Part shown: in pieces, positions 1 to 64,000 of the stretch
How the letters are laid out: each line of letters begins with the position of its first letter
Numbering within the stretch: the first letter of the stretch is position 1
Assembly: GCA_049322575.1 (NCBI GenBank)
Contig: JBMORQ010000003.1
Span: forward strand, 17,719 to 81,718
DNA length: 64,000 bases
Origin: Patescibacteria group bacterium
Lineage (GTDB): Bacteria; Patescibacteriota; Microgenomatia; UBA1400; PJMF01
Direction of reading: 5' to 3'
Notes under the pieces: model-generated
The model's input: the letters and a program-made list of their open reading frames with translations, nothing else
What the model was told of the DNA's origin: nothing
The model's database searches: none
Translations under genes and position numbers: made by a program

Positions 1-1
1 T

Positions 2-742
2 CTTTCTTTACCTAGAGATCTATGGTTAGCAGACTATCAAACAAAGATCAACGCGCTTCTTTATTACGGAGATCAACGAGACTCAAATAATCCTACAAGT
101 TTCCCCAAAGAAGTTATTGAAAACCTTACACAAACCAAGATAGATCACGTAGTAGTGATGAGTTTGGATAATCTTAAGGAACTAATTGATTTGCTCGGAG
201 GAGTAGAAATTGATGTGCCTGAGGCCTTCGTAGATTCTGAATTTCCAAGAAATGATGTTGATGTGAATATAGTTACAGATCCCAAGTTACTTTATGAGGT
301 TGTTAGTTTTCAAAAAGGCAAACAAATCATGGACGGAGAATTGGCTCTTAAATATATTCGCTCGCGTCACAGTCAAGATGAACAGGGCAATGACCTAGCA
401 AGAAACAATCGACAACAAGAGGTTGTCTATGCTATTTTTGCAAAAATCAGTAACCCTATGGATTTGATCAAGGATCCAGCTAGAGCAGGTAGACTTTTTA
501 ATTATTACCAAACAAATTTTGAAAAATACCTACCATTAAATAGCCTAATGGCCATTGGAAAGTCTGTTGTACCTGTGGCAAATCAAATCACCTTTGTTGG
601 TCATGGTCTAGACGAGTACGATGAGACAACTCAAGATGGATCGATATATCATCCAAACCCAAAGCTGTATAACAACCAATGGGTGTATATAATCAAAGAT
701 CAGACTGCTTTTAATCAAGAAATCAAAAATAAGCTTGAATAA
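2..742 (+). CDS. LytR-CpsA-Psr (LCP) family cell-envelope phosphotransferase, C-terminal part. The reading frame is open from the window edge, so the gene is 5'-truncated by the window.
   Basis: Translation carries LCP-domain signatures: 'IDHVVVMSLDNLKELIDLLGGVEIDVPEAF' and 'ALKYIRSRH...DLARNNRQQEV'. There is no in-frame stop between position 2 and the annotated GTG at 155. Confidence 0.8.
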   Translation, partial: LSLPRDLWLADYQTKINALLYYGDQRDSNNPTSFPKEVIENLTQTKIDHVVVMSLDNLKELIDLLGGVEIDVPEAFVDSEFPRNDVDVNIVTDPKLLYEVVSFQKGKQIMDGELALKYIRSRHSQDEQGNDLARNNRQQEVVYAIFAKISNPMDLIKDPARAGRLFNYYQTNFEKYLPLNSLMAIGKSVVPVANQITFVGHGLDEYDETTQDGSIYHPNPKLYNNQWVYIIKDQTAFNQEIKNKLE

Positions 743-779
743 TAATTCTGGCTCAGAATAACTTATCAGGATAATATCT

Positions 780-1034
780 ATGACTAATCCATTCACGAGA
801 AAGACTTTCCCAAGAATCTCCCAGAAAAACTTAACCAGATTTTTGCTGATGGTTATTGTTATTTTGAGTCTGGCTACGGGCTACTACCACACTCTTTGGC
901 AACAAGAACTCAAGCGGTATCGTCGACTAGAGGACAATTATGTTAGAGTTAGACAAATGCTTGGTAGAGAAGAAACTCAAAGATTAATTGATCTCTCAAA
1001 AGAAAACCATCAAGAGAACCAACAAGAAAACTAA
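780..1034 (+). CDS. Small membrane protein: one TM helix followed by a coiled-coil tail rich in Glu, Gln and Arg. Hypothetical, FtsL/DivIC-like architecture.
   Basis: 84-aa ORF with a clear hydrophobic segment 'FLLMVIVILSLATGYY' and a charged tail. It sits in the gap between the LCP gene and rmlB. No homology is recognised. Confidence 0.35.
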   Translation: MTNPFTRKTFPRISQKNLTRFLLMVIVILSLATGYYHTLWQQELKRYRRLEDNYVRVRQMLGREETQRLIDLSKENHQENQQEN

Positions 1035-1068
1035 ACTAAGTCATGTCAAATCAAAAGGAAATGTATCT

Positions 1069-2091
1069 ATGACTGAACCAAAAACACTCTTAGTAACAGG
1101 CGGAGCTGGTTTCATTGGCTCTAATTTCGTACATTATTGGCTAAAAAATCATCCACAAGATGAGGTAATTAACTTGGATTTACTCACATATGCCGGTAAT
1201 TTGTCTAGCTTAGTAGATATAGAAAGATTAGCAAATTATCACTTTGTGCAAGGTGACATTTCTGACAAACAACTGATTAACAGAATTATGCCTGATGTTA
1301 ATATTGTTGTTCATTTTGCGGCTGAGTCTCACGTCGACAGATCAATTATGGACCCAGAACTATTCACAAAAACCAACGTGCTAGGTACCCACGTCTTGCT
1401 TGAAGCTGCCAGAGATCATAAGATTGAGCGCTTTCACCACATTTCAACCGATGAGGTTTTTGGCTCACTGGAGTTGAATACTAGTATGAAATTTTCCGAA
1501 GAAACAAATTACGATCCTCGAAGTCCCTACTCTGCAAGCAAGGCTGCGTCGGATCATCTAGTGCGTGCATATGGAGAAACTTATGGTGTACCCTTTACCC
1601 TTACAAACTGCTCAAATAATTATGGAGAGTATCAATTTCCAGAGAAACTTTTTTCTTTAGCGATCACCAATCTTATAGAAGGCAAAAAAGTACCGGTATA
1701 CGGTGATGGCCTTAATGTGCGCGACTGGTTGTATGTACAGGATCATTGTAGAGCCATAGAACGGGTTTTAGAGGATGGCCACTTAGGTGAAACCTACTTG
1801 ATAGGTGGACTCAATAAAGACATTTCAAATCTGGAGATTGTCAAAATGATTTTGCAAATGATGGGTCAAGATGAATCAGCCATTGAATTTGTCAAAGATA
1901 GAGCTGGTCATGATCGTCGTTACGCTGTTGATTTCAGTAAAATTGAAAATGAGCTTGGCTGGAAACCTAGTGTTACATTAGAGGAAGGTTTGCAAAAAAC
2001 CATTAAATGGTACCAAGATCATCCAGAATGGTGGCAACCACTTAAGCATCAATTAAAAGATTATTACCAAGAACAGTATCAACTGCGCTAA
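1069..2091 (+). CDS. rmlB: dTDP-glucose 4,6-dehydratase
   Basis: 'LLVTGGAGFIGSNFV' Rossmann motif, the 'YSASKAASDHL' catalytic YxxxK, and the SDR-extended dehydratase family overall. ATG at 1069 is preceded by an AAGGAA RBS; the 988 start in the ORF track is an upstream extension. Confidence 0.9.
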   Translation: MTEPKTLLVTGGAGFIGSNFVHYWLKNHPQDEVINLDLLTYAGNLSSLVDIERLANYHFVQGDISDKQLINRIMPDVNIVVHFAAESHVDRSIMDPELFTKTNVLGTHVLLEAARDHKIERFHHISTDEVFGSLELNTSMKFSEETNYDPRSPYSASKAASDHLVRAYGETYGVPFTLTNCSNNYGEYQFPEKLFSLAITNLIEGKKVPVYGDGLNVRDWLYVQDHCRAIERVLEDGHLGETYLIGGLNKDISNLEIVKMILQMMGQDESAIEFVKDRAGHDRRYAVDFSKIENELGWKPSVTLEEGLQKTIKWYQDHPEWWQPLKHQLKDYYQEQYQLR

Positions 2092-2093
2092 AC

Positions 2094-2975
2094 ATGTCAG
2101 AGAAGATTCCACTAGCTGTGACTGGCACTAACGGGCTGGTAGGCTCCAGGTTTATTACTGATTTTGCCGATCGATATGACGTTTTATCACTTGATCGTAA
2201 CAACCCCATTCAGCCTGTCGATATTACTGACTCAGAAGTAGTTGAGGCTGTTCTGAGAGACTCAAAGGCTGAGTTTTTGGTACATTTTGCAGCTTTTACT
2301 GATGTAAACGCAGCCTGGCGACAGCAAGGCGATAAAAATGGTTTAGCATATCAAGTTAACGTAGCCGGTACCAATAATTTAGTTAGCGCTTGCGAGAAAT
2401 TTGGCAAAAGATTAATTCACGTTTCTACAGCCTACGTGTTCGATGGGAATTCTATTGACCAATATCGAGAAACCGACACTCCTCATGCAATTGAATGGTA
2501 CGGCCAGACGAAACTTTGGGCTGAGGAAATCATTCAAAGCTCCACAATTCCCTGGACGATATTTCGTATAGATCAACCATTTGCCAGTCAACCTCATCAA
2601 AAACTTGACATTGCTCACCGCTTAGCAAGCGGACTTCAGAACAACACTCTTTATCCCCAGTTCACCAATCACTATTTTGGGCCAACAATAATCGAGGATT
2701 TTGCCAAAACAATCGATTGGGCTATAAGAACTTCGGCAACAGGTCTCTATCATGCCTCAAGCGGTGAACGTTGGAGCGATTTCCAATTTGCCCAAGCAAT
2801 TAAAGACCAGCACCTGCTTTCCGGCGAGGTCAAACCAGGTAATCTCGATGAATATCTTAAAACACAACCACGGCCATATCAGAGAAACACAGCCCTTGAT
2901 TGCACAAAACTACATAGTCAAATTGACTTCACTCCACAAACCGTTCATCAAGCTATCTCCAAATTAAAATTTTAA
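2094..2975 (+). CDS. rmlD: dTDP-4-dehydrorhamnose reductase
   Basis: RmlD-like N-terminus 'IPLAVTGTNGLVGSRF', length about 290 aa, immediately downstream of rmlB (3-nt gap). Confidence 0.8.
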   Translation: MSEKIPLAVTGTNGLVGSRFITDFADRYDVLSLDRNNPIQPVDITDSEVVEAVLRDSKAEFLVHFAAFTDVNAAWRQQGDKNGLAYQVNVAGTNNLVSACEKFGKRLIHVSTAYVFDGNSIDQYRETDTPHAIEWYGQTKLWAEEIIQSSTIPWTIFRIDQPFASQPHQKLDIAHRLASGLQNNTLYPQFTNHYFGPTIIEDFAKTIDWAIRTSATGLYHASSGERWSDFQFAQAIKDQHLLSGEVKPGNLDEYLKTQPRPYQRNTALDCTKLHSQIDFTPQTVHQAISKLKF

Positions 2976-3034
2976 TATCTACTTTGGCGAGACTAAAGAG
3001 GTTTGACGATAGGGATAATTTTTCACTCACAAAC

Positions 3035-3697
3035 TTATTCCACCGGAACTCTGTTTTTTTCTCTCCATTGGCTAATTTGAGCGTGATTTCCTGTTAAAAG
3101 AATCTTTGGCACCCGCTTTCCAGAAAATATCTCTGGTCTAGTGTACTGAGGAAAAGCAGACCGACCAGGCTCTGCATGCGACTCGTCTTTATTGCTAAGT
3201 TCATTTCCCAATACTCCTGGAATCAAGCGGGAAACGGCGTCAATCATGACTGCAGCCGCTGGTTCACCGCCTGTTAGAACGAAATTACCGATTCTAATTT
3301 CCTCATCGACAAATAAGTCGGTCACCCGCTGATCGACACCTTCATAGTGGCCGCAAATTATTGTGAGAGAATCGAGCTTGGCAAAATCTCTTGCTATAGC
3401 TTGGTCGAAAATTTGCCCATCGGCCGATGTTAAAATAATTCGTTGATTTGCCTTGCCTTTTTGACCCTGCTGCCCAAGCGCTTTCAGAGCCGCAGCGATT
3501 GGTTCCACCTTCATGACCATTCCTGGACCACCACCATAAGGACGTTCATCTGTTGTCTGATGTTTATCAGTGGCAAAATCACGAATGTTGATGAGATTGA
3601 TTTCAATTTGTTTTTTAGCAACGGCTTTGCCTAGAATCGAGGTTTTTAATACCGATTGAAAATAGTCAGGAAAAAGTGTTAGAACATTTATCTTCAT
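3035..3697 (-). CDS. trmD: tRNA (guanine37-N1)-methyltransferase
   Basis: 'MKINVLTLFPDYF...' matches the TrmD N-terminus, with the 'ICGHYEGVDQRV' SPOUT knot motif and length 220 aa. Confidence 0.9.
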   Translation of the reverse strand: MKINVLTLFPDYFQSVLKTSILGKAVAKKQIEINLINIRDFATDKHQTTDERPYGGGPGMVMKVEPIAAALKALGQQGQKGKANQRIILTSADGQIFDQAIARDFAKLDSLTIICGHYEGVDQRVTDLFVDEEIRIGNFVLTGGEPAAAVMIDAVSRLIPGVLGNELSNKDESHAEPGRSAFPQYTRPEIFSGKRVPKILLTGNHAQISQWREKNRVPVE

Positions 3698-3756
3698 GAG
3701 GTAATTATATCGTGTTATAGTAGACTTGCGACAACAATCATTAATTTGGAGACATT

Positions 3757-4713
3757 ATGGAAAAACAAACTGTATTAATCACGGGAGGTACCGGATTTGC
3801 TGGTTCTCACTTGGTTGAGTCATTGTTACTTGAGAACACTCCTAAGTCGATTCACGTCACTAGTTTCGGGGGTAAGCCAGGCTTCGTCGCCAGCCTTTTG
3901 CCCGCTACCAACATCCATAAATTAGATCTTACAAACTACGAGGAAACAAAAACACTTCTATCTAAGATTCAGCCAACCCACATTTTCCACCTAGCAGCCA
4001 GTGCCTCAGTTGTAAGCAGTTTTGAGCAAGCGCGAGCCACCATGCAAAATAATCTTGATTTGCAGCTTAGCTTACTAGACGCAGTTAAAGACGTTTGTCC
4101 TGATGCCAGGATTTTAAATATTGGCAGTGCCTTAGAGTACGACTTTACAAAATCACGAGTTTTTGCCGAATCCGCTGAACTAGGCCCTGTTAGTCCTTAT
4201 GCCTTTTCAAAGGTTATGCAGGACATGTTGGCGGTTATGTACCAACGAAGTCATAAACTACACATCATCAGAACAAGGCCTTTTAACCATTTTGGAGAAC
4301 GACAAACACCAGGCTTCGTGGTGGCCGATTTTGCCAAAAAAATCGTTGAGATTGAAAAAGATCCAACTCGAGAAAAACTTATCACTGTTGGCAATCTGGA
4401 AGCTGTGAGGGATTTTTGTGACGTTAAAGATATGGTAGAGGCATATAAGCTCTTAATGGATAAGGGTGCTGAAGGTGAAGTTTATAATATCGGTTCGGGT
4501 GTTGGTACCTCAATCAAACAGATTTTAGACGAGCTCATCAGTCTTACTAGTCTTAATATCCAGGTCGAGATTGATCCGGAGAAATTTCGCCCTCTTGATG
4601 TTCCGACAGTTATTGCAGATAATGAGAAAATTAAAAACTTAGGCTGGTCACCGTCCAGGCATCTATCAGAAACATTATTAAGAACTCTTAATTGGTGGAG
4701 GAATAACTCATGA
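3757..4713 (+). CDS. NAD-dependent epimerase/dehydratase, GDP-4-keto-6-deoxy-D-mannose reductase-like (Rmd/GDP-fucose-synthase-like)
   Basis: 'VLITGGTGFAGSHL' Rossmann motif and 'YAFSKVMQD' YxxxK. Its stop overlaps the start of gmd (4710-4713), suggesting a functional Gmd plus reductase pair. Confidence 0.7.
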   Translation: MEKQTVLITGGTGFAGSHLVESLLLENTPKSIHVTSFGGKPGFVASLLPATNIHKLDLTNYEETKTLLSKIQPTHIFHLAASASVVSSFEQARATMQNNLDLQLSLLDAVKDVCPDARILNIGSALEYDFTKSRVFAESAELGPVSPYAFSKVMQDMLAVMYQRSHKLHIIRTRPFNHFGERQTPGFVVADFAKKIVEIEKDPTREKLITVGNLEAVRDFCDVKDMVEAYKLLMDKGAEGEVYNIGSGVGTSIKQILDELISLTSLNIQVEIDPEKFRPLDVPTVIADNEKIKNLGWSPSRHLSETLLRTLNWWRNNS

Positions 4714-5687
4714 AAAAGGCATTTATCACAGGAATAACGGGTCAAGATGGTTCATACCTGGCAGAATTACTCCTTGAAAAGGGATACAAAGTCTATGGTC
4801 TAACCAGACGAACCAGTACCCAAAATTTTGCTCGTATTGAGGGTATCATGCATCACCCTAATCTTGAACTAATCTCGGGTGATTTAATCGATCAGCACTC
4901 TCTCACCTTTGCTCTCAAGGAGATTCAACCAGATGAAATCTATAACTTGGCAGCTCAATCGTTCGTCAAGGCTTCCTGGGAACAACCGGTTTTAACTGGA
5001 GAATACACCGCTCTTGGAGTTACTAGAGTTTTAGAGGCCATGCGCTTGGCATGTCCTAATGCCAAGTTCTATCAAGCAAGCTCAAGCGAAATGTTTGGCA
5101 AGGTCCGCGAAGTACCTCAAACAGTAAACACACCATTCTATCCACGTTCGCCTTATGGCGTTGCCAAAGTTTATGGCCACTGGATCACGGTAAATTACCG
5201 AGAGTCATACGATATGTTTGCTGTCTCGGGGATTCTTTTTAACCACGAGTCACCTAGGCGTGGATTAGAGTTTGTCACCAGAAAAATAGCCAATGGCATC
5301 GCTCGTGTCAAGCTTGGCAAACAATCACATGTTGAGCTTGGCAACCTTGAAGCTAAGCGTGACTGGGGTTACGCCAAAGATTATGTTGAGGCAATGTGGC
5401 TAATGCTACAGCAAGACAAGCCAGACGACTATGTAGTGGCAACAGGTGAAACCCATTCCGTTAGAGAATTCTTGGAATTGTCCTGCAGTTTTGCCGGTAT
5501 TGCTGACTGGCAAAGTGTTTATAAACACAATCCTAAATATGATCGACCTGCAGAGGTCGATCTTTTGATTGGAGATCCAAATAAAGCAAAACAGACACTC
5601 AACTGGCGACCCTCAGTAGATTTTCCAGGATTGGTGAAGTTGATGGTTGAGGCTGAGCTGGAGTTGGAAAAAAATAAGAACAACTAA
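4710..5687 (+). CDS. gmd: GDP-mannose 4,6-dehydratase
   Basis: 'KKAFITGITGQDGSYLAELLLEKGYKVYGLTRRTS' and 'YGVAKVYGHWITVNYRESY' are near-canonical Gmd blocks. Confidence 0.9.
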   Translation: MKKAFITGITGQDGSYLAELLLEKGYKVYGLTRRTSTQNFARIEGIMHHPNLELISGDLIDQHSLTFALKEIQPDEIYNLAAQSFVKASWEQPVLTGEYTALGVTRVLEAMRLACPNAKFYQASSSEMFGKVREVPQTVNTPFYPRSPYGVAKVYGHWITVNYRESYDMFAVSGILFNHESPRRGLEFVTRKIANGIARVKLGKQSHVELGNLEAKRDWGYAKDYVEAMWLMLQQDKPDDYVVATGETHSVREFLELSCSFAGIADWQSVYKHNPKYDRPAEVDLLIGDPNKAKQTLNWRPSVDFPGLVKLMVEAELELEKNKNN

Positions 5688-5699
5688 CTGAGGATACGG

Positions 5700-6863
5700 A
5701 TGAAATTAGCCACTATCATTATTCCCACCTACAATGAAAGTGATAACATTGAGCATACTCTCAATTGCTTATTTGAGGTTTTCTCTACAATTACCACCTG
5801 GAAGATGAGTATTCTTGTAGTAGATGACTCATCACCCGATGGTACATCCAAGATTGTTCAAGATTTACAAAAGACACACAACAATCTTCACTTACTAATC
5901 AACAAAACAAAATCGGGACTAGGTGGTGCTTATCTCAAGGGAATGGATTACGCTTTCAACAAAATTGGTAGTGATGTTGCTTTTGAATTCGATGCTGATT
6001 TATCTCACGATCCAAAAAAAATCCCAGAATTCTTGAAAAAACTAGATCAGGGTTTTGATCTGGTTATGGGATCTCGCTATATACCCGGGGGGAGTATTCC
6101 AGAAAATTGGGGTTGGCATCGTAAGTTTCTGAGTGTGGTCGGAAATTTATTTATCATGTTAGTCATGACAAATTTTAAAATTCACGACTGGACAGGAGGA
6201 TATCGAGCTATCAGGAAAGAGGTCTTTCAAGCCGTCTCGAAAGATTTAACCGATGCTAAATTTGCCGGTTATACCTTTCAGGTTGGTTTCTTAAATAGCA
6301 CTTTAAATAATGGCTTCAAAGTTGCCGAGGTTCCTTTCCATTTCAAAGACAGGACAAGAGGGGTGAGTAAAATGGGTCCTGAGTACCTCAAAAGCATCAT
6401 GATTTTTTTAATAAAGACGCGATTGGAACAAATCGTTAAAAGCAGAATTTTCAAGTTTGTGACGGTCGGTGGTTTAACAGCAATGTTGCAGCTGGTAGCT
6501 TTACAAATAATGCGCAATCTCTTGCCCTATCAAATTGCTTTCTTTTTGGCAATTGAGATGGCGGTTTTAGGTAATTTTGTTCTCAGCAACCTCTGGACAT
6601 TTGCCGATAGAAAACTATCAGTCAGTCAATACCCACTTAAATTTATCCAATTTAATTTGGCCTCTGCTGGTTCGATATTAATCCAGCAAACCATCGCCTT
6701 CGTTGGCGAGAGATTTATCGGTCTAAAAGATCTTTTCATGGTGCCAATTCTAGGTTTTAGAGTCGATACTGGCCTGATCTTTGCTGTGGTCGGAATATTA
6801 ATTGGTATGTTTTGGAACTTCTTTGCTTACAGTACCATCATTTGGAAAAAGAACAAATCATAA
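5700..6863 (+). CDS. GT2 polyprenyl-phosphate sugar synthase (Dpm1/GtrB-like) fused to a C-terminal GtrA-like flippase domain
   Basis: N-terminal 'IIIPTYNESDNI...VVDDSSPDGT' GT-A DxD region. C-terminal 'FKFVTVGGLTAMLQLVALQIM' plus three to four TM helices is typical of the GtrA family. Confidence 0.8.
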   Translation: MKLATIIIPTYNESDNIEHTLNCLFEVFSTITTWKMSILVVDDSSPDGTSKIVQDLQKTHNNLHLLINKTKSGLGGAYLKGMDYAFNKIGSDVAFEFDADLSHDPKKIPEFLKKLDQGFDLVMGSRYIPGGSIPENWGWHRKFLSVVGNLFIMLVMTNFKIHDWTGGYRAIRKEVFQAVSKDLTDAKFAGYTFQVGFLNSTLNNGFKVAEVPFHFKDRTRGVSKMGPEYLKSIMIFLIKTRLEQIVKSRIFKFVTVGGLTAMLQLVALQIMRNLLPYQIAFFLAIEMAVLGNFVLSNLWTFADRKLSVSQYPLKFIQFNLASAGSILIQQTIAFVGERFIGLKDLFMVPILGFRVDTGLIFAVVGILIGMFWNFFAYSTIIWKKNKS

Positions 6864-6864
6864 A

Positions 6865-8415
6865 ATGACTGCCTTAAAAAATACTTTTTACCAACGGAAA
6901 ATTTCTGTTATTAGTATTTTACTTGCCACAATCTTAATTTTCGCTGGTTTTTTTCGTCTCTATAACTTGAGGGGGTCATTGCAATTCCAAGGCGATCAGG
7001 GTAGAGATGCCATCATTGTCGCCAAAATGTTTCTGGAACGAGACATGGTGTTTATTGGCCCAGTGACAAGTGTTGGTAATATGTATCTCGGACCTCTCTA
7101 TTACTATTTCATGTTGCCATTTTTATTTATTAGTTTTCCCAGCCCAATGGGGCCGGTTTATGCGGTGGCGTTTTTAGGCATATTGACAGTTTTTCTAACC
7201 TACTGGCTTGGTCAAGAGATGATTGGAAAAAAAGCATCTATGATAGCTGCTGCTTTTATGGCTTTTTCAGCTACAGCCACTCTTTACTCTCGTTTCAGTT
7301 GGAATCCAAATCCAGCTCCACTAGTCTCATTATTGATGATTTATTCTCTCTTCAAAGCTTTAAAAAAGAATGTTTTTTATTGGATTTTAGTGGCTGTCTT
7401 TTTTAGTATTTTGATTCAACTTCATTACTTAACACTTTTATCAGCCGTAGCATTGGCAATCATTTGGGTTTGGCAATTGATTTCAATCATCAAGAAGATG
7501 AGGGATCCCTTGATAAAAAAAGGCAATATAAACCAGTTTATCATTGCAACTTTTACCTCTGTCGTTGTAGTAATCATGTCGATGGCACCGCTAATTCTTT
7601 TTGACATTAAACACCAAGGCTTAAACGCAAAGGCTTTCCAATCACTCATTAGTCACAAAGAAAACTTTACTTACAGTGAACCTGTCTCAATTGTTCAGAA
7701 ATTGGCTGAAACTGTTGCCGAAACTGAGGGAAGAAGCATGCATGTTCTTTTCGAGATCACCATCGGCAAAAACCGACCACTCAATCGACTGCTTTACTTA
7801 TCCGTTTTTGTCGTTTTGGCTTTCATAGTTCTAAAAAGAAAAGATCGACAGTTCTTTCTTGGAGAAGCCATCGTTATTACTTTTCTCTTAACTGGTATCA
7901 TCGGCACTGCTTTTTATCAGCATACCATTTTCGATCATTATATCGCTTATCTTTTTCCGGTAACCTTCTTGATATATGGCATTGTTGGCAACTGGCTCTG
8001 CACAAGGATTTGGGGCAAGCTTATTGTTATGTTATTCGCTCTAGTTTTCCTCAGCTACAATCTGCCTCGTATGCCGTTAAAAAGTCTAGGGTGGCAAGTT
8101 GATGACATCGAGCGTACCAGCCAAGAAATTCTAAAACGGGTCGCAGTTGGTGATAAATACAATATTGTGTTACTTTCAGAATCAAAAGATCATTACGGCC
8201 AGAATTACCGATATTTTTTAGTGGCGAGTGATAAACCCCCTGTCGAGATCGAGAACGGGGCTGATGCTGATAAACTATTTATCATCAATGAGGAAAAAAA
8301 GACAAAAGATGTCACCGGACTTCCAATCTATGATCTTGTAGTCTTTCCAAACAAGACAGTCAAGGATTTTTTTGTGATCGATAACGGCCCGGAAATTACC
8401 CTTTTAGAAAAATAA
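6865..8415 (+). CDS. GT-C membrane glycosyltransferase (ArnT/PMT-like, GT39/GT83-type)
   Basis: At least ten TM helices. An N-terminal lumenal loop 'QGDQGRDAIIVAKMF' resembles the DE/DD motif loop of ArnT/PMT enzymes. ATG at 6865 follows the stop of the upstream GT2 gene. Confidence 0.6.
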   Translation: MTALKNTFYQRKISVISILLATILIFAGFFRLYNLRGSLQFQGDQGRDAIIVAKMFLERDMVFIGPVTSVGNMYLGPLYYYFMLPFLFISFPSPMGPVYAVAFLGILTVFLTYWLGQEMIGKKASMIAAAFMAFSATATLYSRFSWNPNPAPLVSLLMIYSLFKALKKNVFYWILVAVFFSILIQLHYLTLLSAVALAIIWVWQLISIIKKMRDPLIKKGNINQFIIATFTSVVVVIMSMAPLILFDIKHQGLNAKAFQSLISHKENFTYSEPVSIVQKLAETVAETEGRSMHVLFEITIGKNRPLNRLLYLSVFVVLAFIVLKRKDRQFFLGEAIVITFLLTGIIGTAFYQHTIFDHYIAYLFPVTFLIYGIVGNWLCTRIWGKLIVMLFALVFLSYNLPRMPLKSLGWQVDDIERTSQEILKRVAVGDKYNIVLLSESKDHYGQNYRYFLVASDKPPVEIENGADADKLFIINEEKKTKDVTGLPIYDLVVFPNKTVKDFFVIDNGPEITLLEK

Positions 8416-8453
8416 GCATTAACAGCAATTTTTAATTACAGTAAGATAAATAT

Positions 8454-9206
8454 ATGTCACAACCATTCTTATCAGTCATCATTCCGTCTTACAACGAGCT
8501 GAACAATCTCAACAGAGGAGTTTTAGAACAAGTTAATGACTATCTCAAGAAGCAAGACTATTCATGGGAAGTGATCTTAACTGATGATGGATCTACTGAT
8601 GGGACCTTAGAAAAATTAGTGGAGTTTTGCCAGCAACACCCAAATTTCCATGTACTTGCCAACGACCACGCCGGAAAAGGGCCAACCGTCAAAAGTGGCA
8701 TGTTATCGGCACAGGGTGAGTGGAGACTTTTCACTGATTTTGATCAATCTACCCCTATTGGTGAGGTTAAAAAACTACTAAATTTTACCAACCAATATGA
8801 TATTGTACTTGGTTCAAGAGAGGGAGATGGTTCGAAACGAGATACTGAACCATTTTATCGACACATAATGGGTAGAGGTTTTAATCTATTAGTACAGTTA
8901 TTGGCGGTTCCAGGACTTAGGGATACTCAATGTGGATTTAAGATCTTTTCTGCTCGAGCAACCAACAAACTTTTTGGGTCGTTGTATATTTATGGTCAAG
9001 CGAAATCGCGTAAAGATGCATTCACCGGGGCGTTCGATGTTGAATTGCTGTTTTTGGCCAAGAAGTATGGATACAAGTTTATTGAGGTACCCATTTTTTG
9101 GAAACACTATAAATCCGACCGAGTAAGTCCTATTCGTGATTCCCTAAGAATGCTGCTTGATATTGTTAAAATTCGATTGGCAGATCTATCAGGTAAATAC
9201 AATTAA
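8454..9206 (+). CDS. GT2 glycosyltransferase, Dpm1-like polyprenyl-phosphate hexose synthase
   Basis: 'SVIIPSYNELNNL', 'ILTDDGSTDGT' and a 'TDFDQSTP' DxD-like block; 250 aa. Confidence 0.8.
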   Translation: MSQPFLSVIIPSYNELNNLNRGVLEQVNDYLKKQDYSWEVILTDDGSTDGTLEKLVEFCQQHPNFHVLANDHAGKGPTVKSGMLSAQGEWRLFTDFDQSTPIGEVKKLLNFTNQYDIVLGSREGDGSKRDTEPFYRHIMGRGFNLLVQLLAVPGLRDTQCGFKIFSARATNKLFGSLYIYGQAKSRKDAFTGAFDVELLFLAKKYGYKFIEVPIFWKHYKSDRVSPIRDSLRMLLDIVKIRLADLSGKYN

Positions 9207-10507
9207 TGTCAAAAAATAAATTCTGGTTTTTCTTATTGTTTGCGCTCTTCTTTTGCCTGATACTATTATATAGCTGGTTTAGTTACGGTATGACGGCTCC
9301 CAATCTAGTCTTGTTAAAAGCTGATTGGTTTTGGCAGTTTCAAAGTCAGATGTGGCGGACATTTTTTAATGATCGTCAACTAACTGCTAAGATTTATTTT
9401 TTAATTATCTCACTATTGTTTGTGGTCTATTTTGGATTACTGAAATTTGTTTCAAGATTGAAGGAGACTCTTTCACACAAAACCATCCTTTCTCTCTTGT
9501 CTGTGACTCTATTACCACTGCTTTTTAGTTACAATATGTTGTCATATGACGTCTTCAATTACATTTTTAACGCTCGGATGGTTGTCGAATATCAAGCAAA
9601 CCCCCACATTAAGGTGGCACTAGATTTCCCAGATGACCCATGGACAAGGTTTATGCACAACACACATACCCCTGCTCCGTACTGGTACGGATGGACGGCT
9701 TTTTCATTGGTGCCTTATGTTGTTGGCATGGACAAATTTGCGCTAACTTGGTTAGTCTTCCGCAGTCTGAGTATACTAAGCGTCTTTTTACTCTATTGGA
9801 TACTGAATCTTTTGCATAAAAAAATCTATTCAAGGCCTTTGGATGCCTTTCAAATAATTTTAGTTTTTTTTAACCCTCTTTTTTTGATAGAAATTGTTAG
9901 TAATTCTCATAACGATTTGTGGATGATCGTACCCGCAATCGCATCGCTCTATTTGTTAACTACCCATAAATCAGAAAATATTTCTCTAATAAAAATTTTT
10001 TGCTCAGTTTTACTATTGTTGTTTTCGGTTTCAACTAAACAAGCAACTCTAGTTTTGTTGCCAATTTGGGCGTTACTATTCTTCAAAAACAACATCCTCA
10101 TGTTAAAAATTGCTCAAGCTAATTGGCCAGTATTTGTTAAAAAAATAATCGTAATCGCAACGCACAAAATTTCCGAGTTAATCAATTACTGGTGGCCAAC
10201 TTTCGCATCACTTTTACTGTTTATTCCGCTGTTGACTGATCGTTCACAACAATTTCATCCCTGGTATCTAACGTGGTCACTTGTCTGGTTACCTCTAATC
10301 AGGATCAGCACTTGGAAAATAATCTTGGTGGGTTTTTCTATCAGCTCTCTTTATCGATATTTGCCCTGGATTTTGGCTGGTGGTTATGGAGAAGAGGTGA
10401 TCCATCAGCAAAAAATGATAACCTGGCTACCCAGCCTAATTTTGCTTATGGCAACTTACCTTTGGCAACGTAGGCAAAACAATACAAATCTAACACGGAT
10501 TGAGTAA
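9206..10507 (+). CDS. Polytopic membrane protein, possibly a GT-C/DUF2029-like glycosyltransferase
   Basis: 433 aa with at least ten predicted TM helices, start overlapping the upstream GT2 stop. No soluble domain is recognised; the function is inferred from context only. Confidence 0.45.
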   Translation: MSKNKFWFFLLFALFFCLILLYSWFSYGMTAPNLVLLKADWFWQFQSQMWRTFFNDRQLTAKIYFLIISLLFVVYFGLLKFVSRLKETLSHKTILSLLSVTLLPLLFSYNMLSYDVFNYIFNARMVVEYQANPHIKVALDFPDDPWTRFMHNTHTPAPYWYGWTAFSLVPYVVGMDKFALTWLVFRSLSILSVFLLYWILNLLHKKIYSRPLDAFQIILVFFNPLFLIEIVSNSHNDLWMIVPAIASLYLLTTHKSENISLIKIFCSVLLLLFSVSTKQATLVLLPIWALLFFKNNILMLKIAQANWPVFVKKIIVIATHKISELINYWWPTFASLLLFIPLLTDRSQQFHPWYLTWSLVWLPLIRISTWKIILVGFSISSLYRYLPWILAGGYGEEVIHQQKMITWLPSLILLMATYLWQRRQNNTNLTRIE

Positions 10508-10510
10508 ATC

Positions 10511-12076
10511 ATGTCTAAAAAGAAAATCAGCTTCGACACTGACAAAGTACCTATTTTTTCGTCGATAGCAATTGTTTTGGTGGTAGTTTTCTATTTGATC
10601 ATTCACCTAGCCAAATTAACCAACTTGCCAGTCTTTGCTGATGAGGCAATTTATATCCGCTGGACACAGCTAATCATGGATGACCCTGGTCGCTATTTAT
10701 TCTTCCCAATGAACGATGGTAAACCACCGCTTCACATGTGGCTAATGTTACCTTTCCAATACTTGTTTAACGATCAGCTTTACGCAGGTCGTTTTCTGTC
10801 AGTCTTAGTTGGCTTAGTGCAAATATTTGTACTGGCTGCCTTGGTCAGGTCCCTAGGAGGCAGGAAAAAAGCAACCTACCTGTCGATGATTTTTGGCTCT
10901 ATCGTACCTTTCTGGTATCTTCACCACAGAATGGCACTAATCGACGCCCTGATGACCTTGTTCTTAAGCCTCTGTCTACTCTTCCTGATAAAATTAAGCC
11001 AAAAAATAACCACCATACACGCGATTTTTGCTGGTTTGTTTTTTGGATTGGCTTTACTTTCAAAATTGCCCGCAATTTTATTTGTTTTTGCTTTTTCGAT
11101 TCTGGCGATACTGCTAAAGAAAAGAACAGAGTTGCCGCGTTATCTCTTTTTTACTGCGTTTAGTTTACTTTTTGGTCTAGTAGTTTTTGCATCTCTGAAA
11201 ATTCATCCTGCTTTTGGTCAGCTTTTTGCGAGGGGCGGGGATTTTCTATATCCTCTAAATGATTTTTTTACTGGTAAAACAATCCTTAGCTCTTTTGGCA
11301 ATCTACTAAGGTTTTCCGATTACATCTTGAGTTACCAGACTTGGCCTTTAGTTGTTTTTAGCTTTATTGGACTTTTTCAGCCCAAAACTCAAAAACAACA
11401 GTTCGTTCTCTGGCTATTAACACTAAGTTTTTTGGCTCCAATCGTCCTTTTGGGAAAAGTTGTTTATCCGCGTTATTTGCTACCGGTGGCAATTTTTATT
11501 ACCACTTCCGCTGTGATTGCCTTACAGGGCGTCTCCGAGACCGTCGCAAATCTATCTTCGATGCCAAAAAAAGCGGCTCTGAGTTTGCTAACCGTTTTCC
11601 TTATCTCAATAACAACTCAGCAGTCTGTTAATTTTATATATAACTCGATTAATGATTATGAGAAAATCCCTTTCAATATAGCTGATAAATCCCAGTATCT
11701 TTACGAATGGTCTGCGGGCTATGGCATCAAAGAAGTAACCTCATTTATTCAAGAAGCAGCTAGCAACCAGCGGGTTAGTATGGCCACTGAGGGTTATTTT
11801 GGAACGCTACCTGACGGCATTCTTATGTACTTGCATGCCAGAGACGTTTCCAATATTTTCGTGGAAGGAATCGGCCAACCAGTTATGCAGATTCCCGATA
11901 GTTTCGTAAAACAAGCAGCTGGATCAGATAGGGTCTTGCTCTTGGTCAACTCTCATCGACTAAAAATGTCTATGGATCAGTCAACTCTCTTGCGCGAATA
12001 TTGCAGACCTGCTAACCCTAATAGCTCTGATGGTCCCCAGTGTCTACAGCTTTGGGATATTACTCAAAAAATTTAA
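10511..12076 (+). CDS. GT-C membrane glycosyltransferase (PMT_2/ArnT-like)
   Basis: 'FADEAIYIRWTQLIMDDPGRYLFFPMNDGKPPLHMWLM' matches the conserved first lumenal loop of the ArnT/PMT_2 family; multiple TM helices; 521 aa. Confidence 0.7.
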   Translation: MSKKKISFDTDKVPIFSSIAIVLVVVFYLIIHLAKLTNLPVFADEAIYIRWTQLIMDDPGRYLFFPMNDGKPPLHMWLMLPFQYLFNDQLYAGRFLSVLVGLVQIFVLAALVRSLGGRKKATYLSMIFGSIVPFWYLHHRMALIDALMTLFLSLCLLFLIKLSQKITTIHAIFAGLFFGLALLSKLPAILFVFAFSILAILLKKRTELPRYLFFTAFSLLFGLVVFASLKIHPAFGQLFARGGDFLYPLNDFFTGKTILSSFGNLLRFSDYILSYQTWPLVVFSFIGLFQPKTQKQQFVLWLLTLSFLAPIVLLGKVVYPRYLLPVAIFITTSAVIALQGVSETVANLSSMPKKAALSLLTVFLISITTQQSVNFIYNSINDYEKIPFNIADKSQYLYEWSAGYGIKEVTSFIQEAASNQRVSMATEGYFGTLPDGILMYLHARDVSNIFVEGIGQPVMQIPDSFVKQAAGSDRVLLLVNSHRLKMSMDQSTLLREYCRPANPNSSDGPQCLQLWDITQKI

Positions 12077-12110
12077 TGTTTTTTTAATTTTCATCAGTTA
12101 TCTTAACTGT

Positions 12111-12764
12111 ATGCAATGGAATGAAAACCAAGTAATCTCATACAATCATTTACCATTACTCAAACATGCTCTAGCAACCCCACTTACAAGCATCCTGATC
12201 AACGCTGAGCAAGCCCTGGAAAGAACAAAACCCTCGGAGAAACAATTTCAACCCTTAAATGCCATTTATCACCAAACTCGACATGCTGTATCTATTCTCA
12301 AGATGGCTGATCACACCAGTCCATCTTTTACTAAATTCTCTTTAGAACATCTTCTAGGAGACTTAAAAATGATGTTTCCTCCAACTACAAACCGACAGCT
12401 TTTAGTTTTTTACCAGGTTAGTCATCAGGTCTTGATCGTCGGACCAAAAACTCATTTTCTAGAAGCATTAATTTGTTTGATTAACAACGCCTTTGAATCG
12501 TATCATCAAGAAAAAAACCAACTAGTCATGGTTAGTGCTATTAAAAAACAATTGTTTTTGGAAATTAAGATTGTTGACGCTGGCAGAGGTATAAATAAAA
12601 GCCTCAGGTCTCAACCAAGACTCAAATCTACTAAAGAAAATCACCTGGGAATTGGTTTGGCTTATGTTAAACACATCCTAACTTGGTACTTCCATGCTGA
12701 GCTTAAGATTGATACCAGGAAGAGGCTCGGCACAACCATTACAATTAACCTTCCTCTAAATTGA
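12111..12764 (+). CDS. Sensor histidine kinase core (HisKA plus HATPase_c) with no TM or sensor domain
   Basis: H-box 'LKHALATPLTSI', an N-box-like 'LINNAFESY', and a G-box region 'IVDAGRGI'. ATG at 12111 lies after the stop of the upstream gene. Confidence 0.6.
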   Translation: MQWNENQVISYNHLPLLKHALATPLTSILINAEQALERTKPSEKQFQPLNAIYHQTRHAVSILKMADHTSPSFTKFSLEHLLGDLKMMFPPTTNRQLLVFYQVSHQVLIVGPKTHFLEALICLINNAFESYHQEKNQLVMVSAIKKQLFLEIKIVDAGRGINKSLRSQPRLKSTKENHLGIGLAYVKHILTWYFHAELKIDTRKRLGTTITINLPLN

Positions 12765-12890
12765 ACAATGTAGCTCAAGTCATTTTCGACCATTCCCAAG
12801 CACCAAACATCAGCCTGCTGAGCTCCACAAAAAATTACTCGCATCAGATTCCACTGCCGGATTTAGCCAGAATGACTTGCTTTGTCAAGC

Positions 12891-13661
12891 TTAACCAGCA
12901 AGCTCAACATCAAAAAAGCGATTTGATTGCCCCTGCTGAGTATAAGCACCATTGACTGAAGTCTGTTTTAAGTTTTGAGGTTCAGCCAAATAATAACCAT
13001 AGCCTCTGCTTGTCTGGATATACTTGCCAAAATTACCTAGACTCATACGAAGACGCCTAATATACACATCTATTGTTGAGCTAGTTGGTTGATCCTCCGT
13101 ACCAGGCCAGAGAGTTTGAACAATTTTTTCCCTGGACAAAATACTGTTGCGATTTTGCAATAAAAGCCTCAACAGTTGTGTCTCGGTGTATGATAGACGC
13201 AATTTACCCTGAGGTGTTTGTAAAACGCCGATCCGGTAGTAAAGGCTAAAATCACCAAAAGTAATTACTGGAACTAATTGTTTCTTTTTGCTTAGTAAAG
13301 ATTGAAGTCTGAGGGCAAATTCTTTAAGTGAGAACGGTTTGGCTAAATATTCATCAGCACCTAACGACAAACCCATGATCCGATCAAGCAAATGAGATCT
13401 CTGAGTTAAAATAAAAATCATGGTCTCAGGGAAGGTATGATTGATGTGACTGACCAGTTCCAAGCCGTCAGATTCACCAAGTTGACGATCTACAATAACC
13501 AAGTCAAAAGTTGATTCTTTTATGATATCAAATGCTCTCTCAAGACAATAGGCCTGGGCAACAAAATAATTTTTGCTAGTTAGATAGTTCCTCAGAGTGT
13601 TAGAAAGAACCAGGTCATCCTCAACTAGTAAGATTTTTCTGCTGTACAAAATCTTTGTCAT
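12891..13661 (-). CDS. OmpR-family response regulator (receiver plus winged-helix)
   Basis: 'KILLVEDDLVLSNTL', 'DLVIVDRQLGESDG', and a C-terminal 'VYIRRLRMSLG...YGY' trans_reg_C block. Start taken at MTKILYS (13661); the ORF-track start at 13763 is an extension. Confidence 0.8.
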   Translation of the reverse strand: MTKILYSRKILLVEDDLVLSNTLRNYLTSKNYFVAQAYCLERAFDIIKESTFDLVIVDRQLGESDGLELVSHINHTFPETMIFILTQRSHLLDRIMGLSLGADEYLAKPFSLKEFALRLQSLLSKKKQLVPVITFGDFSLYYRIGVLQTPQGKLRLSYTETQLLRLLLQNRNSILSREKIVQTLWPGTEDQPTSSTIDVYIRRLRMSLGNFGKYIQTSRGYGYYLAEPQNLKQTSVNGAYTQQGQSNRFFDVELAG

Positions 13662-13851
13662 GACTGTCAATCTGATGTAAAATTTGATATACTTGCGGCC
13701 GCTTATAATCGCGGCTGGGTCGGCTTTGCCGATGGACTTACCACGATAGGGCATTCTGCTCACACTTGCTTGCAGAGAAGATCATAGATCAGCAATCTTA
13801 AAATAACATTAAATTTTCGTAGTCAAATCAAACTCGAGAATTTGCCACGAC

Positions 13852-13922
13852 TCCCGGATAGTGAAATGGCATCACAACAGGTTCTGACCCTGTTATTCTA
13901 GGTTCGAATCCTGGTCCGGGAT
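13852..13922 (+). tRNA. tRNA-Gln (anticodon CUG); no CCA is encoded
   Basis: Hand-folded cloverleaf: acceptor TCCCGGA/TCCGGGA, D-stem GTGA/TCAC, anticodon stem ACAGG/CCTGT with loop TTCTGAC, T-arm CTAGG-TTCGAAT-CCTGG. Confidence 0.65.
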
Positions 13923-14062
13923 CAAAAGTTGGCGTCAGGTAAGTTGAATTGCTACTTCATCACCTAGCTTGTTTAATTGGTTAGATTGACTTCCATTAAA
14001 ATGCATTCCATTTCCAAAAAAATCCCCCTCAACAAATCACGGCATTTTCGTATAATGATCGC

Positions 14063-14932
14063 ATGAGCGATGATAAATTTTCAGCAGTATGGGTTTCGCA
14101 TACTTCAATCAGTGACTTTCTTAAGTGTCCACGAGCCTACTACCTCAAAAACGTTTACAAAGATCCAAAAACAAAACACAAAGTTCAATTAATGAGTCCT
14201 TCTTTAGCTCTAGGACAAGTTGTACACGAAGTCTTGGAAAATCTATCCAATTTGCCGACTCAGGATCGATTCAAACAATCATTAGTCGAAAAGTTTGACA
14301 TAAGTTGGAAAAAGATCTCGGGACGACGTGGTGGATTTAGTAATGAATCTCAAGAACAGTCATTTAAAAAACGTGGTGAGGAAATGATGAGGAAAATCAT
14401 TAACGACCCAGGCCCATTGGCTAGGTTGGCGGTTAAAATCACAGAAGACCTGCCGCATTATTGGTTATCCCAAGAACAAAATATCATTTTATGTGGCAAA
14501 ATTGATTGGCTGGAGTATTTGCCCAAAACTGATTCGGTGCGGATAATCGATTTTAAAACTTCCAAAACCGAGGAAAATGATGGTTCCTTACAACTACCAA
14601 TCTACAATCTGCTAGTCAATAACACCCAGAAGAGAAGGGTTGATGGGCTGGCCTACTGGTATCTGGATCTTAACGTCGGCATGGTAGATAAACAACTTCC
14701 CACGCTCGAAGAATCTCAGGAAAAAGTTCTAACTATAGCTAAGCAGATCAAGCTAGCCCGCCAGCTGAACCGTTTCCGTTGCCCACAGGGAGAAGCCGGT
14801 TGTTATGCTTGCCGCCCTTTTGAAAAAATTATCAAAGGTGAAGCCGAGTTTGTAGGTAATAACCAATACAACCAAGACATCTACATCTTGAGAAACCAAG
14901 ACAATCCAACTAACGACAGTGTTCTGCTGTAA
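14063..14932 (+). CDS. PD-(D/E)XK nuclease superfamily protein, Cas4/RecB-like, with a Cys4 (Fe-S) signature
   Basis: N-terminal Cys 'FLKCPRAYYLKN', 'IIDFKTSK' (the ExK block) and C-terminal 'CPQGEAGCYACRPF' (C-x6-C-x2-C), as in Cas4/AddB nuclease domains. No cas genes or CRISPR array lie nearby. Confidence 0.6.
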   Translation: MSDDKFSAVWVSHTSISDFLKCPRAYYLKNVYKDPKTKHKVQLMSPSLALGQVVHEVLENLSNLPTQDRFKQSLVEKFDISWKKISGRRGGFSNESQEQSFKKRGEEMMRKIINDPGPLARLAVKITEDLPHYWLSQEQNIILCGKIDWLEYLPKTDSVRIIDFKTSKTEENDGSLQLPIYNLLVNNTQKRRVDGLAYWYLDLNVGMVDKQLPTLEESQEKVLTIAKQIKLARQLNRFRCPQGEAGCYACRPFEKIIKGEAEFVGNNQYNQDIYILRNQDNPTNDSVLL

Positions 14933-14944
14933 TCTTGTAAATAA

Positions 14945-15946
14945 CTATATCTCCAGCATGTAATAGATTCCAACGCTTTCCGATGGTACTTTGCTGCTTA
15001 GATTCCTCAACCATTGAGGTGAAGTTGATTGCAAAATCGACTCAAACAAGCTCAGAGTCGAGTATTCAGCGATGCTGGGATTATCTAAGTCTGCCATTTG
15101 CTGGATCATCTCTAAAGCCTGATCTTGATTGGCAAAACCGTCGATTAGACCATTTTGCTCGGCCTGTTTGCCTGTGTAAACCCGCCCATCAGCTAAGGCA
15201 CGAACCTTACTCTCATCCATTCTCCGACCAACGGCCACAGCTTTTACAAACTGCTCATAGGAATCACTAATTATGCCTTGAAATATCTTGCGTTCGTCTT
15301 CATTCATCTCACGGAAAGGTGATCCGATGTCCTTGTAATCTGATGATTTAAAAACTCTCATCTCAACCCCAACCTTCTTCATAAGTTCGGAATACTGAGG
15401 TAATTGAGCAATTACGCCAATCGAACCGGTTAAGGTAGCGGGATTTGCGACTATCTTGTCAGCTGGAGCCGAGATATAGTAACCACCCGATGCAGCCACA
15501 TCACTAAACCTGGCTATGACTACTTTTTTTGCTGCTAACTCGGCTACCTGTTGATAAATATCATCGGAAGCAACGACTCCACCACCGGGGCTATTAACAT
15601 TGAGCAAAACCCCTTTGACATTATCATCTTCCTCCAGTTGTTTGAGTAATGCGATTACTCGACTTGCGTCAATGCCTGTGCTGGCCATGAGACCTCCATT
15701 TGAATCCGGATAGGCGATTACTCCGGTGAGATTGACAACGGCTACAGTTTGGTCAAGACTTCCAGATTTAATAGGTTTGCTCGGAAAACTCATCGGGCCT
15801 GAGGTATTGGCTGGTAAAACTGCTAGTAAAAGTGCGACGTATAAAGCAAAAACTACTACGAATGAACCAACTATTGCGGTCAAGCCTTTCCATAAAAACT
15901 TAATCACCCCCGCCAAAGAACGCATAATTTCAGTAAATTTTTGCAT
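14945..15946 (-). CDS. sppA: Signal peptide peptidase SppA (36K type)
   Basis: 'VVIARFSDVAASGGYYISAPADKIVANPATLTGSIGVI' S49 catalytic Ser/Lys region, plus an N-terminal TM helix. Confidence 0.85.
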   Translation of the reverse strand: MQKFTEIMRSLAGVIKFLWKGLTAIVGSFVVVFALYVALLLAVLPANTSGPMSFPSKPIKSGSLDQTVAVVNLTGVIAYPDSNGGLMASTGIDASRVIALLKQLEEDDNVKGVLLNVNSPGGGVVASDDIYQQVAELAAKKVVIARFSDVAASGGYYISAPADKIVANPATLTGSIGVIAQLPQYSELMKKVGVEMRVFKSSDYKDIGSPFREMNEDERKIFQGIISDSYEQFVKAVAVGRRMDESKVRALADGRVYTGKQAEQNGLIDGFANQDQALEMIQQMADLDNPSIAEYSTLSLFESILQSTSPQWLRNLSSKVPSESVGIYYMLEI

Positions 15947-15983
15947 AAAACCTTGTCACCTAGTAACCTTTATACCACTTAAA

Positions 15984-17414
15984 TTAATTAGCAAAAGTTA
16001 AAAGTTCTGGCTTGAATAGCATAGCCAAACCAATCAGTAACATCAAGATGCCCCCAATTAAATGAGAATAGCGGGCATATTTGGTATCAACCCCTATTGA
16101 TTTTAATGTCACCATGGCTATAAGGAAAACCACCAAATCATCCAACATAAAAACCACGATATAAAAAATCATATATAAATAGTACTGCCAGGTTGGTAAG
16201 TTATTGATAGTTAGAAGTTGGGTAAAAACAGCCGGCAATCCTGCCGAGCACACCAGCTCAACAGCGTTAACCGCTACAGCCAAGACAGCAATTCCAGCCA
16301 TCGAGATCAACAGCGACTGCCGATGAGCAATTTCTCTTAGTTTCTCAAAGACCTGTCGTTTCTTACCACCGACATCAACTTTGCACGCACCATCCTTGTT
16401 CTTGTAGAAATCCCACAAGTAATAGCCGGCTGCGGCTAAGGCCGTGATGCCAATCACCACTCTAATCCAGGTAACATATCCCACAAATAAAAATAAATTT
16501 AGCCAAGCTGTGAGGAACAAGAAATAGATAAAACCTGATATAAAAATAAACGTACTACCAAGTAGCAACATGCGCTTACGGTCTCCCATACCTAATAGCA
16601 GTGATATTAGAAAGATTAAAGTCCACATGGCACAAGGATTGAAACCATCTAGAAAAGCTAGTACGAAGGTTACAATTGGCAAGGACATTTGTGATAAATT
16701 CAGCTCACCAAAAATTGGCAACTTGGTCAAGTGAGATGATCCAGTACTAGAAGACGTTTTAGCTGAGTTTTGGCCTTCTACTCTGTTCTCCTCAGCAATT
16801 TCACTAATAACAGGCACTAGATTGTACTCGGTGATTGTTTCAGAAACCAAATCAACCGTGCTGTTGTCAGTTTGATCGATTACCAACGCCAAAATATCCC
16901 AACCCGTCGTCTCTGGATCAGAGAAGCCAACGATATATTGATCACCAATGACTGTAAATGGAACACCGCCTGACTTGGCACCAAGCTTTTCAGCCACTTT
17001 CTTGACCAGCTTACTATTGGATGGTTGTGAAACCTCGTAGTCCAGAATCCTTAAATCAGGCAGCTGTTTTTTTAGCATTTGTAAAAAAGCTTTTTCTTCG
17101 CGACAGTGTGGACATGTTTTTGAGGAAAAAAGATGAACAACAACTTGTTGTGTTTTTTCTGTGGAGTCAATGTCAGAAGCCGACCGGCTGGCCTGCCCAC
17201 TCACCGATAAATCTATGACTTGGGCATCCAACGAGGCTGTTCCCTGCACGGGGACCGAACCAGCATCGATAACTGCTGGAGTGCTTGCCCAAACATTTCT
17301 CGGCACAAACAGAACCGATGTAAGGATAAAGCAACAGATCCAAGCTAAAGAGATTCCGACCGTTAATTTAGCTTTGTGAGACTTTGTTGCAAAGGCCATA
17401 AATAATTCTTCCAT
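15984..17414 (-). CDS. Thioredoxin/glutaredoxin-like domain fused to a CcdA/DsbD-type transmembrane thiol:disulfide transporter domain
   Basis: 'FSSKTCPHCREEKAF' CxxC thioredoxin fold. The membrane domain has 'FLDGFNPCAMW' and later 'LVCSAGLP' cysteines, typical of the DsbD_2 family. Confidence 0.7.
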   Translation of the reverse strand: MEELFMAFATKSHKAKLTVGISLAWICCFILTSVLFVPRNVWASTPAVIDAGSVPVQGTASLDAQVIDLSVSGQASRSASDIDSTEKTQQVVVHLFSSKTCPHCREEKAFLQMLKKQLPDLRILDYEVSQPSNSKLVKKVAEKLGAKSGGVPFTVIGDQYIVGFSDPETTGWDILALVIDQTDNSTVDLVSETITEYNLVPVISEIAEENRVEGQNSAKTSSSTGSSHLTKLPIFGELNLSQMSLPIVTFVLAFLDGFNPCAMWTLIFLISLLLGMGDRKRMLLLGSTFIFISGFIYFLFLTAWLNLFLFVGYVTWIRVVIGITALAAAGYYLWDFYKNKDGACKVDVGGKKRQVFEKLREIAHRQSLLISMAGIAVLAVAVNAVELVCSAGLPAVFTQLLTINNLPTWQYYLYMIFYIVVFMLDDLVVFLIAMVTLKSIGVDTKYARYSHLIGGILMLLIGLAMLFKPELLTFAN

Positions 17415-17429
17415 GATCCAACCATTTCT

Positions 17430-18263
17430 TTAAAGTTTCTTTAGTATAACAAACCGACTTTTGCTGAAACTATCTTTTACCATAGTCAAGGCAAACGCCT
17501 CGATTCCCTTTATCTCCAATAAAATCTTTTCATTATGAAAGCAATCAACTTCAAGAATTGCCTCTCCGCCGGTAACTAAGTGAACTGCAAGCTGAGGGAT
17601 CAATTCTGAAATCAACTTTAATCCGTCTTCACCACCATCTAGGGCTAACCATGGCTCATAATCCTTAACAGAAGCATCGAGATGTCGAATCCTTCCAGAT
17701 GGAATGTATGGTAGGTTGGCAGTCACTAAATCAAAGGTTTCATCTGAAAAATCAGACATCAAATCGCTTTTTTCCAGTCTGATAAGCTTCTTGAGAGTCG
17801 GGAAGCGCTGGAGGTTGGCTGCTGCTACTCTCAGGGCATTTGAAGAAACATCACTTGCCACAAAACTCGCTTCAAGCTTTTTTTGCAAGCAAAAGTCAGC
17901 CATAGCCAAAACTATCGCTCCGCTACCTGTGCCGATGTCTGCAATTTTTAACGGCCTCTTCTGGGTTTGCCAATGCTTCATGATTATTTTTTGAGCCATC
18001 TCGGCCAATTCCTCAGTTTCTACTCTGGGAATTAGCACTTGGTTATTTACGACTAACTCTAGGCCCATAAAATCAACAAAGCCGGTGATATACTCAACTG
18101 GCATCTCTCCGTACTTATTGAGCTCAGTTGAAGTGAGACCATGCTTTGACAGATGACTCTTTTCGTATGCAGAAAAACTACGATTTTTTTTATTTTTGCT
18201 CATATAATTTGCGTCAAACAATTCAGTGTTTGAAATTCCAGGTTTTAACTGACAAAAAAACAC
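17430..18263 (-). CDS. prmC: Release-factor glutamine N5-methyltransferase (PrmC/HemK)
   Basis: 'IADIGTGSGAIVLAMA' SAM motif and 'VTANLPYIP' (NPPY-type motif). An alternative start at MSKNKK (18203) is possible. Confidence 0.75.
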   Translation of the reverse strand: MFFCQLKPGISNTELFDANYMSKNKKNRSFSAYEKSHLSKHGLTSTELNKYGEMPVEYITGFVDFMGLELVVNNQVLIPRVETEELAEMAQKIIMKHWQTQKRPLKIADIGTGSGAIVLAMADFCLQKKLEASFVASDVSSNALRVAAANLQRFPTLKKLIRLEKSDLMSDFSDETFDLVTANLPYIPSGRIRHLDASVKDYEPWLALDGGEDGLKLISELIPQLAVHLVTGGEAILEVDCFHNEKILLEIKGIEAFALTMVKDSFSKSRFVILKKL

Positions 18264-18436
18264 TCAACAAAATCAGTTGGCTAAAGTGTAACAAAGCTTA
18301 ACAAAATAGAGCCTTGTTTTTTTGTTTAAGATGTATAAAGATAGGCACTATCTTATCAATTATTAAAGCATTGTGGTGAGGTATTTTTTAAGCGAATATT
18401 AAGAAAACTTATCACAAGCATAATTAAAAGCTAAAT

Positions 18437-19318
18437 ATGCCTAGAAAAGCATCCAAAACCAAATCAACAACTGCCAAACCATCCGTCGGGCAAGTTAGTG
18501 TTAAAACAGCCAGCAACCCGATCGTTGATTCTCAGACAAGTAGTGTCTCAACACAATATTCATTTGCTACATTGATAAACTTCATCAATACTAACTTTAC
18601 TATCATCTTCTTGATGGGCATCTTTTTCATCGTTGGTTTCTTGTTCGGCTCTCTATGGACCGAGAATCAAATGATGAAAAACGGTAGTATCAGTGGTAAT
18701 AACAACCAACCAACAAACAACGTAGCCCAAGCCCCAGTTGATAACGGCCCAACCGAAGAAACTCTTAAGAAAGTACCGAAAGTCTCAAAGGACGATCATG
18801 TGCTTGGAGCCAAGAACCCCAAGGTTACCTTGATTGAATACTCGGATTATGAGTGTCCATTCTGCAACCGTTTCCAACCAACAATGCACCAGATAATAGA
18901 AAAGTACCCCGATGATGTTGCCTGGGTATATCGTCATTATCCTCTGGCCTTCCATCCTAGCGCCCAAAAAAGTGCCGAAGCTGGAGAGTGTGTCGCCAAG
19001 TATGGTGGAAATGAGGCTTTCTGGCAGTTTTCAGATTTATTATTCGACCGAGTTGCCAACAACGTTCCGGATGCGCTGGCTATAGAAGTCCTACCAAAAC
19101 TAGCATCGGACATTGGTGTGAGCGCCGGCAAAGTTGAGAAATGCATTTCCAGCGGTGAGATGGCAGACAAAGTTAAAGACATGATGGAAAAAGGTCAAGC
19201 TGCCGGTATTTCAGGAACTCCAGGCACAATACTGGTTACTAAAGACGGCAAGTATGAACTAGTCCCAGGAGCTCTTCCATTTGAACAAGTTAGTGCTATG
19301 GTTGAGAAATATTTGTAA
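18437..19318 (+). CDS. DsbA-like thiol:disulfide oxidoreductase, membrane-anchored
   Basis: An N-terminal TM helix then a thioredoxin fold with '[12 protein letters not shown]' CxxC and a C-terminal 'GISGTPG' cis-Pro loop region. Confidence 0.75.
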
Positions 19319-19327
19319 GCTTTAAGT

Positions 19328-19370
19328 GATTTGCTGCGCAATAGAGCGCAGCAAATCTGTCTTTGATATT
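19328..19370. terminator. Rho-independent terminator (12-bp stem GATTTGCTGCGC/GCGCAGCAAATC). It is possibly bidirectional, lying between the convergent dsbA-like and recJ genes.
   Basis: A perfect inverted repeat followed by a T-rich tract, immediately after the stop at 19318. Confidence 0.6.
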
Positions 19371-19440
19371 ACACTTGGAGTGGAATAATATTTTGTAATA
19401 GAAATATTATTTGGCAGGAACTCGATTACAAGGTAATTGC

Positions 19441-21066
19441 TCACTCCAGGGTTAAATCAGACAAAACCAGTTGAATTTCTTTATGTCCGTTCCATTGGTT
19501 GAGAGAGGGCGAGCCAGCAACCGACACTCGTTGACCAGTCTCAATCACAGCTAACAACTTAGCCTGGTTCCAAAATATACACTCCAAAGGAACTGAGTCA
19601 GATTGACAAACAATCAGTTTGAGATGACGTTTGTCCTTGCCCAATGACTCAGCTTTAACAATTTCCAGATTTTTGATAGCAAAAACTGGAGGTTGGTTAG
19701 CCTGGCCATAAGGTTCAAGCTCTTTCAGCCTTTCCATCAATTCAATATTGCATAAAGATAGCGGCAGTTCAGCATCGACAAAAAGCTGTGGTTGAAGCTG
19801 TTGCTTGCTAATAGTAATTCTGGAGTGTGAAAAAAGCTGTCGTTTAACCGCTTCAATCTTGGCCATTTCAACCGTGAAACCAGCAGCCATGGGGTGACCG
19901 CCAACATCAATCAAGTCATCTTTCACTAAACGGATTAGCTCAATAATATTCACTCCGTATACTGAGCGGGCTGAAGCTCTGGCTACTTGCCCGGCTTTGC
20001 TAATTACAATTGCAGGTTTGTAAAAAGCCTCGACCATTCTACCAGCGATCAAGCCCACCAAGCCATCGTGAAACTTTTCTGACTCCACAATCAGTAAATG
20101 CTCTTGTTCTTGCTGTTTTGCCTGAGAAATGGCTTCGTCAAGCAAGCTATCTGTGAGTTGCTGACGCGTTGAGTTGGTATCATTAAGTAGTTTTGCTAGT
20201 TCAGTTGCCCGAGTCGTTGACTTGGTACAGATCAAGCGTAAGGCATCCAAGCCACTTGCGATCCTACCCATAGCATTGATTCTTGGAGCAATACCAAAAC
20301 CCACAAGAAAACTATCAACTGGCCTTTTATCCAAGCCTGCATGATAGATCAAGGCTTTTAATCCCGGCCTGGTGGTTTTAGCCAAAGCCTCTAATCCATA
20401 TTTCGCCAAGGTCCGATTGGTTCCTTGGAGAGGAACCATATCAGCAATGGTGGCCACTGCCACTAGGTCTACAATGTTCAAGGCGTGGTCAGGTGTCAGC
20501 GATCGAGCAATTAACCAGGCAACGGCCGCACCACAAACCTCTGTGGAGTGAACAATTTGGTTAGCCATAGGCAAAGTTGACTCTGGCTGGTGATGATCGG
20601 TGATGATTACATCAACTCCCTGGTTGCGAGCATAATCAACTGCCTTGTGAGCGACAATACCGTTATCAACGGTAATAATCAGATCTGGTTTGGATTTAGC
20701 AAATATTTGTTCCAAAGCCTTAATTGACAACCCATAACCATGTTCTGTTCTGCTTGGAATATATGGCAAGACGTCCAGGCCAAACAGATTCAGCGACTCC
20801 CACAAGATTGCCGTTCCCAAAATACCATCGGCATCATAATCTCCAAATACCACAATCTTCTGGTTTTGCTGTTTTGCCAACTGCAAACGATCGACTAGTT
20901 TTTGAATTATCTTCGAATCAATCGCAAAATCCTTAGCCTGGAGTTGACTAATTTTTTTTGGGTTAAGAAACTTTGAGCTGTCGTCGACCTTTCGGTTTTG
21001 CATGAGGACTTTAATTACTTCATCTAAGCTGAGGGGAAGTTTATGATTCTGCAAAAGCCATTTCAT
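19441..21066 (-). CDS. recJ: Single-stranded-DNA-specific exonuclease RecJ
   Basis: 'VVFGDYDADGILGTAIL' DHH motif I, 'ITDHH' DHH motif, and a DHHA1 region 'GGHPMAAG'. Confidence 0.9.
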   Translation of the reverse strand: MKWLLQNHKLPLSLDEVIKVLMQNRKVDDSSKFLNPKKISQLQAKDFAIDSKIIQKLVDRLQLAKQQNQKIVVFGDYDADGILGTAILWESLNLFGLDVLPYIPSRTEHGYGLSIKALEQIFAKSKPDLIITVDNGIVAHKAVDYARNQGVDVIITDHHQPESTLPMANQIVHSTEVCGAAVAWLIARSLTPDHALNIVDLVAVATIADMVPLQGTNRTLAKYGLEALAKTTRPGLKALIYHAGLDKRPVDSFLVGFGIAPRINAMGRIASGLDALRLICTKSTTRATELAKLLNDTNSTRQQLTDSLLDEAISQAKQQEQEHLLIVESEKFHDGLVGLIAGRMVEAFYKPAIVISKAGQVARASARSVYGVNIIELIRLVKDDLIDVGGHPMAAGFTVEMAKIEAVKRQLFSHSRITISKQQLQPQLFVDAELPLSLCNIELMERLKELEPYGQANQPPVFAIKNLEIVKAESLGKDKRHLKLIVCQSDSVPLECIFWNQAKLLAVIETGQRVSVAGSPSLNQWNGHKEIQLVLSDLTLE

Positions 21067-21104
21067 GTGGAGTAATTTATAATAGAGTTCATATCAAAAA
21101 TCTA

Positions 21105-22760
21105 GTGATAGACCTTTATTTTTTGCTAATGACCAATAAAACACCTTTACATCTACCAGTTGAAAGCGTTTACATCCTTTACAAGCTACATCAGGCAAAT
21201 TTTCAGGGCTATTTAGTTGGTGGTGCCGTCAGAGACTTGCTACTCAACTCATTTGACAACACCTCAACTGGTTCACCAACCGTCACTGATTATGATTTCA
21301 CAACCAACGCTATTCCCGAACAAATACAACAAATTTTCCCTAATTCCTTTTATGAAAATAAATTTGGTACCGTCAGTATTAGTTATCAGCACTTGGTTGA
21401 ACAAATGAACGATGAGGGTTTTGTTCTTAGCGAGAAGAACATAAAAAATCAACTCAACCAAAGCCAGGAAAAGTCGACCGATTCCAAAATAATTGATATC
21501 GCTCGTGCCACCAAGATCCACTCATCCTTAGATTCCACTGAAAACAGCCTCAAGTCCAAGTCTCAGCTTGAACCACCAGCCTTTGAAATCACAACCTATC
21601 GTTCCGACGGCCAATATCTGGATGGGCGACGTCCTGAGTCTGTTAGTTGGGGAAAACAGATTGAAGAAGATCTTAACAGACGAGACTTCACTATTAACGC
21701 CATGGCTATTGGCTTAAAACAAGACTTTCTGGAAAAGCTTTTTAACCAACACCTTGGTCAAGTAGACCCGTTAGTGCTCGATGATCAATACCTATTAGTT
21801 GACTTACATGGGGGATTATCAGACTTGCAGCACAAAATCATTCGCACTGTTGGTGAACCCAATCAACGTTTTCATGAGGACGCGTTGCGTATGCTTAGAG
21901 CCATACGCATGGCCGTTCAGTTAGAAATGCAGATCGACCCATCAAGCTATCAGGCAATTCTAACTAACTCTCAACTCATCACTAAAGTTAGTCAAGAAAG
22001 GATCGCTGATGAACTCCTAAAAATGCTCTCGAGCAATTGGCCAAAACAAGCCATCGAATTACTTGATAAAACAGGTCTTTTGCCCTTGATTTTACCAGAG
22101 CTAATAGCTACTAAAGGTGTTGAACAAGCTGGTCATCACACCACAGATGTCTGGCAACACAGCCTGGATTCTCTGCAAAATTGCCCATCAAAAGACCCAA
22201 TTGTGCGTCTGGCTACACTCTTGCATGACATAGCCAAGCCGAATACCCAACAATTCCAAAACGATACGATATCTTTTTATAACCACGAAATCTTAGGGTC
22301 GAGAATTGCTAGCAATGTTGGCAAACGCTTGCGGCTATCAAAAAATGACCTCCAACGTCTGTTTTTATTGGTTCGCTATCACATGTTCCATTACCAACCA
22401 GAAAATTCTGATGCTTCAATCCGAAGACTAATGAGAAAAGTTGGCTTGGAGAACATTGACGACATCCTAGCCTTGCGCGAGGGTGATCGCTTAGGCAGCG
22501 GTGCAGCCAAAACCAGTTGGCGTTTAGAAGAGCTCAAAGAACGCATGATCGAGCAGCTCCATCAACCGATGGACGTAACTGATTTAGCAATTGACGGTCA
22601 CATGCTCATGGCCGAGCTGGGCCTGAAACCAGGCCCTATCCTGGGAAAGCTACTTAATCAATTGTTTGAAATTGTCCTGGAGAAGCCTGAAGCTAACCAG
22701 CGCCATACCCTTCTTGAGATGGCAAAAACACTTCTAAAGCAAGAAGATCATACTGGTTAA
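21105..22760 (+). CDS. cca: CCA tRNA nucleotidyltransferase (PolyA_pol family) with an HD domain and a long insertion
   Basis: 'GYLVGGAVRDLLL' head-domain motif, 'RRDFTINAMA', and an HD motif 'HSLDSL...LLHDIAKP'. Confidence 0.8.
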   Translation: MIDLYFLLMTNKTPLHLPVESVYILYKLHQANFQGYLVGGAVRDLLLNSFDNTSTGSPTVTDYDFTTNAIPEQIQQIFPNSFYENKFGTVSISYQHLVEQMNDEGFVLSEKNIKNQLNQSQEKSTDSKIIDIARATKIHSSLDSTENSLKSKSQLEPPAFEITTYRSDGQYLDGRRPESVSWGKQIEEDLNRRDFTINAMAIGLKQDFLEKLFNQHLGQVDPLVLDDQYLLVDLHGGLSDLQHKIIRTVGEPNQRFHEDALRMLRAIRMAVQLEMQIDPSSYQAILTNSQLITKVSQERIADELLKMLSSNWPKQAIELLDKTGLLPLILPELIATKGVEQAGHHTTDVWQHSLDSLQNCPSKDPIVRLATLLHDIAKPNTQQFQNDTISFYNHEILGSRIASNVGKRLRLSKNDLQRLFLLVRYHMFHYQPENSDASIRRLMRKVGLENIDDILALREGDRLGSGAAKTSWRLEELKERMIEQLHQPMDVTDLAIDGHMLMAELGLKPGPILGKLLNQLFEIVLEKPEANQRHTLLEMAKTLLKQEDHTG

Positions 22761-22855
22761 CTTATGCGGTGAGCAAGCCAGATCCTAACACAGCAAAACA
22801 AGCCTCTCATATAATTCAATTGTCGAGGAAGTCATTATTCTGGAAAAGAACCAGA

Positions 22856-23746
22856 CTAGATTTTTTTCTTGGAAATCTTTTCGTTCCAAACCAACAAAAG
22901 TGGCACAGCTGTAAAAGGACTTGAGTACGTACCAGAAATAGCTCCAATTAGTAACGCCACTGCGAACCAACGAATACTCTCGCCACCCAATAAAACCAAA
23001 GATAGCAACATAATAATGATTGTCACAGAGTTATTAACTGAACGACCCATTGTTTCCAGAACAGCCGCATCTGCAAGCTCTTCAAGAGACTGATTAGGGT
23101 GATTTTTGCGTAACTCACGAATGCGATCATAAACCACAATCGTGTCATGAACAGAAAATGACAAGGTGGTGAGTAGTGCTGTCACAAATAACACATCGAC
23201 TTCGACACCCATGAAATACCCCAGCAAACTGAATATACCAAGCAAAACCAGAGAGTCATGCAACATCGCTAAGATAGCACAGACACCAAACATCAATTGA
23301 TTGAACTGCCTCCAAACGTATAAAGTGATCGCAATCGATGCCAAAAGCACGGCGGCTAAAGTCTTGACCAATAGTTCTCTGCCTAAAATCGGTCCCACTG
23401 AAGCAAATCGAACTTCTTCAATCTGGCCATATTTCTCCGATAATTTCTTTATAAAAGCATCTTTTTGGTCATTTGAGATGGTTTTGCCACGGACAATAAT
23501 TTGATTATCACCAGATTTTTGGACCGAATTAATTTCATAGATATCCGCAGCAACTGCTTGAATATCTTGACGCTCCAGTAATTTTTTTGAGTCGGCCTGA
23601 GCATACTTAACCTCCAACAACGAGCCGCCTGTAAAATCTATTGCCGGTTTTAGACCATAACGAAGCAATGAATACAGACCTGGAACAATAACCAAGAGCG
23701 AGATAATGAAAAAAACATTTCGATGTTTGAGAATACTAAATTGCAT
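22856..23746 (-). CDS. secF: Protein translocase subunit SecF
   Basis: SecF topology and conserved C-terminal TM bundle; adjacent to secD with an 11-nt overlap. Confidence 0.9.
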   Translation of the reverse strand: MQFSILKHRNVFFIISLLVIVPGLYSLLRYGLKPAIDFTGGSLLEVKYAQADSKKLLERQDIQAVAADIYEINSVQKSGDNQIIVRGKTISNDQKDAFIKKLSEKYGQIEEVRFASVGPILGRELLVKTLAAVLLASIAITLYVWRQFNQLMFGVCAILAMLHDSLVLLGIFSLLGYFMGVEVDVLFVTALLTTLSFSVHDTIVVYDRIRELRKNHPNQSLEELADAAVLETMGRSVNNSVTIIIMLLSLVLLGGESIRWFAVALLIGAISGTYSSPFTAVPLLLVWNEKISKKKI

Positions 23747-25130
23747 GCTTCTTTCTGGTAACTAAAGGCAAAAATACTCTCATCAGAGTTCGGCTCACAA
23801 CCACACCAGTGAACAGGCTCACCGTTACTCCAATTAATAGGGTTATACCAAATCCCCTTACCAAACCACTTGAATTCAAGAAGTTGAAATCCAGAGGATT
23901 AATTAAGATAAGAGAAGTCATGATTGTGGCGAGATTAGCGTCTTTTATGCTGTCCCAAGCTCGACCAAAACCAAGCTCCATTGAGCGCTCAAGAGAGTTG
24001 CCTACCCGCAGCTCTTCTTTCATTCTCTCAAAAATTAGGATATTGGAATCAACCGCCATACCTATTGATAAAACCAATCCAGCGATTCCGGGTAACGTCA
24101 GAGTAATCCCCAGAATCTTATAAATTGCTAGTGTCAGTATTGAATAAATCACTAAAGCAACACTCGCCAAAAACCCCTTCCAACCATAATAGATAATCAT
24201 GAAGAGCATGACTAAGAAAATTCCCACCAAACCGGCTCGTAAGCTTTGTTGGATTGACGTTTCACCCAGACTTGCACCAATCGTCTGTTGCTGTAAAACC
24301 TTGATTGGCACAGGTAGGGCGCCTGCATTAAGCTGAATAGCCAACTGCTTGGCTTCCTCCAAGCTGAAACCACCTGTCATCACTGCACGACCATCGAGAA
24401 TGGCCGTAGAAATTTGCGGCATGGCAACGGGAAAATCGTCGATGAAAATTGCCAAAACCTCGCCAGTGTGCTCCGAGGTAATATCGGCAAAAAGCTTGCT
24501 GCCATCCTCCTTAAACTCAAGGTTAATAACAGGCTCTCCGGTATTGGGATCAAAGCCAACCATAGCTCTTTTTAGCTGTTTTCCTGTCAAACCAGTCGTC
24601 TCAAATTGATTAAAGAACGCCAATGCTGACTCAGTAGCGACAGCGCTTTCTGAAGCCTGTGCCGATAAACTGCTTTCCAAACGGAAATCAAGATTAGCAG
24701 TTGTACCAACCAACTCAAGTGCCTGTTTGGGATCGGTTACTCCAGGTAGCTCTACAAATAAGCGATAGTCATCGTTCATTTTAGCCGTCTGGATAACTGG
24801 TTCACTGATGCCAAACATATCGACGCGACGTTGAATAATTGTCCGAGCAGACTCTATTGCCGTTTCACGGTCCTCGAGAGCAATGTCAGTCATGTCCGCC
24901 TGCAATACCACCTGCATACCACCTTGAATATCCAAACCACGTTTTAAAAGGAATTCCTTTTGGTAATGAGTTCCCAAAAAATAGAAATCGTAGCCACCTC
25001 CGGGTAGTATAAAGTTGATTTGCTTACCAAAAAGATTAAAAGACACAGGCCAATTTTTTGGCAGTGCCACAAAGCCAGCAAGTAAGGTCAACACCACAAT
25101 AAACAACAACAGTTTACTTTGTTTTTTCAT
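23736..25130 (-). CDS. secD: Protein translocase subunit SecD
   Basis: 'GLDIQGGMQVVLQAD' P1-head motif and a C-terminal six-TM bundle 'LVLSIGMAVDSNILIFERMKEE'. Confidence 0.9.
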   Translation of the reverse strand: MKKQSKLLLFIVVLTLLAGFVALPKNWPVSFNLFGKQINFILPGGGYDFYFLGTHYQKEFLLKRGLDIQGGMQVVLQADMTDIALEDRETAIESARTIIQRRVDMFGISEPVIQTAKMNDDYRLFVELPGVTDPKQALELVGTTANLDFRLESSLSAQASESAVATESALAFFNQFETTGLTGKQLKRAMVGFDPNTGEPVINLEFKEDGSKLFADITSEHTGEVLAIFIDDFPVAMPQISTAILDGRAVMTGGFSLEEAKQLAIQLNAGALPVPIKVLQQQTIGASLGETSIQQSLRAGLVGIFLVMLFMIIYYGWKGFLASVALVIYSILTLAIYKILGITLTLPGIAGLVLSIGMAVDSNILIFERMKEELRVGNSLERSMELGFGRAWDSIKDANLATIMTSLILINPLDFNFLNSSGLVRGFGITLLIGVTVSLFTGVVVSRTLMRVFLPLVTRKKHAI

Positions 25131-25730
25131 CTAGAGTCCTGGTATCTGACGGTGGGCAAAATCGTCTTCGCTTCCAATCACCATTACGCGACTGGAGTAA
25201 AGAATTTCCATGATAAAAGGATCACGCCTGGTCTTCCTGAAGTTAAACTCCTCCAAAGAAAACACAGCGTAGTTAATCTCACGACCGATCTTTTCTTGTT
25301 CTTCTTTAATCATTAGCTGCAGTTCCTGCAGAACAATCTCACCAATAATCAAAACATCCACATCATCCTTGCCTGGTCGTAAACCTCGAACAAACTTACC
25401 AGAAAACATAACAAAATCGATCTCACCTAGTTTCTTGCGATTTTTGCGAATTTTTCTACCTAAACCAGTACTTTTTGCAACCATTTGTTGCAGTTCTTGA
25501 AAATACAAATACCGTTTATTTAAGGAATAATAGAGCCTGTTACCCCGCTGCTCACTTTTAAGGAGTCCGCAACCTACCAAGCGATCCAGTTCTCGGCGCA
25601 CCGCATTGATTTCCTCCTTAACTAGCCGAGTAATCTCACGCACGTAATACATCTGGTCATCGTGAGTGAAAAACAGCTCCAACATTTTCACTCTGACCCG
25701 AGAAACTATAATGTCTTGTAATGTTGTCAT
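25131..25730 (-). CDS. Winged-helix DNA-binding protein with a possible C-terminal minimal nucleotidyltransferase-like domain
   Basis: wHTH-like 'VREITRLVKEEINAVRRELDRLVGCGLLKSEQRGNRLYYSL'; C-terminal 'GKDDVDVLIIGEI' weakly resembles an MNT motif. Abuts the secD start. Confidence 0.4.
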   Translation of the reverse strand: MTTLQDIIVSRVRVKMLELFFTHDDQMYYVREITRLVKEEINAVRRELDRLVGCGLLKSEQRGNRLYYSLNKRYLYFQELQQMVAKSTGLGRKIRKNRKKLGEIDFVMFSGKFVRGLRPGKDDVDVLIIGEIVLQELQLMIKEEQEKIGREINYAVFSLEEFNFRKTRRDPFIMEILYSSRVMVIGSEDDFAHRQIPGL

Positions 25731-25974
25731 ATCTTATTTTACTACTGGAGTGATAACCGAATACCACACCTGATGTCAATACATTTATATTACCAGAAAC
25801 GATTAACTTTTGTACTCGGAATTTTCCGACCACCAGAAGATGCCAGCAACTTGGGCAGAAGACTACAGAGCTCCAAACGGTTTTTGTGATACAAATGTTA
25901 CGGGCAGGAAGTCAAATAAACCTTCTCCGCAGCTCAAGTCGAAATTTTACCGCCTGCCCTATGCAATGGTCTGT

Positions 25975-27219
25975 TTAATACTGCACCTCGTTGCTCACAT
26001 CGACAACCGAGATCCAGACTTGTCCACGAGCTAGCTCGACCTGCTTGCCTTTAGCATCGTTAAACTCGAGTTCTGACTCGCGGGTCTTTTTCACCCAAGT
26101 GATTTTTTCAGCTGATCCATGTTTGAAGAGCAATGCCTCTCCCTTGCCAGTCGTTTGGTAAAGCATATGTTTCTTTTCGTTGATTGGACCCTCTTCTTTA
26201 GTGAAAAGCACGATAACATTGCTTGAGGCAATCTGTTGACCATCGTTCAGATCAGTATGTTTGTCGCCTCCAACCTCTCTCAAAAAAACGTCTTTGGTTG
26301 AATCATATGTCCATTTGACTGAGTAGTCGCTGTAACCACTCCAAAAATCATAAGCAACAGTACTAACGTTACCTTTAGCTGACGCAGTTTCCTCAAAGGT
26401 CCAACCAGTGTAACCGTCTTTCCAATCAGAACCAGGCACTGTTTTCTTACCTAGCTTTCTTTCTGGAGACATGTTGGTCCAGCCACGTTTAGCAGCAACT
26501 GCCCACAATTTCTCGGTAGAGGTTACCATAGTATGCTCTGTAGCAATTTCTTTACCCTCAACACGATTGTAATCGCGGTAGAAAGTAGGATATCCTACCG
26601 AGAATTGGTTGATGTCTGTGTTCAGCTCCCAACCATAATCGCCAATCTTCCCGAGAGCATCACTTGGCCCTGGAACATTTGCGCCACCGACATGAACGTA
26701 CATTGGTAAATTAAAACCTGAAGCCCAGTCAACAAAATAAATACGGGCAGAACGAATTGGAGCCAAAAGCAAGTCTTGATACTGAGCACCACAATAAAAA
26801 ATCGCGCCAAATCTGGTCACTCCACCTTCAGCAACTGCTTCAAAAACGGCGTCAGCCTTACTCAAACCAGACTGAGGACGAGCATCGGGTGTGTTCTCGA
26901 TCATCACAAATAACGGACGTCGGGCTGACCAAGCATCTTTCTCGGTTTTAGTATACATTCTGCCATTAATTGGACAAACCTGGTCACGAGGTTCATTGGG
27001 GTCAATTTGCAGTAAAGCACCTAATAATGATGAATCATCTCCTTCAGCCTGCTGAGTTGTCTCGCCACCCTCTGGAACGACCACTGTCGAACTTCCAACG
27101 CGGGCAAAAATAGCATAAGAGCCAATAGCTGAGACGATGTATAGAACCAAGGCTAAGAACAAAGATTTTTTCGACATTACTCTCCCTTCCGAAGAAATAG
27201 TCTTTATTGCTGACTGCAA
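25975..27219 (-). CDS. DUF3048 (YerB-like) secreted/lipoprotein-type protein
   Basis: 'RPLFVMIENTPDARPQSGLSKADAVFEAVAEGGVTRFGAIFY' matches the conserved DUF3048 N-domain block, with an N-terminal signal/TM. Confidence 0.7.
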   Translation of the reverse strand: MQSAIKTISSEGRVMSKKSLFLALVLYIVSAIGSYAIFARVGSSTVVVPEGGETTQQAEGDDSSLLGALLQIDPNEPRDQVCPINGRMYTKTEKDAWSARRPLFVMIENTPDARPQSGLSKADAVFEAVAEGGVTRFGAIFYCGAQYQDLLLAPIRSARIYFVDWASGFNLPMYVHVGGANVPGPSDALGKIGDYGWELNTDINQFSVGYPTFYRDYNRVEGKEIATEHTMVTSTEKLWAVAAKRGWTNMSPERKLGKKTVPGSDWKDGYTGWTFEETASAKGNVSTVAYDFWSGYSDYSVKWTYDSTKDVFLREVGGDKHTDLNDGQQIASSNVIVLFTKEEGPINEKKHMLYQTTGKGEALLFKHGSAEKITWVKKTRESELEFNDAKGKQVELARGQVWISVVDVSNEVQY

Positions 27220-27238
27220 AAATATGACTTGTATTTGG

Positions 27239-27529
27239 TTATTTAGTATAAAGTAAAATCATAAATAACACAGCAAGAATAATCAAGCTGGTTATTAAGG
27301 TTTTGCCCAAATCAGCAAAAATTAGTTTTTGAGAATAACCGAAGTTTTTTTCCCAAGAAAACGATTTACTCTGCTGGCCTCTGTCAGGATGTTTTTTCTG
27401 CTCTGAGGGCTTTTTTTTATCCGATCTAATCACCTCACTTGGTTGATAACTCTCTACTGGATCTTGAGTTACCTGCTTCCTCTTTTCCGCAGCAGAAATT
27501 TTTTGACTACGTAAACGTTTTTTCGACAT
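27239..27529 (-). CDS. Small basic tail-anchored membrane protein (hypothetical)
   Basis: Lys/Arg-rich N-terminal part and a single C-terminal TM 'LITSLIILAVLFMILLY'. Start taken at MSKKRL to avoid overlap with rseP. Confidence 0.3.
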   Translation of the reverse strand: MSKKRLRSQKISAAEKRKQVTQDPVESYQPSEVIRSDKKKPSEQKKHPDRGQQSKSFSWEKNFGYSQKLIFADLGKTLITSLIILAVLFMILLYTK

Positions 27530-27554
27530 AATCACTTTCCATAAATTTTGCCAA

Positions 27555-28757
27555 TTAGTTTCCTTGAACAATTCTGGCCACATCCTTAAATGTGATCAAA
27601 ATAATCAAGCCCATAAGTGCAATAAATCCCCCATAATTGACATAACCTTCAACCTTGTCAACTCGACTCTTGCCAATCACTTTCTCCATCAAGATCATCA
27701 GAATTCTACCTCCGTCCAAGGCAGGAATTGGCAAAATGTTCATTACTGCCAAATTAATAGACAACAAACCCATGAAATTTAACACCATCAACCAGCCTTG
27801 AGCCAACAAATCGCTTTTTTGTGCCTGATGTGCAATCCCAACTGGACCCGCAACATCTACAGGTAAGCCATTACCTAGAAACAAGTTGGTGAAAAGTTGC
27901 ACAATACCTGTCACCATCAACCAGCCCATCGCCAATGCCTGCCCAATGCCGTAGACAATGCCGCGGAAAGGCATCTCATACCATGGGTAAAATTTTAAAT
28001 AAAAGTCACTAAAAACAATTCCCATCGAACCTTCACCCGCCGGAGTTTCCTCTGCTGTGCGTAAGTACAGATTAAAGGATTGACTTACTTCCTGACAACT
28101 CTCCTCTCGACACAGTCCTGAAGTAATCACTGTTACCTCTTGACCAGCATGAGCGGTTACGTACTTTTGAACATCATCAATACTACTTACAGGAGTAGTT
28201 TCCCCCTGATAGACAAAGGCAATGATGCTGGTTTCTGCTTCTACACCAGCTTGAGCCGCTGGGCTGTTTTCAAGTGTCTGAAGTATACGAGGTTGATTAT
28301 CAAGTGGAACAGGTATCCCAGAGAAAGAAAAGATCACCGAAAAGGCTACCATACCAAAAATTAAGTTGAACAAAGGCCCAGCCGAAATGATGGCTATTCT
28401 AGGCAGCATTGGCTTGAGGAAGAAAACTCCATCCAGGCTGTTCTTATCGACAGAAAGACTGGTCTTTTTTGACTCTTCACCCGCCTCAGAAGCCAAGCTT
28501 GATTTGACTGATCGCGAGGCACCAGCATTGCTGGTGTCGGCTTCCTCACCTCTAAGTTTAACAAATCCTCCAAAAGGAATGGCATTAAGCGAAAACAATG
28601 TTTCCTTTATCTTAAACAGGGACAAGATTCTAGGAGGATAACCAAAACCAAATTCTTCCACCGCCACGCCAAACTTTTTGGCCATCAGGTAGTGACCTAA
28701 CTCGTGAATAATGACCAAGAGGGATAACAGTAGTAGGATGAGTAAAACATTAATCAT
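27555..28757 (-). CDS. rseP: RIP zinc metalloprotease RseP (site-2 protease, M50)
   Basis: 'HELGHYLMAKKFGV' HExxH, a PDZ-like middle region, and a C-terminal 'LNLAVMNILPIPALDGG' LDG motif. Confidence 0.85.
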   Translation of the reverse strand: MINVLLILLLLSLLVIIHELGHYLMAKKFGVAVEEFGFGYPPRILSLFKIKETLFSLNAIPFGGFVKLRGEEADTSNAGASRSVKSSLASEAGEESKKTSLSVDKNSLDGVFFLKPMLPRIAIISAGPLFNLIFGMVAFSVIFSFSGIPVPLDNQPRILQTLENSPAAQAGVEAETSIIAFVYQGETTPVSSIDDVQKYVTAHAGQEVTVITSGLCREESCQEVSQSFNLYLRTAEETPAGEGSMGIVFSDFYLKFYPWYEMPFRGIVYGIGQALAMGWLMVTGIVQLFTNLFLGNGLPVDVAGPVGIAHQAQKSDLLAQGWLMVLNFMGLLSINLAVMNILPIPALDGGRILMILMEKVIGKSRVDKVEGYVNYGGFIALMGLIILITFKDVARIVQGN

Positions 28758-28784
28758 AATCTTGACCCAAGCTCTGTGACTGGG

Positions 28785-29339
28785 CTATATGGTTAGCAAG
28801 TCTTTTTCTTTTATCTCGATCAGTCGATCAATCTTTTCCAGATATTCTTTAATGATTTCCTCAAGCTCTTTAAGTTGTCGCTTGACATCGTCCTCGCTCA
28901 CTCCTGCTTCACCCTGCTGAGCCTCAATTTCCTTTTTGAACTCAACACGCTGATTCCTGACCATAACTCGGGTTGACTCGGCCTTTTGATGGACGAGTTT
29001 GACCAATTCTTGTCGACGCTCCTGATTTAATGGAGGAACCGGCACTCGGACAATCTCGCCATCAATGATCGGGCTCAAATTAAGTTGAGCAATCTGAATA
29101 GCTTTTTCAATGTTAGCCAAAAGAGATTTGTCCCAGGGTGTGATTGTCAGCATGTGTGCGTCCAAAACAGAGACATTTCCCACCTCGTTAAGCTTCATGC
29201 GGGTGCCGTATGCCTCGACCATAACTGAGTCAAGCATCTGAACCGATGCCTTACCAGTCCGAATGTTAGACAATTCCTGAGATAAATGATCAATCGTGGC
29301 CTGGAGCTTTGGTTTGTATGTTGAGGTTTCAATTGGCAT
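28785..29339 (-). CDS. frr: Ribosome recycling factor
   Basis: Length 184 aa; canonical RRF N-terminus and 'IRTGKAS' block. Confidence 0.9.
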   Translation of the reverse strand: MPIETSTYKPKLQATIDHLSQELSNIRTGKASVQMLDSVMVEAYGTRMKLNEVGNVSVLDAHMLTITPWDKSLLANIEKAIQIAQLNLSPIIDGEIVRVPVPPLNQERRQELVKLVHQKAESTRVMVRNQRVEFKKEIEAQQGEAGVSEDDVKRQLKELEEIIKEYLEKIDRLIEIKEKDLLTI

Positions 29340-29551
29340 ATTTTTTAAGAAATTTATAATCTAACTCGAGAAAATGCTTCAAGTCAATAAATTTTCCCGT
29401 GAAAAAGCGCTCTTGGCTGCTTCGTGCATTATTTCGCAGTTAGTGAAACCCATTCTACCAAAAAAAATCGAGAATATCTCAGTGTGTTAGATCAACCTCA
29501 TCAAGAAATCAGACATCTATCAGGCGAGAACTATTCGGCGGGGACGATATT

Positions 29552-29582
29552 TTGCTACAAGCCTATTAAACTCTGATATACT
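29552..29582 (+). promoter_or_regulatory. Putative promoter: TTGCTA -35 and an extended -10 TGaTATACT ending 6 nt before the ATG at 29589 (leaderless-type arrangement)
   Basis: Sequence read directly. No RBS-like purine tract lies between the -10 element and the ATG. Confidence 0.3.
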
Positions 29583-29588
29583 CAGACC

Positions 29589-30491
29589 ATGCTTCAACGG
29601 TTTAAGGATATCCTTCTTCAAAGGCTCTGGCGGAGTTTTGCGGACGTTGGTTATTATTTGCAGTTGCGCCAAGAATCAATTAAACAATCAAGTTTTTTCT
29701 TCCTGGTTTTCTATGGTTTGCTATCAATGAGTTCGGCAGCTTTATTTATCAACAGAGACTTGCCGCATTATTTATCATTAGCCAAACAAGCTGCTAAAGA
29801 AGCTGTCCAACACTTTGACACTACAAGCTCTATCACCTGGAACGGGCAAAGACTCCAATTGACGGGCCAAAGCGTCTTTGAGGTGTTTTACCCGTCTTTT
29901 ATTGACACCAAAAAAGAAGGATTGCCAGAGAGGCTAGCACTTATTATTGATAAAAACACCTCTCCCACTGAATACTACAATCAAAAACAACAAGAAACCT
30001 CAGACCCATTGGTATCTACGGCCTTTTTTCTCAACCAAAACTCATACTATTTCCAAGATGCTCAAAGAAGTTGGGTACAAAGAAATCTCAATGAAACCAT
30101 TCCGCCAGATGTAGCTTTTGAGTTGTCGAAAATCAAACTTGAGCAATTGGTTACGCAGTATCTTGATCCGGCCCTCACTATCCTAGATCAACATCGTTTC
30201 GAGATATTTATTGCCATATCAGCCTGGAAAATGTTAGCAGGCATGCTTATAGTCGTTTGGAACGGTCTGCTAGCCAGCTTGGTGATGCGCTTCTATCGCA
30301 TCAAAACAAATTTTGTGCAGAGTTTTAATTGGTCAATCCATCTAACTATTCTGGCGCAATCAATCAATGTTTTTGTTCAAGTGATTTATCCAGATGTCGA
30401 TTTCTCGATCTTTACGCTCAGTTACTGGGCCATCTTTACCTTTTTAGTCATCTCTCTGAGGTCCAAACTGTTAAACGAAAACGAAGTTTAA
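29589..30491 (+). CDS. Hypothetical membrane protein (DUF1189-like?)
   Basis: 300 aa, several TM helices, no recognisable catalytic motifs. Confidence 0.5.
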   Translation: MLQRFKDILLQRLWRSFADVGYYLQLRQESIKQSSFFFLVFYGLLSMSSAALFINRDLPHYLSLAKQAAKEAVQHFDTTSSITWNGQRLQLTGQSVFEVFYPSFIDTKKEGLPERLALIIDKNTSPTEYYNQKQQETSDPLVSTAFFLNQNSYYFQDAQRSWVQRNLNETIPPDVAFELSKIKLEQLVTQYLDPALTILDQHRFEIFIAISAWKMLAGMLIVVWNGLLASLVMRFYRIKTNFVQSFNWSIHLTILAQSINVFVQVIYPDVDFSIFTLSYWAIFTFLVISLRSKLLNENEV

Positions 30492-30493
30492 CT

Positions 30494-30895
30494 CTATTCT
30501 TCTTTCACTTGATCAACCGAGATGTTTTCGTCTATCTGAGGATAGGGCAAGATTTGCAAAGTTGGATCTGTTTCTTGTTGAAACGCTTTAAGTTCAAGAT
30601 ACTTTGCCTGTAAGGGCGAGATCTCTGCTTGTTCAGATGCGGTTTCTTGTACTTTCTCTTGAGTAACTAAAGGTTTTTCAGGCTGCATCAGGGATAGCAA
30701 AAAAAGCAACACGATTACCAGTACTAAAGAGATGGCCGCTACCAGGATAACAATGCCTCTTTTCCTCTGGAGAAATGATTTTTTAGGCAAACTTGATAAG
30801 GTTGGATCGATGTAAGGATCCTCTGGTCGCTGAAACAGAGGCCTTTCGCTTGCAAACTGTGTTTGATTGGTGGGAAAAAAATCTTGTTCAGTCAT
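30494..30895 (-). CDS. Hypothetical single-pass membrane protein
   Basis: 133 aa with a central TM 'IVILVAAISLVLVIVLLFLLSL'. Its start overlaps the stop of the upstream DUF333 gene by 8 nt. Confidence 0.4.
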   Translation of the reverse strand: MTEQDFFPTNQTQFASERPLFQRPEDPYIDPTLSSLPKKSFLQRKRGIVILVAAISLVLVIVLLFLLSLMQPEKPLVTQEKVQETASEQAEISPLQAKYLELKAFQQETDPTLQILPYPQIDENISVDQVKEE

Positions 30896-31994
30896 TTTTA
30901 GTCATGATTTCATCCAAATACGACATTCCCTGAGCCAGAGAAACATAGACCGGATTTAGGTCTCGATTTAAGTTGTTATAATTTCCGTCAAGCTGCCCTT
31001 TTGCCTGAGACCTAGCCAAACGCTGCCAATACTCAGCCAATGAGTCCTGAGCTTTTTTGAGAACTCGATCTGTTTCAATGAATGACCGTCTAGTCGAGGC
31101 ATCGATACCTAAGTCCGATTTTTCAAGATATTTTTCAATATCATTTCTCAACAAAACCTGCCGATCGTAGAAGTTCTGCAAACGAGCTGCTGTCAAGACA
31201 ACAGATACCGATAAAGAGTTCTTTTTATAGATTTGATTCTTCTTCTTAAACTCTATACTTAATTCATTCAACTTGACACGATCAGTGGTAGTGGCTAATT
31301 GCTGTTGAGATTTATCCAATTCCTCGATGTTAGTTTCCAAAACACTAAGCCATTCTTTTTTAAAGCTTTCTTCCACACCAGCAGTATCAAGCAGGTAGAG
31401 GCGCAGCAAACGGAAGTGAGTTTGCAGCACCTGATCTCTGGTAATCATTAATTCTCGTGTCGCCGTCACGGCTTTTTCGATAGATTCTAGCGTTCCTAAT
31501 TTGCGATATTGATCAACGGCAATTGTATAAACTTTCTCTTTGTCGCGGTATTCACGCAGCTGACCACGATAGGTTTCTTTCAAATCCTCAATCTCTGCCG
31601 ATAGCTGGCTCTTTTGACCCAAATTAGATCCCGAATCGGGCTCCTTTTCTGTTTGGTCAACCTGATTCGTCCCCTGTTGGCACTCTTGACGGAAATATGC
31701 CCACTCTTCGCACTCGCTGCCATCATCAAATTGGCAGTAACCTACCTCGCCGTTCGACTCCTGTCGAATATTAAGAGTACCATTATTATTGAGACAATAT
31801 TCCGATGCTGGGTTTGACAACGCTTGCTCCTGAGCAAAAACCTTTGTCTCACCAAATAAAGGCGTCAACGCCATTGCCAACCCAACCAAACAAAATATGA
31901 GTGGCTGTTTTTTAACTCTTGCAAGTAACTTCTGTGAAACTGATCGAATTAACATGTTATCAAAACCAAAAACTTGTCTCAAATAAGACAACAA
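30888..31994 (-). CDS. Secreted protein with an N-terminal DUF333-like (putative hemolysin, YoaF-type) Cys domain and a long coiled-coil region
   Basis: Signal peptide, then 'NPASEYCLNNNGTLNIRQESNGEVGYCQFDDGSECEEWAYFRQEC', matching the four-Cys DUF333 pattern. The rest is heptad-rich. Confidence 0.55.
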   Translation of the reverse strand: MLSYLRQVFGFDNMLIRSVSQKLLARVKKQPLIFCLVGLAMALTPLFGETKVFAQEQALSNPASEYCLNNNGTLNIRQESNGEVGYCQFDDGSECEEWAYFRQECQQGTNQVDQTEKEPDSGSNLGQKSQLSAEIEDLKETYRGQLREYRDKEKVYTIAVDQYRKLGTLESIEKAVTATRELMITRDQVLQTHFRLLRLYLLDTAGVEESFKKEWLSVLETNIEELDKSQQQLATTTDRVKLNELSIEFKKKNQIYKKNSLSVSVVLTAARLQNFYDRQVLLRNDIEKYLEKSDLGIDASTRRSFIETDRVLKKAQDSLAEYWQRLARSQAKGQLDGNYNNLNRDLNPVYVSLAQGMSYLDEIMTKND

Positions 31995-32121
31995 GAGTCA
32001 TTCACTCTTCAAATTTTACCGTCAGAACATTATAGACCAAATCACTCGCTAAACTAAACACTCAAAGTACAAATGACTGACCAGCCATTCTGTAGAATCT
32101 TAACTCAGGCAAAGAGTTTAC

Positions 32122-32838
32122 TTAAACTGATAAAGTTTTTTGGCGAACAAAAGTGGTTGCCTGATACATCGACTCAAATGTTCCAGTATCGAACCATTGA
32201 CCATTAACAAAGGCCACGTCTAATTTGCCTTCTTGTAGATACAAATTGTTGATATCGGTAATTTCTATCTCGCCACGAGAAGATGGTTTGAGCGATTTTG
32301 CCTTTTCCACCACCGTGTTATCGTAGATATATAATCCAGTGACAGCATAATCTGATTTAGGTTGAGTTGGTTTTTCCTCGATCGAGATTGCTTTGCGGTT
32401 TTGATCAAACTGCACCACTCCAAACCTCTCAGGATCACTCACTTTTTTGGCAAAAACCCGACCACCTTGCTCAAAACTCTGAATTGCCTGTGAAAAGTCG
32501 TCTTCGTATAGGTTGTCGCCCAAAATTAAGGTCACATTATCTTGCCCGATAAATTTTTCTCCTATCAGAAAAGCTTGAGCCAAACCTTCTGGCTTCTCCT
32601 GGATTTCGTAAACAAAATCACAGCCAAAATTGCTTCCGCTACCAAGCAACTTTAAAAAATCGCCAGCGTTGTTAGGTGCCACGATTATCATCACGTCATG
32701 AATACCCGCCTTAAGCAGAGTTTCAAGCGGAAAATAGATCATTGGCTTATCGTAGATTGGCAGCAATTGTTTACTCGTGACACGAGTTAAGGGGTGTAAA
32801 CGAGTACCGCTTCCACCAGCTAAGATGATTCCCTTCAT
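32122..32838 (-). CDS. Sugar-1-phosphate nucleotidyltransferase (glucose-1-phosphate thymidylyltransferase-like, short form)
   Basis: '[39 protein letters not shown]' matches the RmlA/NTP_transferase N-terminus; AAGGAAGG RBS. Confidence 0.75.
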
Positions 32839-33019
32839 AATTCCTTCCTTGTTACTTACCTAAGTGTTCAGAAATCCTAAGGACTGCACCAGGTATGGGT
32901 TAAAATAACTTTTCTCGAAATGTTATTTAATTACATGCCTGTTGTATTGTTAATTCTAGTATATCAAACCATATATAACTTGTCGCTTGGATCAATCATT
33001 GTTCATTAAATTAAGAATG

Positions 33020-33277
33020 TTACAAGGTGATTAAAAATAAGATTAATCCAGACAACCCTGAAACTGCCAAGTACTCCAGAATAATATTTTTTGTGATAGT
33101 TCCAAGGCGAATGTGAGAAAAGATCCCCCAGAGAAAGTAGAAAACAGAAATTATCACAACAATGATACGTTGCAACAAACGATCAGGCCATGCTGCAAAG
33201 AATAAAAAAGCCAAAATCGATAAAACCAACACCAATAACAAATAGGCTAGTCGGTGACGTAAATACTCTTTTTTCAT
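33020..33277 (-). CDS. Small two- to three-TM membrane protein (hypothetical)
   Basis: 85 aa, highly hydrophobic, start abuts the CAP-domain gene stop. Confidence 0.4.
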   Translation of the reverse strand: MKKEYLRHRLAYLLLVLVLSILAFLFFAAWPDRLLQRIIVVIISVFYFLWGIFSHIRLGTITKNIILEYLAVSGLSGLILFLITL

Positions 33278-34278
33278 TACTGAATAATCCCACCTTTAAA
33301 GAAAATTAATAAAAATGCTATGGTCGAAAAAAGGATTATATGAGCAAAATTATGACCAACAACTCTATCCAGTTTCTTGTGATTACTGACTAAGCCGTCA
33401 TATATCAGAGTCATGATGATTAGAAAAACGACAGCCAAAAAGAAAGCTTTGGTTAGATGCAAAGGATTAAAGATGGGTGAACTCTGAGAAAAGATTCTAA
33501 CAGGTGACTGTCCAGCCAAAATTGAGGCCTGACCAAAAGCTGCTTGTTGGCCATCTTCAGCGAAAACCACAGACTTCGGTTGATTTGCCACTAATTGAGA
33601 AAGATCACTTCCTGGTGAACCAAACATCTGGACGACCAAGGTTGTCTCGAAACCTTGGAGACGACCATCCACAACCGCCACGCCAATCTCAGTAAACTTA
33701 TCATTTACAATATTGGCTCGATGAGTTGGAGACTCCATCCAGGCAGAGACCATTTGATCGGTCGTTTGAAAATCACGAGCTAAATTTTCCCCAGCAACCT
33801 GATAAACATAGCCCGCCTGATTAATGAAAAACCATGGCTCATGTCCATCTGGTGAATTATGTGACCAATACTGCTGGTCAAACATGTTTTGAGCCTTGCT
33901 GAGAGCCGCCGCAGCTAATTTGTCATTATAAGTTAACGTCGACAAGCCCATTTTCTGACGTTCAAGGTTGGTTTTTTCCAAAACCTTATCTGCACTAATT
34001 TCTGAGGAAAATCCTAAGATGCTATCTTTTAATCCAGGAAAGAAACGGACAGCCTGAATAAGAGAAAAAATACCGATAACAATCAGACCCAAATAAAAGA
34101 TTGATTCCGGATGTAATATTTTAGCTCGGTGATGATTTCCACGATGAGGATGAAAGAGATTTCTAAAAGAAACATGCAAAAAATTTAGCTTTTTTGTCGA
34201 GTTTCTTTTAATTCGTTTGGTATGCTTGGGTAGATGAGTATTCATGAGATCAAATAAAGCTAATAAATAACCAAACAC
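33277..34278 (-). CDS. CAP/SCP/PR-1 domain secreted protein with an N-terminal TM anchor
   Basis: 'ENLARDF' and 'VSAWMESPTHRANIV' are CAP-domain signature blocks. Confidence 0.7.
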   Translation of the reverse strand: MFGYLLALFDLMNTHLPKHTKRIKRNSTKKLNFLHVSFRNLFHPHRGNHHRAKILHPESIFYLGLIVIGIFSLIQAVRFFPGLKDSILGFSSEISADKVLEKTNLERQKMGLSTLTYNDKLAAAALSKAQNMFDQQYWSHNSPDGHEPWFFINQAGYVYQVAGENLARDFQTTDQMVSAWMESPTHRANIVNDKFTEIGVAVVDGRLQGFETTLVVQMFGSPGSDLSQLVANQPKSVVFAEDGQQAAFGQASILAGQSPVRIFSQSSPIFNPLHLTKAFFLAVVFLIIMTLIYDGLVSNHKKLDRVVGHNFAHIILFSTIAFLLIFFKGGIIQ

Positions 34279-34351
34279 CTTTGATCAAGATATCGTTTTG
34301 TTTCTGAGTAACAAAACAGAAGCACAAAAAACTCACTTGACACAAATCCAT

Positions 34352-34516
34352 TAGACTTGTAGCGAAATAAAACTTTGTAGTGAAAAAACTGATTTTTTTG
34401 AACGAAAAGGGTTTTTTTGAGTGAAGTAGCAGCATAGCTACTTCAAGCAAGAAAAAAAACCTTTGCAGTACTTAAAAGCAGTTTTGTAATAAAACTGTTA
34501 TTTCACTACAAGTCTA
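34352..34516. repeat. MITE-like palindromic repeat, copy A (165 bp) with about 19-bp terminal inverted repeats TAGACTTGTAGCGAAATAA / TTATTTCACTACAAGTCTA
   Basis: Near-identical (about 3 mismatches) to 43723-43887. The TIRs are also found in the minimal copy at 50728-50783. Internal hairpin GAAGTAGCAGCATAGCTACTTC. Confidence 0.8.
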
Positions 34517-34573
34517 TTATGAAGAAAACTGCTGTATTTGTCTAGATTATCGGTTCCAAGCTAGACAATTCTA

Positions 34574-35968
34574 CTATTGATTCATACCACTGGTTTTATC
34601 AGCGGCTTCTTTAACGTTTGCGGGTTTTTTTCTCGCTTCAACTTCTTCGATAAAAGCGTAGTTAATTAGACGTGATACCAATAGATCAAGAACAGCAACA
34701 ATCCAATACCATTTACACAGCCAAACCAGCAGCCAAAAACCTCCTGAGTAACAGTCACACTGGCGCAACCAGTAGAACAGGCCAATGGAAAGCAGGGCTA
34801 TGACCACAGCCACCCAGTGCTTTGTCTGAGTACGCTTCTTCTTGAAATAGTTGTCGAATAACATGGTCACTAATAGTTGCAGGATAAGTAGTATCCAAGG
34901 AACATAGAAACGCCAGCTCACACAAACTCCACTTGTGGCACCGGCTACCTCACCAGTTGGTTGAGAGGTTGGTTGCACCTGCGCTGATTGAGTCGATTCA
35001 TCGGTTGTTTCACCTAAAACTTGCCCGCCTTGACCAACTGGGCGAACGTCAGGCGCCAAGACCTGTCCAGATGTGATAGGAATTTCAGCACTATTAGACC
35101 TAGGGCCAGGAGCACAATCGTTAACTCCAAAAATCTGGAAAGAGTACGCTTGACCTGCTGAAAGCTGAGTAACTGTGTATGATGTAGTATTGCCAATATT
35201 GGTACTTCCGTATGATGCACCATCAGATATTCTAGTAAAAACTAGGGCATAGTGAGTCACTGGGCTGACTGACGTCCAGTTAAGGGTTACAGCATTCGGT
35301 CCGGCACCAGCTACACTCAAAGAAGGCGCGGAGGTAGGAACTTCTGCCTCACAAACAGGTGGCTTGGCTGGATCAGTGTTGGTGGAGCCGGGATTACCAC
35401 CAGGAGGATTCCCCGGATTGCCAGGATTTCCCGGGTTAGAGGGTCCATCACAAGTGATTCTGACAGCAAAATCAAAAACTGTCCGAGAACGTTGAAACTC
35501 GTTACCAGCTAAAATGTCAAAATTAGCATTCCAGGTAAAAACTCTTGTTGAATTGGGAGCCAGACTACCGAGTGAAATATTATCAGTGTCGTATAAGTCT
35601 TGGTATGAGCGATCGCTGGTGGCAACACCCGATATCTGTGTACCGAAATAATCTGTATTACCAGAATAAATGGCCGCAAACATTCTCTCAGCCAGGTTAA
35701 CCGAGCTTTCTGGGGTTGTGTCTGTGGCGTTGAGCAGCAGATTGCATGTTTCGTCACTATCATTATTGGTAATAGTTAATGTCTGAGTGAAATTGTCTCC
35801 AGGCATCATACCACTCTCATTGAATAGTGGAGTATCAGCTGGGGAAATACTACACGGACCATTGTTAGCACAAGTCACAGTTAAATCTGTGCCCGCCTCA
35901 GCTGAAACAACCAAGTTAAGAAAAAATGACAACGAAACTAGAAGTGATAAAAATATTTTTCTAATCAT
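34574..35968 (-). CDS. Cell-surface protein: signal peptide, TasA/camelysin-like N-domain, PGN-repeat linker, FN3 domain, Ser/Thr/Gln-rich stalk, and a C-terminal polytopic (three to four TM) Cys/Trp-rich membrane anchor
   Basis: 'LFNESGMMPGDNFTQTLTITNN' resembles the TasA-family 'kPGD...N.G' block. 'NPGNPGNPGNPPGGNPG' linker. An FN3-like 'VTLNWTSVSPVTHYALVF...YSFQIFGVND' region. Hydrophobic tail 'WILLILQLLVTMLF ... AVVIALLSIGLFYWL ... FWLLVWLCKWYWIVAVLDLLV'. Confidence 0.6.
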   Translation of the reverse strand: MIRKIFLSLLVSLSFFLNLVVSAEAGTDLTVTCANNGPCSISPADTPLFNESGMMPGDNFTQTLTITNNDSDETCNLLLNATDTTPESSVNLAERMFAAIYSGNTDYFGTQISGVATSDRSYQDLYDTDNISLGSLAPNSTRVFTWNANFDILAGNEFQRSRTVFDFAVRITCDGPSNPGNPGNPGNPPGGNPGSTNTDPAKPPVCEAEVPTSAPSLSVAGAGPNAVTLNWTSVSPVTHYALVFTRISDGASYGSTNIGNTTSYTVTQLSAGQAYSFQIFGVNDCAPGPRSNSAEIPITSGQVLAPDVRPVGQGGQVLGETTDESTQSAQVQPTSQPTGEVAGATSGVCVSWRFYVPWILLILQLLVTMLFDNYFKKKRTQTKHWVAVVIALLSIGLFYWLRQCDCYSGGFWLLVWLCKWYWIVAVLDLLVSRLINYAFIEEVEARKKPANVKEAADKTSGMNQ

Positions 35969-38900
35969 TCCATCCTCCAGTTAAACCTGTTTCCAGGAGT
36001 TTTTCGGCATTATCTTTATCCTGCAGCCTTAGTTGCAGCTTGATAGATGTAGCATCGATACCGCGGTGGGGAGTACACTCTCCGCCAGAGCAGGTACCAA
36101 AATATATGTCCTTAACCTCGACTGAATCACTATCTATATCAACTCCGCCGTTAATCACATCCACAACCTTCACTTGATTGTCGGCATCTACCACTGGATG
36201 CTCGTATTCAATATGATATAGACCGCGTTCAAAGCTTGACGCATTCTTAATCGACATCCAAGCCTTAAAAGGCTCCTGTTGTTGTAAAACCACCAAAGGA
36301 TCGGTGGCTGGCACTGGAGTCGGACTGATGGCAGGCATGGTCTGACCCTCAACTAGAGCAAGATTGGAAAGTTCCGACCATTTATGAGCAGAATCCATCG
36401 ATTTAAGTGCAAAATAGTAGGCTTTACCCGCCTCCAAACCTTTGACCAGAAGATCTTCTTGCTCTCCAGCAACTCTAGGAGCTAGACCCTCTGAACCCAG
36501 TGTTAAATTTGAAACCGCTGAAACTCGGCTGGCCGCAGACCAGTTGTCCTGAGTAATTGGTTGCTCAGAATATCGAATTTCATAGCGTAGAACGCTGGGA
36601 GCAAAGTTATCTGAGGGTGCTGTGAATGTCAGGCTATACTCGCCCTCTCCCTCATCATACGCCTTGAGATCGTTGATCGAGCTTGGTGCTTGATCATCCC
36701 ATGTGACGTAGATCGAATTCATCTTTCCTTTGGCTCCAGTACTGGCTACGGACCAGAAGTAAAGCATGTGGTCATCCGGCTCACCTTCAAGTGTGAAACC
36801 CACACCTGATTTGAGTGAGCCAGTTTTGATCTGACCATCCAGTAAATATCTGTAAGCTACTTCGCCGATGGTATCAGGATTGTCACTATAGATGGTAAAC
36901 AAAGCTCCACTGTCAACAACAGTCGCTGCAGTGTTGACGTCGTCCAAGTAGACGAGAGTGTTTTGCGATTGATCGCCTGTGTTACCTGCTTGTAGTTTAA
37001 GATTGAGCTGAGACGAGGCATCGTCGGCAACGTATATTGAAACATATTGCCAACCACTTGCCTGCCCAGATGCACCTGACAACGCCTGAAGTCTCGAAAG
37101 ATCTTTTGCCCAGACTTGGTATACCAGTTTGTCATTGATGTAGGCCGACAAGGCTGGTTCATCAAAGCCAGGATCAACTTCGCTCGTAACCATATTAAAC
37201 CAGAAACCAACCGAACGAAGTCCACGACCGGAATTATCAATATTCTGCGAAATGCTGTTCACACCTTGGCCAGAACCGTCTAAAACCGCCATAAAGGTAG
37301 CGCTACGTGGCTTAACTCCTGCCTGTCCGTTTTCAACCGCAGCAACCTGGCCCTGAGTGCCCCATGACTCTAATCCTTTGGAAAAATCGCCATTGTACAC
37401 TTTGTTTTGGATATCTTTTTCTGGACTGTTGGTTACGGTAATTGTCGAACCAGATGTGCTATCAATTGTGACAATAACTTGAGAAGTGGGAGAGGTGACT
37501 ACACTAGCATTGCCGGCTTCATCAACTGCTGAAAAGGAAATAGTGTACTCTCCGTCAGGTACACCCGTAGTGTCCCAGCTGTAAATTGTTTCGTTGTTGT
37601 AAGTGTTGGCTCCACCAGTCTGATCTGGGAAAGAAGGGACGGCGTTATTGCTTGCATCACGTGCCGTCAATAACCAAGAAGCCGGATTGGCATCAGATAA
37701 AGTAACGTAAAAGTCTATTGTTGCATTAGCTGCATAGCTATCGCCATCACTTGGGCTGTTAATAGCAGCTGCTGGCGCTAAAGTATCTAAAGTAATCTCA
37801 CAGTAATCACTCCAGGCACCTGGCCAATCAACTCCTGCATCAAAATTTCCATCATGATTATTATCCTCAAAGGCTCTAACTCTAGTATTCCACAAACCTT
37901 GAACGCCTGAACCCGAGCCAAATGAAGAGAATAGTGTGTAATTGTCTGTGGCATAGAAATAACCAATTGAACCAGAAGGGTAAGTTACTTCACGTTGATA
38001 GGCAATGTTTCGCCCAGAAACTGCAGACCAATTATGTGCGACTCTAGGCGCTGAAGTATTACCCGTGTTGGTTGTTGCGCCACAAGCTAGGTCGAGAGGC
38101 CTTTCATCGGGTGTGGTGGAAGACGGAGGGATGTTCCAGCCATCATTGGTTGGAGTTGCGGGCGTCCAGACAGAAGTAGATAAGCTACCGGCAATTAACT
38201 CAGTATCACTAAAGCCCTGATCGTAGGATTCAAAATTTGTCTGCCAGGCTTCAGTCACCATGTTAAAGTTACATGTCATGTTCTCAAGACTTGTATCAGC
38301 ATCCACAGGCAAACTCACCTCGTAGCTAAACCAATGCTCATCAGCCCCATAAAAACTGTTGGGGTAATAAGTATGACTATTGATGATGACCATGTCTGGG
38401 TCATGAGTGGGATTGTTGGTTACAAAATCATTAAAAGCACTCAAGGAACCACTGTATTTGAGATCGCTCTGGACGTTTGTTAGATCGCCTGGAGTGGCTG
38501 GTGCTGCAGTATGCCAGTTGTAGTGAACCTGAAGTTGTAGAGCGTCACAAAGAGCAGTGTCACTACCTGGCAAGATCGAGACGCGTGAAAGATATTTCAC
38601 ATTGAGAGAACCTAGTTTCTGCACGTAGATATCTCGAGAAACCACGTCTCCTGGCCAAAGACTGTTACTAATTGGACCAAAATCAGCTTGATCTGAGCGT
38701 AGTCCAATATCAAGAGTCGAAGCAGTAAAAACACTATTATAAGAAGTCTCGAGATCGGCAATTCCAGACAGTGTTGGCAGAGTTGTCGAGACCAAAATGA
38801 CTAAGGCAAAAAAACTAGTAACTTTGAGCCAGGTAATCGACCTCTTCTTCAAGAAGTCCACAAAATTTTTGATGGTGGTTAGATCATTCTTTATCTTCAT
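35961..38900 (-). CDS. 979-aa secreted multidomain protein with a SipW-cognate-type signal peptide, a TasA-like N-domain, Ig-like, CBM4/9-like and FN3-like domains
   Basis: The N-terminus 'IADLETSYNSVFTASTLDIGL' aligns position-for-position with the TasA-like 'FDDTEVSANNTFVAGQIDLEV' of the gene at 39596-40408. 'LWPGDVVSRDIYVQKLGSL' is a TasA block. 'NGDFSKGLESWGTQG' is a CBM_4_9-like start. Confidence 0.65.
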   Translation of the reverse strand: MKIKNDLTTIKNFVDFLKKRSITWLKVTSFFALVILVSTTLPTLSGIADLETSYNSVFTASTLDIGLRSDQADFGPISNSLWPGDVVSRDIYVQKLGSLNVKYLSRVSILPGSDTALCDALQLQVHYNWHTAAPATPGDLTNVQSDLKYSGSLSAFNDFVTNNPTHDPDMVIINSHTYYPNSFYGADEHWFSYEVSLPVDADTSLENMTCNFNMVTEAWQTNFESYDQGFSDTELIAGSLSTSVWTPATPTNDGWNIPPSSTTPDERPLDLACGATTNTGNTSAPRVAHNWSAVSGRNIAYQREVTYPSGSIGYFYATDNYTLFSSFGSGSGVQGLWNTRVRAFEDNNHDGNFDAGVDWPGAWSDYCEITLDTLAPAAAINSPSDGDSYAANATIDFYVTLSDANPASWLLTARDASNNAVPSFPDQTGGANTYNNETIYSWDTTGVPDGEYTISFSAVDEAGNASVVTSPTSQVIVTIDSTSGSTITVTNSPEKDIQNKVYNGDFSKGLESWGTQGQVAAVENGQAGVKPRSATFMAVLDGSGQGVNSISQNIDNSGRGLRSVGFWFNMVTSEVDPGFDEPALSAYINDKLVYQVWAKDLSRLQALSGASGQASGWQYVSIYVADDASSQLNLKLQAGNTGDQSQNTLVYLDDVNTAATVVDSGALFTIYSDNPDTIGEVAYRYLLDGQIKTGSLKSGVGFTLEGEPDDHMLYFWSVASTGAKGKMNSIYVTWDDQAPSSINDLKAYDEGEGEYSLTFTAPSDNFAPSVLRYEIRYSEQPITQDNWSAASRVSAVSNLTLGSEGLAPRVAGEQEDLLVKGLEAGKAYYFALKSMDSAHKWSELSNLALVEGQTMPAISPTPVPATDPLVVLQQQEPFKAWMSIKNASSFERGLYHIEYEHPVVDADNQVKVVDVINGGVDIDSDSVEVKDIYFGTCSGGECTPHRGIDATSIKLQLRLQDKDNAEKLLETGLTGGWND

Positions 38901-39459
38901 TGCTTAATGACTCAGTTGCTAGCTTTTTGGCAGATTTTCTTGCTCTGAAAATTCTGGCAATTTCTTTTTTTATGGTATTAAATTCGTTATAGGCAAGTAA
39001 AGTAGCAGGAATAACAATTAATAAAACAAAACCCATCTGGGTTTGAGAAAACATCACAATTTTACCCAAATATGGTATATGGAAGATTACCTTGCCGATT
39101 ACTCTCTTTTGTTCGGCTAATTCAGGATCTGCTTCTTCATTAGCATCACCTTTTGTTTGATAAAGCACACGGTCTTCTCGGTTCACTATACCAGTAATTC
39201 GGTGAGTATAAGTCTTATTGGAGCCAATCACTGGTACAGCAGTGATAATGTCTCCTATCTTGTATTCTGCCTGATCTTTAACTATGACCAAGCTACCAAC
39301 GTTAAGTGCTGGCTCCATTGAACCGGACAGAACAGCAAAAACTCTAAGTTTCAGCGGAGTGTTGAACTTGGATAATGCCAACATTCCAGCAACTACAACG
39401 ATAAAGATAGCCACCATCCAGGAAACAAGATTGCTGATAAATGATATTTTACTTTTCAT
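38884..39459 (-). CDS. sipW: SipW-type (archaeal/ER-type) signal peptidase I
   Basis: N-terminal TM, 'VLSGSMEP' catalytic Ser motif, 'THRI' and 'TKGDAN' blocks, and a C-terminal TM. 191 aa, the same size class as B. subtilis SipW. Confidence 0.75.
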   Translation of the reverse strand: MKSKISFISNLVSWMVAIFIVVVAGMLALSKFNTPLKLRVFAVLSGSMEPALNVGSLVIVKDQAEYKIGDIITAVPVIGSNKTYTHRITGIVNREDRVLYQTKGDANEEADPELAEQKRVIGKVIFHIPYLGKIVMFSQTQMGFVLLIVIPATLLAYNEFNTIKKEIARIFRARKSAKKLATESLSNEDKE

Positions 39460-39595
39460 GGTTAAAGCTAGTTTAGCTTAACTTGCTAACATTTAGCTTA
39501 CATTTTTATTATTGCTTTTTAAAACTTGGCCTTTTGCCGGTTATTGCCTATGTGGCGGGGACAATCGCCCCGCCACAAGCAATTTAACAAAATCA

Positions 39596-40408
39596 TTACG
39601 GAGTCCAGGTAGAGCACTCGAAATTTTCGTTGTGTCTTGATTGAACTGCGTAGAAAGTGATGTCACCAACGACATCGTCTCCCTGAGCGACGTTATTTGT
39701 TGCAACACCGCTACAAGTGAAACCACCGTTGACAGCATCGACAGTCATGGTACCGAAGCACCAAGCCTGACCCAAATACTCAGCTCCAGGAGCTGGAGTA
39801 AATGGAGTTCCAACTGTACCTCCAAAAACGTGGGTAGTAGAGTCAACCAAATCGAAGGTTTGACCACCATTACCAGCACCTTGAGGTAAGTTGTTGAGGG
39901 TGGTTGGAGGCATAACGACTGACTCGCCTGCTTCGTAAACACCATCCCCATCGTCGTTCCAGAAGAAGAAGTTCAACTGGTCATCGAGCTCACCATTCCA
40001 GTCTCCTGCAGTGGTGTCTTCATCAGCTGACTCGGCGTCGTTAACGGCGTCGTCGTCTGATGCGGTTAATTCGATGTTAGAACAAACCCATGAAGGATTG
40101 TCGCTAACTTGCAAGGTTGCGTAACCGTAGCCGGAATCACCTGGTTTGACATCATCAAAATTAAAGAAAATTTGAGATGCTGTCAAATCTTGGACTCCCC
40201 AAGTTCCAGCTGTGTCAGCGACATAGCCAGCACCTTGGTCAACCCAAGCTTGGTGACCAACTTCTAAATCAATCTGTCCAGCGACGAACGTATTGTTAGC
40301 TGAAACTTCGGTATCATCGAAGTAAGCCAGAGTACCAGCAGAAACGCCGGCCACGACTACACCTAACAAAACTGCGCTTGATAAGATTTTCTTCATTGCA
40401 CTATTCAC
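39596..40408 (-). CDS. TasA/camelysin-family secreted fibre subunit with a SipW-cognate signal peptide
   Basis: 'KKILSSAVLLGVVVAGVSAGTLAYFDDTEVSANNTFVAGQIDLEVG' is the SipW-cognate class signal plus mature N-terminus. 'FDDVKPGDSGYGYATLQVSDN' is a TasA block. A GGGGG RBS lies upstream of the ATG at 40408. Confidence 0.7.
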   Translation of the reverse strand: MNSAMKKILSSAVLLGVVVAGVSAGTLAYFDDTEVSANNTFVAGQIDLEVGHQAWVDQGAGYVADTAGTWGVQDLTASQIFFNFDDVKPGDSGYGYATLQVSDNPSWVCSNIELTASDDDAVNDAESADEDTTAGDWNGELDDQLNFFFWNDDGDGVYEAGESVVMPPTTLNNLPQGAGNGGQTFDLVDSTTHVFGGTVGTPFTPAPGAEYLGQAWCFGTMTVDAVNGGFTCSGVATNNVAQGDDVVGDITFYAVQSRHNENFECSTWTP

Positions 40409-40838
40409 CCCCTTCCCAAGAAGAGTTATTTTTAAGTCAAAACTTAAACAAAAAACTCCGCCCTTCGAAAACGAAGTTAGCTACATCACTCCTAATTAAA
40501 GAAGTGCTGGGCAGGCAGAGTCCTTGTAAAGTCTTTCGTGCACTAAGTATTACGTGTTTTTTTTTGCTTTGTCAATTAGTGGGTTTGAGTAATTAATATT
40601 TTTTGCCAAGTGAGTCAAAATAGCAAAAAGGCATGATAGATAGGCGTGAGAATCCGATGAGATTTTTATAAGTTTTTTTCTGAGTTTCTGCACTTATGAG
40701 TAAATTATTTAACACAACACTAAAGCCATAGAAGTCTTGTGCGTGAAAAAATGGCAATGACGATTTTGATTTTTATATGATCTTAAAAAACTGCAAAAAC
40801 TCTTTTGTTCAAAAATCCAAAGTCTGAAAAATCCCGAG

Positions 40839-40867
40839 TTGAGCAAAAGCTAACATAACGCTATAAT
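40839..40867 (+). promoter_or_regulatory. Consensus-like sigma70 promoter (TTGAGC, 17 bp spacer, TATAAT) about 55 nt upstream of tRNA-Glu
   Basis: -35 TTGAGC at 40839-40844, a 17-nt spacer, -10 TATAAT at 40862-40867. Confidence 0.55.
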
Positions 40868-40924
40868 CTTGGGGCTCTTTATATAATAGTACAATTAAGT
40901 TTTTTAAGCCAAGACAGCAAACTT

Positions 40925-40996
40925 GGCCCCATCGTCTAGCGGCTAGGACATCGGGTTCTCATCCCGGTAACTGGGGTTCGATTCCCCATGGGGTCA
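40925..40996 (+). tRNA. tRNA-Glu (anticodon CUC)
   Basis: The cloverleaf GGCCCCA-TC-GTCTAGCGGCTAGGAC-A-TCGGG-TTCTCAT-CCCGG-TAAC-TGGGG-TTCGATT-CCCCA-TGGGGTC-A has the same architecture as E. coli tRNA-Glu. Confidence 0.75.
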
Positions 40997-41119
40997 CATC
41001 ATAAAAAAAGGATGCTTTACAGCAACTTTTTTATGATTGATACCGACAAATATATTTTTTCACTTCCCATTCACATCTAAATTACCAACTTGTCTGGCTC
41101 ATCGAGCACGAAGGAAAAA

Positions 41120-41380
41120 ATGAAAGTTCAAGTTTTGGGATCGGGCTGCGCCACCTGCAAAAAGCTATATCAGATTGTAAAAGAATCCATCGTAGAAATG
41201 GAGCAAGACCTGGAGCTTGAATATCTCACAGGAAACGAAGGCATAAATCGAATCATCCAACTTGGAGCGATGAACAGTCCAGTGCTAGTAGTGAATAATA
41301 GAATTGCCATGGTCGGTTTTTCACCAGACAAAGAAAAATTAAAAGCAGCCATTAGAAAAGCATTGGAGGAAACAAAATAA
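41120..41380 (+). CDS. Small thioredoxin-fold redox-active disulfide protein (redox_disulf_2-like)
   Basis: 'MKVQVLGSGCATCKKL' N-terminal CxxC with about 80 aa. AAGGAAAAA RBS before the ATG at 41120. Its stop overlaps the permease start. Confidence 0.65.
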   Translation: MKVQVLGSGCATCKKLYQIVKESIVEMEQDLELEYLTGNEGINRIIQLGAMNSPVLVVNNRIAMVGFSPDKEKLKAAIRKALEETK

Positions 41381-42357
41381 TGGATGTTTTTGCACCTCTT
41401 CAGGTTTTAGCTGATCGGGTAACTTACAACTTTCTAGGCATCACCCATGATAGTTATTTAGCCGGAGTAGTGAACTTCTGGATTTATGACGTAATTAAAA
41501 TCAGTCTACTGTTGATTGTCATCAACTATTTTATGGCGATCACACGGTATTATTTTCCAGTTGAAAAGGTTAGAGATTTGTTAGCAGAAAAAAAGTGGTA
41601 CGGAGTCAACTACTTTTTGGCAGCTTTACTGGGAGTTGTAACTCCTTTTTGTTCTTGTTCATCTATACCCTTGTTTGTTGGTTTTCTGTCTGCAGGTATA
41701 CCTTTGGGTGTTACCTTTGCTTTTCTGATTAGCTCGCCGCTAATAAACGAGTCATCGCTTTTTTTATTTCCCAGTGTTTTTGGAGTGAGAGCTACAGTTT
41801 TGTACAATCTTTTTGGCTTAGTTGTCGCCATGCTGGGCGGTTTTCTTATTCAGAAACTCAAGCTTGAAAAATATCTTCAACCCAATGTTTTGGTGTTCAC
41901 TGGCAAAAAACAATTACTTGAAAAGTATCAAGGCAAAAGCATTCCTTTTGCTGAAAAAATTAAGCTATGGACAAACGAAATGTGGCAGATTACAAAAAAG
42001 ATCTATCCGTACGTCTTAATTGGAGTAACACTCGGTGCCCTCATCCACGGTCTTATGCCAGAATCGATTATCAGCGACACTTTATCAATATCATCAGGAT
42101 GGAGTGTGCCTTTGGCAGTTGTACTGGGCGTACCTCTTTATGCTAATTCCGTAAGTATCATTCCTATAGTCGAGGCGCTGATAAACAAGGGGGTACCAAT
42201 GGGCACCGCTCTTGCATTTATGACAGCTACAGTTACTTTATCCATTCCAGAAGCACTCATGCTCAAAAAAATACTTAAATGGCAACTTTTAGCTTTCTTT
42301 TTCGGCATAACTATTATAGGTATTATCCTGATGGGTTACTTATTTAACCTTTTATAG
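41380..42357 (+). CDS. ArsP/DUF318-family permease
   Basis: About 8 TM helices with 'TPFCSCSSIPLFVGFL' (the TPFCSCS motif typical of the PF03773 permease family). It is co-transcribed with the small CxxC protein, as is commonly seen for this family. Confidence 0.65.
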   Translation: MDVFAPLQVLADRVTYNFLGITHDSYLAGVVNFWIYDVIKISLLLIVINYFMAITRYYFPVEKVRDLLAEKKWYGVNYFLAALLGVVTPFCSCSSIPLFVGFLSAGIPLGVTFAFLISSPLINESSLFLFPSVFGVRATVLYNLFGLVVAMLGGFLIQKLKLEKYLQPNVLVFTGKKQLLEKYQGKSIPFAEKIKLWTNEMWQITKKIYPYVLIGVTLGALIHGLMPESIISDTLSISSGWSVPLAVVLGVPLYANSVSIIPIVEALINKGVPMGTALAFMTATVTLSIPEALMLKKILKWQLLAFFFGITIIGIILMGYLFNLL

Positions 42358-43692
42358 TGTATTTTCCCTATTCAGAATATTTGCTGCCTTTTCACCTGAG
42401 TCTACCGCTCCCTCCATGGTTGCTAGATACTTCTGCTTTGTATAATCTCCAGCTAGAGTCAAACCAGGGAGAGAGGTCGCTTGAGGAGGCCTAAGTTTTT
42501 CAGATCCTGGGGACAACGAATAGAAATCTGCAGGATGTCGTATCACACGATAGTTTGTCATTGTCTTGAGATTAATGTTGATTTCTTTTGCATCTTCGAG
42601 GGCCTTTTCCAATATTTCTGAGTCTGACAGGTAAATTAGTTCGTCAGCTTTTGCCATAATTGCCGATAAACGTCCGGGTAGGTGTGTAAAAGTTGTTCGG
42701 GCTTGTTCTGCGTAAGAAGCCCACAAGGTATCGGGGCTGAAAACCACTCTGTCTGTGTTGGCAGATGGCTCAGATAACTCAAACTGAACAGTCACAGCTG
42801 GCATAGTTGGCAGAGCAAGTAATTCAGGGAAATGCCTTTTGAGTCCCGGTGTCTGGCGAATAATCGTTTTAGCTCCTGCCAGCGAAGCAGCCAGAATCAC
42901 TTCGTCAGCTACAATCTCTTCATAGCTGAGTCGAACACCTCTGACTTTTTTCCCATCAAAGAGTAGTTGGGTCACTTCACGTTCAGAATCAACTCGTCCC
43001 CCCTGCTTGGTAATGAAGTCAACGATTGGTTCAATCATTACTTCCGTCATACCGCCTCTAAATGCTCCAATCTTCAGTTGATGGATTCGTTTTAGATATG
43101 GTCCTATCGTGCCAAAAAAAACATAACTCGAATAACCCTCAGGAGGTAGAAAAAACAAACCCGTACTGAAGGGAGTTATTATCTTTTTAATGATGTCCTG
43201 ACTTAATCCTTCTCTTGTAGCAAATTCATATATGGAGACTTCGTCTAAAGAAGCAGGTGAAGAAAAGTACTCCTTAAGGCCCTTCACCATAAAATTTGAA
43301 AGAGCAAGTTTCTCGCTCGCTGAGAGAAAATCATTGTTGCCAAGTAATGAGCGTAATGTGTCAACAGGCTGACCTAGCGGAGACAAGGTTAAAATTTGAC
43401 TTGGGCCAGGGTTAGGCAATCTAATTTCAAGCTCATTGACCCATTGAACAACATCATCAACCTGCACCCCAACTTGGTGCAAAAGCCTAGGCAGAATCTC
43501 ATAAAATCCAAGAAAGCGATGTAAACCAGATTCGACAACCATGCCGTCTGCTTCCCATGAAGCAGTACGTCCCCCTATATATGGTTTCGCTTCAACGACA
43601 TGAATAAAAAAACCCTTTTTTATTAAATACACCGCAGCTGAGAGTCCGGCCAAACCCGCCCCAACAATGATTACTTTCTTTCGTCTAGTCAT
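42352..43692 (-). CDS. FAD-dependent oxidoreductase (amine-oxidase / phytoene-desaturase / HpnE-like fold)
   Basis: 'KKVIIVGAGLAGLSAAVYL...VVEAKPYIGGR' dinucleotide-binding motif. Start taken at MTRRKK (43692); the upstream 43 codons in the ORF track are translation of the MITE repeat. Confidence 0.7.
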   Translation of the reverse strand: MTRRKKVIIVGAGLAGLSAAVYLIKKGFFIHVVEAKPYIGGRTASWEADGMVVESGLHRFLGFYEILPRLLHQVGVQVDDVVQWVNELEIRLPNPGPSQILTLSPLGQPVDTLRSLLGNNDFLSASEKLALSNFMVKGLKEYFSSPASLDEVSIYEFATREGLSQDIIKKIITPFSTGLFFLPPEGYSSYVFFGTIGPYLKRIHQLKIGAFRGGMTEVMIEPIVDFITKQGGRVDSEREVTQLLFDGKKVRGVRLSYEEIVADEVILAASLAGAKTIIRQTPGLKRHFPELLALPTMPAVTVQFELSEPSANTDRVVFSPDTLWASYAEQARTTFTHLPGRLSAIMAKADELIYLSDSEILEKALEDAKEININLKTMTNYRVIRHPADFYSLSPGSEKLRPPQATSLPGLTLAGDYTKQKYLATMEGAVDSGEKAANILNRENTL

Positions 43693-43722
43693 AAGGCTAA
43701 CTGCACAACCTATTAATCGAAT

Positions 43723-43887
43723 TAGACTTGTAGCCAAATAAAACTTTGTAGTGAAAAAACTGATTTTTTTGAACGAAAAGGGTTTTTTTGAGTGAAGTAG
43801 TAGCATAGCTACTTCAAGCAAGAAAAAGAACCTTTGCAGTACTTAAAAGCAGTTTTGTAATAAAACTGTTATTTCACTACAAGTCTA
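43723..43887. repeat. MITE-like palindromic repeat, copy B (165 bp)
   Basis: Direct copy of 34352-34516 with about 3 substitutions. It ends 31 bp upstream of the oxidoreductase start codon. Confidence 0.8.
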
Positions 43888-43898
43888 TTTCTTGATAG

Positions 43899-44444
43899 CT
43901 ACTTTTCCCGACTGATATTGATCTCTTCGGCGTTGTGTTGAGTCATAATTTCCTCAATCTCGGCGCTTTTTTTCTGAAGATCTGCTGAACTGCCTTTGCC
44001 CGTTTTCTCAGTTTTTCCAGTGGCGTTCTGCTTTTTTGCCGAATCCATCTTCTCCTCCAAACTCACTGCCACCATTACGTCGCCTTGAATAATCCGATCT
44101 TGATAACGCCTGGCTGACTCTTCCGTCATACCCAAATCAACCAGTCCGCCAACTAAACCGCCTGCTAGGGCGCCAAGAGCTGCACCGGTAATACCCCAGG
44201 CTGCCATAAATGGACCAGCAACCAAGAGTGAGCCAACTCCAGGAATGGCTACAGAGGACAAACCTGCTAACAAACCCACAATTCCTCCGACCGCTCCGCC
44301 AGTCATCACGCCAGAAGTCACCTGGCTGTCTTTCTCATCTCTGGCAATCACCGAAATGTCTTCCCCATAACCTTTTTCGCGTAGCTTTTGCACCACCTCT
44401 TTCGCATCCTGTTTGTCGGTAAAAATTCCTGCTATGTACCTCAT
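43899..44444 (-). CDS. YflT-like general stress protein N-domain fused to a glycine-zipper membrane segment
   Basis: 'MRYIAGIFTDKQDAKEVVQKLREKGYGEDISVIARD' resembles B. subtilis YflT (GSP17M). 'GGAVGGIVGLLAGL...GAALGALAGGLVGGLV' is a glycine-zipper TM region. Confidence 0.5.
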   Translation of the reverse strand: MRYIAGIFTDKQDAKEVVQKLREKGYGEDISVIARDEKDSQVTSGVMTGGAVGGIVGLLAGLSSVAIPGVGSLLVAGPFMAAWGITGAALGALAGGLVGGLVDLGMTEESARRYQDRIIQGDVMVAVSLEEKMDSAKKQNATGKTEKTGKGSSADLQKKSAEIEEIMTQHNAEEINISREK

Positions 44445-44548
44445 CTTATCCTTTCTTCAACCCTTAGGGCTGTTTATTAACCTGCCACCTTGAGCACCTT
44501 GGCTGTTCGGTGGCAGGACATTTATTGATGTTGCTTGTCAGATCGGAA

Positions 44549-44929
44549 TCATGCCGAGCTTTTGCTATCGCCTGTCTCACGTCTTTTTCTCTCTCTGACA
44601 TTAATCTGGTTCACCACATCGGTTACGCCACTACTCCAATATGCATCGGCATACGCTAAGGGCTTTGTTCGAGGATTCCTCACCTCACCCCTAAGCGTGA
44701 CAACTCCATCCTTTACAGAGATCGAGATTTTATCGGCGTCGGAATAGGTAATGCCCGGGTCGGTCCGGATATTGTCATAAACCAGATCTTCAATCTCGTT
44801 GTCATCTAGTACAAAATTATTGTTGTAATCATAAAGGTTGTAATCTGTCCAACCTGTCGGGGCTCCCCACCAGTAACTATCCGTGTCACCATAGTCCCAG
44901 TTTCGCCAGTATCTGATCATTTGTCTCAC
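44549..44929 (-). CDS. BON-domain (OsmY-like) protein
   Basis: 'ISISVKDGVVTLRGEVRNPRTKPLAYADAYWSSGVTDVVNQINV' matches the BON domain pattern. Confidence 0.55.
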   Translation of the reverse strand: MRQMIRYWRNWDYGDTDSYWWGAPTGWTDYNLYDYNNNFVLDDNEIEDLVYDNIRTDPGITYSDADKISISVKDGVVTLRGEVRNPRTKPLAYADAYWSSGVTDVVNQINVRERKRRETGDSKSSA

Positions 44930-45402
44930 CTCCTTTCTATTATTTACTGAGCTGACTGCTATGTTTAACAGTAACTCGCAGCAACCTAAGTAGCTTAACT
45001 AAAGCTTGCTCTTAGTATGCCTGTGTCTTAGAGTGTCAGGTTTATGTGTGTCTTAAAGAAAAGGCGTGTAAAGATCGTGTAAGAGGATTAATCGATGTTT
45101 TTAATAGGCAACCTTGCCGATATTGACTGGCTGCCTAAACGAACTATTTAAAAATCGAATTTTCTAACGAAAAACTGATTTTTGTGAGAGAAGTCATTCT
45201 CGAACGCAGAAATGATAAGGCTACTAAGTTTGATCAAACGACCTTAGTATTAATAAAAAGTAGCTTTGTGCTGCTGCTCTCTACACATCCTTTACATCTG
45301 TTAAAAAGGCCTATATATCGCAAAATATACATATTTAATACACTAAAAATCACTTTGATAGGGTTGATAGATCTGGTAGAGCATGATAGTATCAACAAAC
45401 TT

Positions 45403-48219
45403 ATGACAAAAAAACTACTAACCCTCACTGGATTAGCAATTAGCAGCCTTGTGCTTGCCCCAAAGACCTATGCTGGCAACTTGCCAGGTTTTGTCGTCAA
45501 TCACGACAATGTTGAGGAAACAATCGAAAACGGCGACGGTACTCAACGTACACAGGAAATAATCCCTAGCACCTATTTAGATGCTGCACGAAATAGTGAT
45601 ATCTTATTCGGTCACCAATCTGTCGGTCGTGTCATTTCTTACGGCGATGACAACACCTCAAACGGAGGTTTAGATGACTTGGTGAGCATGTATACCAATG
45701 GTTCACGATATCAGATTAATATGGATGGCAATCAGCCAAATGGCCTCCCCGATACAGTTTCAGCAAACTGGTATGTGACAAATAATGGTGTGGGAGAAGT
45801 ATTAATTGGTGACAATTTTAATCCCGTTTCCAAAATGGAGCACTTTGTCAATCTACTAGCTAGATCAGATATTAATCAAAACGTCAAGCTTGCATTAATG
45901 AAGTTCTGCTACGTTGACTTCACTAATTACACCGCAGCACAGGTCTGGAATGAACTCCCCGTCAACGTGGGTAGTACTACTGTATACGGTTACCGCGGCA
46001 TGATGGAGTATCTGGAAACGACCTATCCCAACATCAATTTCGTTTGGGTCACAGCTCCTCTAACTAGATCTAATCCTATTAGTGGCTATGGCACCAATGC
46101 CAATCGTTATGACTACAACACTCTAGTCAGGAACTACACTGCAGCCAACAATAAGGTTTTGTTTGACATTGCAGATATTGAGTCCCACGATTTATCTGGC
46201 AACTATTGCTATAACGCAACTGAGCGTGAGTATGAGTGTGACGGTACCTTGGCAGAAAACTATGTCAATGGTACTGGTCATCCCAACACTTTAGGCGCTT
46301 CTCGACTATCTAGAGCATTCTGGTGGTTAATGGCACGCGCCTCAGGTTGGAACCCTGGCTCATCGAATTATTCGCCTGTTGCCAGTTTCACCAGTAGCGT
46401 CAACGCTGCCTTGGTCCCTGCCACAGTGAGTTTTGATGCCTCGGCTTCTAATGACCCAGATGGCAATATCGTTAGCTATAGCTGGAACTTTGGTGATGGT
46501 AGCACAGGCTCAGGTGTAACTACCAGCCACACCTACACCCAGGCTGGTACTTACCAAGTCACTCTAACAGTCACCGATAATGCAGGAGCAACCGGCACAG
46601 CTTCAACTACTCTAACCATAAGTAGCGAGAACTCTGGCACTGGCGCTTTTAACGAAATAGCTGGTCAAGTTTCAATCGAAGCCGAACATTATCATTCAAA
46701 CCAAGCAGCTTCCAATGGCTCTTGGTCTGAAACAACCACCGTTGCAGCCTTCTCTGGTGAGTCGTATTTGGTGACCCCAGACAATGGCTTATGGAGAAGC
46801 GAGTATCAACTAAATGACTCTCCAATGGTGAGTTACGAGGTTAATTTTAGCTCTCCAGGTACTTATTACCTCTGGGTTCGCACCAATAATCCAAGCAACA
46901 CCAGTGACTCTCTCTACTTCGGAATCGACGGTAGCAGAGTTGGAGCCATGGAATTAAGTAATCTCAACAACTGGGGATGGAGCAGAACGGTTCGCATGAG
47001 TTCTAGCCCTGCGTCTGTCACCATCGGCTCAGCCGGCACTCATTCCATCAATATTTGGATGAGGGAGGATGGAGCAACCGTTGACAAGGTCATCTTAACC
47101 ACCAATGCCTCCTATGTGCCATCAGGCTCTGGACTAGCCGAGAGCCCACGAGGAGAGGTCAATCAATTGCCAGTGGCATCGGCCACTGCTACCCCAACTT
47201 CAGGAAATATTCCACTTGAAGTTAGCTTTGATGCCTCGGCTTCTAATGACCCAGATGGCAATATCGTTAGCTATAGCTGGAACTTTGGTGATGGTAGCAC
47301 AGGCTCAGGTGTAACTACCAGCCACACCTACACCCAGGCAGGCAGTTTCACTGCCACCTTGACCGTCACCGATAACGACGGTGGCACCGCCAACCACACC
47401 ACTAGCATCACGGTGGTGGATCCAAATGCCAACAATCAGCCAACCGCCAGCTTCACCCAGGACAAAACCAGCGGTGTTGCACCTGTTGAAGTAAACTTTG
47501 ATGGCTCGGCTTCAACTGATTCTGATGGCACAATCACCGACTACTCTTGGAACTTTGGTGATGGCAATACAGGATCTGGCGTCACTACCAGCCACACCTA
47601 CACCCAGGCGGGGTCATATCAAGTCACCTTAACTGTGACTGATGATGACGGGGCAACCGCCACCGCAAATCTCACCATCACCGTGACTGTACCCAACGGC
47701 ACGGGGGCTTTTGTTGAGACGGCTGGCAATGTCTCTATGGAAGCTGAGCATTTCATGAGCAATGCCTCAACGACTATCGGAAGCTGGAATGCAGCCACTG
47801 CTCTTGCTTCTTATACCGGTGAGTCTTACATCACTACTACAGACAGCAATGTCTGGAGAAGCGAGTATCAACTAAATGACTCTCCAATGGTTAGCTATGA
47901 GATCAACTTCAGTACTCCTGGTACATATTACCTCTGGGTTCGTACCAACAATCCAAGCGGCACTAGCGATTCTGTCCACTTTGGTCTTAACAACGCTCGA
48001 GTTGGTACCATGGAACTGAGCAATGTCGGCAGCTGGGGTTGGAGCCGAACCCTTCGTATGAGTTCAAGCCCTGCTTCAATTACGGTGAGCAGTGCTGGCA
48101 CTCACACCTTCAATATCTGGATGAGAGAGGACGGAACCAACGTAGACAAGATTATCTTGACCACTAACGCCTCCTACACTCCAAGCGGTGAAGGAATAGC
48201 CGAGAGCAGCAGACAATAA
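45403..48219 (+). CDS. Large secreted protein: signal peptide, SGNH/GDSL-like hydrolase-like domain, PKD domain, CBM-like beta-sandwich, two PKD domains, and a second CBM-like beta-sandwich
   Basis: Signal 'MTKKLLTLTGLAISSLVLAPKTYAG'. 'ILFGHQSVG' (GDSx-like) and 'NGTGHPNTLG' (block-V-like). Three 'SFDASASNDPDGNIVSYSWNFGDGSTGSGVTTSHTYTQAG' PKD units. Two 'SEYQLNDSPMVSYE...YYLWVRTNNPS...WGWSRT' units of about 170 aa. Confidence 0.8.
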   Translation: MTKKLLTLTGLAISSLVLAPKTYAGNLPGFVVNHDNVEETIENGDGTQRTQEIIPSTYLDAARNSDILFGHQSVGRVISYGDDNTSNGGLDDLVSMYTNGSRYQINMDGNQPNGLPDTVSANWYVTNNGVGEVLIGDNFNPVSKMEHFVNLLARSDINQNVKLALMKFCYVDFTNYTAAQVWNELPVNVGSTTVYGYRGMMEYLETTYPNINFVWVTAPLTRSNPISGYGTNANRYDYNTLVRNYTAANNKVLFDIADIESHDLSGNYCYNATEREYECDGTLAENYVNGTGHPNTLGASRLSRAFWWLMARASGWNPGSSNYSPVASFTSSVNAALVPATVSFDASASNDPDGNIVSYSWNFGDGSTGSGVTTSHTYTQAGTYQVTLTVTDNAGATGTASTTLTISSENSGTGAFNEIAGQVSIEAEHYHSNQAASNGSWSETTTVAAFSGESYLVTPDNGLWRSEYQLNDSPMVSYEVNFSSPGTYYLWVRTNNPSNTSDSLYFGIDGSRVGAMELSNLNNWGWSRTVRMSSSPASVTIGSAGTHSINIWMREDGATVDKVILTTNASYVPSGSGLAESPRGEVNQLPVASATATPTSGNIPLEVSFDASASNDPDGNIVSYSWNFGDGSTGSGVTTSHTYTQAGSFTATLTVTDNDGGTANHTTSITVVDPNANNQPTASFTQDKTSGVAPVEVNFDGSASTDSDGTITDYSWNFGDGNTGSGVTTSHTYTQAGSYQVTLTVTDDDGATATANLTITVTVPNGTGAFVETAGNVSMEAEHFMSNASTTIGSWNAATALASYTGESYITTTDSNVWRSEYQLNDSPMVSYEINFSTPGTYYLWVRTNNPSGTSDSVHFGLNNARVGTMELSNVGSWGWSRTLRMSSSPASITVSSAGTHTFNIWMREDGTNVDKIILTTNASYTPSGEGIAESSRQ
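46432..47339 (+). repeat. Intragenic direct repeats: a 113-bp perfect DNA repeat (46432-46544 and 47227-47339) encoding identical PKD-domain cores. Together with the duplicated CBM-like module (about 46640-47150 and 47700-48210), this indicates recent internal duplication.
   Basis: Identical nucleotide strings 'TTTGATGCCTCGGCTTCTAATGACCCAGATGGCAATATCGTTAGCTATAGCTGG...' are seen at both positions. Confidence 0.75.
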
Positions 48220-48242
48220 TCAAAAAATAAATTGATATTAAA

Positions 48243-48285
48243 CCAGCCTATTGTCGGTTCATAACTGACAGGGCTGGTTTTTTTG
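48243..48285 (+). terminator. Rho-independent terminator after the PKD-protein gene
   Basis: CCAGCC..TGTC / GACAGGGCTGG stem followed by a TTTTTTT run. Confidence 0.65.
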
Positions 48286-48343
48286 TGGCTTTTTCCCATT
48301 TACAAAGCTTTCTTGATCTGGATTAATCCTATAATAATAAGGA

Positions 48344-50746
48344 TTGACATGTGTATTAGATGAGTTACAATTGCTTTTTACATATTTGATGTGTATCGAT
48401 ATGTTAAACACAATTGAACGTATAACTAAAAGAAATCGAGGAATTAGATCATTCCGCAGGAGTGGCGCAGAGCGACCAAACCCCGATGTTTCTTCTGGCA
48501 CGCTTGCTGCATACCTTTTGCTAGAATTTTTAAGTCGAGAGACTGCCAATAAATCAACTATTCCCTCAGTCGATAAGACCATCACCTCAATTGAACAGCA
48601 GTTAAATACTCTCGAGATTGAGATACCAGAAGCACTAGATATTGATGGTTCAAACGAACTTGCTTATCATTATTTAAGAACTTTGAAGGTCGCTCAATAC
48701 CTTGACGGAGGTCTAGACACTAGAAACACCCCATCTCAAATTTATACCACAGCCACCAGGCTAAATTTGGAACAACAATTAGCTAATCTCCCAGATGGCG
48801 TGGCTAATGCTTTCACTAACCCCGCATTTATTCTTAGACAAGAACTTGCCTCGATGGGTTTACATGGATTTGATATTTATTGTGATGCAATTATTAACGG
48901 CCCACTTGTTTCAAACGCAACTGAAACCAGAATTTTACATAAGATCAGAGAAGCCAATCCTGAGTTAATAGGTAAGGAGTTAAATAGACTCTCAAAATTG
49001 ATTAAGAAACTGTCATTGTTAACCTATGACGCTGGCTCCACCACTGGCAACAGCATTCACCAGGACTCTCAAACCTTCTCAAATCTAGAAAAATGGACCA
49101 TGTTTTTACAACGACTTGAGCGTATTGAAAACGAAAACCAAAGAAGAATAGCGGCCAGAATAGTCATGGAAACTGTCCGTCAACAAACAGCCCTAACTCG
49201 AGCCGATGGCCTGGGCTTGGCGTTTGATTCAGTATTTGGTATTTCAGGTACACACTTTATGTATTTCATGGTAAATGGCGACCAAGAAGGTGTGTTGTGT
49301 CAACCTGCCGCCTCGGGAAGTACTGTGGGGGATGCTGCTAGAGGGAAAAAATTAGGTGGTGGTGTTGGTAGCTGCGCAAATTTACCAGAAAACAAAAATC
49401 CCTGCACCAAGGTCGATGTCACGATCGTACCCAGCCGTAAAGAAGATGGTTCCGCGCTGAGTTTTGAGGAATACCGTTTCCTGCAAATTAAATCGCTTGT
49501 TGAGGGTCTGGAAAAAAGCTTGAAAATTTCTGAGACCACCAATAATCCACCTCAGTTTAGCCATCTAGTTGCCATTCCACCCAAGTGTGGCTTGGTTTAT
49601 AAACAAGCTGAAGAGCTTTTAAATAGCTTTGACCTAAACTATCTTTTAGAGAGCTCAACATTAACAAACAAAGCACAAAAAGCGATAATTACAAAGTTTT
49701 TAGAGAAGCAAGGCAAATTCTTATTGATCATCGATGCTGCTCAAGAGCGTTGGCTGGTAGATCCAGCTAAAGTTTTGCAATTGTTTGAAAATAAAGGTAT
49801 TGCCACTGTCTGGATGAGCACTCTTTCTAAGTCAATCGGAGCCGCAAAGTTGGCCGGTCTTTTTTACTTTAATTCACAGGCCACTGAGTTGGTTGCTGAA
49901 AGAATTTCTAGGGCTACTAGAGAAGAAATTCTCAACATAATTCGTTATTATGCTGTTGGTTTCTTGAGCCCAGCACTTGAGCAAGCTGTAATGCAAAGAA
50001 TCGAGACACTGAATGCACAGCCCAATGCTGAGAAAATACCCACAGAATTAGCTATCAACTTCAACCAAGCAGCCAAAGTTCTGGCCTCCACAGAAACATT
50101 AGCGGAGTTTAGAGCTGCCAATAAACACGACATAGACCAAGAAGGTGAACTTCAAGCAAGTATTAACTGGTTAAGGAACATTACCTCCGCCAGCATTAAG
50201 GATCATCTCCAGATCAAATTAGTTGATGACCAAGATGCTTCACCCTCAATGATTCAATCATTTCTCATTAAGGATTTGCTTGGTGAGCCATTCAGCTCTA
50301 CCATGTTAAAAAGACTGAGAGTGATGCTCCGAACCGGCGTTGCTTTTAATGAAAATAGTAGCAAGCTAGAATTTTTTGCTACCAAAACATTTTGTGGCAA
50401 CCCATTTGATGACATTACTGCCACACCCAAGAGAGATGAAAACGGTAATTTGCTAGACGTTGCCATCAACAAAACCAAACACGTACCTTTCTTAAGGTTT
50501 GGACCTAGAGCCGAGCTGATCATGACCATAAGCAAATTGTTAAACGAAAAACAGAGACTGGAAGCTATTGAACAAAAAACTGAGGATGACTTGGTTCAGC
50601 TCAATGCTGCTCAAACTCAACTAATAATCATCGAAAAGTTATGGCAAGAAAATATTGATCGATTGAGAAATGTCGTTGAATATTATCATCTGCTTGCAAC
50701 AAAGCTTTATCAGGATGGAACATCTAATAGACTTGTAGTGAAATAG
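48344..50746 (+). CDS. Large orphan protein (up to 800 aa), predicted soluble and alpha-helical, no recognisable domain. The true start may be an internal Met.
   Basis: A long uninterrupted ORF with balanced composition, no signal peptide or TM, no Walker or nuclease motifs. Its stop codon TAG (50744-50746) lies inside MITE copy C. Confidence 0.55.
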   Translation: MTCVLDELQLLFTYLMCIDMLNTIERITKRNRGIRSFRRSGAERPNPDVSSGTLAAYLLLEFLSRETANKSTIPSVDKTITSIEQQLNTLEIEIPEALDIDGSNELAYHYLRTLKVAQYLDGGLDTRNTPSQIYTTATRLNLEQQLANLPDGVANAFTNPAFILRQELASMGLHGFDIYCDAIINGPLVSNATETRILHKIREANPELIGKELNRLSKLIKKLSLLTYDAGSTTGNSIHQDSQTFSNLEKWTMFLQRLERIENENQRRIAARIVMETVRQQTALTRADGLGLAFDSVFGISGTHFMYFMVNGDQEGVLCQPAASGSTVGDAARGKKLGGGVGSCANLPENKNPCTKVDVTIVPSRKEDGSALSFEEYRFLQIKSLVEGLEKSLKISETTNNPPQFSHLVAIPPKCGLVYKQAEELLNSFDLNYLLESSTLTNKAQKAIITKFLEKQGKFLLIIDAAQERWLVDPAKVLQLFENKGIATVWMSTLSKSIGAAKLAGLFYFNSQATELVAERISRATREEILNIIRYYAVGFLSPALEQAVMQRIETLNAQPNAEKIPTELAINFNQAAKVLASTETLAEFRAANKHDIDQEGELQASINWLRNITSASIKDHLQIKLVDDQDASPSMIQSFLIKDLLGEPFSSTMLKRLRVMLRTGVAFNENSSKLEFFATKTFCGNPFDDITATPKRDENGNLLDVAINKTKHVPFLRFGPRAELIMTISKLLNEKQRLEAIEQKTEDDLVQLNAAQTQLIIIEKLWQENIDRLRNVVEYYHLLATKLYQDGTSNRLVVK

Positions 50747-50783
50747 CATTTTTATTACAAAATTTTATTTCGCTACAAGTCTA
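50728..50783. repeat. Minimal MITE-like copy C (56 bp): the two TIRs joined by a short AT-rich spacer
   Basis: TAGACTTGTAGTGAAATA...TATTTCGCTACAAGTCTA. The TIR variants (GTG on the left, GCG on the right) are swapped relative to copies A and B. Confidence 0.7.
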
Positions 50784-50784
50784 A

Positions 50785-51564
50785 TTAACTATCTGGGTAA
50801 CGCAACATCACTTGAATCATACGAATTGTAGTCAGAGCGTCGAGTGCTTCGGCTAAATTATCAACACAAATGTGGGCTAGAGATATTAGTCCTTCATCGG
50901 GTTTTTCTGGATTAATAATGGCAATAGCTAACCCAGCAGCTTTGAAAACTTCGTAATCGTTTGGCCCATCGCCAATTACCAGACAGTTATCAAAATCAAC
51001 GCCTGCCAAACCCGCTCTTGATCTACCCTGACTCAATTCTTCAAGAAAAACGCTAAGCTGCTCATGCTTCCGAGCTGCTTGATCTGGAAAATAATCGAAA
51101 CTGACCAGTTCGCCTGTTCGCTTATCCCAATTAAATCTGGCATTAGCTAAATACCTGGAAACCCCCAGAGTACCTGCAAATACTTTGGCAAACTCTTCCA
51201 ATGAGCCTGTTAAGATACAACAAACAACTCCCCAATCATTTAAAAAATGAACTAGCTCTTTGGCCCACTCTTTCGGCTTAAGCTGTTCAAATATTTCCTC
51301 TGCCTTCTCTTCGGAAATACCTAAGCCGTTCCATAAATCAACCCAAATCTTCATTGCTTGATCAAAAGTCATCTCATTTTTAGCAAAAGAGGAATAGGCA
51401 GCAAGATGAATAGCAACATTTGATTCAATTTTGTCGGGATCAGACAATCCCTCTGTCAGCTCAACCCAAGAGTTTCCTTCGTACAGCGTGCCATCTACAT
51501 CAAGAATGGCAGCGTAAATGCTTGGTAAAAAAGAATCTAATGACCTTCCACCTCTTCTAATCAT
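50785..51564 (-). CDS. HAD-superfamily hydrolase (HAD-IB / phosphoserine-phosphatase-like)
   Basis: 'AAILDVDGTLYEG' motif I, and 'VIGDGPNDYEVFKAAGLAIA' motif III/IV. Confidence 0.7.
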   Translation of the reverse strand: MIRRGGRSLDSFLPSIYAAILDVDGTLYEGNSWVELTEGLSDPDKIESNVAIHLAAYSSFAKNEMTFDQAMKIWVDLWNGLGISEEKAEEIFEQLKPKEWAKELVHFLNDWGVVCCILTGSLEEFAKVFAGTLGVSRYLANARFNWDKRTGELVSFDYFPDQAARKHEQLSVFLEELSQGRSRAGLAGVDFDNCLVIGDGPNDYEVFKAAGLAIAIINPEKPDEGLISLAHICVDNLAEALDALTTIRMIQVMLRYPDS

Positions 51565-51663
51565 CCGACGAGTATATCACCAGAGTAATAATTCAAAATA
51601 TGTCGATATTACGCACCTTTTTCGATTCATGCTCCACCGTTGGACTATAAGCATCGTCAAACC

Positions 51664-51693
51664 AAAAACCCCGGCACTCGGCCGGGGTTTTCT
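51664..51693. terminator. GC-rich hairpin (CCCCGGC / GCCGGGG) flanked by an A-run and a T-run. Intrinsic terminator for the minus-strand RRM gene; possibly bidirectional.
   Basis: Sequence AAAAACCCCGGCACTCGGCCGGGGTTTTCT lies directly downstream (minus sense) of the stop at 51710. Confidence 0.6.
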
Positions 51694-51709
51694 ATTTGTG
51701 TTAAGACAA

Positions 51710-52099
51710 TTAACGATCGTTGTTACGACCGTAGCCTCGATTTCTGTCGCCACCAAAGTCACGACGTCCACCGCCAAAACCACCACGGCTGAATGATCCG
51801 CCACGGCTGTTGTTGTCACGTGGAGCACGAGGTCGAGCGACGTTAACGATTAGTTTACGACCACTCATCTCGGTTTCGTTGAGAGCCAAAGCGGCCTGAG
51901 CTGCTGATTCCTCGACGAAACGAACAAAAGCAATACCACGAGAACGACCGGTCATACGATCGGTAACGACTTTGACTTCTTCAATCTCACCGAATTGAGA
52001 AAACAGGTCATTGAGTTCAGCGTCGGTTGTGCTGTATGGCAAATTGCCGACAAATAATTTTTTTGGATCGGCTTGTGCCGACTCATCTTGACTATACAT
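51710..52099 (-). CDS. RRM-domain RNA-binding protein with a Gly/Arg-rich (RGG-type) C-terminal tail
   Basis: RNP-2 'KLFVGNLPYSTT' and RNP-1 'RGIAFVRF'. Tail 'GGSFSRGGFGGGRRDFGGDRNRGYGRNN'. A GGAGG RBS lies upstream of the ATG at 52099. Confidence 0.75.
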   Translation of the reverse strand: MYSQDESAQADPKKLFVGNLPYSTTDAELNDLFSQFGEIEEVKVVTDRMTGRSRGIAFVRFVEESAAQAALALNETEMSGRKLIVNVARPRAPRDNNSRGGSFSRGGFGGGRRDFGGDRNRGYGRNNDR

Positions 52100-52274
52100 A
52101 TAGTCTCTCCCTCCGCAATTACTAAAACTTCTGCAGCGGAGCATGCATTTAGGCTGAGAACGATTCAGAAACGAGGGAAAAAGACCGACGAAGAAAAGTT
52201 CACTAGACCAGGTCTAATTATAGCAGATTTTTACAATAAATCATGACTAGTTGTTGTAAGTGTATTTGTGGTAA

Positions 52275-52745
52275 TTAGGTCGATATTTCAAGCAATTTTT
52301 CCAGTTTTTTAAGTTGTTGTTCGTGTTGCTCAACCTCAAGTAAGAAGACCTGCATGCCCAACTCCATAGCTGGGTAAATATCTTTACTCATTGAGTCACC
52401 TACCATTAAAATTTTAGTCGGAGACAGTCCCAGAGATCCACAAGCAGCCAAAAAAATCCGTTTGTCTGGCTTAGAAAAACCAACCTCGTCAGCGAAGGTC
52501 AAACTTGAGAAATAACCATCAATACTTAGTTTTTTTAATTCATAACGGGCTGTTAATCCTGGCGAGTTAGAAAGCAAACCTAAACGGTATCGTGAGTTTT
52601 CAATCTTCTTCAAAAGCCCAGTGACCCCTGGAAAAAGCACCATCTCTGTTTGGCTATGATCCGCCTGATTAGCTTGATAAAAAACCAATGTTCCTGCCAA
52701 GTCAAATACAACCGCCTCAACTTGCTGACAATCAATTTTATTCAT
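52275..52745 (-). CDS. HAD-superfamily hydrolase (small, beta-PGM/phosphatase-like)
   Basis: 'AVVFDLAGTLV' motif I and 'MVGDSMSKDIYPA' motif III. Start taken at MNKIDC. Confidence 0.6.
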   Translation of the reverse strand: MNKIDCQQVEAVVFDLAGTLVFYQANQADHSQTEMVLFPGVTGLLKKIENSRYRLGLLSNSPGLTARYELKKLSIDGYFSSLTFADEVGFSKPDKRIFLAACGSLGLSPTKILMVGDSMSKDIYPAMELGMQVFLLEVEQHEQQLKKLEKLLEIST

Positions 52746-53508
52746 GGCTCTCGGAATATTTCTTGAGGTATTTTCCGGGCTCTGCCTTGAGCTTGTTGTA
52801 TTGTTGATGAGTTCCAACATCATAGTAATAGCCATTCTCAATCACAAAAGCGTAGCAAGCTGCCCTATCAATCAACCAAGGCACAATTGCCCCAGGTGAG
52901 TCGAGATTGGCACCAGGCAGACTGGCATATTCTTTAATCAGTGGCAATACTTCCTTAGGGTAGATGTAGATGGGAACCGAGGCATAAGCAGCCTTGGGTT
53001 CAGCTGGTTTTTCCTCGAAGCTGATGATTTTCCTGGTAGATACATCCACCTCCACGCAGCCAAGCGCACCAGCTATTACTTGGGGATCTTCTTTGCGCAC
53101 TACGTTGACAAAGCCGCGATGCTCTCGATAGAAAGCCATGAGTTTTTCAAAATCGATATCAACCAGAGTGTCACTCGGCAATACCAAGACATCGTCATCC
53201 TGACCGATTTTTTCTAAAGCCAAAAGCAAATCACCAATCGCTCCAAGACGTTTCTCAGATTGACTCACGCCATTATCCACTAAGACAAAAGCCTGATATT
53301 TGGGTTGATGCAAAAAATCCTCAAAATGCTTGGCAACCACTGAATTGGCTACCAAGACAAAATTACCCAAATCAGGCAACTTAATAGCTTCGTCAAGTAG
53401 ATGGGCCATCATCGGCAGGCCACCGATCTCCAATAAGCCTTTGGGAAATGAATCTGTGAGTGGGCGCAAACGAGTGCTAAAACCAGCACCCAAGACGATT
53501 AAATTCAT
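52738..53508 (-). CDS. Sugar-phosphate nucleotidyltransferase (NTP_transferase family)
   Basis: 'MNLIVLGAGFSTRLRPLTDSFPKGLLEIGGLPMMAHL' N-terminal GxGxR motif. Confidence 0.7.
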   Translation of the reverse strand: MNLIVLGAGFSTRLRPLTDSFPKGLLEIGGLPMMAHLLDEAIKLPDLGNFVLVANSVVAKHFEDFLHQPKYQAFVLVDNGVSQSEKRLGAIGDLLLALEKIGQDDDVLVLPSDTLVDIDFEKLMAFYREHRGFVNVVRKEDPQVIAGALGCVEVDVSTRKIISFEEKPAEPKAAYASVPIYIYPKEVLPLIKEYASLPGANLDSPGAIVPWLIDRAACYAFVIENGYYYDVGTHQQYNKLKAEPGKYLKKYSESHE

Positions 53509-53530
53509 ATCTCTTTCTTGCATTGCTGGA

Positions 53531-54220
53531 TTACTGCGTCAGCTTTTCCAAACCCATTAAACATTCTTGCTTTTCCTCACCAGAGAGACTATCGCAAATA
53601 GCTCCAAGCTGATCAGCACTTGGTCTTACTTCTTGAAGAGCCTGGTTGAGATCAACAAACTTGACCGAAGTTGGTGCAATAAACTTGGATGAATCAACTT
53701 TCCAGTCCTGGCACTCAAGCTTTAGATCATCTGCCAAAACTGACATCTGATTCTCTTCCTCATCTTTTGCAGCTTGTTCAGACTCAGTTAATTCTGGGTT
53801 ATCTGATAAATTAGATTCTACCGATTCATCCACAGGCATGTCCTTGGAACTCATTTTGACACCCTCTGTTGCACCCTTCTCCCAGATATAAACAATCTCA
53901 CCATCGCTTAAAATGTAACTTTCAACGGTCTTTTCTCCTAAAACAACACTGGATTCCACAAAAGATCGCTTGCCATCGGTGTAGACCGTGCCCATGCTAG
54001 TGCCCTCTTGTTGCCAGGTGCATTTTTGAGCCTTGTTACTTGCAATCATGTCTTGAATAGAGCCGGAGAAACTACCCAACTCTTGATCCTTAACTTCTCC
54101 CTCTACTCGTGTATTTGTCTCCTGTGCTTGATCAACTTGACGATCAGTGCCAACACCACAAGCAGCCAAGCCCAAAGAAGCAACCATTACCATCGAAAAA
54201 AGAAGGACGTTTTTCTTCAT
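53531..54220 (-). CDS. Hypothetical lipoprotein
   Basis: 'MKKNVLLFSMVMVASLGLAACGV' lipobox; acidic mature part; no homology recognised. Confidence 0.5.
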   Translation of the reverse strand: MKKNVLLFSMVMVASLGLAACGVGTDRQVDQAQETNTRVEGEVKDQELGSFSGSIQDMIASNKAQKCTWQQEGTSMGTVYTDGKRSFVESSVVLGEKTVESYILSDGEIVYIWEKGATEGVKMSSKDMPVDESVESNLSDNPELTESEQAAKDEEENQMSVLADDLKLECQDWKVDSSKFIAPTSVKFVDLNQALQEVRPSADQLGAICDSLSGEEKQECLMGLEKLTQ

Positions 54221-54306
54221 ATAGCCACATTCTAACAAAGACCGACTTAAAATTCCCAAGTAAAATCCAGGCTAAATTGTCTTCAACTAAACATTTTTTA
54301 AGCTAA

Positions 54307-55947
54307 CTAATAAAGCTTCTGTAGATATTCCTGAAGCATTCTTTTGGCGCTAAACTGCTGGGCTAGATTAATCGAGCCACGCATCATTTGCAGCCATTTT
54401 TCCGGAATGCCCGCAGTATTGCGCTCGAAATAGAGCGGCACAATTTGTTGCTCTAACTTTTCATATAAATCAGCCGAGACGCGATTGTCATCCAACGTCC
54501 AGCCCAAGCCATACCAATCGACCTCGTGCGCCCAGCCATCCGGCACGGTGCACTGTAAAACACCGTTGGCAATTGCTTTCATGCCTGAAGTACCAGATGC
54601 CTCCATACCAAACTCTGGCAGATTAAGCCAGACATCAGAGCCCCGCACCAACATCTTGGCCACATCCAGGTTATAGTTTGGAATGAACAAAGCATGGCCA
54701 GAAAGTTCCTTGGCCATGTATTTAATGATTGTCTGGAGACGGATCTTTCCAGCCTGATCAAGCATGTGAGCTTTGCCCGAAACCAAGAGCTGAACAGGCC
54801 GATCTACCTGGCGCAAAATAGCTCGTAAACGCTCGATGTCTTCAAAAATTGCCTCAACGCGCTTATATCCAGCCAGACGCCGAGCCCAGGAAATAACCAG
54901 ACTATGTGGATCGTAACCAAATCCAGTTTGCAGAGATACAAACTCTGCCAAGCGGCGCTTATTTGCTTGATGAATCTGCCAAAGTTGCTCGTCATTAAGA
55001 TCTGGCTTAGCTAACTCTGGGTCTTGCCAGGTGGGAAGGTGCACGCCGTTAGTCACATTCGTCCAGAGATATTGTGGCCACTGCTCAGCCGAGAGTTTGG
55101 AATGAATCTGGCTAACGCCGTTGGCTCGGTGAGAAGAATTCAGCGAAAAAGTTGCCATAGAAAAACGATCGGGCGCCTCTGGCGAAATTCCCAGCTCTAA
55201 AAGCTGATCAACTCCAATGGCCATTTTATCGGCGTAATACTTGGCGTATCGACGAATTAGGGACAAATCAACCGAGTTATTCCCTGCCGCCACCAAAGTA
55301 TGATTAGTATAAACGGTTTTACTGACAGCCAACTCCCTCGCCTGGCGATAATCCATGCCATGTTCATCCATCAACTGACGAATCACCTGCCAAAGCATCA
55401 AGGCCGGCCGGCCCTCGTTGAGGTGATAAACGGAGGGATGAATCCCCAGGGTCTGGAGCAACTTGACACCACCCACCCCCAAGACGAACTGCTGCTTGAG
55501 CGTCACCTCTTCGTTGCCAGTATAAAGGGCGTGAGTGATGCTCCGCTCTGGGAGCTGGTTTTGATCGGTGTCGGTGTCGAGCAAATATAAGGTGACATTG
55601 GGAGCGTAGCTCTTTTTCCAAACTCTCGCCCAGATATCCAGTTCTGACAAATGGACGCGAATGAACAACGGCTGATCATCGAGATAAACATGTTCCAACC
55701 CTGCCGAGAGCGGCTCGAAAATCATATCTCGATCCTGTTGCATACCATCTTGGTCGATCTGCTGCACAATGCCCTCGCCGCGATACATCAAGCCCAAAGC
55801 CACAAAAGGCAGATTCTGATCTGCGGCTTGTTTGACAGTGTCTCCCGCCAAAACCCCCAAACCACCAGCGTAAAAAGGCCAGTTGGTCTGGAGACCATAC
55901 TCAAAACAAAAGTAGGCAATGGGGTTGTGGGGTGTGATTTGAGGCAT
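54307..55947 (-). CDS. glgP: Alpha-glucan phosphorylase (GT35, short GlgP/archaeal-type)
   Basis: 'FEYGLQTNWPFYAGGLGVLAGDTVKQAADQNLPFVALGLMYRGE' matches the GT35 N-terminal block. The PLP-site region 'SGTSGMKAIANG' is the conserved EASGTSNMK variant. Confidence 0.85.
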   Translation of the reverse strand: MPQITPHNPIAYFCFEYGLQTNWPFYAGGLGVLAGDTVKQAADQNLPFVALGLMYRGEGIVQQIDQDGMQQDRDMIFEPLSAGLEHVYLDDQPLFIRVHLSELDIWARVWKKSYAPNVTLYLLDTDTDQNQLPERSITHALYTGNEEVTLKQQFVLGVGGVKLLQTLGIHPSVYHLNEGRPALMLWQVIRQLMDEHGMDYRQARELAVSKTVYTNHTLVAAGNNSVDLSLIRRYAKYYADKMAIGVDQLLELGISPEAPDRFSMATFSLNSSHRANGVSQIHSKLSAEQWPQYLWTNVTNGVHLPTWQDPELAKPDLNDEQLWQIHQANKRRLAEFVSLQTGFGYDPHSLVISWARRLAGYKRVEAIFEDIERLRAILRQVDRPVQLLVSGKAHMLDQAGKIRLQTIIKYMAKELSGHALFIPNYNLDVAKMLVRGSDVWLNLPEFGMEASGTSGMKAIANGVLQCTVPDGWAHEVDWYGLGWTLDDNRVSADLYEKLEQQIVPLYFERNTAGIPEKWLQMMRGSINLAQQFSAKRMLQEYLQKLY

Positions 55948-56309
55948 TATGAGTGAATTGTTTTAATGGTTGCGCCATATTTGGCTGTGATATTTCTGGC
56001 CGTGCTATTTCGGTCCGCGCCGGCCATGTTATTTAATGATTTTTAGATGTTTTCAGTTTATGTGATTTTTGGGGATTTCTGAATAATCAAATCATTTGAG
56101 GTGGAATTAAAGGGCTGGAGTCATGATGGATTTTTTATTGATTTTGTCGTTTTTGATTTGGAATGTAGAGTGGCCTCTGATTCATTAGAAATAAGCCTAT
56201 AATATTTACATATTTGTCTTTTTAAGATAAAATAAGCTTGTTGCCACCATCCCCAAAACAAGTCACAGCGACTTGAGGCGGGGAACCCGGCAACAAAAAG
56301 GAGGGAGGC

Positions 56310-56510
56310 ATGAAAAAACTGCCTTCCGCTTTAACGAGGGCCTTAATGGCCCTCCCCCGCTGGGTTCGAATCCCAGCGGGTATCAGCCTAATTGCCGGCC
56401 CAAGTTTTTTTCTGGCTTGGGCGAGGCAAAACAATCCCGATGAATGGCTATGGATCGCCATAGCCATCATCGGGTCGGTGATTTTTTCAGTCGTTTTTTG
56501 GAACGACTGA
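56310..56510 (+). CDS. Small (66 aa) two-TM membrane protein
   Basis: Strong RBS AAAGGAGGGAGG 5 nt before the ATG; two hydrophobic helices; followed by an intrinsic terminator. Confidence 0.45.
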   Translation: MKKLPSALTRALMALPRWVRIPAGISLIAGPSFFLAWARQNNPDEWLWIAIAIIGSVIFSVVFWND

Positions 56511-56519
56511 GAACAGGTC

Positions 56520-56556
56520 GCCCCCACCTGAACCAACGGGGGCATTTTCCTTTTTA
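56520..56556 (+). terminator. Rho-independent terminator (GCCCCC / GGGGGC stem then a T-rich tail)
   Basis: Sequence GCCCCCACCTGAACCAACGGGGGCATTTTCCTTTTT lies directly after the stop at 56510. Confidence 0.6.
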
Positions 56557-56699
56557 CCTTTCTCCCCACCCTTTCCTCCTCCCACACACCCAGTGTTTTT
56601 GCTACACTAGATTGAGTAATTAGTGGAGTGTTTTGGACTTCTTTGGCCGCAGCCGCCCAATAATCCAAAAAAACATCCACAAAATCGATTAACCCTGCC

Positions 56700-57758
56700 A
56701 TGACTTATCAAGACATCATCAACATTCTAGGAGAGCAAGCCGAGTACTATCTCGGTCATATTTGTCACAAAATCCCTAAAGATAAAATCCATGCTACCAA
56801 CCCAGATCATGTGCCGCAGATCTTTGGCTTTTCCGATCGTAATGAGCGGGTGGTCAATAATCTCCAGCGTTTGTATCAACACGGCCGCCTCGGAGGCACG
56901 GGTTATTTGTCGATTTTACCGGTAGATCAAGGAATCGAGCACACAGCCGGTTACTCTTTTACCCGTAACCCAAGTTACTTCAACCCCGACGAGGTTGTTA
57001 CCTTGGCCATCGAGGGCGGAGCTAACGGCATCGCTTCCACTCTTGGCCTATTGGGCTTGGTTAGCAAAAAATATGCCGACAAGATTCCTTTTATCGTCAA
57101 GATTAACCATAACGAGCTCCTAACCTATCCCACCAAGCATGACCAAATCCTGTTTGGCAATGTGCAGCAAGCCTACGACATGGGTGCAGCCGGCATTGGG
57201 GCAACCATTTATTTTGGCTCTGCTGAATCTAACCGCCAAATCGTGGAGATTTCTCAAGCATTTCATCAAGCACACAAACTGGGTCTTTTTACCATCCTCT
57301 GGTGCTATCCTCGCAATCCCGCCTGGGAGAAGGATGGCGTTAATTACGAGACGGCCGCTGATATTACCGGCCAAGCAATTCATCTAGGGGTAACTCTCGA
57401 GGCCGATATCATCAAACAGAAAATGCCCACGGTTGGCGAAGGCATGAAGACGTTTAACTTTGGCAAGTATGACGATGAGATGTACCAAAGTCTACTTACC
57501 AATCACCCCATTGATATGGTACGCTACCAAGTAGCCAATGCCTACGCTGGTAAAATCGGCTTGATCAATTCAGGCGGAGCGTATGGCGGGGAGACTGACT
57601 GGCGTGAAGCCGTCATCCAGGCGGTGGTCAATAAGCGGGCGGGCGGTGCCGGCTTAATCATGGGCCGCAAAATTTTTAACCGACCTTTCTGGCAAGGTGT
57701 AGAACTGATGAGAGCGGTGCAAGATGTCTACCTCGAAAAAGAAATAACTTTGGCTTGA
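56700..57758 (+). CDS. fbaB: Class I fructose-bisphosphate aldolase (DhnA/FbaB type)
   Basis: Collinear similarity to E. coli FbaB: 'LYQHGRLGGTGYLSILPVDQGIEH', 'IPFIVKINHNELLTYP', 'GAAGIGATIYFGS', 'ADIIKQKMP', 'LINSGGAYGGETD', 'INKRAGGAGLIMGRK'. Confidence 0.9.
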   Translation: MTYQDIINILGEQAEYYLGHICHKIPKDKIHATNPDHVPQIFGFSDRNERVVNNLQRLYQHGRLGGTGYLSILPVDQGIEHTAGYSFTRNPSYFNPDEVVTLAIEGGANGIASTLGLLGLVSKKYADKIPFIVKINHNELLTYPTKHDQILFGNVQQAYDMGAAGIGATIYFGSAESNRQIVEISQAFHQAHKLGLFTILWCYPRNPAWEKDGVNYETAADITGQAIHLGVTLEADIIKQKMPTVGEGMKTFNFGKYDDEMYQSLLTNHPIDMVRYQVANAYAGKIGLINSGGAYGGETDWREAVIQAVVNKRAGGAGLIMGRKIFNRPFWQGVELMRAVQDVYLEKEITLA

Positions 57759-57826
57759 GAGCTCTTGAGAAACTCTTCACAGCTTTTTCTCAGACCATTT
57801 TCTCTCAAGTCGAAAGAAAGGATCGT

Positions 57827-58264
57827 ATGAATAAAGCTGTCATTTTTTCTCTTGGCGTGGCGGTAGGACTAATTGGAGCAACTGTTTTAAGCCTGTTGTT
57901 TAGAGCCTTGAATCCGCCTGACGTACGATATTACCCACAAAACAACGGACAAATTGGCACTGACCCAACTTCACCAACTGGTAATAATATTGCCACTTGT
58001 GGTATTGAGCAATGCCATGGTGTAGATGTAACTTGCGGTAGCAATGTTCCCGAGGCTTGCACTCTAGAATTTAGAATCGATGATACCTGCCGCAGCTTGA
58101 TTCGCTGTCAGCAAACTGGCACGAGATGTGAGCTCGTCAAGGACGATGCTTTTGCAAATTGCCAAAACTGTGTAGAAAAATGCATGCAGCTCAGTGATGC
58201 TGACCAATCACTGAACTGTGCAACAAAATGCATAGGGCCGGACATTCCAGAGCTGAGCAACTAA
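57827..58264 (+). CDS. Membrane-anchored Cys-rich (12 Cys) extracytoplasmic protein, hypothetical
   Basis: TM 'AVIFSLGVAVGLIGATVLSLLF' then 'CGIEQCHGVDVTCGSN...CTLEF...CRSLIRCQQTGTRCELV...CQNCVEKCMQ...CATKCIG'. RBS AAAGGA before 57827. Confidence 0.5.
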   Translation: MNKAVIFSLGVAVGLIGATVLSLLFRALNPPDVRYYPQNNGQIGTDPTSPTGNNIATCGIEQCHGVDVTCGSNVPEACTLEFRIDDTCRSLIRCQQTGTRCELVKDDAFANCQNCVEKCMQLSDADQSLNCATKCIGPDIPELSN

Positions 58265-58281
58265 CAGTGAAATAAATTGGT

Positions 58282-58881
58282 CTACGTCTTGCTTTGAGCA
58301 AGCCGAGTTTTGAGTTTAAGTAGAGCTTGGTATCGGTGGCTAAGTTGGTTTTTTTGCTCTTGTCCCATTTCGGCAAAAGTTTGACGAAACCCATCCGGGA
58401 TAAAAAGTGGATCGTAACCAAAACCCTCTTGTCCACGGATTTCCCGTGCTATTTTTCCCTGGATTTGACCTTCAAAGTAGCGTGCGGTTTCGGTGGAAGG
58501 ATCAAACAAACACAAAACGGTAACAAAACGAGCCTGGCGTTGGTCATCTGGAATATCCGCTAGTCGCTCCAGCAGAGCATCATTTCTAGCGCGATCATCG
58601 CCAACCAGCCAACGAGCCGATTTAACGCCGGGAAAATTATCCAAAGCCTTAACCTCCAACCCAGAGTCATCAGCCACGGTTAACATGCCAGAGATCTCGG
58701 CAAAGGTTTGTGCTTTGATCAAGGCATTTTCAGCAAAAGTTTGACCTGTTTCCTCAACATCCAATCCGGTCACACCGCTTACTTCCGCCGGAGAAACTAA
58801 CGAAAAACCGAGGCCACCCAAAATTGAGCGCGCCTCGGCTAATTTACCTTGATTGTTTGTAGCAAAAAGAATATTGGCCAT
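58282..58881 (-). CDS. rdgB: Non-canonical purine NTP pyrophosphatase (RdgB/Ham1)
   Basis: 'ILFATNNQGKLAEA', 'TFAENALIKA', and a 'FGYDPLFIP' Ham1 signature. Confidence 0.85.
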   Translation of the reverse strand: MANILFATNNQGKLAEARSILGGLGFSLVSPAEVSGVTGLDVEETGQTFAENALIKAQTFAEISGMLTVADDSGLEVKALDNFPGVKSARWLVGDDRARNDALLERLADIPDDQRQARFVTVLCLFDPSTETARYFEGQIQGKIAREIRGQEGFGYDPLFIPDGFRQTFAEMGQEQKNQLSHRYQALLKLKTRLAQSKT

Positions 58882-58898
58882 TCTTGCTTGCTAATTTT

Positions 58899-59213
58899 TT
58901 ATTTACCTGCGCCAAACAAACCACCCATTCCACCGGTCATCTCTTGAAGTTTTTTAGCAGCTAACTCTTGAGATTGCTTAATAGCTTTGTTTAGGACATC
59001 GACAGCTTCTTGGCTAGTGATACCTTGTACGGAAAAACGCTTGATTTTTTGATCACCAGAAATAACAACCATGATGTCACCTTCCTCGACTGTGATTTCC
59101 TCAGCTGCCAAGTCTTGTTGCATTTTCTTGGCTTGTTGACGTAAGTTGTTTAAGTCACCCAGAGCTTTGAAAGGGTTGTTCATATTTTTCCTTAGACCGG
59201 TAACCCGGCACAA
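58899..59213 (-). CDS. ybaB: Nucleoid-associated protein YbaB/EbfC
   Basis: 104 aa; 'MNNPFKALGDLNNLRQQAKKMQQDL...' matches the YbaB family. Confidence 0.85.
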   Translation of the reverse strand: MCRVTGLRKNMNNPFKALGDLNNLRQQAKKMQQDLAAEEITVEEGDIMVVISGDQKIKRFSVQGITSQEAVDVLNKAIKQSQELAAKKLQEMTGGMGGLFGAGK

Positions 59214-59346
59214 CTAACAATATGGCTAGATTCTACTAAAGTTTGCGAAAAATGGGAATGTGAGGAAAGGGGGTTTATTAAAACTATGTGTTTGAAGATA
59301 CTTATCCATTGATAAGAACTGCTATCTCTATACAAACTTTATGTCT

Positions 59347-60006
59347 TCAAGAACCAGAAGCATTGTCGCTTTGGTTGAAATTGGATAAAAACTTTTCAAG
59401 TTCAGAATTTTGCTGGCAACTATTAAGTAGTTGACTCAAACTAAACCTGAAGAAAACCGGCCCCCTGTTCATTCCCATCACACGGTAAAAAATAAACGTC
59501 AACTGATCAGGAAAAGATGATTTGTGATAGTAAACAGCTTCTTCAAATAAAGAACCTCTTTGAAAACCAAACCTCTGTAGAAGATGCGCAAGGTTATCAT
59601 TAGCAAAACAAATGATCTCTTGCTCATTCGACTTAAAATATTCTTTTCTTGATAACTTCTCGATTAAACTTGAAAATCCTGTTGCCAACATTTGAAAAAT
59701 GTGTCTCTTAATACTATGTCCCACGTTTGGAATTTGATTTATATCAAAATCAACCCTGAAAGGCATAAAATGAAGTTCGTAACGACCACTATATTGCTGA
59801 AGAATTACGCCATGGTGTTCAAATTTCATCAGGTTTCCCTGATCATCAGTTATAATTGATGACTGGACGTTCCAGTCGTATTCCTTAACTAGCTTAGCAA
59901 CTTGATCAAGTATCTCACTGTATCTCTCTAACAATTCTTGGCCCTCGATGGGTCCCTCATTTTCACTGTAATCAGGTTGTTGTTCTTGTTCAGACATGTT
60001 TTTCAA
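59347..60006 (-). CDS. Hypothetical protein (219 aa) inserted between dnaX and ybaB
   Basis: A clean ORF with no recognised motifs and an acidic N-terminus. Confidence 0.5.
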   Translation of the reverse strand: MKNMSEQEQQPDYSENEGPIEGQELLERYSEILDQVAKLVKEYDWNVQSSIITDDQGNLMKFEHHGVILQQYSGRYELHFMPFRVDFDINQIPNVGHSIKRHIFQMLATGFSSLIEKLSRKEYFKSNEQEIICFANDNLAHLLQRFGFQRGSLFEEAVYYHKSSFPDQLTFIFYRVMGMNRGPVFFRFSLSQLLNSCQQNSELEKFLSNFNQSDNASGS

Positions 60007-60026
60007 GTTTATTTTGTTTATCTTTC

Positions 60027-61766
60027 TTACATCAAAACATCCTTGACCATGCCAGACAGATCTTCAGCTGGTTTAGTCACTTCCTTCAACTCTGTTTCTT
60101 TCGGCATTTCTTGAAGCAAAAAATTGAATTTGATTGGTACTCCAACTAGTTTTTGGCTACAAGCCTCAATCACCGAATAAAACTTAGGTAGTTGCAGCTG
60201 TTCTTGATGAAAACGATAATAAACCCCAACCTTGGCAGTTCCCTCTGAGGAAACCAAAGGGGTGCTTGATCGTAACAAAGCAGCCAAACTCGGGTTTTCT
60301 TGAGCAACAGTTCTAACGAAATCTTCCCATCTATCAAGCAAAAGCTGAGTCCGTCCCTCATCAGCTGTTGGCGGTGATTCCGGAATTGAGTCGGTTTTAC
60401 AAGACAAAGCCGTAACTTTATCTCCAAGCTCTTGAACTCTTTTAACCACTTCAACAGAACCAGCATCAACCTCAAGAGAAGCTATGTCTTTGTCTAGTTG
60501 TTCAGCAATCTCGGAATTTTTCACTATGTCTGAGAGGTCATTAGAATTTTTTTTTATGTCCTGGTCAGCCTGGGTTTGAACTGTAACCACCACTTTTTGC
60601 TTAGCCTGCTCTGGAGATGTCATGCCTCGGTTTTGCCCATTACCTGACCCATTGCCCTGGTTTTTATTTTTGGAACGTTCTAAGAGCTCCAAAAGCTTGA
60701 GCTCTAGAGGCAAGAACTCGATTGGCGATGCTAAGTTGGTGTTGATGGTTAAAAGCTCACTAGTCAAAAAACGAATTACAGGCTGGCTTGCAAAGGCGGA
60801 CGTCACCGGAGGCTGAGTCTCAAGGCCAAAACTTGATATTAAATGGCGATGTAGATAGTCAAAAAGTGATTTATAGAAAAATTTTTCATCAATATCTCGT
60901 TGTCGTAGATCTTCAAAAAATTGACAAACAGCCTGCTCGTTTTTGGCTAGGACTGCTTGTAAAAGCTTCTGCAAATCCTGCTCAAGATCGGTTCCAAGTA
61001 GTTGTTGGGCCTTATTCAGTTGGGTAGCACCAGCGTCGGCTAAGTGCTCTAAAAGTTTGACGGCATCGCGGAAACTGCCATCGGCTCGAGCCGCCACTAA
61101 CTCAAAGACTTCTGATTCAATTTTTAACTTCTCAGCAGAAGCAATACTTTTAAGTGCTGCAACGATTTCATCTAAATTTGCCTTACGAAACTCGATCTTG
61201 GTACATCTTGATACTATCGTAGCTGGTAACTTGTGCAACTCGGTTGTAGCCAAAATGAAAACTACATGCGGCGGCGGCTCCTCAAGGATTTTTAGCAAGG
61301 CGTTGAATGCCTCGGTTGTTAGCATGTGAGCTTCATCAAGGATGAAAACCGACATTTTCCCAGATTGAGGTGGAAGGAGGACGCGCTCGCGCAGCGAGCG
61401 CACATCGTCGATGCCTCGATTGCTGGCTGCATCCATCTCTTGAACAACAAACGACTGGCCATCAAAAATTCCTCGAGCAAAATCTGCCTCATTGTCTGGT
61501 TCCATTAGCACCATTTTTTTTGGAGCAGGCTTCTTAAAAAAAAGCGCGTCGACCACAGCGGCATTTTGAGGATCATTGAGCATGGCTCCTATAATACGAG
61601 ACGTCGAGGTTTTACCCGTTCCTTTAGGGCCGGCAAAAAGCAGCACCTGAGGAAAACTACCTTTTGCCATCATGGCCAAAATCACCTGTCGCACATTTGT
61701 TAGGTGTAGTTCCTCAATTTTTTTGGGCCGATATTTGCGAAACCAAGTCATTTTTATCTTTTGCAA
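60027..61766 (-). CDS. dnaX: DNA polymerase III subunit gamma/tau
   Basis: 'LLFAGPKGTGKTSTSRIIG' Walker A, 'ILDEAHMLT' Walker B, 'ATTELHKLPATIVSRC' sensor-2 region. Confidence 0.9.
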   Translation of the reverse strand: MQKIKMTWFRKYRPKKIEELHLTNVRQVILAMMAKGSFPQVLLFAGPKGTGKTSTSRIIGAMLNDPQNAAVVDALFFKKPAPKKMVLMEPDNEADFARGIFDGQSFVVQEMDAASNRGIDDVRSLRERVLLPPQSGKMSVFILDEAHMLTTEAFNALLKILEEPPPHVVFILATTELHKLPATIVSRCTKIEFRKANLDEIVAALKSIASAEKLKIESEVFELVAARADGSFRDAVKLLEHLADAGATQLNKAQQLLGTDLEQDLQKLLQAVLAKNEQAVCQFFEDLRQRDIDEKFFYKSLFDYLHRHLISSFGLETQPPVTSAFASQPVIRFLTSELLTINTNLASPIEFLPLELKLLELLERSKNKNQGNGSGNGQNRGMTSPEQAKQKVVVTVQTQADQDIKKNSNDLSDIVKNSEIAEQLDKDIASLEVDAGSVEVVKRVQELGDKVTALSCKTDSIPESPPTADEGRTQLLLDRWEDFVRTVAQENPSLAALLRSSTPLVSSEGTAKVGVYYRFHQEQLQLPKFYSVIEACSQKLVGVPIKFNFLLQEMPKETELKEVTKPAEDLSGMVKDVLM

Positions 61767-61848
61767 AAAATAATCGGTTGATAATGGTCACACTACCAAT
61801 AAGCCAGCCACATACTAACTTACAGATCTCAGAAAACAGAATCAACTA

Positions 61849-62238
61849 CTAATCGTGGTGATAACCAAGTAGATGCATTAAACCGTGTTCTAAGTAAAAA
61901 CACAATCGATCATCCACTAGCTTTCCGTATCGCCTTGCTGTCTCTACCGCAAAAGGATAGCAAATGACGATATCACCTAGATGTGGTAAAAAACCCGGTG
62001 GTAAAGGAAAATCTTGCAATTGGTTACGTTCATGCTGAGGAAAAGATAAAACATCTGTCACACCCTGGTGTCGTAGCCGCTCCTCATTGAGTTGTTGAAT
62101 CTTTCTTTTGCCAACAATCGAGACATCAACTTGGGCATTCTCAATTTTATGTGCCTTTAATACTCGATCGACCGTTTGACGCATTTTTTTGCGATTTATT
62201 AAATATCTCGAACCAACAAATAAATGTGTTTTTATCAT
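61849..62238 (-). CDS. ybeY: Endoribonuclease YbeY (rRNA maturation factor)
   Basis: The terminal 'HGLMHLLGYHH' H3xH5xH zinc motif; 129 aa. Confidence 0.85.
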   Translation of the reverse strand: MIKTHLFVGSRYLINRKKMRQTVDRVLKAHKIENAQVDVSIVGKRKIQQLNEERLRHQGVTDVLSFPQHERNQLQDFPLPPGFLPHLGDIVICYPFAVETARRYGKLVDDRLCFYLEHGLMHLLGYHHD

Positions 62239-62247
62239 ATTTTTCTG

Positions 62248-63150
62248 CTATTTATTTGCAAATGAGTTGTCCTGTGAGGCAAGTTGCTGCTTGTCTTCCC
62301 ACTTCAGACTAATCGGACCTAGGGGAATTTTATCTTCCGGATCATCAACAAAAAGCAACATTACCTTGCCTTTAGTCTTTGGACTCCATATCTTGCCTTC
62401 TCGGATCACTTCCGGTGACCCGCCCGACTGTTTTTTAACCCACATGGCAGGACCAGCATCAGCTACCACGCCAACCACGGCTACTTCTTCGGCTGGATTG
62501 ATCACAACCATTTTGCGATATTTGTACCATGGCTTAAGTTCAGGATAGTTTTCATTCCAATCAGGCAGATACATTAGCTGAACAGCGAAGTAGTATTTTT
62601 CACGCTCTATGGCTTTTTTTGTTAGCTCACCGCTCTCCAAAAACCAACCAAAAGCACCTCGATTTGGTGCAATGCCAGCCTCTTGATAGGCATCGTGTTG
62701 GTCTAGGGTATCTCCTGGATAGCGTTTGAGATGCTGCTCCGAGCCCATTATTCCAATCGTGTGATTCAACCTATGACCATCGAGCTCTGCCGTAACTTCA
62801 AAGCCCAACATATCCGCTAATTGCTGTTCCAAATACAACTCGTCATCAGATTTCAAATGACCTGCTGGCATGTTAACATAGCTCACCATCTTACCGATGA
62901 TCTCCTGATGCTCTTCCTGAGTGATTTTTACTGTCAAAGGGTCAGGTTTTTCCTGTTCTTGCGCCTGGACCGAGGTAGGATTGACTGGACTTGGGTTATT
63001 CATGGCCACCTGACCAGCAAAAGAAATAGCTGCTAAGAACTGTTGTGACTTACTTTTCAGAGATTTGTCATCCTTGGCCTTAACCAACCCCAAAGAGTTT
63101 GTATTCTGGGCAGAAGACTGGACACTGATGGCTGGCAGACTATCCGGCAT
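62248..63150 (-). CDS. Hypothetical protein, possibly extracytoplasmic, with a weak RlpA-like double-psi beta-barrel resemblance at the C-terminus
   Basis: 300 aa. 'VVINPAEEVAVVGVVADAGPAMW' loosely resembles the DPBB 'V.V.N..NG.sv.vrinDRGP' pattern. No confident assignment. Confidence 0.45.
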   Translation of the reverse strand: MPDSLPAISVQSSAQNTNSLGLVKAKDDKSLKSKSQQFLAAISFAGQVAMNNPSPVNPTSVQAQEQEKPDPLTVKITQEEHQEIIGKMVSYVNMPAGHLKSDDELYLEQQLADMLGFEVTAELDGHRLNHTIGIMGSEQHLKRYPGDTLDQHDAYQEAGIAPNRGAFGWFLESGELTKKAIEREKYYFAVQLMYLPDWNENYPELKPWYKYRKMVVINPAEEVAVVGVVADAGPAMWVKKQSGGSPEVIREGKIWSPKTKGKVMLLFVDDPEDKIPLGPISLKWEDKQQLASQDNSFANK

Positions 63151-63159
63151 ATGTTTGTC

Positions 63160-64000
63160 TTACTTTTTACTCTGCAAAAAAAGAATAGCTTGCTGTATGC
63201 GTCTAAAGCTTTCTTCTTGACCTAAAACTGTCATGACTTCAAACAGGGGCGGGGTGGCTTTGCGGGCCGTAACAGCCGACCTCAGCGCCATAAAGACGTC
63301 TTTATGCTTCCAACCAAGTTGATCGGCACATCCCCGGACTGCTGCTTCCCACAAATCCGCACGCCACTCATTCAATTCTTTAAGAGTCGTTAATACTAGC
63401 TGTAAAGCTTGGCTCATTTCCTCTGGTGAATGCTTCTGTAGAATGTCATCAAGATCATAGTTTAAGTCAGTTTCGTAATACATGGCTAGCAGCTCTGGTA
63501 ATTCGCCAAATATCTTGAGACGCTCGTGACTCAAGGATAGCGCACTTCTAAAAAGATCTGGCTTGCTTTTCTGCCAATCGAGTAACTGGGAGGCGCCTTT
63601 TTTGATGTTTTGGTCGGCACCTTTTGCCACTACCCATTCGGCCCACTGCAAAACTTCTTTTAAGAGTTCATCCAAAGATGTGTGACGAATGTAATGTCCA
63701 TTGAGCCAAGTGAGTTTGGTAACATCAAAGATTGGACCGGTCACATTGAGTTGCTCCCACTCAAATTCCTCAAGCATCTTTTGGCGATCAAAAATCTCTG
63801 ACTCATCGTCTGGTTTCCATATAATCATGGCCAGAAAATTCTCGAAGGCCTGCGGTAAAAACCCCTGCTCACGGTACCACCAGATAGAGGTATTCCCCTT
63901 GCGTTTCGACAGTTTGGAGCGGTCTGGATTGCGCAAGGTCGGTGTGTGAATAAAAACTGGAGGTTCCCATGAGAAAAATTCGTATAGCAAAACATGTTTA
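63160..64000 (-). CDS. gltX: Glutamate--tRNA ligase, C-terminal part; the N-terminus lies beyond the window end
   Basis: 'KLSKRKGNTSIWWYREQGFLPQAF' KMSKS-type motif and the GluRS anticodon-binding region. The ORF is open to position 64000. Confidence 0.85.
   Translation of the reverse strand, partial: KHVLLYEFFSWEPPVFIHTPTLRNPDRSKLSKRKGNTSIWWYREQGFLPQAFENFLAMIIWKPDDESEIFDRQKMLEEFEWEQLNVTGPIFDVTKLTWLNGHYIRHTSLDELLKEVLQWAEWVVAKGADQNIKKGASQLLDWQKSKPDLFRSALSLSHERLKIFGELPELLAMYYETDLNYDLDDILQKHSPEEMSQALQLVLTTLKELNEWRADLWEAAVRGCADQLGWKHKDVFMALRSAVTARKATPPLFEVMTVLGQEESFRRIQQAILFLQSKK

Follow-up and report, generated by a model that had tools for sequence, protein, structure and literature searches.

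A 64-kb stretch of DNA from a Patescibacteria MAG, i.e. an uncultured, ultrasmall bacterium, was analysed as a whole and is called the window below. As judged from the sequence, its glycan locus probably encodes an envelope-glycosylation module that works across the membrane and is conserved in one large clade of Patescibacteria. Each part of the cluster is of a known kind, and its arrangement goes far beyond chance: the gaps are tight and the gene order is repeated across related loci. The analysis establishes the domain families, the fold, the conserved motifs and the synteny. The logic put forward in a preliminary description of this DNA, a polyprenyl-phosphate-sugar synthase acting with a GtrA-type module and extracytoplasmic GT-C transferases, holds by families, structures and motifs.

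Gene content and conservation of the locus

The features considered are the following:
2-742, + strand: LCP (LytR-CpsA-Psr) glycopolymer-transferase gene, 3' part (PF03816, 64.3 bits; TIGR00350, 51 bits)
780-1034, + strand: 84-aa protein with one hydrophobic segment (no Pfam match)
1069-2091, + strand: RmlB, dTDP-glucose 4,6-dehydratase (TIGR01181, 482.3 bits; cut-off 365)
2094-2975, + strand: RmlD-family 4-keto reductase, putative dTDP-4-dehydro-6-deoxyhexose reductase (PF04321 RmlD_sub_bind, 164.9 bits)
3035-3697, - strand: TrmD tRNA (m1G37) methyltransferase (NF000648, 273 bits; cut-off 220)
3757-4713, + strand: Rmd-like GDP-4-keto-6-deoxy-D-mannose reductase, SDR (2PK3, E 1.4e-66)
4710-5687, + strand: Gmd, GDP-mannose 4,6-dehydratase (TIGR01472, 441.6 bits; cut-off 415)
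5700-6863, + strand: GT2-GtrA, putative polyprenyl-phosphate-sugar synthase fused to GtrA_DPMS_TM (PF00535, 100.7 bits; PF04138, 54.2 bits)
6865-8415, + strand: GTC1, GT-C fold, ArnT/PMT_2-like, 516 aa (AF2/Foldseek; PF13231 in orthologues)
8454-9206, + strand: GT2b, GT2 of the Dol-P-hexose synthase class (ALG5/DPG-synthase-like), 250 aa (PF00535, 80.6 bits)
9206-10507, + strand: MptA/B-family polytopic protein, 433 aa, probable third GT-C (PF26314 MptA_B_family)
10511-12076, + strand: GTC3, PMT_2/PMT (ArnT-family) GT-C, 521 aa (PMT_2, 64.9 bits; cut-off 26.1)
12111-12764, + strand: small soluble histidine kinase, 217 aa (HisKA and HATPase_c)
12891-13763, - strand: OmpR/PhoB-type response regulator (Response_reg and Trans_reg_C)
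32122-32838, - strand: RmlA-like glucose-1-phosphate thymidylyltransferase, short form, 238 aa (PF00483, 230 bits)

All genes of the preliminary description were recovered by ORF and profile checks, those of the cluster in the order given there and on the + strand. The rmlA-like gene that it placed at 32122 is present as well, unlinked to the cluster and with a TIGR01207 score (340.3 bits) below the cut-off of 360.65. From rmd through the histidine kinase gene, intergenic distances range from -4 to +38 nt, an operon-like packing: rmd and gmd overlap by 4 nt, and the GT2b stop overlaps the MptA/B-like start by 1 nt. The cluster is kept in more than 100 related species, a relative being encoded in 162 species-level genomes, and the clade comprises records labelled Pacebacteria, Woesebacteria and Microgenomates. 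The core order is here rmd-gmd-GT2/GtrA-GTC1-GT2b-MptA/B-like-GTC3. Among related loci with enough flank, which give the denominators, conservation is distributed as follows: GT2b-MptAB in 80/80, GTC1-GT2b-MptAB in 74/75, GT2GtrA-GTC1-GT2b-MptAB in 67/70, rmd-gmd-GT2GtrA in 67/69 and MptAB-GTC3 in 63/73. Two related loci retain GTC1-GT2b-MptAB without GT2-GtrA, which counts against our main reading.

Neighbouring genes were also considered. The LCP gene runs past the 5' end of the window (its frame, frame 2, is already open at nt 2) and adjoins the module in several differing arrangements among related loci. The 84-aa protein is kept upstream of rmlB in related loci, with nine tblastn matches at 42-71% identity, seven of them at E<=1e-7. 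The trmD gene, which lies on the opposite strand within the locus and was, like the LCP gene, missing from the preliminary description, has the same position and orientation in 32 of 59 related loci; its role is a housekeeping one, with no part in the pathway. The histidine kinase, a 217-aa NCBI protein named sensor histidine kinase, follows GTC3 in 32/63 loci and has no sensor or TM domain; it is possibly a regulator of the locus. The response regulator gene is convergent with the locus and present in 48/63 related loci; PhoB-type models score about 130 bits, below their cut-offs. Its 290-aa form is absent from the NCBI protein collection, and translation probably begins further downstream than the GTG listed as its start.

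Concerning nucleotide sugars, the 340-aa RmlB sequence is identical to an NCBI protein named dTDP-glucose 4,6-dehydratase. The preliminary description had rmlB and rmlD supplying dTDP-rhamnose. Both genes are there, but the dTDP-L-rhamnose supply is incomplete, since the 64-kb window showed no rmlC anywhere, and TIGR01214 gives the RmlD-like protein 153 bits, below the equivalog cut-off of 224. The closest solved structures of this protein are RmlD proteins (3SC6, E 5.7e-22), and its NCBI name is merely "SDR family oxidoreductase". The window is also devoid of ugd, a gene present in 62/63 relatives; with rmlC and ugd both missing, the window does not explain the whole of the sugar supply. The proposed rmd-like reductase was borne out by its top solved relative 2PK3, a GDP-6-deoxy-D-lyxo-4-hexulose reductase matched over residues 6-315 of 318, followed by the GDP-6-deoxy-D-mannose reductase 6X3B (E 2e-29). 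Gmd and Rmd should thus yield GDP-D-rhamnose or its 4-epimer, rhamnose and 6-deoxytalose configurations being both predicted possibilities.

Predicted synthases and membrane transferases

GT2-GtrA combines a GT2 domain (nt 5712-6233) with a GtrA/DPMS membrane domain of four helices (nt 6453-6845). It matches the Pyrococcus DPMS 5MLZ over almost its full length (E 5.2e-37, query 5-340 on chain 26-349), the alignment spanning the catalytic domain, the interface and TM helices 1-3; the TM domain by itself also matches 5MLZ (E 1.1e-4). The motifs D98-A-D100-L-S-H103-D-P, S125-R126-Y127, R141, S145, Q264 and N292 are kept across 72 orthologues. Among these residues, D98, H103, R126, R141 and S145 correspond to DPMS D89, H94, R117, R131 and S135, whose assigned roles are manno-O2/O3 recognition and Dol-P phosphate binding (PMC5526996, PMC12992685). 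The fusion reported in the preliminary description does exist. It had been called uncommon there but is no novelty: the archaeal DPMS of solved structure is built in this way, and the fusion is seen in 67/70 related loci. The family PF04138 is named after this archaeal enzyme. A flippase function of the GtrA-like domain is still a hypothesis in the literature, including PMC8035078.

GT2b carries the motifs D-F-D, G-S-R-E, D-T-Q-C-G-F-K and F-D-V-E. It is named dolichyl-phosphate beta-glucosyltransferase at NCBI. A hydrophobic segment was looked for in this protein and none was found, so that it is soluble, a situation for which the GacI-type synthases without TM helices provide a precedent (PMC8035078). 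Its top solved relative is again 5MLZ (E 1.2e-15), ArnC ranking second, in line with the second Dpm1-like GT2 of the preliminary description. As both GT2 enzymes are closest to DPMS 5MLZ, neither classifies as a cytoplasmic polymer synthase. The two GT2 domains share only 26% identity, and the earlier proposal that two distinct sugars are lipid-linked is a reasonable one.

The true start of GTC1 is at 6865. Its PMT_2 score (24.2 bits) is slightly below the cut-off of 26.1; most of its orthologues carry PF13231, and those named by NCBI belong to the GT39 family. An invariant F41-x-G-D44-Q-G-R-D48 lies right after TM1 (nt 6985-7008), and an alpha/beta domain is found at the C-terminus. The AF2 model (pLDDT 88.6) was compared with Foldseek: the top 36 matches are exclusively GT-C enzymes, with ArnT 5F15 (E 3e-7, TM 0.56), ALG12 and ALG9 among them, and WaaL is ranked 50th (probability 0.38). 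These matches and the orthologue families agree with the ArnT/PMT-like GT-C first proposed. The second PMT_2-like GT-C, GTC3, was confirmed as well: it also exceeds the cut-off of the PMT model (31.1 bits vs 22.7), and it is named ArnT family glycosyltransferase at NCBI. Its DE motif F-A-D44-E45-A-I-Y (nt 10640-10645), directly past TM1 (residues 8-43, after a K-rich N-terminus), is at least 95% conserved among 69 orthologues. GTC3 ends with a conserved extracytoplasmic domain, and no MIR domain was found by Pfam search.

The protein previously listed simply as a polytopic membrane protein is present; its separation from the GT-Cs was not upheld. PF26314 is the precomputed Pfam assignment for the protein itself and for 120/120 homologues among those listed, a match that was not reproduced in a local Pfam search. 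An invariant D115-V-F-N-Y119 (nt 9548-9562) occupies a helix start after the third TM segment. With the AF2 model (pLDDT 89.8, pTM 0.89), Foldseek gave probabilities above 0.5 solely for GT-C enzymes (ALG3 0.93, AglB 0.80, ArnT 0.69), with E values of about 0.4. Profile searches matched it neither to PDB nor to the GTC1 family, and it had no hit to the NCBIfam MptB models. The D-x3-Y arrangement is that of PimE (D58...Y62), with the Asp at a juxtamembrane helix tip. D115 has a chain position similar to that of the catalytic D136 of MptB, whose HS3-4 loop is among its most conserved regions. The protein is a probable third GT-C, the fold having weak support from the model. Two synthases would therefore stand beside three GT-C candidates of three unrelated families, instead of the two synthase/GT-C pairs of the preliminary description. 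None of these candidates came out as an unrelated transporter in family or structure searches.

Proposed pathway and alternatives

From these elements we infer donor sugars, flipping and acceptor as follows. In the cytoplasm, Gmd and Rmd would turn GDP-mannose into GDP-D-rhamnose or its 4-epimer, and RmlB with the RmlD-family reductase would make a dTDP-6-deoxyhexose. The two GT2 enzymes would each put one sugar on polyprenyl phosphate: a GDP-manno-configured sugar for the DPM1/DPMS-like GT2-GtrA, and most likely a UDP-hexose for the ALG5-like GT2b. The fused four-helix GtrA-like domain may carry the lipid-linked sugar across the membrane, and may be common to both donors, as with the single GtrA protein in Lactococcus. 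On the outer face, ArnT-like GTC1, the MptA/B-like protein and PMT_2-type GTC3 would move the sugars onto an acceptor. The recurrence of LCP and rml neighbours suggests, as acceptor, a glycopolymer linked to the wall or anchored in the membrane and not a single protein site.

Other readings of the same genes are less probable. Protein O-glycosylation as the main job, comparable to actinobacterial Ppm1 and Pmt, is unlikely though not negligible. Here the DPMS-like enzyme would make polyprenyl-P-mannose, GTC3 would add the first sugar to Ser/Thr of secreted or surface proteins (e.g. pili, adhesins, S-layer), and the remaining GT-Cs would lengthen the chain. GTC3, above both the PMT and PMT_2 cut-offs and with its DE motif, would fit this role, as would the DPM1/DPMS-like character of the GT2-GtrA synthase. 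PgfS, a protein-glycosylation enzyme, is the top NCBIfam match of both GT2s, far below cut-off, and the window encodes large surface proteins. However, GTC3 is named ArnT family and not PMT, it has no MIR domain, and the recurrent neighbours are LCP and rml genes. Gram-positive PMT_2-type GT-Cs act moreover mostly on teichoic acids and wall polysaccharides (PMC8035078).

Somewhat less probable still is a lipoglycan anchored in the membrane, comparable to the lipomannan of corynebacteria or mycobacteria. The MptA/B-like protein would polymerise its backbone from polyprenyl-P-hexose on a glycolipid primer, and the other GT-Cs would add branches or caps. The Pfam family and the position of D115 agree with it, and the entire glycan could come from GT-Cs alone because the locus has no cytoplasmic polymer GT. 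But the NCBIfam MptB models are unmatched, the protein has 433 aa, about 130-160 residues fewer than MptB (558-591 aa, 15 hydrophobic segments), the coupled GT2b is named a glucosyl- and not a mannosyltransferase, and the window contains no PimA/PimB-type primer genes. We consider it very improbable that the GT2s are ordinary cytoplasmic transferases working on an undecaprenyl-diphosphate repeat unit, with the polytopic proteins as polymerases, ligases or transporters. The GT2 family is very broad, GT2b weakly matches EpsD, PgaC and TuaG models, and no solved structure matches the MptA/B-like protein significantly. Against this, both GT2s are closest to solved Dol-P/Und-P monosaccharide synthases, the DPMS match of GT2-GtrA extends through the membrane domain, and WaaL falls far behind GT-C enzymes for GTC1. 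In addition, the 64-kb window encodes no initiating phosphoglycosyltransferase, Wzx/Wzy, ABC exporter or further glycosyltransferase.

Comparison with known systems

The overlapping gmd/Rmd-like pair recalls the GDP-D-rhamnose pathway of Aneurinibacillus thermoaerophilus and Pseudomonas aeruginosa, which likewise uses Gmd and Rmd. GDP-D-rhamnose is in known cases consumed by cytoplasmic transferases, whereas the only candidate transferases for it in this locus are lipid-phosphate-sugar synthases.

The Pyrococcus furiosus DPMS (PDB 5MLZ/5MM0/5MM1/9EP0) has the same one-polypeptide layout as GT2-GtrA: GT2, interface helices and a GtrA-like domain of four helices. Equivalents of its SRY, R131, S135, D89, H94 and N277 are retained, with a conserved Gln in place of N248. 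Several features differ: the strict type-III motif DADxQHPP reads DADLSHDP, K178 is replaced by a non-Lys residue, and F338 and R341 of TMH4 have no alignable counterpart. The strict type-III family is reported from hyperthermophilic archaea only (PMC5526996, PMC12992685), whereas the host is here a bacterium and not a hyperthermophile.

The Gram-positive systems CsbB/GtcA/YfhO, GtlA/GtcA/GtlB, L. lactis CsdAB/CsdCD/CsdEF with CflA and S. pyogenes GacI/GacJ/GacK/GacL follow the same logic, in which a GtrA-type module works with a polyprenyl-P-sugar synthase of GT-A fold and with external PMT_2-type GT-Cs, and one GtrA flippase can serve several synthase/GT-C sets (PMC8035078). In contrast, the GtrA module is here fused to one synthase, three GT-Cs of three unrelated families accompany two synthases, GDP-D-rhamnose and dTDP-6-deoxyhexose genes are bundled in, and the host is a Patescibacterium without a characterised wall polymer. 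In the actinobacterial polyprenyl-phosphate-mannose pathway (Ppm1 synthase; GT-Cs MptA, MptB and PimE; Pmt), a lipid-monophosphate-hexose likewise feeds several GT-Cs, including MptA/B-family and DE-motif PMT-type enzymes. There, the synthase is Ppm1-like and not ALG5-like by name as GT2b is, and the context is that of phosphatidylinositol-mannosides, absent here.

The eukaryotic ER lumenal pathway, in which DPM1 and ALG5 feed ALG3/9/12 and ALG6/8/10, also combines one mannose-type and one glucose-type Dol-P-hexose synthase with several GT-Cs. For the MptA/B-like model, the top structural match is ALG3, though a weak one, and GTC1 matches ALG12 and ALG9 among others. Unlike that pathway, the 64-kb window has neither an oligosaccharyltransferase nor genes for assembling a lipid-diphosphate oligosaccharide, and the two systems are alike in logic, not by orthology.

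Gene content and order of the locus

The organization of the region 1069-12076 was analyzed by ORF calls combined with Pfam and NCBIfam searches. It consists of ten closely spaced ORFs on the plus strand, interrupted midway by a single minus-strand gene. All the genes named in the preliminary description were recovered, and the 5' edge of the window cuts a gene of the LCP family.

Features of the glycan locus (window positions, strand, assignment)
1069-2091 (+): RmlB; TIGR01181 482 bits, above cut-off
2094-2975 (+): RmlD-family reductase; Pfam 165 bits, TIGR01214 153 bits against a cut-off of 224
3035-3697 (-): TrmD
3757-4713 (+): extended SDR, Rmd-like
4710-5687 (+): Gmd; TIGR01472 441.6 bits against 415
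5700-6863 (+): GT2 with GtrA/DPMS transmembrane domain, 387 aa (GT2-GtrA)
6865-8415 (+): polytopic protein (GTC1); weak PMT_2, 24 bits
8454-9206 (+): soluble GT2 (GT2b), 250 aa
9206-10507 (+): polytopic 433-aa protein (MptAB); no family match in our Pfam-A and NCBIfam searches
10511-12076 (+): PMT_2/PMT protein (GTC3); 64.9 and 31.1 bits

From rmd to the histidine kinase gene that follows GTC3, successive intergenic gaps are -4, 12, 1, 38, -1, 3 and 34 nt. A promoter and terminator scan of the locus returned no more sites than shuffled sequence, and is thus uninformative on operon boundaries.

Conservation was examined in 81 distinct related loci, 80 of which came from a scan in which a single genome stood for each species and which found 162 genomes with a relative of the 433-aa protein; each order was counted over the loci with enough flanking sequence. 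The pair GT2b-MptAB is found in 80/80 loci, GTC1-GT2b-MptAB in 74/75 and GT2GtrA-GTC1-GT2b-MptAB in 67/70. Upstream, rmd-gmd-GT2GtrA is contiguous in 67 of 69 loci and the order ugd-rmd-gmd is kept in 62 of 63; downstream, GTC3 follows MptAB in 63 of 73. A block rmlB-(rmlC)-rmlD-trmD(-) precedes the module in about half of the related loci. Two loci (L042 and L061) lack rmd, gmd and GT2-GtrA altogether and retain LCP-GTC1-GT2b-MptAB, which indicates that GTC1 is not strictly dependent on the neighbouring fusion synthase. The window itself is unusual among the related loci in being without ugd: the ugd-type gene (UDPG_MGDP_dh) found between trmD and rmd in the 62/63 loci is missing at 3698-3756. 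The 433-aa protein and the 516-aa GTC1 of the window have identical counterparts among the NCBI proteins of a "Patescibacteria group bacterium" MAG. Lineage names, where related records give them, are for the most part Pacebacteria, Woesebacteria or Microgenomates. The titles "uncultured Pseudomonadales", "Vitreimonas sp.", "Limisphaerales" or "Methylococcaceae" stand on many of the records with a Patescibacteria-type locus, and are probably wrong taxonomic labels on deposited MAGs.

Several neighbouring genes are conserved to various degrees. The trmD gene, normally part of an rpsP-rimM-trmD-rplS operon, is here a solitary gene inside a glycan locus, on the opposite strand, and 32/59 loci keep this position and orientation. 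After GTC3, ORF 12111-12764 (+) encodes a 217-aa histidine kinase without membrane or sensor domain (32/63 loci), and 48/63 loci have the OmpR-type regulator (12891-13763, -), which is convergent with the cluster. An 84-aa ORF (780-1034, +) separates the LCP gene from rmlB. It has a single hydrophobic segment and no family match, and is conserved at this place in related loci, with nine tblastn matches, seven of them at E<=1e-7.

Elsewhere in the window, the region 34574-40408 (-) carries a camelysin/TasA-like Peptidase_M73 protein (39596-40408), an S26 signal peptidase (38884-39459), a 979-aa protein without Pfam match (35961-38900) and an fn3 protein (34574-35968), an arrangement that recalls SipW-TasA fibre operons. 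Another region, 45184-50746 (+), encodes a 1011-aa protein that has three PKD domains and, at its C-terminus, a GH115 domain, and after it an 800-aa protein without family match; both are likely to be large surface proteins. ORF 51710-52144 (-) encodes a 144-aa protein with an RNA recognition motif of eukaryotic type (RRM_1, 86 bits).

Sugar-nucleotide supply and the two synthases

The GDP-sugar branch is the clearer of the two. The best solved relative by far of the Rmd-like SDR is 2PK3, the GDP-6-deoxy-D-lyxo-4-hexulose reductase of Aneurinibacillus (E 1.4e-66, full length), followed by the Pseudomonas Rmd 6X3B (E 2e-29). The Rmd call of the preliminary description is therefore well founded. 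As ugd adjoins the SDR gene in other genomes, we also considered a UDP-glucuronate decarboxylase, and rejected it (UXS at about 1e-12 vs 1e-66 for Rmd). With a Gmd above the TIGR01472 equivalog cut-off and a reductase closest to characterized Rmd, the pathway pair is complete and its product should, judging from these similarities, be GDP-D-rhamnose; the 4-epimer GDP-6-deoxy-D-talose is a possible alternative.

In the dTDP branch, the RmlABCD set is incomplete within the 64 kb: RmlB passes its cut-off, and the RmlA-like gene noticed earlier at 32122 is real, scoring 340 bits against the TIGR01207 cut-off of 360.65. The RmlD-like protein stays below its equivalog cut-off and is named only SDR oxidoreductase by NCBI; among solved structures it is closest to RmlD enzymes (E about 1e-22). 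A tblastn search of the whole 64 kb with a related RmlC found no RmlC. Orthologues of rmlC were found in only 6 of the related loci, so that most are without it, as is the window. The region 52738-55947 (-) has a second sugar-phosphate nucleotidyltransferase, close to a gene for an alpha-glucan phosphorylase (TIGR02094, 528 bits). This nucleotidyltransferase, whose best match, a weak one, is a mannose-1-P guanylyltransferase (67 bits), could supply NDP-hexose to the cluster.

Both GT2 proteins belong to the polyprenyl-monophosphate-sugar synthase class of GT-A fold. The top five NCBIfam matches of GT2-GtrA (PgfS, ArnC, PpgS, AglJ and Dol-P-hexose transferase) are all Pren-P or Dol-P sugar synthases. 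The best solved relative of GT2b is 5MLZ, the dolichyl-phosphate-mannose synthase of Pyrococcus furiosus (PfDPMS), at E 1e-15, with ArnC next; NCBI names it dolichyl-phosphate beta-glucosyltransferase. GT2b is soluble, and soluble synthases of this class have a precedent in GacI (PMC8035078). The two GT2s share only 26% identity, and the idea that they are recent duplicates was rejected.

The GtrA module is indeed fused to the synthase (PF04138, 54.2 bits against 26.1, residues 252-382). The fusion, called uncommon in the preliminary description, is a known architecture: GT2-GtrA aligns to 5MLZ with E 5.2e-37 across the catalytic domain, the interface helices and TM helices 1-3, and its membrane domain by itself still matches 5MLZ (E 1.1e-4). 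Since the alignment runs through the membrane domain, the fusion has the known type-III DPMS architecture, the namesake of PF04138, namely a monomeric GT2 domain followed by a four-helix GtrA-like transmembrane domain. The strict type-III DPMS motif is 89-DADxQHPP-96 (PMC12992685); here it reads D98-A-D-L-S-H-D-P105 (Gln93 to Ser, Pro95 to Asp), a form kept in 72 orthologues. The phosphate of Dol-P is bound in type-III DPMS by Arg117 (SRY), Arg131, Ser135 and Lys178 (KIL) (PMC12992685). The equivalents of the first three (SRY, R141, S145) are present and conserved in GT2-GtrA, and the Lys178 position is occupied by Thr or Gln according to gap placement, the alignment being ambiguous there. For the polar pocket (Asn248, Asn277, Arg/Asn341) and the gating Phe338 described in the same work (PMC12992685), Asn248 is replaced by Gln264 and Asn277 corresponds to Asn292, both at least 95% conserved; the phmmer alignment stops short of TMH4, where Phe338 and Arg/Asn341 are located. 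The deviation in the motif places GT2-GtrA outside the strict family, which is found only in hyperthermophilic archaea (PMC12992685). By its residues, GT2-GtrA would work like the members of this family without being one of them.

In PfDPMS, Asp89 and His94 contact O2 and O3 of mannose and Lys178 contacts O4/O6. The equivalents of Asp89 and His94 are conserved in GT2-GtrA, and a predicted manno-configured donor thus fits. D-rhamnose is 6-deoxy-D-mannose, and its predicted source, Gmd/Rmd, is encoded immediately upstream. GT2-GtrA could then load D-rhamnose rather than mannose on polyprenyl phosphate, as a 6-deoxyhexose donor for a GT-C. The linkage of rmd-gmd-GT2GtrA (67/69), its joint absence in two loci, and the lack of any other user of GDP-sugars in the locus speak for this reading, which we nevertheless hold to be rather unlikely. 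The substitution of Lys178 was set aside as a sign of a 6-deoxy donor, being a weak argument at a position of ambiguous alignment; eukaryotic DPM1 is likewise not known to have Lys there. The D-rhamnose reading, if true, would imply a lipid-monophosphate 6-deoxyhexose donor, a class not known to have been described.

The three polytopic membrane proteins

GTC3 and GTC1 each have a GT-C fold and, in their first outer loop, an acidic motif; the case of the 433-aa protein is weaker. GTC3 is above the cut-offs of both PMT_2 (64.9 bits vs 26.1) and PMT (31.1 bits vs 22.7). Straight after TM1 it carries F-A-D44-E45-A-I-Y, at least 95% conserved in 69 orthologues; GT-C enzymes of PMT/ArnT type are characterized by a DE motif in loop 1. 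GTC1 scores 24.2 bits with PMT_2, under the cut-off of 26.1. In most GTC1 orthologues the PMT_2 domain PF13231 is annotated, and NCBI names, where given, are of the GT39 family. Its AF2 model (pLDDT 88.6) matches ArnT with E 3e-7 and TM 0.56 in Foldseek, where the best 36 matches are all GT-C enzymes, and its loop-1 motif G-D-Q-G-R-D, with invariant D44 and D48, is a variant of the DE motif. Pfam found no MIR domain in GTC1 or GTC3, which is consistent with the bacterial PMT_2/ArnT type; a lumenal MIR domain is a feature of eukaryotic PMTs.

The 433-aa protein is less easily classified. The exact window protein has a precomputed match to PF26314 (MptA_B_family), as have two orthologues (E<=1e-5) and all 120 relatives listed out of more than 600; where the listed relatives have a source name, it is Patescibacteria or an evidently wrong label. 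Another copy of Pfam-A gave no PF26314 on any of 42 members, the Pfam versions being different, and the NCBIfam MptB models did not match the protein. Pfam-A and NCBIfam thus gave no usable match, so that the family name comes from the precomputed annotation only. Its AF2 model is confident (pLDDT 89.8). Foldseek similarities are weak, and those with a probability above 0.5 are only GT-C enzymes: ALG3 (0.93), AglB (0.80 and 0.63), ArnT (0.69) and Pmt1-Pmt2 (0.54). An invariant D115-V-F-N-Y119 opens a helix (115-127) after TM 91-107, the third hydrophobic segment. D136, the putative catalytic residue of MptB, occupies a comparable place in its chain, and the loop that joins hydrophobic segments 3 and 4 belongs to the best conserved regions of MptB. 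In PimE the catalytic D58, at the tip of JM1, is hydrogen-bonded to Y62. MptA and MptB have about 516-591 aa and 15 hydrophobic segments, whereas the protein described here has about 11-12 membrane helices and is shorter by more than 100 residues. We consider it a probable third GT-C.

No match to the PDB was obtained by sequence and profile searches with GTC1, GTC3 and the MptA/B-like protein; the family profile of the latter showed no similarity to PDB entries, nor, by hhalign, to the GTC1 family. Sequence and profile comparison led us to reject the three membrane proteins as recent paralogues, as sequence comparison did for GTC1 and GTC3 taken as a pair of recent duplicates. The gene observation of the preliminary description is confirmed, and its interpretation is partly supported.

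Proposed pathway, acceptor and relation to known systems

The assignments suggest a putative transfer of lipid-linked monosaccharides to an extracytoplasmic acceptor. Two polyprenyl-phosphate-monosaccharide donors would be made on the inner face of the membrane, the fused GtrA-like domain would help to translocate both, and three GT-C enzymes would use them outside. A single GtrA protein serves three synthase/GT-C pairs in L. lactis (PMC8035078). The 64-kb window encodes no further glycosyltransferase, flippase or exporter, hence the GT-Cs may make most of the glycan, or the glycan may modify a polymer synthesized elsewhere. The LCP gene and the small membrane ORF, itself conserved, recur beside the module in several distinct arrangements, which favours a wall-linked polymer as the acceptor. 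Protein O-glycosylation as the main role, and a lipomannan-like lipoglycan as the product, are live alternatives to this wall-linked acceptor.

Those few Patescibacteria that have been cultivated are attached to host cells, which gives surface chemistry a central place in their biology. In most of the 81 loci, seven to about fifteen genes are kept as a block in the same order, in organisms whose genomes are very small. This block is a strong candidate for the synthesis of a major surface glycan in the clade, and gives concrete, testable enzymes for the Patescibacteria envelope. A literature search found no paper tying Patescibacteria to enzymes of the GT-C, ArnT or dolichyl-phosphate kind. The cluster belongs to a known type of system and has no categorical novelty; it is well conserved, comes from an understudied phylum and had not been discussed previously. 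Its fusion synthase places close bacterial relatives of an archaeal synthase and GtrA-like design just outside the published strict definition, and bears on the question whether such enzymes flip their own product. The locus thus offers a handle on the Patescibacteria envelope and a relative of the archaeal self-flipping DPMS design.

Follow-up and report, generated by a model that had tools for sequence, protein, structure and literature searches.

Short foldback repeats in a Patescibacteria genome are probable MITEs of an IS5-family insertion sequence

The 64,000-nucleotide stretch of Patescibacteria DNA analysed here (the window) carries three copies of a short palindromic repeat, which are very probably MITEs of a ~1-kb IS5-family insertion sequence (IS) common in Patescibacteria, present as scattered selfish insertions and not as the borders of an island. 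The two near-identical 165-bp copies and the 56-bp copy were recovered at the coordinates of the original prediction, each flanked by a target-site duplication (TSD), together with a possible relic of one terminal inverted repeat (TIR):

34350..34518 including TSD, plus strand: MITE copy A, 165-bp repeat at 34352-34516
43721..43889 including TSD, plus strand: MITE copy B, 165-bp repeat at 43723-43887
50726..50785 including TSD, minus strand: mini-MITE copy C, 56-bp repeat at 50728-50783
29548..29565, minus strand: possible relic, a TIR-like half-site TAGGCTTGTAGCAAAATA that has 2 mismatches and lacks a partner

Copies A and B have the same orientation and differ at 3 positions (13 G/C, 79 C/T and 106 A/G), a near-identity that would fit recent copying, as had been proposed. 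All three copies have common 18-19-bp TIRs (TAGACTTGTAGYGAAATA). Searching for this pattern with up to 3 mismatches returned 8 matches in the window, 6 of which are the ends of copies A, B and C at 0-1 mismatch; dinucleotide shuffles gave an expectation of 0.13 matches, and 8 was reached in 0 of 100 shuffles. Copy C, which runs in the opposite orientation to A and B, corresponds to positions 1-21 of copy A joined to positions 131-165, with 54 of 56 positions identical; judged from this alignment, it derives from the 165-bp form by an internal deletion. None of the copies has coding capacity, and the long ORFs that cross them are only mechanical extensions of neighbouring genes. At 165, 165 and 56 bp, the copies lie within the short (about 50-600 bp), non-coding range of MITEs, and they are dispersed in multiple copies in one genome, with three full copies and one relic in the window and a further partial copy ~3 kb past its right end. 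Repeats of 165 bp also break short-read assemblies: in such an assembly of the same sample, contigs end exactly within copies A and B.

Defining the TSDs, a check proposed in the original prediction, gave a perfect 3-bp duplication at each copy in the window: ATT at copy A (34350-34352 and 34516-34518), ATT at copy B (43721-43723 and 43887-43889) and AAT at copy C (50726-50728 and 50783-50785). We surveyed 53 paired elements, drawn from the window and from 76 loci in other genomes, finding a perfect 3-bp TSD in 36 of them (AAT in 20, ATT in 13, ACT in 2 and TTT in 1) and none in the other 17, with a consensus over all 53 of ANT. The variable middle base is the same on both sides in 43/53 elements, compared with 41% expected (binomial P = 2.5e-9), and complementary in just 5/53, indicating that the flanking triplet is a duplication and not an extension of the TIR. 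This refines the element boundary: the outer T and A of TAGAC...GTCTA are part of the 3-bp TSD, and the element proper reads AGACTTG...CAAGTCT. The ~19-bp TIRs described earlier hold at 18-19 bp, with their outermost T/A belonging to the TSD and not to the element. For copy A, the element proper spans 163 bp (34353-34515) with ends AGACTTGTAGCG...CACTACAAGTCT, and for copy C it spans 54 bp. An IS630/Tc1-mariner-type MITE, with a duplicated TA and an element reading GACTTG...CAAGTC, would match the TA-GACTTG...CAAGTC-TA present at every copy, but was rejected: bases beyond the TA vary together as a directly repeated 3-bp A-N-T in 43/53 elements, a deviating terminal T or A is still directly repeated (TTT/TTT at L045), and the transposases of full-length copies are of the DDE_Tnp_4/IS5 type and not of the IS630 type.

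The MITEs can be tied to a group of ISs: in related genomes, full-length ISs that encode a transposase end in identical TIRs. Three full-length ISs have the same TIRs and one ORF each:

L045, 5727-6744: full-length IS of 1018 bp, TSD TTT
L057, 4-1024: full-length IS of 1021 bp
L059, 1563-2636: full-length IS of 1074 bp, TSD ATT

The single ORF of each encodes 298-314 aa and matches DDE_Tnp_4 (E about 1e-26 to 1e-27), with HTH_Tnp_4 additionally present in one of the three transposases, and the host genomes of these 1.02-1.07-kb ISs are Patescibacteria MAGs. These ends also enclose a DDE_Tnp_4 gene at L160-L165, L166 and L169, and perfect 3-bp TSDs flank the transposase-bearing ISs at L045 (TTT), L059 (ATT), L160 (AAT), L165, L166 and L169 (ATT). 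Scored against Pfam gathering cut-offs, the parent transposases reach 93-96 bits on PF13359 (cut-off 24.8) and 54-67 bits on PF01609 (cut-off 23); on the NCBIfam IS5 equivalog NF033581 they reach 88-98 bits, under the curated cut-off of 140. By these profile scores, homology to IS5 at the family level is clear, but equivalence to a curated IS5 subgroup is not. The transposase family comprises 1240 proteins at E <= 1e-20, many of them on ~1.0-1.1-kb contigs, and one identical transposase (P0072) recurs in at least 4 different genomic contexts, each time inside a 1052-bp IS that has these TIRs. MITEs of 42-184 bp with the same TIRs recur within single MAGs, for example in ~15 loci of JAHIVK01.

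As the original prediction had noted, the window has no transposase of its own: tblastn detected no homologue of the cognate enzyme in the 64 kb (best E = 0.26), and no transposase of this family was found in the ~7.5 kb past the right end either. Because the window has no transposase gene, its copies would be mobilised in trans. Outside the ~20-bp TIR, the MITE interior has no similarity to the IS, which corresponds to the 'type II' MITEs that have only TIRs in common with an IS (PMC6382973). The MITE-like nature first suggested is borne out by the TIRs, the 3-bp TSDs, the absence of coding capacity and ends identical to those of transposase-bearing ISs.

The elements are a real MITE family of an already known type, the IS5-type MITEs. 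Their parents resemble the IS5/PIF-Harbinger/ISL2EU clade in length (~1.0-1.07 kb), in the single ~300-aa DDE_Tnp_4 ORF (one with HTH_Tnp_4), in TIRs of ~19-20 bp and in a 3-bp, sequence-biased TSD; unlike IS5-family ISs, the window holds non-coding derivatives only. ISfinder lists a 3-bp TSD for IS1031 and one of 2-3 bp for ISL2, and the duplicated sequence is TNA in IS1031 and TWA in Harbinger, from both of which the ANT consensus here, mostly AAT or ATT, differs. Within the TIR, GCGAA(A)TAAG is similar to the end of E. coli IS5, GGAAGGTGCGAATAAG. Canonical Harbinger elements have 3-bp TSDs (PMC12730594). Two ISs on cyanobacterial plasmids (Nostoc punctiforme pNPUN02, ~224.88-225.89 kb, and Leptolyngbya boryana pLBX, ~296.0-297.0 kb) are ~1.0 kb long with one 'transposase family protein' ORF, and their TIRs, TAGACTTGTCGGGAAATAAG and TAGAGTTGTTGGGAAATA, nearly equal the window's TAGACTTGTAGCGAAATAA. 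These ISs come from a different host phylum and their transposases are ~36% identical to the Patescibacteria ones; as the TIR ends have been kept despite this divergence, they are a hallmark of this IS group.

Several known bacterial MITEs are similarly short, non-coding and intergenic, with IS-matching TIRs, TSDs and stable predicted hairpins: MITEAba12 (Acinetobacter, parent ISAba12), Correia (Neisseria), RUP (S. pneumoniae) and Nezha (Anabaena/Nostoc). Correia and RUP duplicate TA and are related to other IS families. MITEAba12 differs from the window elements in its 9-bp TSDs and GGCTTTGTTGC ends (PMC6382973). Identity with Nezha, which is tied to ISNpu3 and whose direct repeat is quoted as CATTATCTAC (10 bp) (PMC6042816, PMC3184786), was considered by the direct repeat alone and rejected against the 3-bp TSD found here. 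The TIR was not found quoted in the searchable portions of the literature, in which two papers co-mention MITEs and Patescibacteria, once each and just in passing. These data document an IS/MITE system that looks active in Patescibacteria (CPR bacteria) and supply a definition for MAG annotation: ends AGACTTGTAGYGAAATAA plus a 3-bp ANT duplication.

The original prediction had further proposed that the copies delimit a roughly 16-kb accessory segment. The genes it listed are present as described, from TasA/SipW and redox/permease to the stress proteins and the PKD/orphan pair: tRNA-Glu (40925-40997), a TasA-like Peptidase_M73, a SipW-like S26 peptidase, an ArsP permease, an amine oxidase, YflT and BON proteins, a PKD protein and an orphan ORF. 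We nevertheless find it quite improbable that the copies are functional borders of an accessory or mobile segment, whether as a unit resembling a composite transposon or as an island that recombination between the copies assembled or rearranged. Surface or secreted proteins, stress proteins and an orphan are indeed encoded there, the 800-aa orphan ORF having no homologue but itself among 5.8 billion proteins, and in tetranucleotide usage the segment correlates less well with the remainder of the window than any other of 16 kb (r = 0.931 vs 0.936-0.983 in the others). This compositional deviation, however, is limited to two large surface-protein genes, one at 36-40 kb (r = 0.83) and the other, the PKD gene, rich in repeats, at 44-48 kb (r = 0.64), and does not coincide with the MITE positions; metabolic genes of an ordinary kind are also found in the segment, as is a tRNA gene. 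The directly repeated copies A and B have ATT at all their inner and outer flanks, an arrangement uninformative about a composite transposon and compatible, on the TSDs alone, with movement as a unit or recombination; but a matching TSD at each copy is what independent simple insertion would produce, and this is clearly the case for copy C (AAT/AAT), which is also truncated and in the opposite orientation to A and B. The clustering is not significant (3 points within 16.4 of 64 kb, P about 0.16), and with TIR relics also at 29.5 kb (the half-site at 29548-29565) and ~3 kb past the right end (the partial copy), the elements appear scattered and are unlikely to mark boundaries. Among the collections searched, a close relative was not found, and hence no empty site; in JGI metagenomes, the flanking amine oxidase has its best relative at 45% identity. 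That the copies built or delimit the 16-kb segment is not supported. Copies A, B and C look like independent intergenic insertions, and they caution against taking nearby MITE copies for island borders.

The elements, in which an internal hairpin had been noted at the outset, fold into long hairpins. Folded as DNA, copy A reaches -38.1 kcal/mol, a z-score of -8.0; the z-score of copy C is -8.7. The whole-length hairpin is kept across diverged families, with 90.7% of cells paired vs 40-50% with slid partners, and both-sided changes fall in 72 cells of the foldback vs 16-28 with slid partners (observed value reached in 0 of 500 shuffles); the whole-length foldback is retained through compensatory changes in diverged relatives. 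A central TAGTAGC...CTACTT hairpin is common to families otherwise alike in TIRs alone. Such conservation, along with the intergenic position of all three copies and the placement of A and B each between co-directional genes, is what would be expected if the repeats were host-selected structured elements (REP-like palindromes, terminators or mRNA stabilisers) or a small RNA gene, their spread reflecting function, yet we hold this to be extremely improbable. A structured RNA gene, which the original prediction had named as grounds for refutation, was not found: an Rfam search of the window matched two tRNAs and nothing at the copies (best at copy A an irrelevant snoRNA model, E = 0.21, 21.7 bits vs a gathering score of 57). 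The search for promoter or terminator signals at the copies gave none above shuffles and no terminator-like T-run, and G-U and A-C cells both occur (~22 vs 13), so that RNA-specific constraint is not evident. The TSDs and the identical ends on transposase-bearing ISs, by contrast, show transposition, and bacterial MITEs in general are recognised to form stable foldbacks (PMC3184786). A secondary, exapted role of the hairpin elements alongside transposition is possible. It is rather doubtful that the ~165-bp elements constitute an old MITE superfamily, spread over many Patescibacteria lineages and MAGs labelled Clostridiales and Gammaproteobacteria, in which selection and not recent origin maintains the foldback and the TAGTAGC-loop-CTACTT hairpin. 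If so, a selected foldback would imply a hairpin-dependent transposition step by an IS5-type enzyme, or an exapted host role between co-transcribed genes, copy B being one example, in which the hairpin might serve RNA processing, stability or attenuation. MITEs of such a superfamily could also be cross-mobilised by very distant transposases, since cyanobacterial and Patescibacteria ISs have nearly the same ends at only ~36% transposase identity. The conserved foldback and deeply conserved ends offer modest leads on the mechanism of IS5/Harbinger-type transposases.

Returning to the copies as IS5-type MITEs, their TSDs and near-identity point to mobility in this lineage. In the proposed mechanism, a transposase encoded elsewhere in the genome, or one since lost, would bind the ~19-bp ends (AGACTTGTAGYGAAATAA), excise or copy the element and insert it at A-N-T targets with a 3-nt staggered cut, a cleavage geometry that we infer, and repair of this cut would leave the 3-bp duplication at the copies. 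Copies A and B would be recent sister copies of the 165-bp foldback form, and copy C would have arisen from that form by loss of the central 109 bp, with its junction at a TTTGTA microhomology. All three landing sites are intergenic, and only copy C would have altered a protein.

Seen from their positions, the copies may affect neighbouring genes. Copy A lies between the stop of an fn3 gene (34574, minus strand) and the start of a CAP-domain gene (34278, minus strand). Copy B is 9 nt downstream of the stop of the YflT-like gene (43899-43901, minus strand) and 28 nt upstream of the inferred amine-oxidase gene ATG (43690-43692, minus strand), an intergenic gap that would be ~38 nt without it. 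The relic half-site is in a divergent intergenic region, just upstream of an ORF starting at 29589. At copy C, the insertion site (AAT followed by TAA) consists of the overlapping stop codons of convergent genes at 48344-50746 (plus strand) and 50785-51564 (minus strand). The plus-strand ORF now ends in SN-RLVVK at a TAG within copy C (50744-50746), instead of stopping after SN, and copy C is thereby predicted to add five residues to the tail of the orphan protein, a concrete case of C-terminus remodelling between two abutting genes. Occasional fusions of this sort with ORF 3' ends occur among known bacterial MITEs (PMC6382973, PMC3184786).

The window holds three copies of a miniature transposable element (MITE), as the original prediction had proposed: two of 165 bp, which differ at three positions, and a 56-bp mini-MITE.

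34352-34516, MITE copy A, 165 bp, same orientation as copy B
43723-43887, MITE copy B, 165 bp, same orientation as copy A
50728-50783, MITE copy C (mini-MITE), 56 bp, inverted relative to copies A and B

All copies share the end TAGACTTGTAGYGAAATA, which has eight matches in the window at ≤3 mismatches, compared with 0.13 expected from dinucleotide shuffles; six of the eight, with 0 or 1 mismatch, are the three inverted pairs, bearing out the proposed terminal inverted repeats (TIRs). For the counting of copies, these ends are defined by the pattern AGACTTGTAGYGAAATA. The proposed hairpins were confirmed by folding, with all three copies forming long hairpins of a stability far above that of shuffled controls (z ~ -8). 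The genes named between the copies are likewise all present: we found a TasA-like Peptidase_M73 protein, a SipW-like S26 peptidase, tRNA-Glu, thioredoxin, an ArsP permease, an amine oxidase, YflT and BON proteins, the PKD protein, and an orphan ORF. The window also carries the housekeeping genes RecJ, CCA-adding enzyme, SecD, and SecF, and is therefore chromosomal.

For target-site duplications (TSDs), we compared 53 paired elements, drawn from the window together with 76 loci that an end-sequence scan over 185,579 species genomes had yielded. Together with the outer T or A, the two bases outside the element make up a 3-bp direct repeat, which is perfect in 36 of the 53 (AAT in 20, ATT in 13, ACT in 2, and TTT in 1). 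At the variable middle position, both flanks have the same base in 43/53 elements, versus 41% expected (P = 2.5e-9), and complementary bases in just five. The predicted "TAGAC...GTCTA" ends are thus correct as TIRs, but their outermost T and A belong to the TSD; with these excluded, the element proper is AGACTTGTAG...CTACAAGTCT, duplicating an A-N-T target. In the window, the TSDs are ATT/ATT for copies A and B and AAT/AAT for copy C. The TSD statistics, together with the transposase family, rule out an IS630/mariner-type MITE with a TA duplication.

No homologue of the cognate transposase was found within the 64-kb window, in agreement with the original prediction. At three loci in other genomes, full-length insertion sequences (ISs) have the same ends as the window copies:

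L045, 5727-6744, full-length IS, 1018 bp
L057, 4-1024, full-length IS, 1021 bp
L059, 1563-2636, full-length IS, 1074 bp

Each contains a single ORF of 298-314 aa, whose product matches Pfam DDE_Tnp_4 and DDE_Tnp_1 well over threshold (and, in one case, HTH_Tnp_4), with the NCBIfam IS5 equivalog as the top match at a score under its cut-off. These transposases share 44-56% identity, and their TIRs are nearly identical. A protein search returned 1240 relatives at E <= 1e-20, many of them on 1.0-1.1 kb contigs, as is typical of a repeated IS. One transposase, P0072, occurs in identical form inside a 1052-bp element bounded by these ends, which occupies at least four distinct contexts, and two other family members (L166 and L169) have the same ends and ATT duplications. 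Plasmid ISs of Nostoc and Leptolyngbya end in TAGACTTGTCGGGAAATAAG and TAGAGTTGTTGGGAAATA; that the ends are nearly kept despite a transposase identity of only ~36% indicates an old hallmark of an IS5-family subgroup. Comparing the MITE interior with the IS ends, we found that similarity stops at the ~20-bp TIR, which gives no support to a derivation of the one from the other. A longer form of the IS, at 1755 bp (L166 582-2336 and L167 567-2321), with the same TIRs and an ATT/ATT duplication, carries an extra 215-aa ORF on the opposite strand within the TIRs, possibly a passenger gene. At the right end of the L057 IS, two TIR matches offset by 17 bp overlap (1007-1041); this IS adjoins a 455-aa ORF (1014-2381) that by eye resembles a large serine recombinase.

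The original prediction further held that the copies delimit a ~16-kb accessory segment (34352-50783). This was not supported: A, B, and C each look like an independent simple insertion flanked by a duplication of its own, and C differs in form and orientation. Three points fall within 16.4 of 64 kb with P ~ 0.16, and putative TIR relics lie beyond the segment on both sides:

29548-29565, minus strand, unpaired TIR-like half-site TAGGCTTGTAGCAAAATA with 2 mismatches, no partner end nearby
~66,950 in window coordinates (L170 4440-4502), ~3 kb past the window's right end, one-ended copy with no left TIR

The half-site, 23 nt upstream of an ATG at 29589, may be what is left of an older insertion. 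The one-ended copy, in the same genome as the window, has a 142-aa ORF on one side and a Peptidase_S13 gene on the other, and its right end TTGTAATAAAAATGTTATTTCGCTACAAGTCTA near-matches copy C. No other 16 kb of the window is as atypical in composition as the segment (r = 0.931 vs 0.936-0.983 elsewhere); this low value stems from the region of a 979-aa gene (36-40 kb, r = 0.83) and from the PKD gene (44-48 kb), and the blocks adjoining the MITEs have ordinary composition. Strictly, A and B could still have recombined or moved together, given that all four of their flanks read ATT. In the search for an empty site or conserved synteny, the closest metagenome match to the amine oxidase beside copy B was 45% identical, and the orphan ORF matched only itself. 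Separate insertion is the reading we adopt for all three copies.

Repeats were also seen within these genes:

45184-48219, plus strand, PKD/GH115_C-domain gene, repeat-rich
32122-32838 and 52738-53523, paralogous NTP_transferase genes, one on each side of the region

The PKD/GH115_C gene has internal repeats of 170-200 nt (46425-46597, 47220-47392, and 47490-47662; 46723-46922 and 47785-47984), and in tetranucleotide composition no 4-kb block of the window deviates more than the one holding the bulk of this gene, 44001-48000 (r = 0.64, GC 0.46). The NTP_transferase genes share a 37-nt direct repeat of 81% identity (32345-32381 and 52982-53018), probably a conserved coding motif.

The genes flanking A, and those flanking B, are co-directional on the minus strand. 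Copy B lies 9 nt past the YflT-like stop and 28 nt ahead of the amine oxidase's inferred ATG; a long TTG-initiated ORF that enters copy B is an artefact, since the FAD-binding motif begins right behind the ATG at 43692. Copy C corresponds to A(1-21) + A(131-165) with two mismatches and is therefore an internal-deletion derivative, its junction lying at a TTTGTA microhomology. Its target was AAT|TAA, the exact point at which two convergent genes had overlapping stop codons. The duplication preserved the HAD hydrolase stop, and the orphan ORF on the other side now reads into the mini-MITE, which supplies its final five residues and stop (...SN-RLVVK*, formerly ...SN*).

48344-50746, plus strand, orphan ORF, 800 aa, no Pfam domain, adjoining copy C

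A search of ~5.8 billion proteins matched this ORF to its own NCBI record (ACOZAN_00435) and to nothing else; it is therefore a true orphan.

The same DNA is present in the Logan short-read assembly of run SRR32167786, one contig of which reaches ~7.5 kb past the window's right end and carries the one-ended copy described above. Another Logan contig (L001), equivalent to window ~34490-43765, begins in copy A and finishes in copy B, and a second also stops within copy A, indicating that the 165-bp repeats break short-read assembly.

Across thirteen diverged members of the ~165-bp class, the consensus structure is one long hairpin. Foldback cells are paired in 90.7% of cases, compared with 40-50% with slid partners, and changes on both sides occur in 72 cells, compared with 16-28; none of 500 shuffles reached the observed value. 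The two hairpin arms therefore co-evolve. G-U and A-C cells both occur, and the constraint may act either during transposition or on the RNA. Neither the gathering threshold nor a permissive one brought up a relevant Rfam family at the elements, and promoter and terminator patterns around the three copies were no more frequent than in shuffles.

Functionally and structurally, these elements are ordinary bacterial MITEs partnered with IS5-family/PIF-Harbinger-like ISs, and the family is a real feature of a known kind. Like type II MITEs (PMC6382973), they match their partner IS in the TIRs only, and a stable foldback is a feature already described for bacterial MITEs (PMC3184786). They differ from MITEAba12, which has 9-bp TSDs and other ends (PMC6382973), and identity with Nezha/ISNpu3 was rejected because the quoted direct repeat differs (PMC6042816). 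A literature search for the TIR sequence gave unrelated primer matches and no paper quoting it; we found no TSD consensus for ISL2 or IS1031, no relevant paper on ISs of candidate phyla radiation bacteria, and no mention of these taxa in a NAR 2024 MITE survey, and in the searched literature MITEs and Patescibacteria come up together in two papers only, each time in passing. Three features add modestly to the picture: the ANT target, ends kept even where the transposases are very distant, and a foldback that covaries.

Paired elements elsewhere measure 42-60, 81, 108, ~143-155, ~162-167, and 184 bp. Their hosts, as deposited, are Patescibacteria, Parcubacteria, Saccharibacteria, and Pace-, Woese-, Gottesman-, Collier-, and Daviesbacteria metagenome-assembled genomes (MAGs), one "Clostridiales" MAG, and several "Gammaproteobacteria" or "Pseudomonadales" MAGs. 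Several contigs with the latter two labels are collinear with the Patescibacteria window at 43-63% protein identity, which weakens any claim of cross-phylum spread, and the labels of these binchicken contigs look unreliable. Two deposited as "uncultured Pseudomonadales" or "Gammaproteobacteria" are L062, collinear with window 1-10 kb, and L014, collinear with the SecDF region; the same MITE family occurs on both of these suspect contigs and on L036, L043, L072, and other binchicken MAGs. An estimated ~35 chance 18-mer matches are expected in the scanned collection, so solitary matches (e.g., in archaea) were discounted; the paired matches cannot be chance. Viral contigs gave two solitary TIR matches only, consistent with chance or decayed copies, and no evidence for a phage vector. 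The 165-bp form of the window has one close relative among the scanned elements (L036, 76% identity); most others have the TIRs alone in common with it, and a central TAGTAGC-loop-CTACTT hairpin is also common to several ~165-bp families. In some elements, the same TIR variant stands at both ends (TGTCG with CGACA; CTTCTTG with CAAGAAG):

L046, 6055-6219, TIR-variant element
L064, 7400-7564, TIR-variant element
L076, 2634-2798, TIR-variant element
L025, 6017-6182, TIR-variant element

Such variants may mark MITE lineages matched to distinct transposase variants; the Nostoc plasmid IS likewise ends in TGTCG.

What the first reader, a model, noticed from the sequence alone, without database searches (positions are those of the whole stretch)
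34574..40408. SipW/TasA-type fibre operon with a 979-aa giant and a membrane-anchored TasA-fold protein
Four minus-strand genes overlap head to tail: a tasA-like gene, sipW, a 979-aa gene and a 464-aa gene. SipW carries the SGSMEP-type signal peptidase motif. Two of the products carry N-termini that align residue for residue: 'FDDTEVSANNTFVAGQIDLEV' in the TasA-like subunit and 'ADLETSYNSVFTASTLDIGL' in the 979-aa protein. This is the pattern of SipW-cognate signal peptides and mature N-termini in the B. subtilis TasA/TapA system. All three substrates also carry the TasA-family '..PGD......N.GSL' block. One is decorated with Ig-like, CBM4/9-like and FN3-like domains. Another joins a TasA-like domain to an FN3 domain and a three- to four-helix Cys/Trp-rich membrane anchor, an architecture not described for TapA. 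Together these suggest a donor-strand-type TasA fibre with a dedicated membrane-embedded base and a giant adhesin-like tip or accessory subunit. Such a system has not been characterised outside Bacillus biofilm matrix and archaeal bundling pili.
Basis: partly seen in the sequence, partly recalled or inferred. Interest (0 to 1): 0.85.

Follow-up and report, generated by a model that had tools for sequence, protein, structure and literature searches.

The report
TasA-type anchored pilus operon, Patescibacteria
An uncultured ultrasmall (CPR/Patescibacteria) bacterium carries a conserved four-gene cassette that most likely builds a TasA-like protein fibre, with its own signal peptidase, a giant tip protein and a membrane-embedded base; the cassette is real, but the design has already been proposed for archaeal "Tafi" fimbriae.

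Summary
The four minus-strand genes exist as described, in a Patescibacteria (Microgenomates-type) MAG.

- **A (270 aa)** is a TasA-family subunit. It passes TIGR04088 and PF12389, and its confident AlphaFold model has one significant PDB match, the TasA fibre 8AUR.
- **B** is an archaeal/ER-type signal peptidase I (SipW class) with the Ser/His/Asp motifs intact.
- **C (979 aa)** starts with a diverged SipW-cognate signal and a TasA-like domain (profile-profile 98 %, E 6e-14). A variable region and an unannotated conserved C-terminal module follow.

The order TasA, SipW, giant, D recurs in all 11 other loci sampled. A strong hairpin follows the major-subunit gene in 11 of 12.

The best model is a tip-first donor-strand pilus. 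C supplies the first strand, A polymerises, and D accepts the last strand and anchors the fibre.

However, D is not a SipW-cognate substrate, the pairwise N-terminal similarity is not significant, and only two of three junctions overlap. The novelty was overstated: haloarchaeal Tafi (TafC/TafA/TafF/TafD), BsaA and AbpX loci use the same logic. This is a new variant of a known kind.

The parts
40546..40575 (-). Promoter-like hexamers (TTGACA-18-AATACT) about 140 nt upstream of A
   Evidence: Consensus scan only. The number of such sites in the region is not above the shuffle expectation, so this is weak.
39596..40408 (-). A: TasA-family major fibre subunit. It has a SipW-cognate signal (predicted cleavage ...GTLA|YFDD), a donor-strand segment at about residues 29-46, and a jellyroll domain with an acidic DDGDG insert.
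   Evidence: TIGR04088 28.7 bits (cutoff 19) and PF12389 31.2 bits (cutoff 22.5), N-terminal 52 residues only. AF2 model pLDDT 89.7, with residues 21-40 at low confidence and coil. Foldseek PDB top hit is 8AUR TasA fibre, E 1.7e-5, probability 1.0; second is the 7UEG ABP pilin. The most conserved family columns lie in the N-terminal strand and the KPGD block.
39532..39592 (-). Stem-loop starting 4 nt after the stop codon of A, before sipW
   Evidence: MFE -30.2 kcal/mol, z -4.55, 0 of 200 shuffles as stable. A long, near-perfect hairpin occupies the same position in 11 of 12 related loci although the sequences differ. There is no U-tract, so its function (attenuator or 3' stabiliser) is inferred.
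38884..39459 (-). B: SipW-class (archaeal/ER-type) signal peptidase I with N- and C-terminal TM segments
   Evidence: TIGR02228 102.6 bits (cutoff 51.85). Bacillus SipW equivalog NF046067 113.5 bits, below its cutoff of 190. SGSMEP (Ser47), THRI (His86) and KGDAN (Asp105) are present. TM segments at 11-29 and about 134-160.
38166..38900 (-). C residues 1-245: long N-terminal signal-anchor, diverged SipW-cognate/donor-strand segment (TLS|GIADLETSYNSVFTASTLD) and TasA-like domain
   Evidence: The family of this domain has 325 cluster representatives. It aligns to the A family at 98.2 %, E 5.6e-14, over 197 columns. 22 of 40 members hit PF12389. 13 of 40 hit TIGR04088, 3 hit TasA and 3 hit the BsaA models. 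Window C scores 16.5 bits on the family motif HMM built without it (0 of 4000 shuffles). C itself does not reach TIGR04088.
36321..38165 (-). C residues 246-860: variable beta-rich middle region (putative adhesin part)
   Evidence: Only sub-threshold Pfam hits: Big_13/Big_7, CBM_4_9 and fn3, E 1e-3 to 2e-2. Relatives carry LTD and other domains instead, and their lengths range from 316 to 1364 aa.
35964..36320 (-). C residues 861-979: conserved unannotated C-terminal module (Y.I.Y.H ... LYFGTCS..G.C.PH)
   Evidence: Found at the extreme C-terminus of 49 distinct related proteins. No Pfam or PDB sequence match. The two Cys residues covary.
35444..35968 (-). D residues 1-175: ordinary Sec-type signal (…VVSAEA|GTDL) followed directly by a TasA-like domain without a donor-strand segment
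35084..35353 (-). D residues 206-295: FN3 spacer domain flanked by Pro/Gly/Asn-rich and Gln/Thr-rich linkers
   Evidence: Pfam fn3 E 3e-9. The family profile hits FN3 structures down to E 1.5e-16 (titin; FN3con 5.8e-13). Invariant C206 and C285.
34649..34924 (-). D residues 349-440: three predicted TM helices, Trp/Cys/Tyr-rich, with four conserved Cys residues at the outer face and a cytoplasmic Lys/Arg loop and tail
   Evidence: Hydropathy peaks at about 351-372, 386-404 and 413-436; KKKR loop between TM1 and TM2; conserved C349, C404, C406, C418 and WLC.WYW. The module also occurs on other ectodomains.

Best explanation
The block encodes a surface-anchored fibre of the TasA superfamily, assembled by donor-strand complementation.

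**Shown**
- A is a TasA-fold protein with a SipW-cognate signal.
- B is a SipW-class signal peptidase with its catalytic motifs.
- C begins with a diverged SipW-cognate signal plus a TasA-like domain and carries a large variable ectodomain.
- D is a TasA-like domain without the signal/donor-strand segment, tethered through FN3 and linkers to three TM helices.
- The four genes travel together, and B/C and C/D are translationally coupled.

**Inferred mechanism** (by analogy with TasA/TapA, PMC9674648 and PMC10151520, and with Tafi, PMC11821415)
1. SipW cleaves A and C, exposing their N-terminal strands.
2. C inserts its strand into the groove of a first A subunit. It therefore acts as initiator and ends up at the distal tip, with its variable region as an adhesin.
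3. Each complemented A frees its own strand for the next A, so the fibre grows at the membrane-proximal end.
4. D has a groove but no strand to pass on. It accepts the last strand, which terminates growth and anchors the fibre in the cytoplasmic membrane. The FN3 domain and linkers span the envelope.
5. The hairpin after gene A keeps A in excess over B, C and D.
For: - **Family and fold:** (A; B; C; D).
- **D lacks the motif:** this holds for every one of about 70 family members, which all start AGTDL.V.C directly after an AXA signal.
- **Model behaviour:** in A the segment before the first domain strand is low-confidence coil (pLDDT 54-58). In D the first strand is packed at pLDDT about 90. 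A matches the fibre form 8AUR best, while D matches the self-complemented monomer 5OF2/5OF1 best in Foldseek.
- **Synteny:** TasA (1-3 copies), SipW, giant, D in all 11 further distinct loci with enough upstream DNA, including one in a different neighbourhood.
- **No other TasA-like ORF** occurs in the window.
- **Gene overlaps:** 17 and 8 nt.
- **Hairpin:**
- **No alternative assembly route:** no LPxTG and no HExxH in any of the four proteins. This argues against sortase assembly and against a zincin-type protease.
Against: - No multimer modelling or coordinates were available. Strand-into-groove pairing, the polarity and the roles of C and D are therefore inferred, not shown.
- The register of D's first strand against A and C is ambiguous. 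D has about as many residues before PGD (30) as B. subtilis TasA (34, from memory), so a short strand of its own cannot be excluded.
- Window C retains a full TasA-like domain whose groove is left unexplained by a pure tip role.
- In close relatives that lack this domain, the N-terminal 'T.A.F...N....G' pattern is visible by eye but not statistically significant.
- C misses TIGR04088.
- Nothing shows that SipW rather than the housekeeping peptidase processes any of the three proteins.
Confidence: 0.6

Rival explanations
1. Same fibre, opposite logic. D is the membrane platform on which assembly starts: the first A docks its strand into D and subunits add distally. C is a minor or decorating subunit, or a second fibre type, rather than the initiator at the tip.
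For: D is the only membrane-integral component, and chaperone-usher pili start from a groove-only subunit (FimH). C in this window keeps a complete TasA-like domain with its own groove, so it could sit inside a fibre. Some loci have several TasA paralogues (L016, L019).
Against: In TasA a subunit releases its donor strand only after its own groove is complemented (PMC9674648). Growth therefore proceeds from a strand donor towards groove-bearing monomers, and a groove-only protein cannot start that cascade. Close relatives of C lack the TasA-like domain altogether, which fits an end position. The Tafi modelling reached the tip-first, TafF-last order (PMC11821415).
Confidence: 0.2
2. No heteropolymer forms. 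A makes a free, unanchored matrix fibre or stays soluble, as with secreted TasA/BsaA. C and D are independent surface proteins that merely reuse a TasA-like jellyroll as a binding domain and share an operon for co-regulation.
For: BsaA polymers are mostly released and need no accessory proteins (PMC7395162). D's FN3+3TM module is a generic anchor that is also found on unrelated ectodomains. The TasA-like fold resembles many carbohydrate-binding jellyrolls in the fold-search lists.
Against: The order is strictly conserved and the four genes are translationally coupled across divergent Patescibacteria, including a locus in another neighbourhood. D's TasA-like domain lacks exactly the donor-strand motif in all family members. 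C-type proteins retain that motif at family level.
Confidence: 0.13
3. A is a camelysin-like (M73) protease and the block is a secreted-protease maturation cassette.
For: Pfam names PF12389 'Camelysin metallo-endopeptidase', and one homologue is labelled 'M73 family metallopeptidase'.
Against: There is no HExxH or other metal-site motif in A, C or D. The Pfam match covers only the signal and first strand. The structural match is to the TasA fibre subunit. Family conservation concentrates in the donor strand and PGD block, which is an interface pattern (PMC10151520).
Confidence: 0.03

Closest known systems
Haloarchaeal Tat-fimbriae (Tafi: TafC tip, TafE adapter, TafA core, TafF anchor, TafD signal peptidase; PMC11821415, PMC12337348)
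   Same: The logic matches almost part for part. There is a dedicated SPase I in the locus. The tip protein has an N-terminal donor strand, a pilin-like domain and an adhesin-like domain (compare C). There is a major subunit (compare A). There is a membrane protein with an ordinary Sec signal, an N-terminal pilin-like domain predicted to accept the last strand, and three TM helices, which 'terminates assembly by anchoring' (compare D).
   Different: Tafi is archaeal, and its pilins are Tat-exported with a fold topology reported as distinct from ABP/TasA pilins. It has an extra adapter (TafE) and a DUF5305 protein, and no FN3 spacer. Here the subunits have the TasA fold, are Sec/SipW-dependent and are bacterial. 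Homology between D and TafF was not tested. TafF's role is itself only an AlphaFold prediction.
Bacillus subtilis tapA-sipW-tasA (PMC9674648, PMC10151520)
   Same: A SipW-class peptidase sits in an operon with a TasA-fold subunit that carries the cognate signal and an N-terminal donor strand. An accessory protein has a TasA-like N-terminal strand and is proposed to give the first strand (TapA, compare C).
   Different: Gene order differs. TapA has a complete V-set Ig-like fold, is 253 aa and has no TasA-like domain; C does not hit the TapA model. B. subtilis has no TasA-domain membrane protein comparable to D. B scores below the Bacillus SipW equivalog cutoff. A carries a large acidic insert.
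Archaeal bundling pili AbpA/AbpB (PMC9245690) and AbpX-type loci (bioRxiv 10.64898/2026.01.04.697558)
   Same: These are TasA-superfamily donor-strand filaments. AbpB was proposed as a strand-donating initiator with distal adhesin-like domains. AbpX loci often encode tip proteins and SLH, LPXTG or membrane anchors that are predicted to co-assemble by strand complementation. A and D both list 7UEG among their best structural matches.
   Different: ABP loci have no dedicated peptidase. The anchors described there are wall-binding (SLH, LPXTG) or unrelated TM proteins, not a TasA-like domain fused to FN3 and three TM helices.
Clostridium perfringens sipW-bsaABC (PMC7395162)
   Same: SipW-dependent secretion of a TasA-like protein that forms very stable polymers, with readthrough from a short major-subunit transcript into accessory genes. 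Three members of the C-N family hit the BsaA model TIGR04090.
   Different: BsaA polymers are largely released and self-sufficient. No membrane-anchored TasA-domain protein or giant tip has been described.
Chaperone-usher pili terminators (FimI/PapH; PMC12122975, PMC10673952)
   Same: The concept is shared: one specialised subunit ends polymerisation and anchors the rod, and fibre length is set by competition with the major subunit.
   Different: These are unrelated proteins and machinery with opposite polarity. CU terminators have a strand but a non-accepting groove, whereas D would have a groove but no strand. Here there is no outer membrane, usher or chaperone.

Membership tests
TasA/camelysin family (Pfam PF12389) - protein A | Pfam PF12389 score above the gathering threshold | tested here: met
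   31.2 bits against 22.5, but only profile positions 2-53 of 196. A distant homologue of A (P0050) matches positions 10-191.
TasA/camelysin family - protein A | SipW-cognate class signal peptide (TIGR04088) | tested here: met
   28.7 bits against a cutoff of 19.
TasA/camelysin family - protein A | TasA-like jellyroll fold | tested here: met
   AF2 pLDDT 89.7. Foldseek PDB top hit, and the only hit with E below 1e-3, is 8AUR TasA fibre (E 1.7e-5, probability 1.0).
TasA/camelysin family - protein A | Polymerisation by N-terminal donor-strand exchange | not testable with these tools
   No multimer prediction was available. Indirect evidence only: the N-terminal segment is unpacked in the model and is the most conserved part of the family.
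SipW-class (archaeal/ER-type) signal peptidase I - protein B | TIGR02228 sigpep_I_arch above cutoff | tested here: met
   102.6 bits against 51.85.
SipW-class signal peptidase I - protein B | Catalytic Ser/His/Asp motifs (SGSMEP, THRI, GDAN; residue roles from B. subtilis SipW mutagenesis, recalled from memory) | tested here: met
   Motifs at residues 45, 85 and 104.
Bacillus SipW equivalog (NF046067) - protein B | Score above the equivalog cutoff | tested here: not met
   113.5 bits against 190. B belongs to the same class but is not filed as the Bacillus orthologue.
TasA-like SipW-cognate family - N-domain of C | Homology to TasA-family profiles, including the signal and first strand | tested here: met
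   hhalign of A3 against A1 gives 98.2 %, E 5.6e-14, 197 columns. 22 of 40 family members hit PF12389 and 13 of 40 hit TIGR04088.
TasA-like SipW-cognate family - N-domain of C | C itself reaches the curated models (PF12389, TIGR04088) | tested here: not met
   PF12389 E 0.049, 13.9 bits, below 22.5. No TIGR04088 hit. C is a diverged member, supported only by family-level and shuffle tests.
TapA (TIGR04087) - protein C | Match to the TapA model | tested here: not met
   No hit for C. One relative gives E 0.087. C may work like TapA but is not a TapA homologue.
TasA-like fold - N-domain of D | Structural and profile similarity to TasA | tested here: met
SipW-cognate substrates - protein D | SipW-cognate signal or N-terminal motif | tested here: not met
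   No TIGR04088 hit. At most 3.5 bits for any D-family member on the motif HMMs. Canonical AXA site.
Tafi-type anchored donor-strand pilus (TafF-like anchor) - protein D | Sec signal + pilin-like N-domain + about three C-terminal TM helices, encoded next to the pilin, tip and peptidase genes | tested here: met
   Architecture; locus. The description of TafF comes from PMC11821415. This is similarity of design only.
Tafi-type anchored donor-strand pilus - protein D | Sequence or structural homology to TafF | not tested
Sortase-assembled Gram-positive pili | LPxTG sorting signals and a pilus sortase in the locus | tested here: not met
   No LPxTG in A-D and no sortase among the called neighbours. 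One related locus (L005) does carry a sortase.

The most novel reading that the evidence does not exclude
Microgenomates-type Patescibacteria are thought to live attached to other cells. They may use this cassette as a dedicated attachment organelle: a TasA-fold donor-strand pilus that is nucleated by a rapidly diversifying giant tip adhesin carrying a previously unannotated C-terminal module. The pilus would be covalently independent of the wall and held in the cytoplasmic membrane by a groove-only terminator subunit. That would be the first bacterial TasA-family fibre with a defined tip and membrane base, and a candidate determinant of host range.
Probability: 0.25. Interest if true: 0.8.

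Novelty: new variant of a known kind. Interest (0 to 1): 0.55.

Why it matters
Very little is known about how CPR/Patescibacteria contact other cells beyond type IV pili. A conserved, compact cassette gives concrete candidates to look for in cryo-ET and to express heterologously: a major subunit, its peptidase, a variable giant tip and a membrane anchor.

For the TasA field, it offers a bacterial system in which both fibre ends may be genetically defined. The strand-only or strand-plus-domain initiator (C) and the groove-only membrane terminator (D) are what is missing or disputed for B. subtilis TasA/TapA. A direct test of the termination/anchoring idea, so far only predicted for archaeal TafF, would become possible.

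The work also flags two unannotated modules: the 'GTCS..G.C.PH' C-terminal domain and the FN3+3TM Cys/Trp anchor.

Tried and rejected
- **Pairwise BLASTP** among A, C and D found nothing significant. Profiles were needed.
- **Sequence searches against PDB chains** with A alone, the A-family profile, C alone and the C-terminal-module profile gave no TasA or other meaningful hit. The D-family profile found only FN3.
- **TIGR04088/TIGR04087 on the N-termini of C, D and eight related giants** gave no significant hit.
- **Motif-HMM test for the 'strand-only' giants.** I tested whether giants lacking the TasA-like domain still carry the donor-strand motif. Only L014 was significant (2 of 4000 shuffles). 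The rest were not, so this stays a by-eye observation.
- **Contaminated profile.** An initial reading of the weak 'TasA(C-N)' hits in those giants was wrong. They come from LTD-type columns in the long A3 profile.
- **Low-stringency hhalign** to fix the register of D's first strand against A and C was ambiguous. The two profiles gave different registers with zero confidence.
- **C-terminal module vs D N-domain:** only a 9-column 'TC..G.C' match at 3.9 % probability. Rejected as homology.
- **Promoter/terminator consensus scan:** not above shuffle expectation, and it missed the hairpin because there is no U-tract.
It succeeded with 16 sequences.
- **Protease reading** rejected: no HExxH.
- **Sortase pilus** rejected: no LPxTG.
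- **Literature:** no paper in the held library describes a TasA/SipW fibre in Patescibacteria beyond a census line.
Full report
**What is there.** The window (about 42 % GC) comes from a Patescibacteria MAG. All three large proteins are 100 % identical to NCBI entries from one 123,950-bp contig, named 'MAG: TasA family protein', 'hypothetical protein ACOZAN_00385' and 'fibronectin type III domain-containing protein' [Patescibacteria group bacterium]. Four minus-strand ORFs occupy 34574-40408:

| Gene | Coordinates | Length |
|---|---|---|
| A | 39596-40408 | 270 aa |
| B | 38884-39459 | 191 aa |
| C | 35961-38900 | 979 aa |
| D | 34574-35968 | 464 aa |

B/C overlap by 17 nt and C/D by 8 nt. 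A and B are separated by 136 nt. No other ORF in the 64-kb window matches the TasA-like profiles.

**Protein A.**
- A passes TIGR04088 (SipW-cognate signal, 28.7 bits against a cutoff of 19) and PF12389 (31.2 against 22.5). The Pfam match covers only the signal and first strand.
- Fifty homologues were found, mostly in Patescibacteria, reaching haloarchaeal 'SipW-cognate' and 'TasA family' proteins. One of these matches PF12389 over its full length.
- Sequence and profile searches against PDB chains find no TasA.
- The AlphaFold2 model is confident (pLDDT 89.7, pTM 0.80). Its only significant PDB match is the TasA fibre subunit 8AUR (E 1.7e-5, probability 1.0). The archaeal bundling pilin 7UEG comes second.
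- The segment between the predicted cleavage site (GTLA|YF) and the first domain strand is coil at pLDDT 54-58. It is also the most conserved part of the family, together with KPGD. That is the pattern expected of a donor strand (PMC9674648, PMC10151520).
- A has no HExxH motif.

**Protein B.** B passes the archaeal-type SPase I model (102.6 bits against 51.85). It scores below the Bacillus SipW equivalog cutoff (113.5 against 190). It has SGSMEP, THRI and GDAN and N- and C-terminal TM segments.

**Protein C.**
- Pairwise BLASTP with A is not significant, and C reaches neither PF12389 (E 0.049) nor TIGR04088.
- An exhaustive search with residues 1-265 found 325 cluster representatives. The domain is almost always N-terminal, in proteins of 196 to 1209 aa.
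- An alignment of 40 of these (A3) matches the A family at 98.2 % probability, E 5.6e-14, over 197 columns that include the signal and first strand.
- Of the 40 members, 22 hit PF12389, 13 hit TIGR04088, and 3 each hit the TasA and BsaA models.
- C's own N-terminus scores above all 3000 and 4000 shuffles on family HMMs built without it.
- The rest of C gives only sub-threshold Ig-like, CBM4/9 and FN3 hits. It is replaced by LTD and other domains in relatives.
- The last 110 or so residues form a conserved module (Y.I.Y.H ... LYFGTCS..G.C.PH). It sits at the C-terminus of 49 distinct related proteins and has no Pfam or PDB match.
- The closest full-length relatives of C lack the TasA-like domain. 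They go from signal and a short N-terminal segment straight to the region that aligns with C residue 236. The resemblance of that short segment to the donor-strand motif is visible by eye but mostly not significant.

**Protein D.**
- D has a canonical signal (…VVSAEA|GTDL). It shows no trace of the SipW-cognate or donor-strand motif, and neither does any of about 70 family members. All start AGTDL.V.C.
- The family profile aligns with the C-N family at 85 %, E 6e-6, and with the A family at E 2e-4. In both cases the alignment runs from the PGD block to the last 'N.YQ....FD' strand.
- A model of residues 20-182 is confident (pLDDT 86.5, pTM 0.81).
- Foldseek ranks monomeric TasA (5OF2, 5OF1) and 7UEG as the top three of 350,542 chains, with marginal E-values of about 1e-2.
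- After the N-domain come a Pro/Gly/Asn linker, an FN3 domain (E 3e-9) and a Gln/Thr-rich linker. Three predicted TM helices follow, with a cytoplasmic KKKR loop. Four conserved outer-face Cys residues and WLC.WYW are also present.
- The same FN3+TM module is attached to other ectodomains elsewhere.

**Conservation.**
- D homologues occur only in Patescibacteria lineages: Paceibacterota, Beckwith-, Woese-, Collier- and Levyibacteria. A few TPA MAGs carry implausible labels.
- In all 11 further distinct loci with enough upstream DNA, the order is TasA-like (1-3 copies), SipW, giant, D. One of these (L003) lies in a different neighbourhood.
- A stable stem-loop lies 4 nt after the stop codon of A (-30.2 kcal/mol, z -4.55). 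A long hairpin of unrelated sequence occupies the same place in 11 of 12 related loci. This suggests attenuation or 3' stabilisation that makes the major subunit more abundant than B, C and D. It parallels the sipW-bsaA readthrough arrangement (PMC7395162).

**Mechanism.** In TasA, the N-terminal strand of one subunit completes the next. A subunit frees its strand only once its own groove is filled, and TapA is thought to give the first strand (PMC9674648, PMC10151520). Applied to this block:
1. C carries a strand and a large variable ectodomain. It would be the initiator and would end up as the distal tip.
2. A would be the repeating unit.
3. D has a groove-bearing domain but no strand and is integral to the membrane. 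It would accept the last strand, stop growth and anchor the fibre.

The parts list and folds are shown. The strand pairing, the polarity and the SipW specificity are inferred, because no multimer modelling was possible. Three points remain open. C's own groove is unexplained. D's first-strand register is unresolved. D's Foldseek E-values are marginal.

**Comparison and novelty.**
- The same design was proposed in 2025 for haloarchaeal Tafi: TafC tip, TafE adapter, TafA core, and TafF with a Sec signal, a pilin-like N-domain and three TM helices that 'terminates assembly by anchoring'. TafD is the dedicated peptidase (PMC11821415).
- A 2026 preprint reports tip and SLH, LPXTG or membrane anchors in many TasA-superfamily loci (10.64898/2026.01.04.697558).
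- TasA homologues in Patescibacteria were already listed in 2022 (PMC9245690).
- SipW-BsaA has been characterised in C. perfringens (PMC7395162).
- I found no paper describing this cassette, the D architecture or the C-terminal module in Patescibacteria.
- I therefore rate it as a new variant of a known kind, with moderate interest. It is a well-defined bacterial system for testing both ends of a TasA-type fibre, and a candidate attachment organelle of CPR bacteria.

Noticed in passing
window 33277-34278, 33020-33277 and 32122-32838 (all minus strand): A CAP/YkwD-domain membrane protein, an 85-aa membrane protein and an RmlA-like nucleotidyltransferase follow D directly. CAP plus the small protein follow D in 14 related loci. 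However, the wider backbone (RRF, M50 protease, DUF3048) is also syntenic, and three loci lack them. This may therefore be backbone synteny rather than functional linkage.
   Followed up: partly
window 35964-36320 (C residues 861-979): An unannotated conserved module of about 110 aa (Y.I.Y.H ... LYFGTCS..G.C.PH) lies at the extreme C-terminus of 49 distinct related proteins. These include a SipW fusion (L008:6276-7997) and a minimal 316-aa protein (L019). It has no Pfam or PDB hit. The two Cys residues covary: 'GTES' variants also lose the second Cys.
   Followed up: partly
L021:2-2077, L023:7012-9453, L017, L022, L024: The Cys/Trp-rich three-TM module of D, usually with FN3, is attached to other ectodomains such as Big_13/Ig-like domains. 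It looks like a reusable Patescibacteria membrane anchor.
   Followed up: partly
L003:9363-10499: In one related locus, a bAvd gene (accessory protein of diversity-generating retroelements) and an extra 205-aa TasA-like gene sit immediately after D.
   Followed up: no
L005:3512-8615; L010:8016-10038: These are variant cassettes. L005 has a 1493-aa LTD/Ig giant plus a sortase between D and CAP. L010 has an additional giant fragment and a 232-aa D-like N-domain without an anchor.
   Followed up: no
window 39950-39964 (A residues 149-153 region; DDGDG at residues 152-156): A carries a long acidic insert with a DDGDG motif. The motif is conserved in the family consensus (W.DDGDNV...GE) and could be a Ca2+ site, as reported for other donor-strand matrix filaments.
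   Followed up: no
window 40454-40478 (minus strand): A terminator-like hairpin with a U-run lies inside the putative 5' leader of gene A, downstream of the promoter-like site at 40546-40575. No Rfam family matches it.
   Followed up: no
L011, L012, L015, L019, L021, L022 (record titles): Several TPA-assembled MAG contigs carry this Patescibacteria-type cassette but are labelled 'uncultured Pseudomonadales', 'Vitreimonas sp.', 'Planctomycetia' or 'Gammaproteobacteria'. These are probably taxonomic mislabels.
   Followed up: no
window 45184-48219 and 48344-50746 (plus strand): A 1011-aa predicted surface protein has three PKD domains and GH115_C-like domains. It is followed by an 800-aa ORF with no Pfam match.
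   Followed up: no
window 40925-40997 and 41090-42357 (plus strand): tRNA-Glu(CTC) lies just upstream of the cassette, on the opposite strand. A thioredoxin-like gene and an ArsP-type permease follow it.
   Followed up: no
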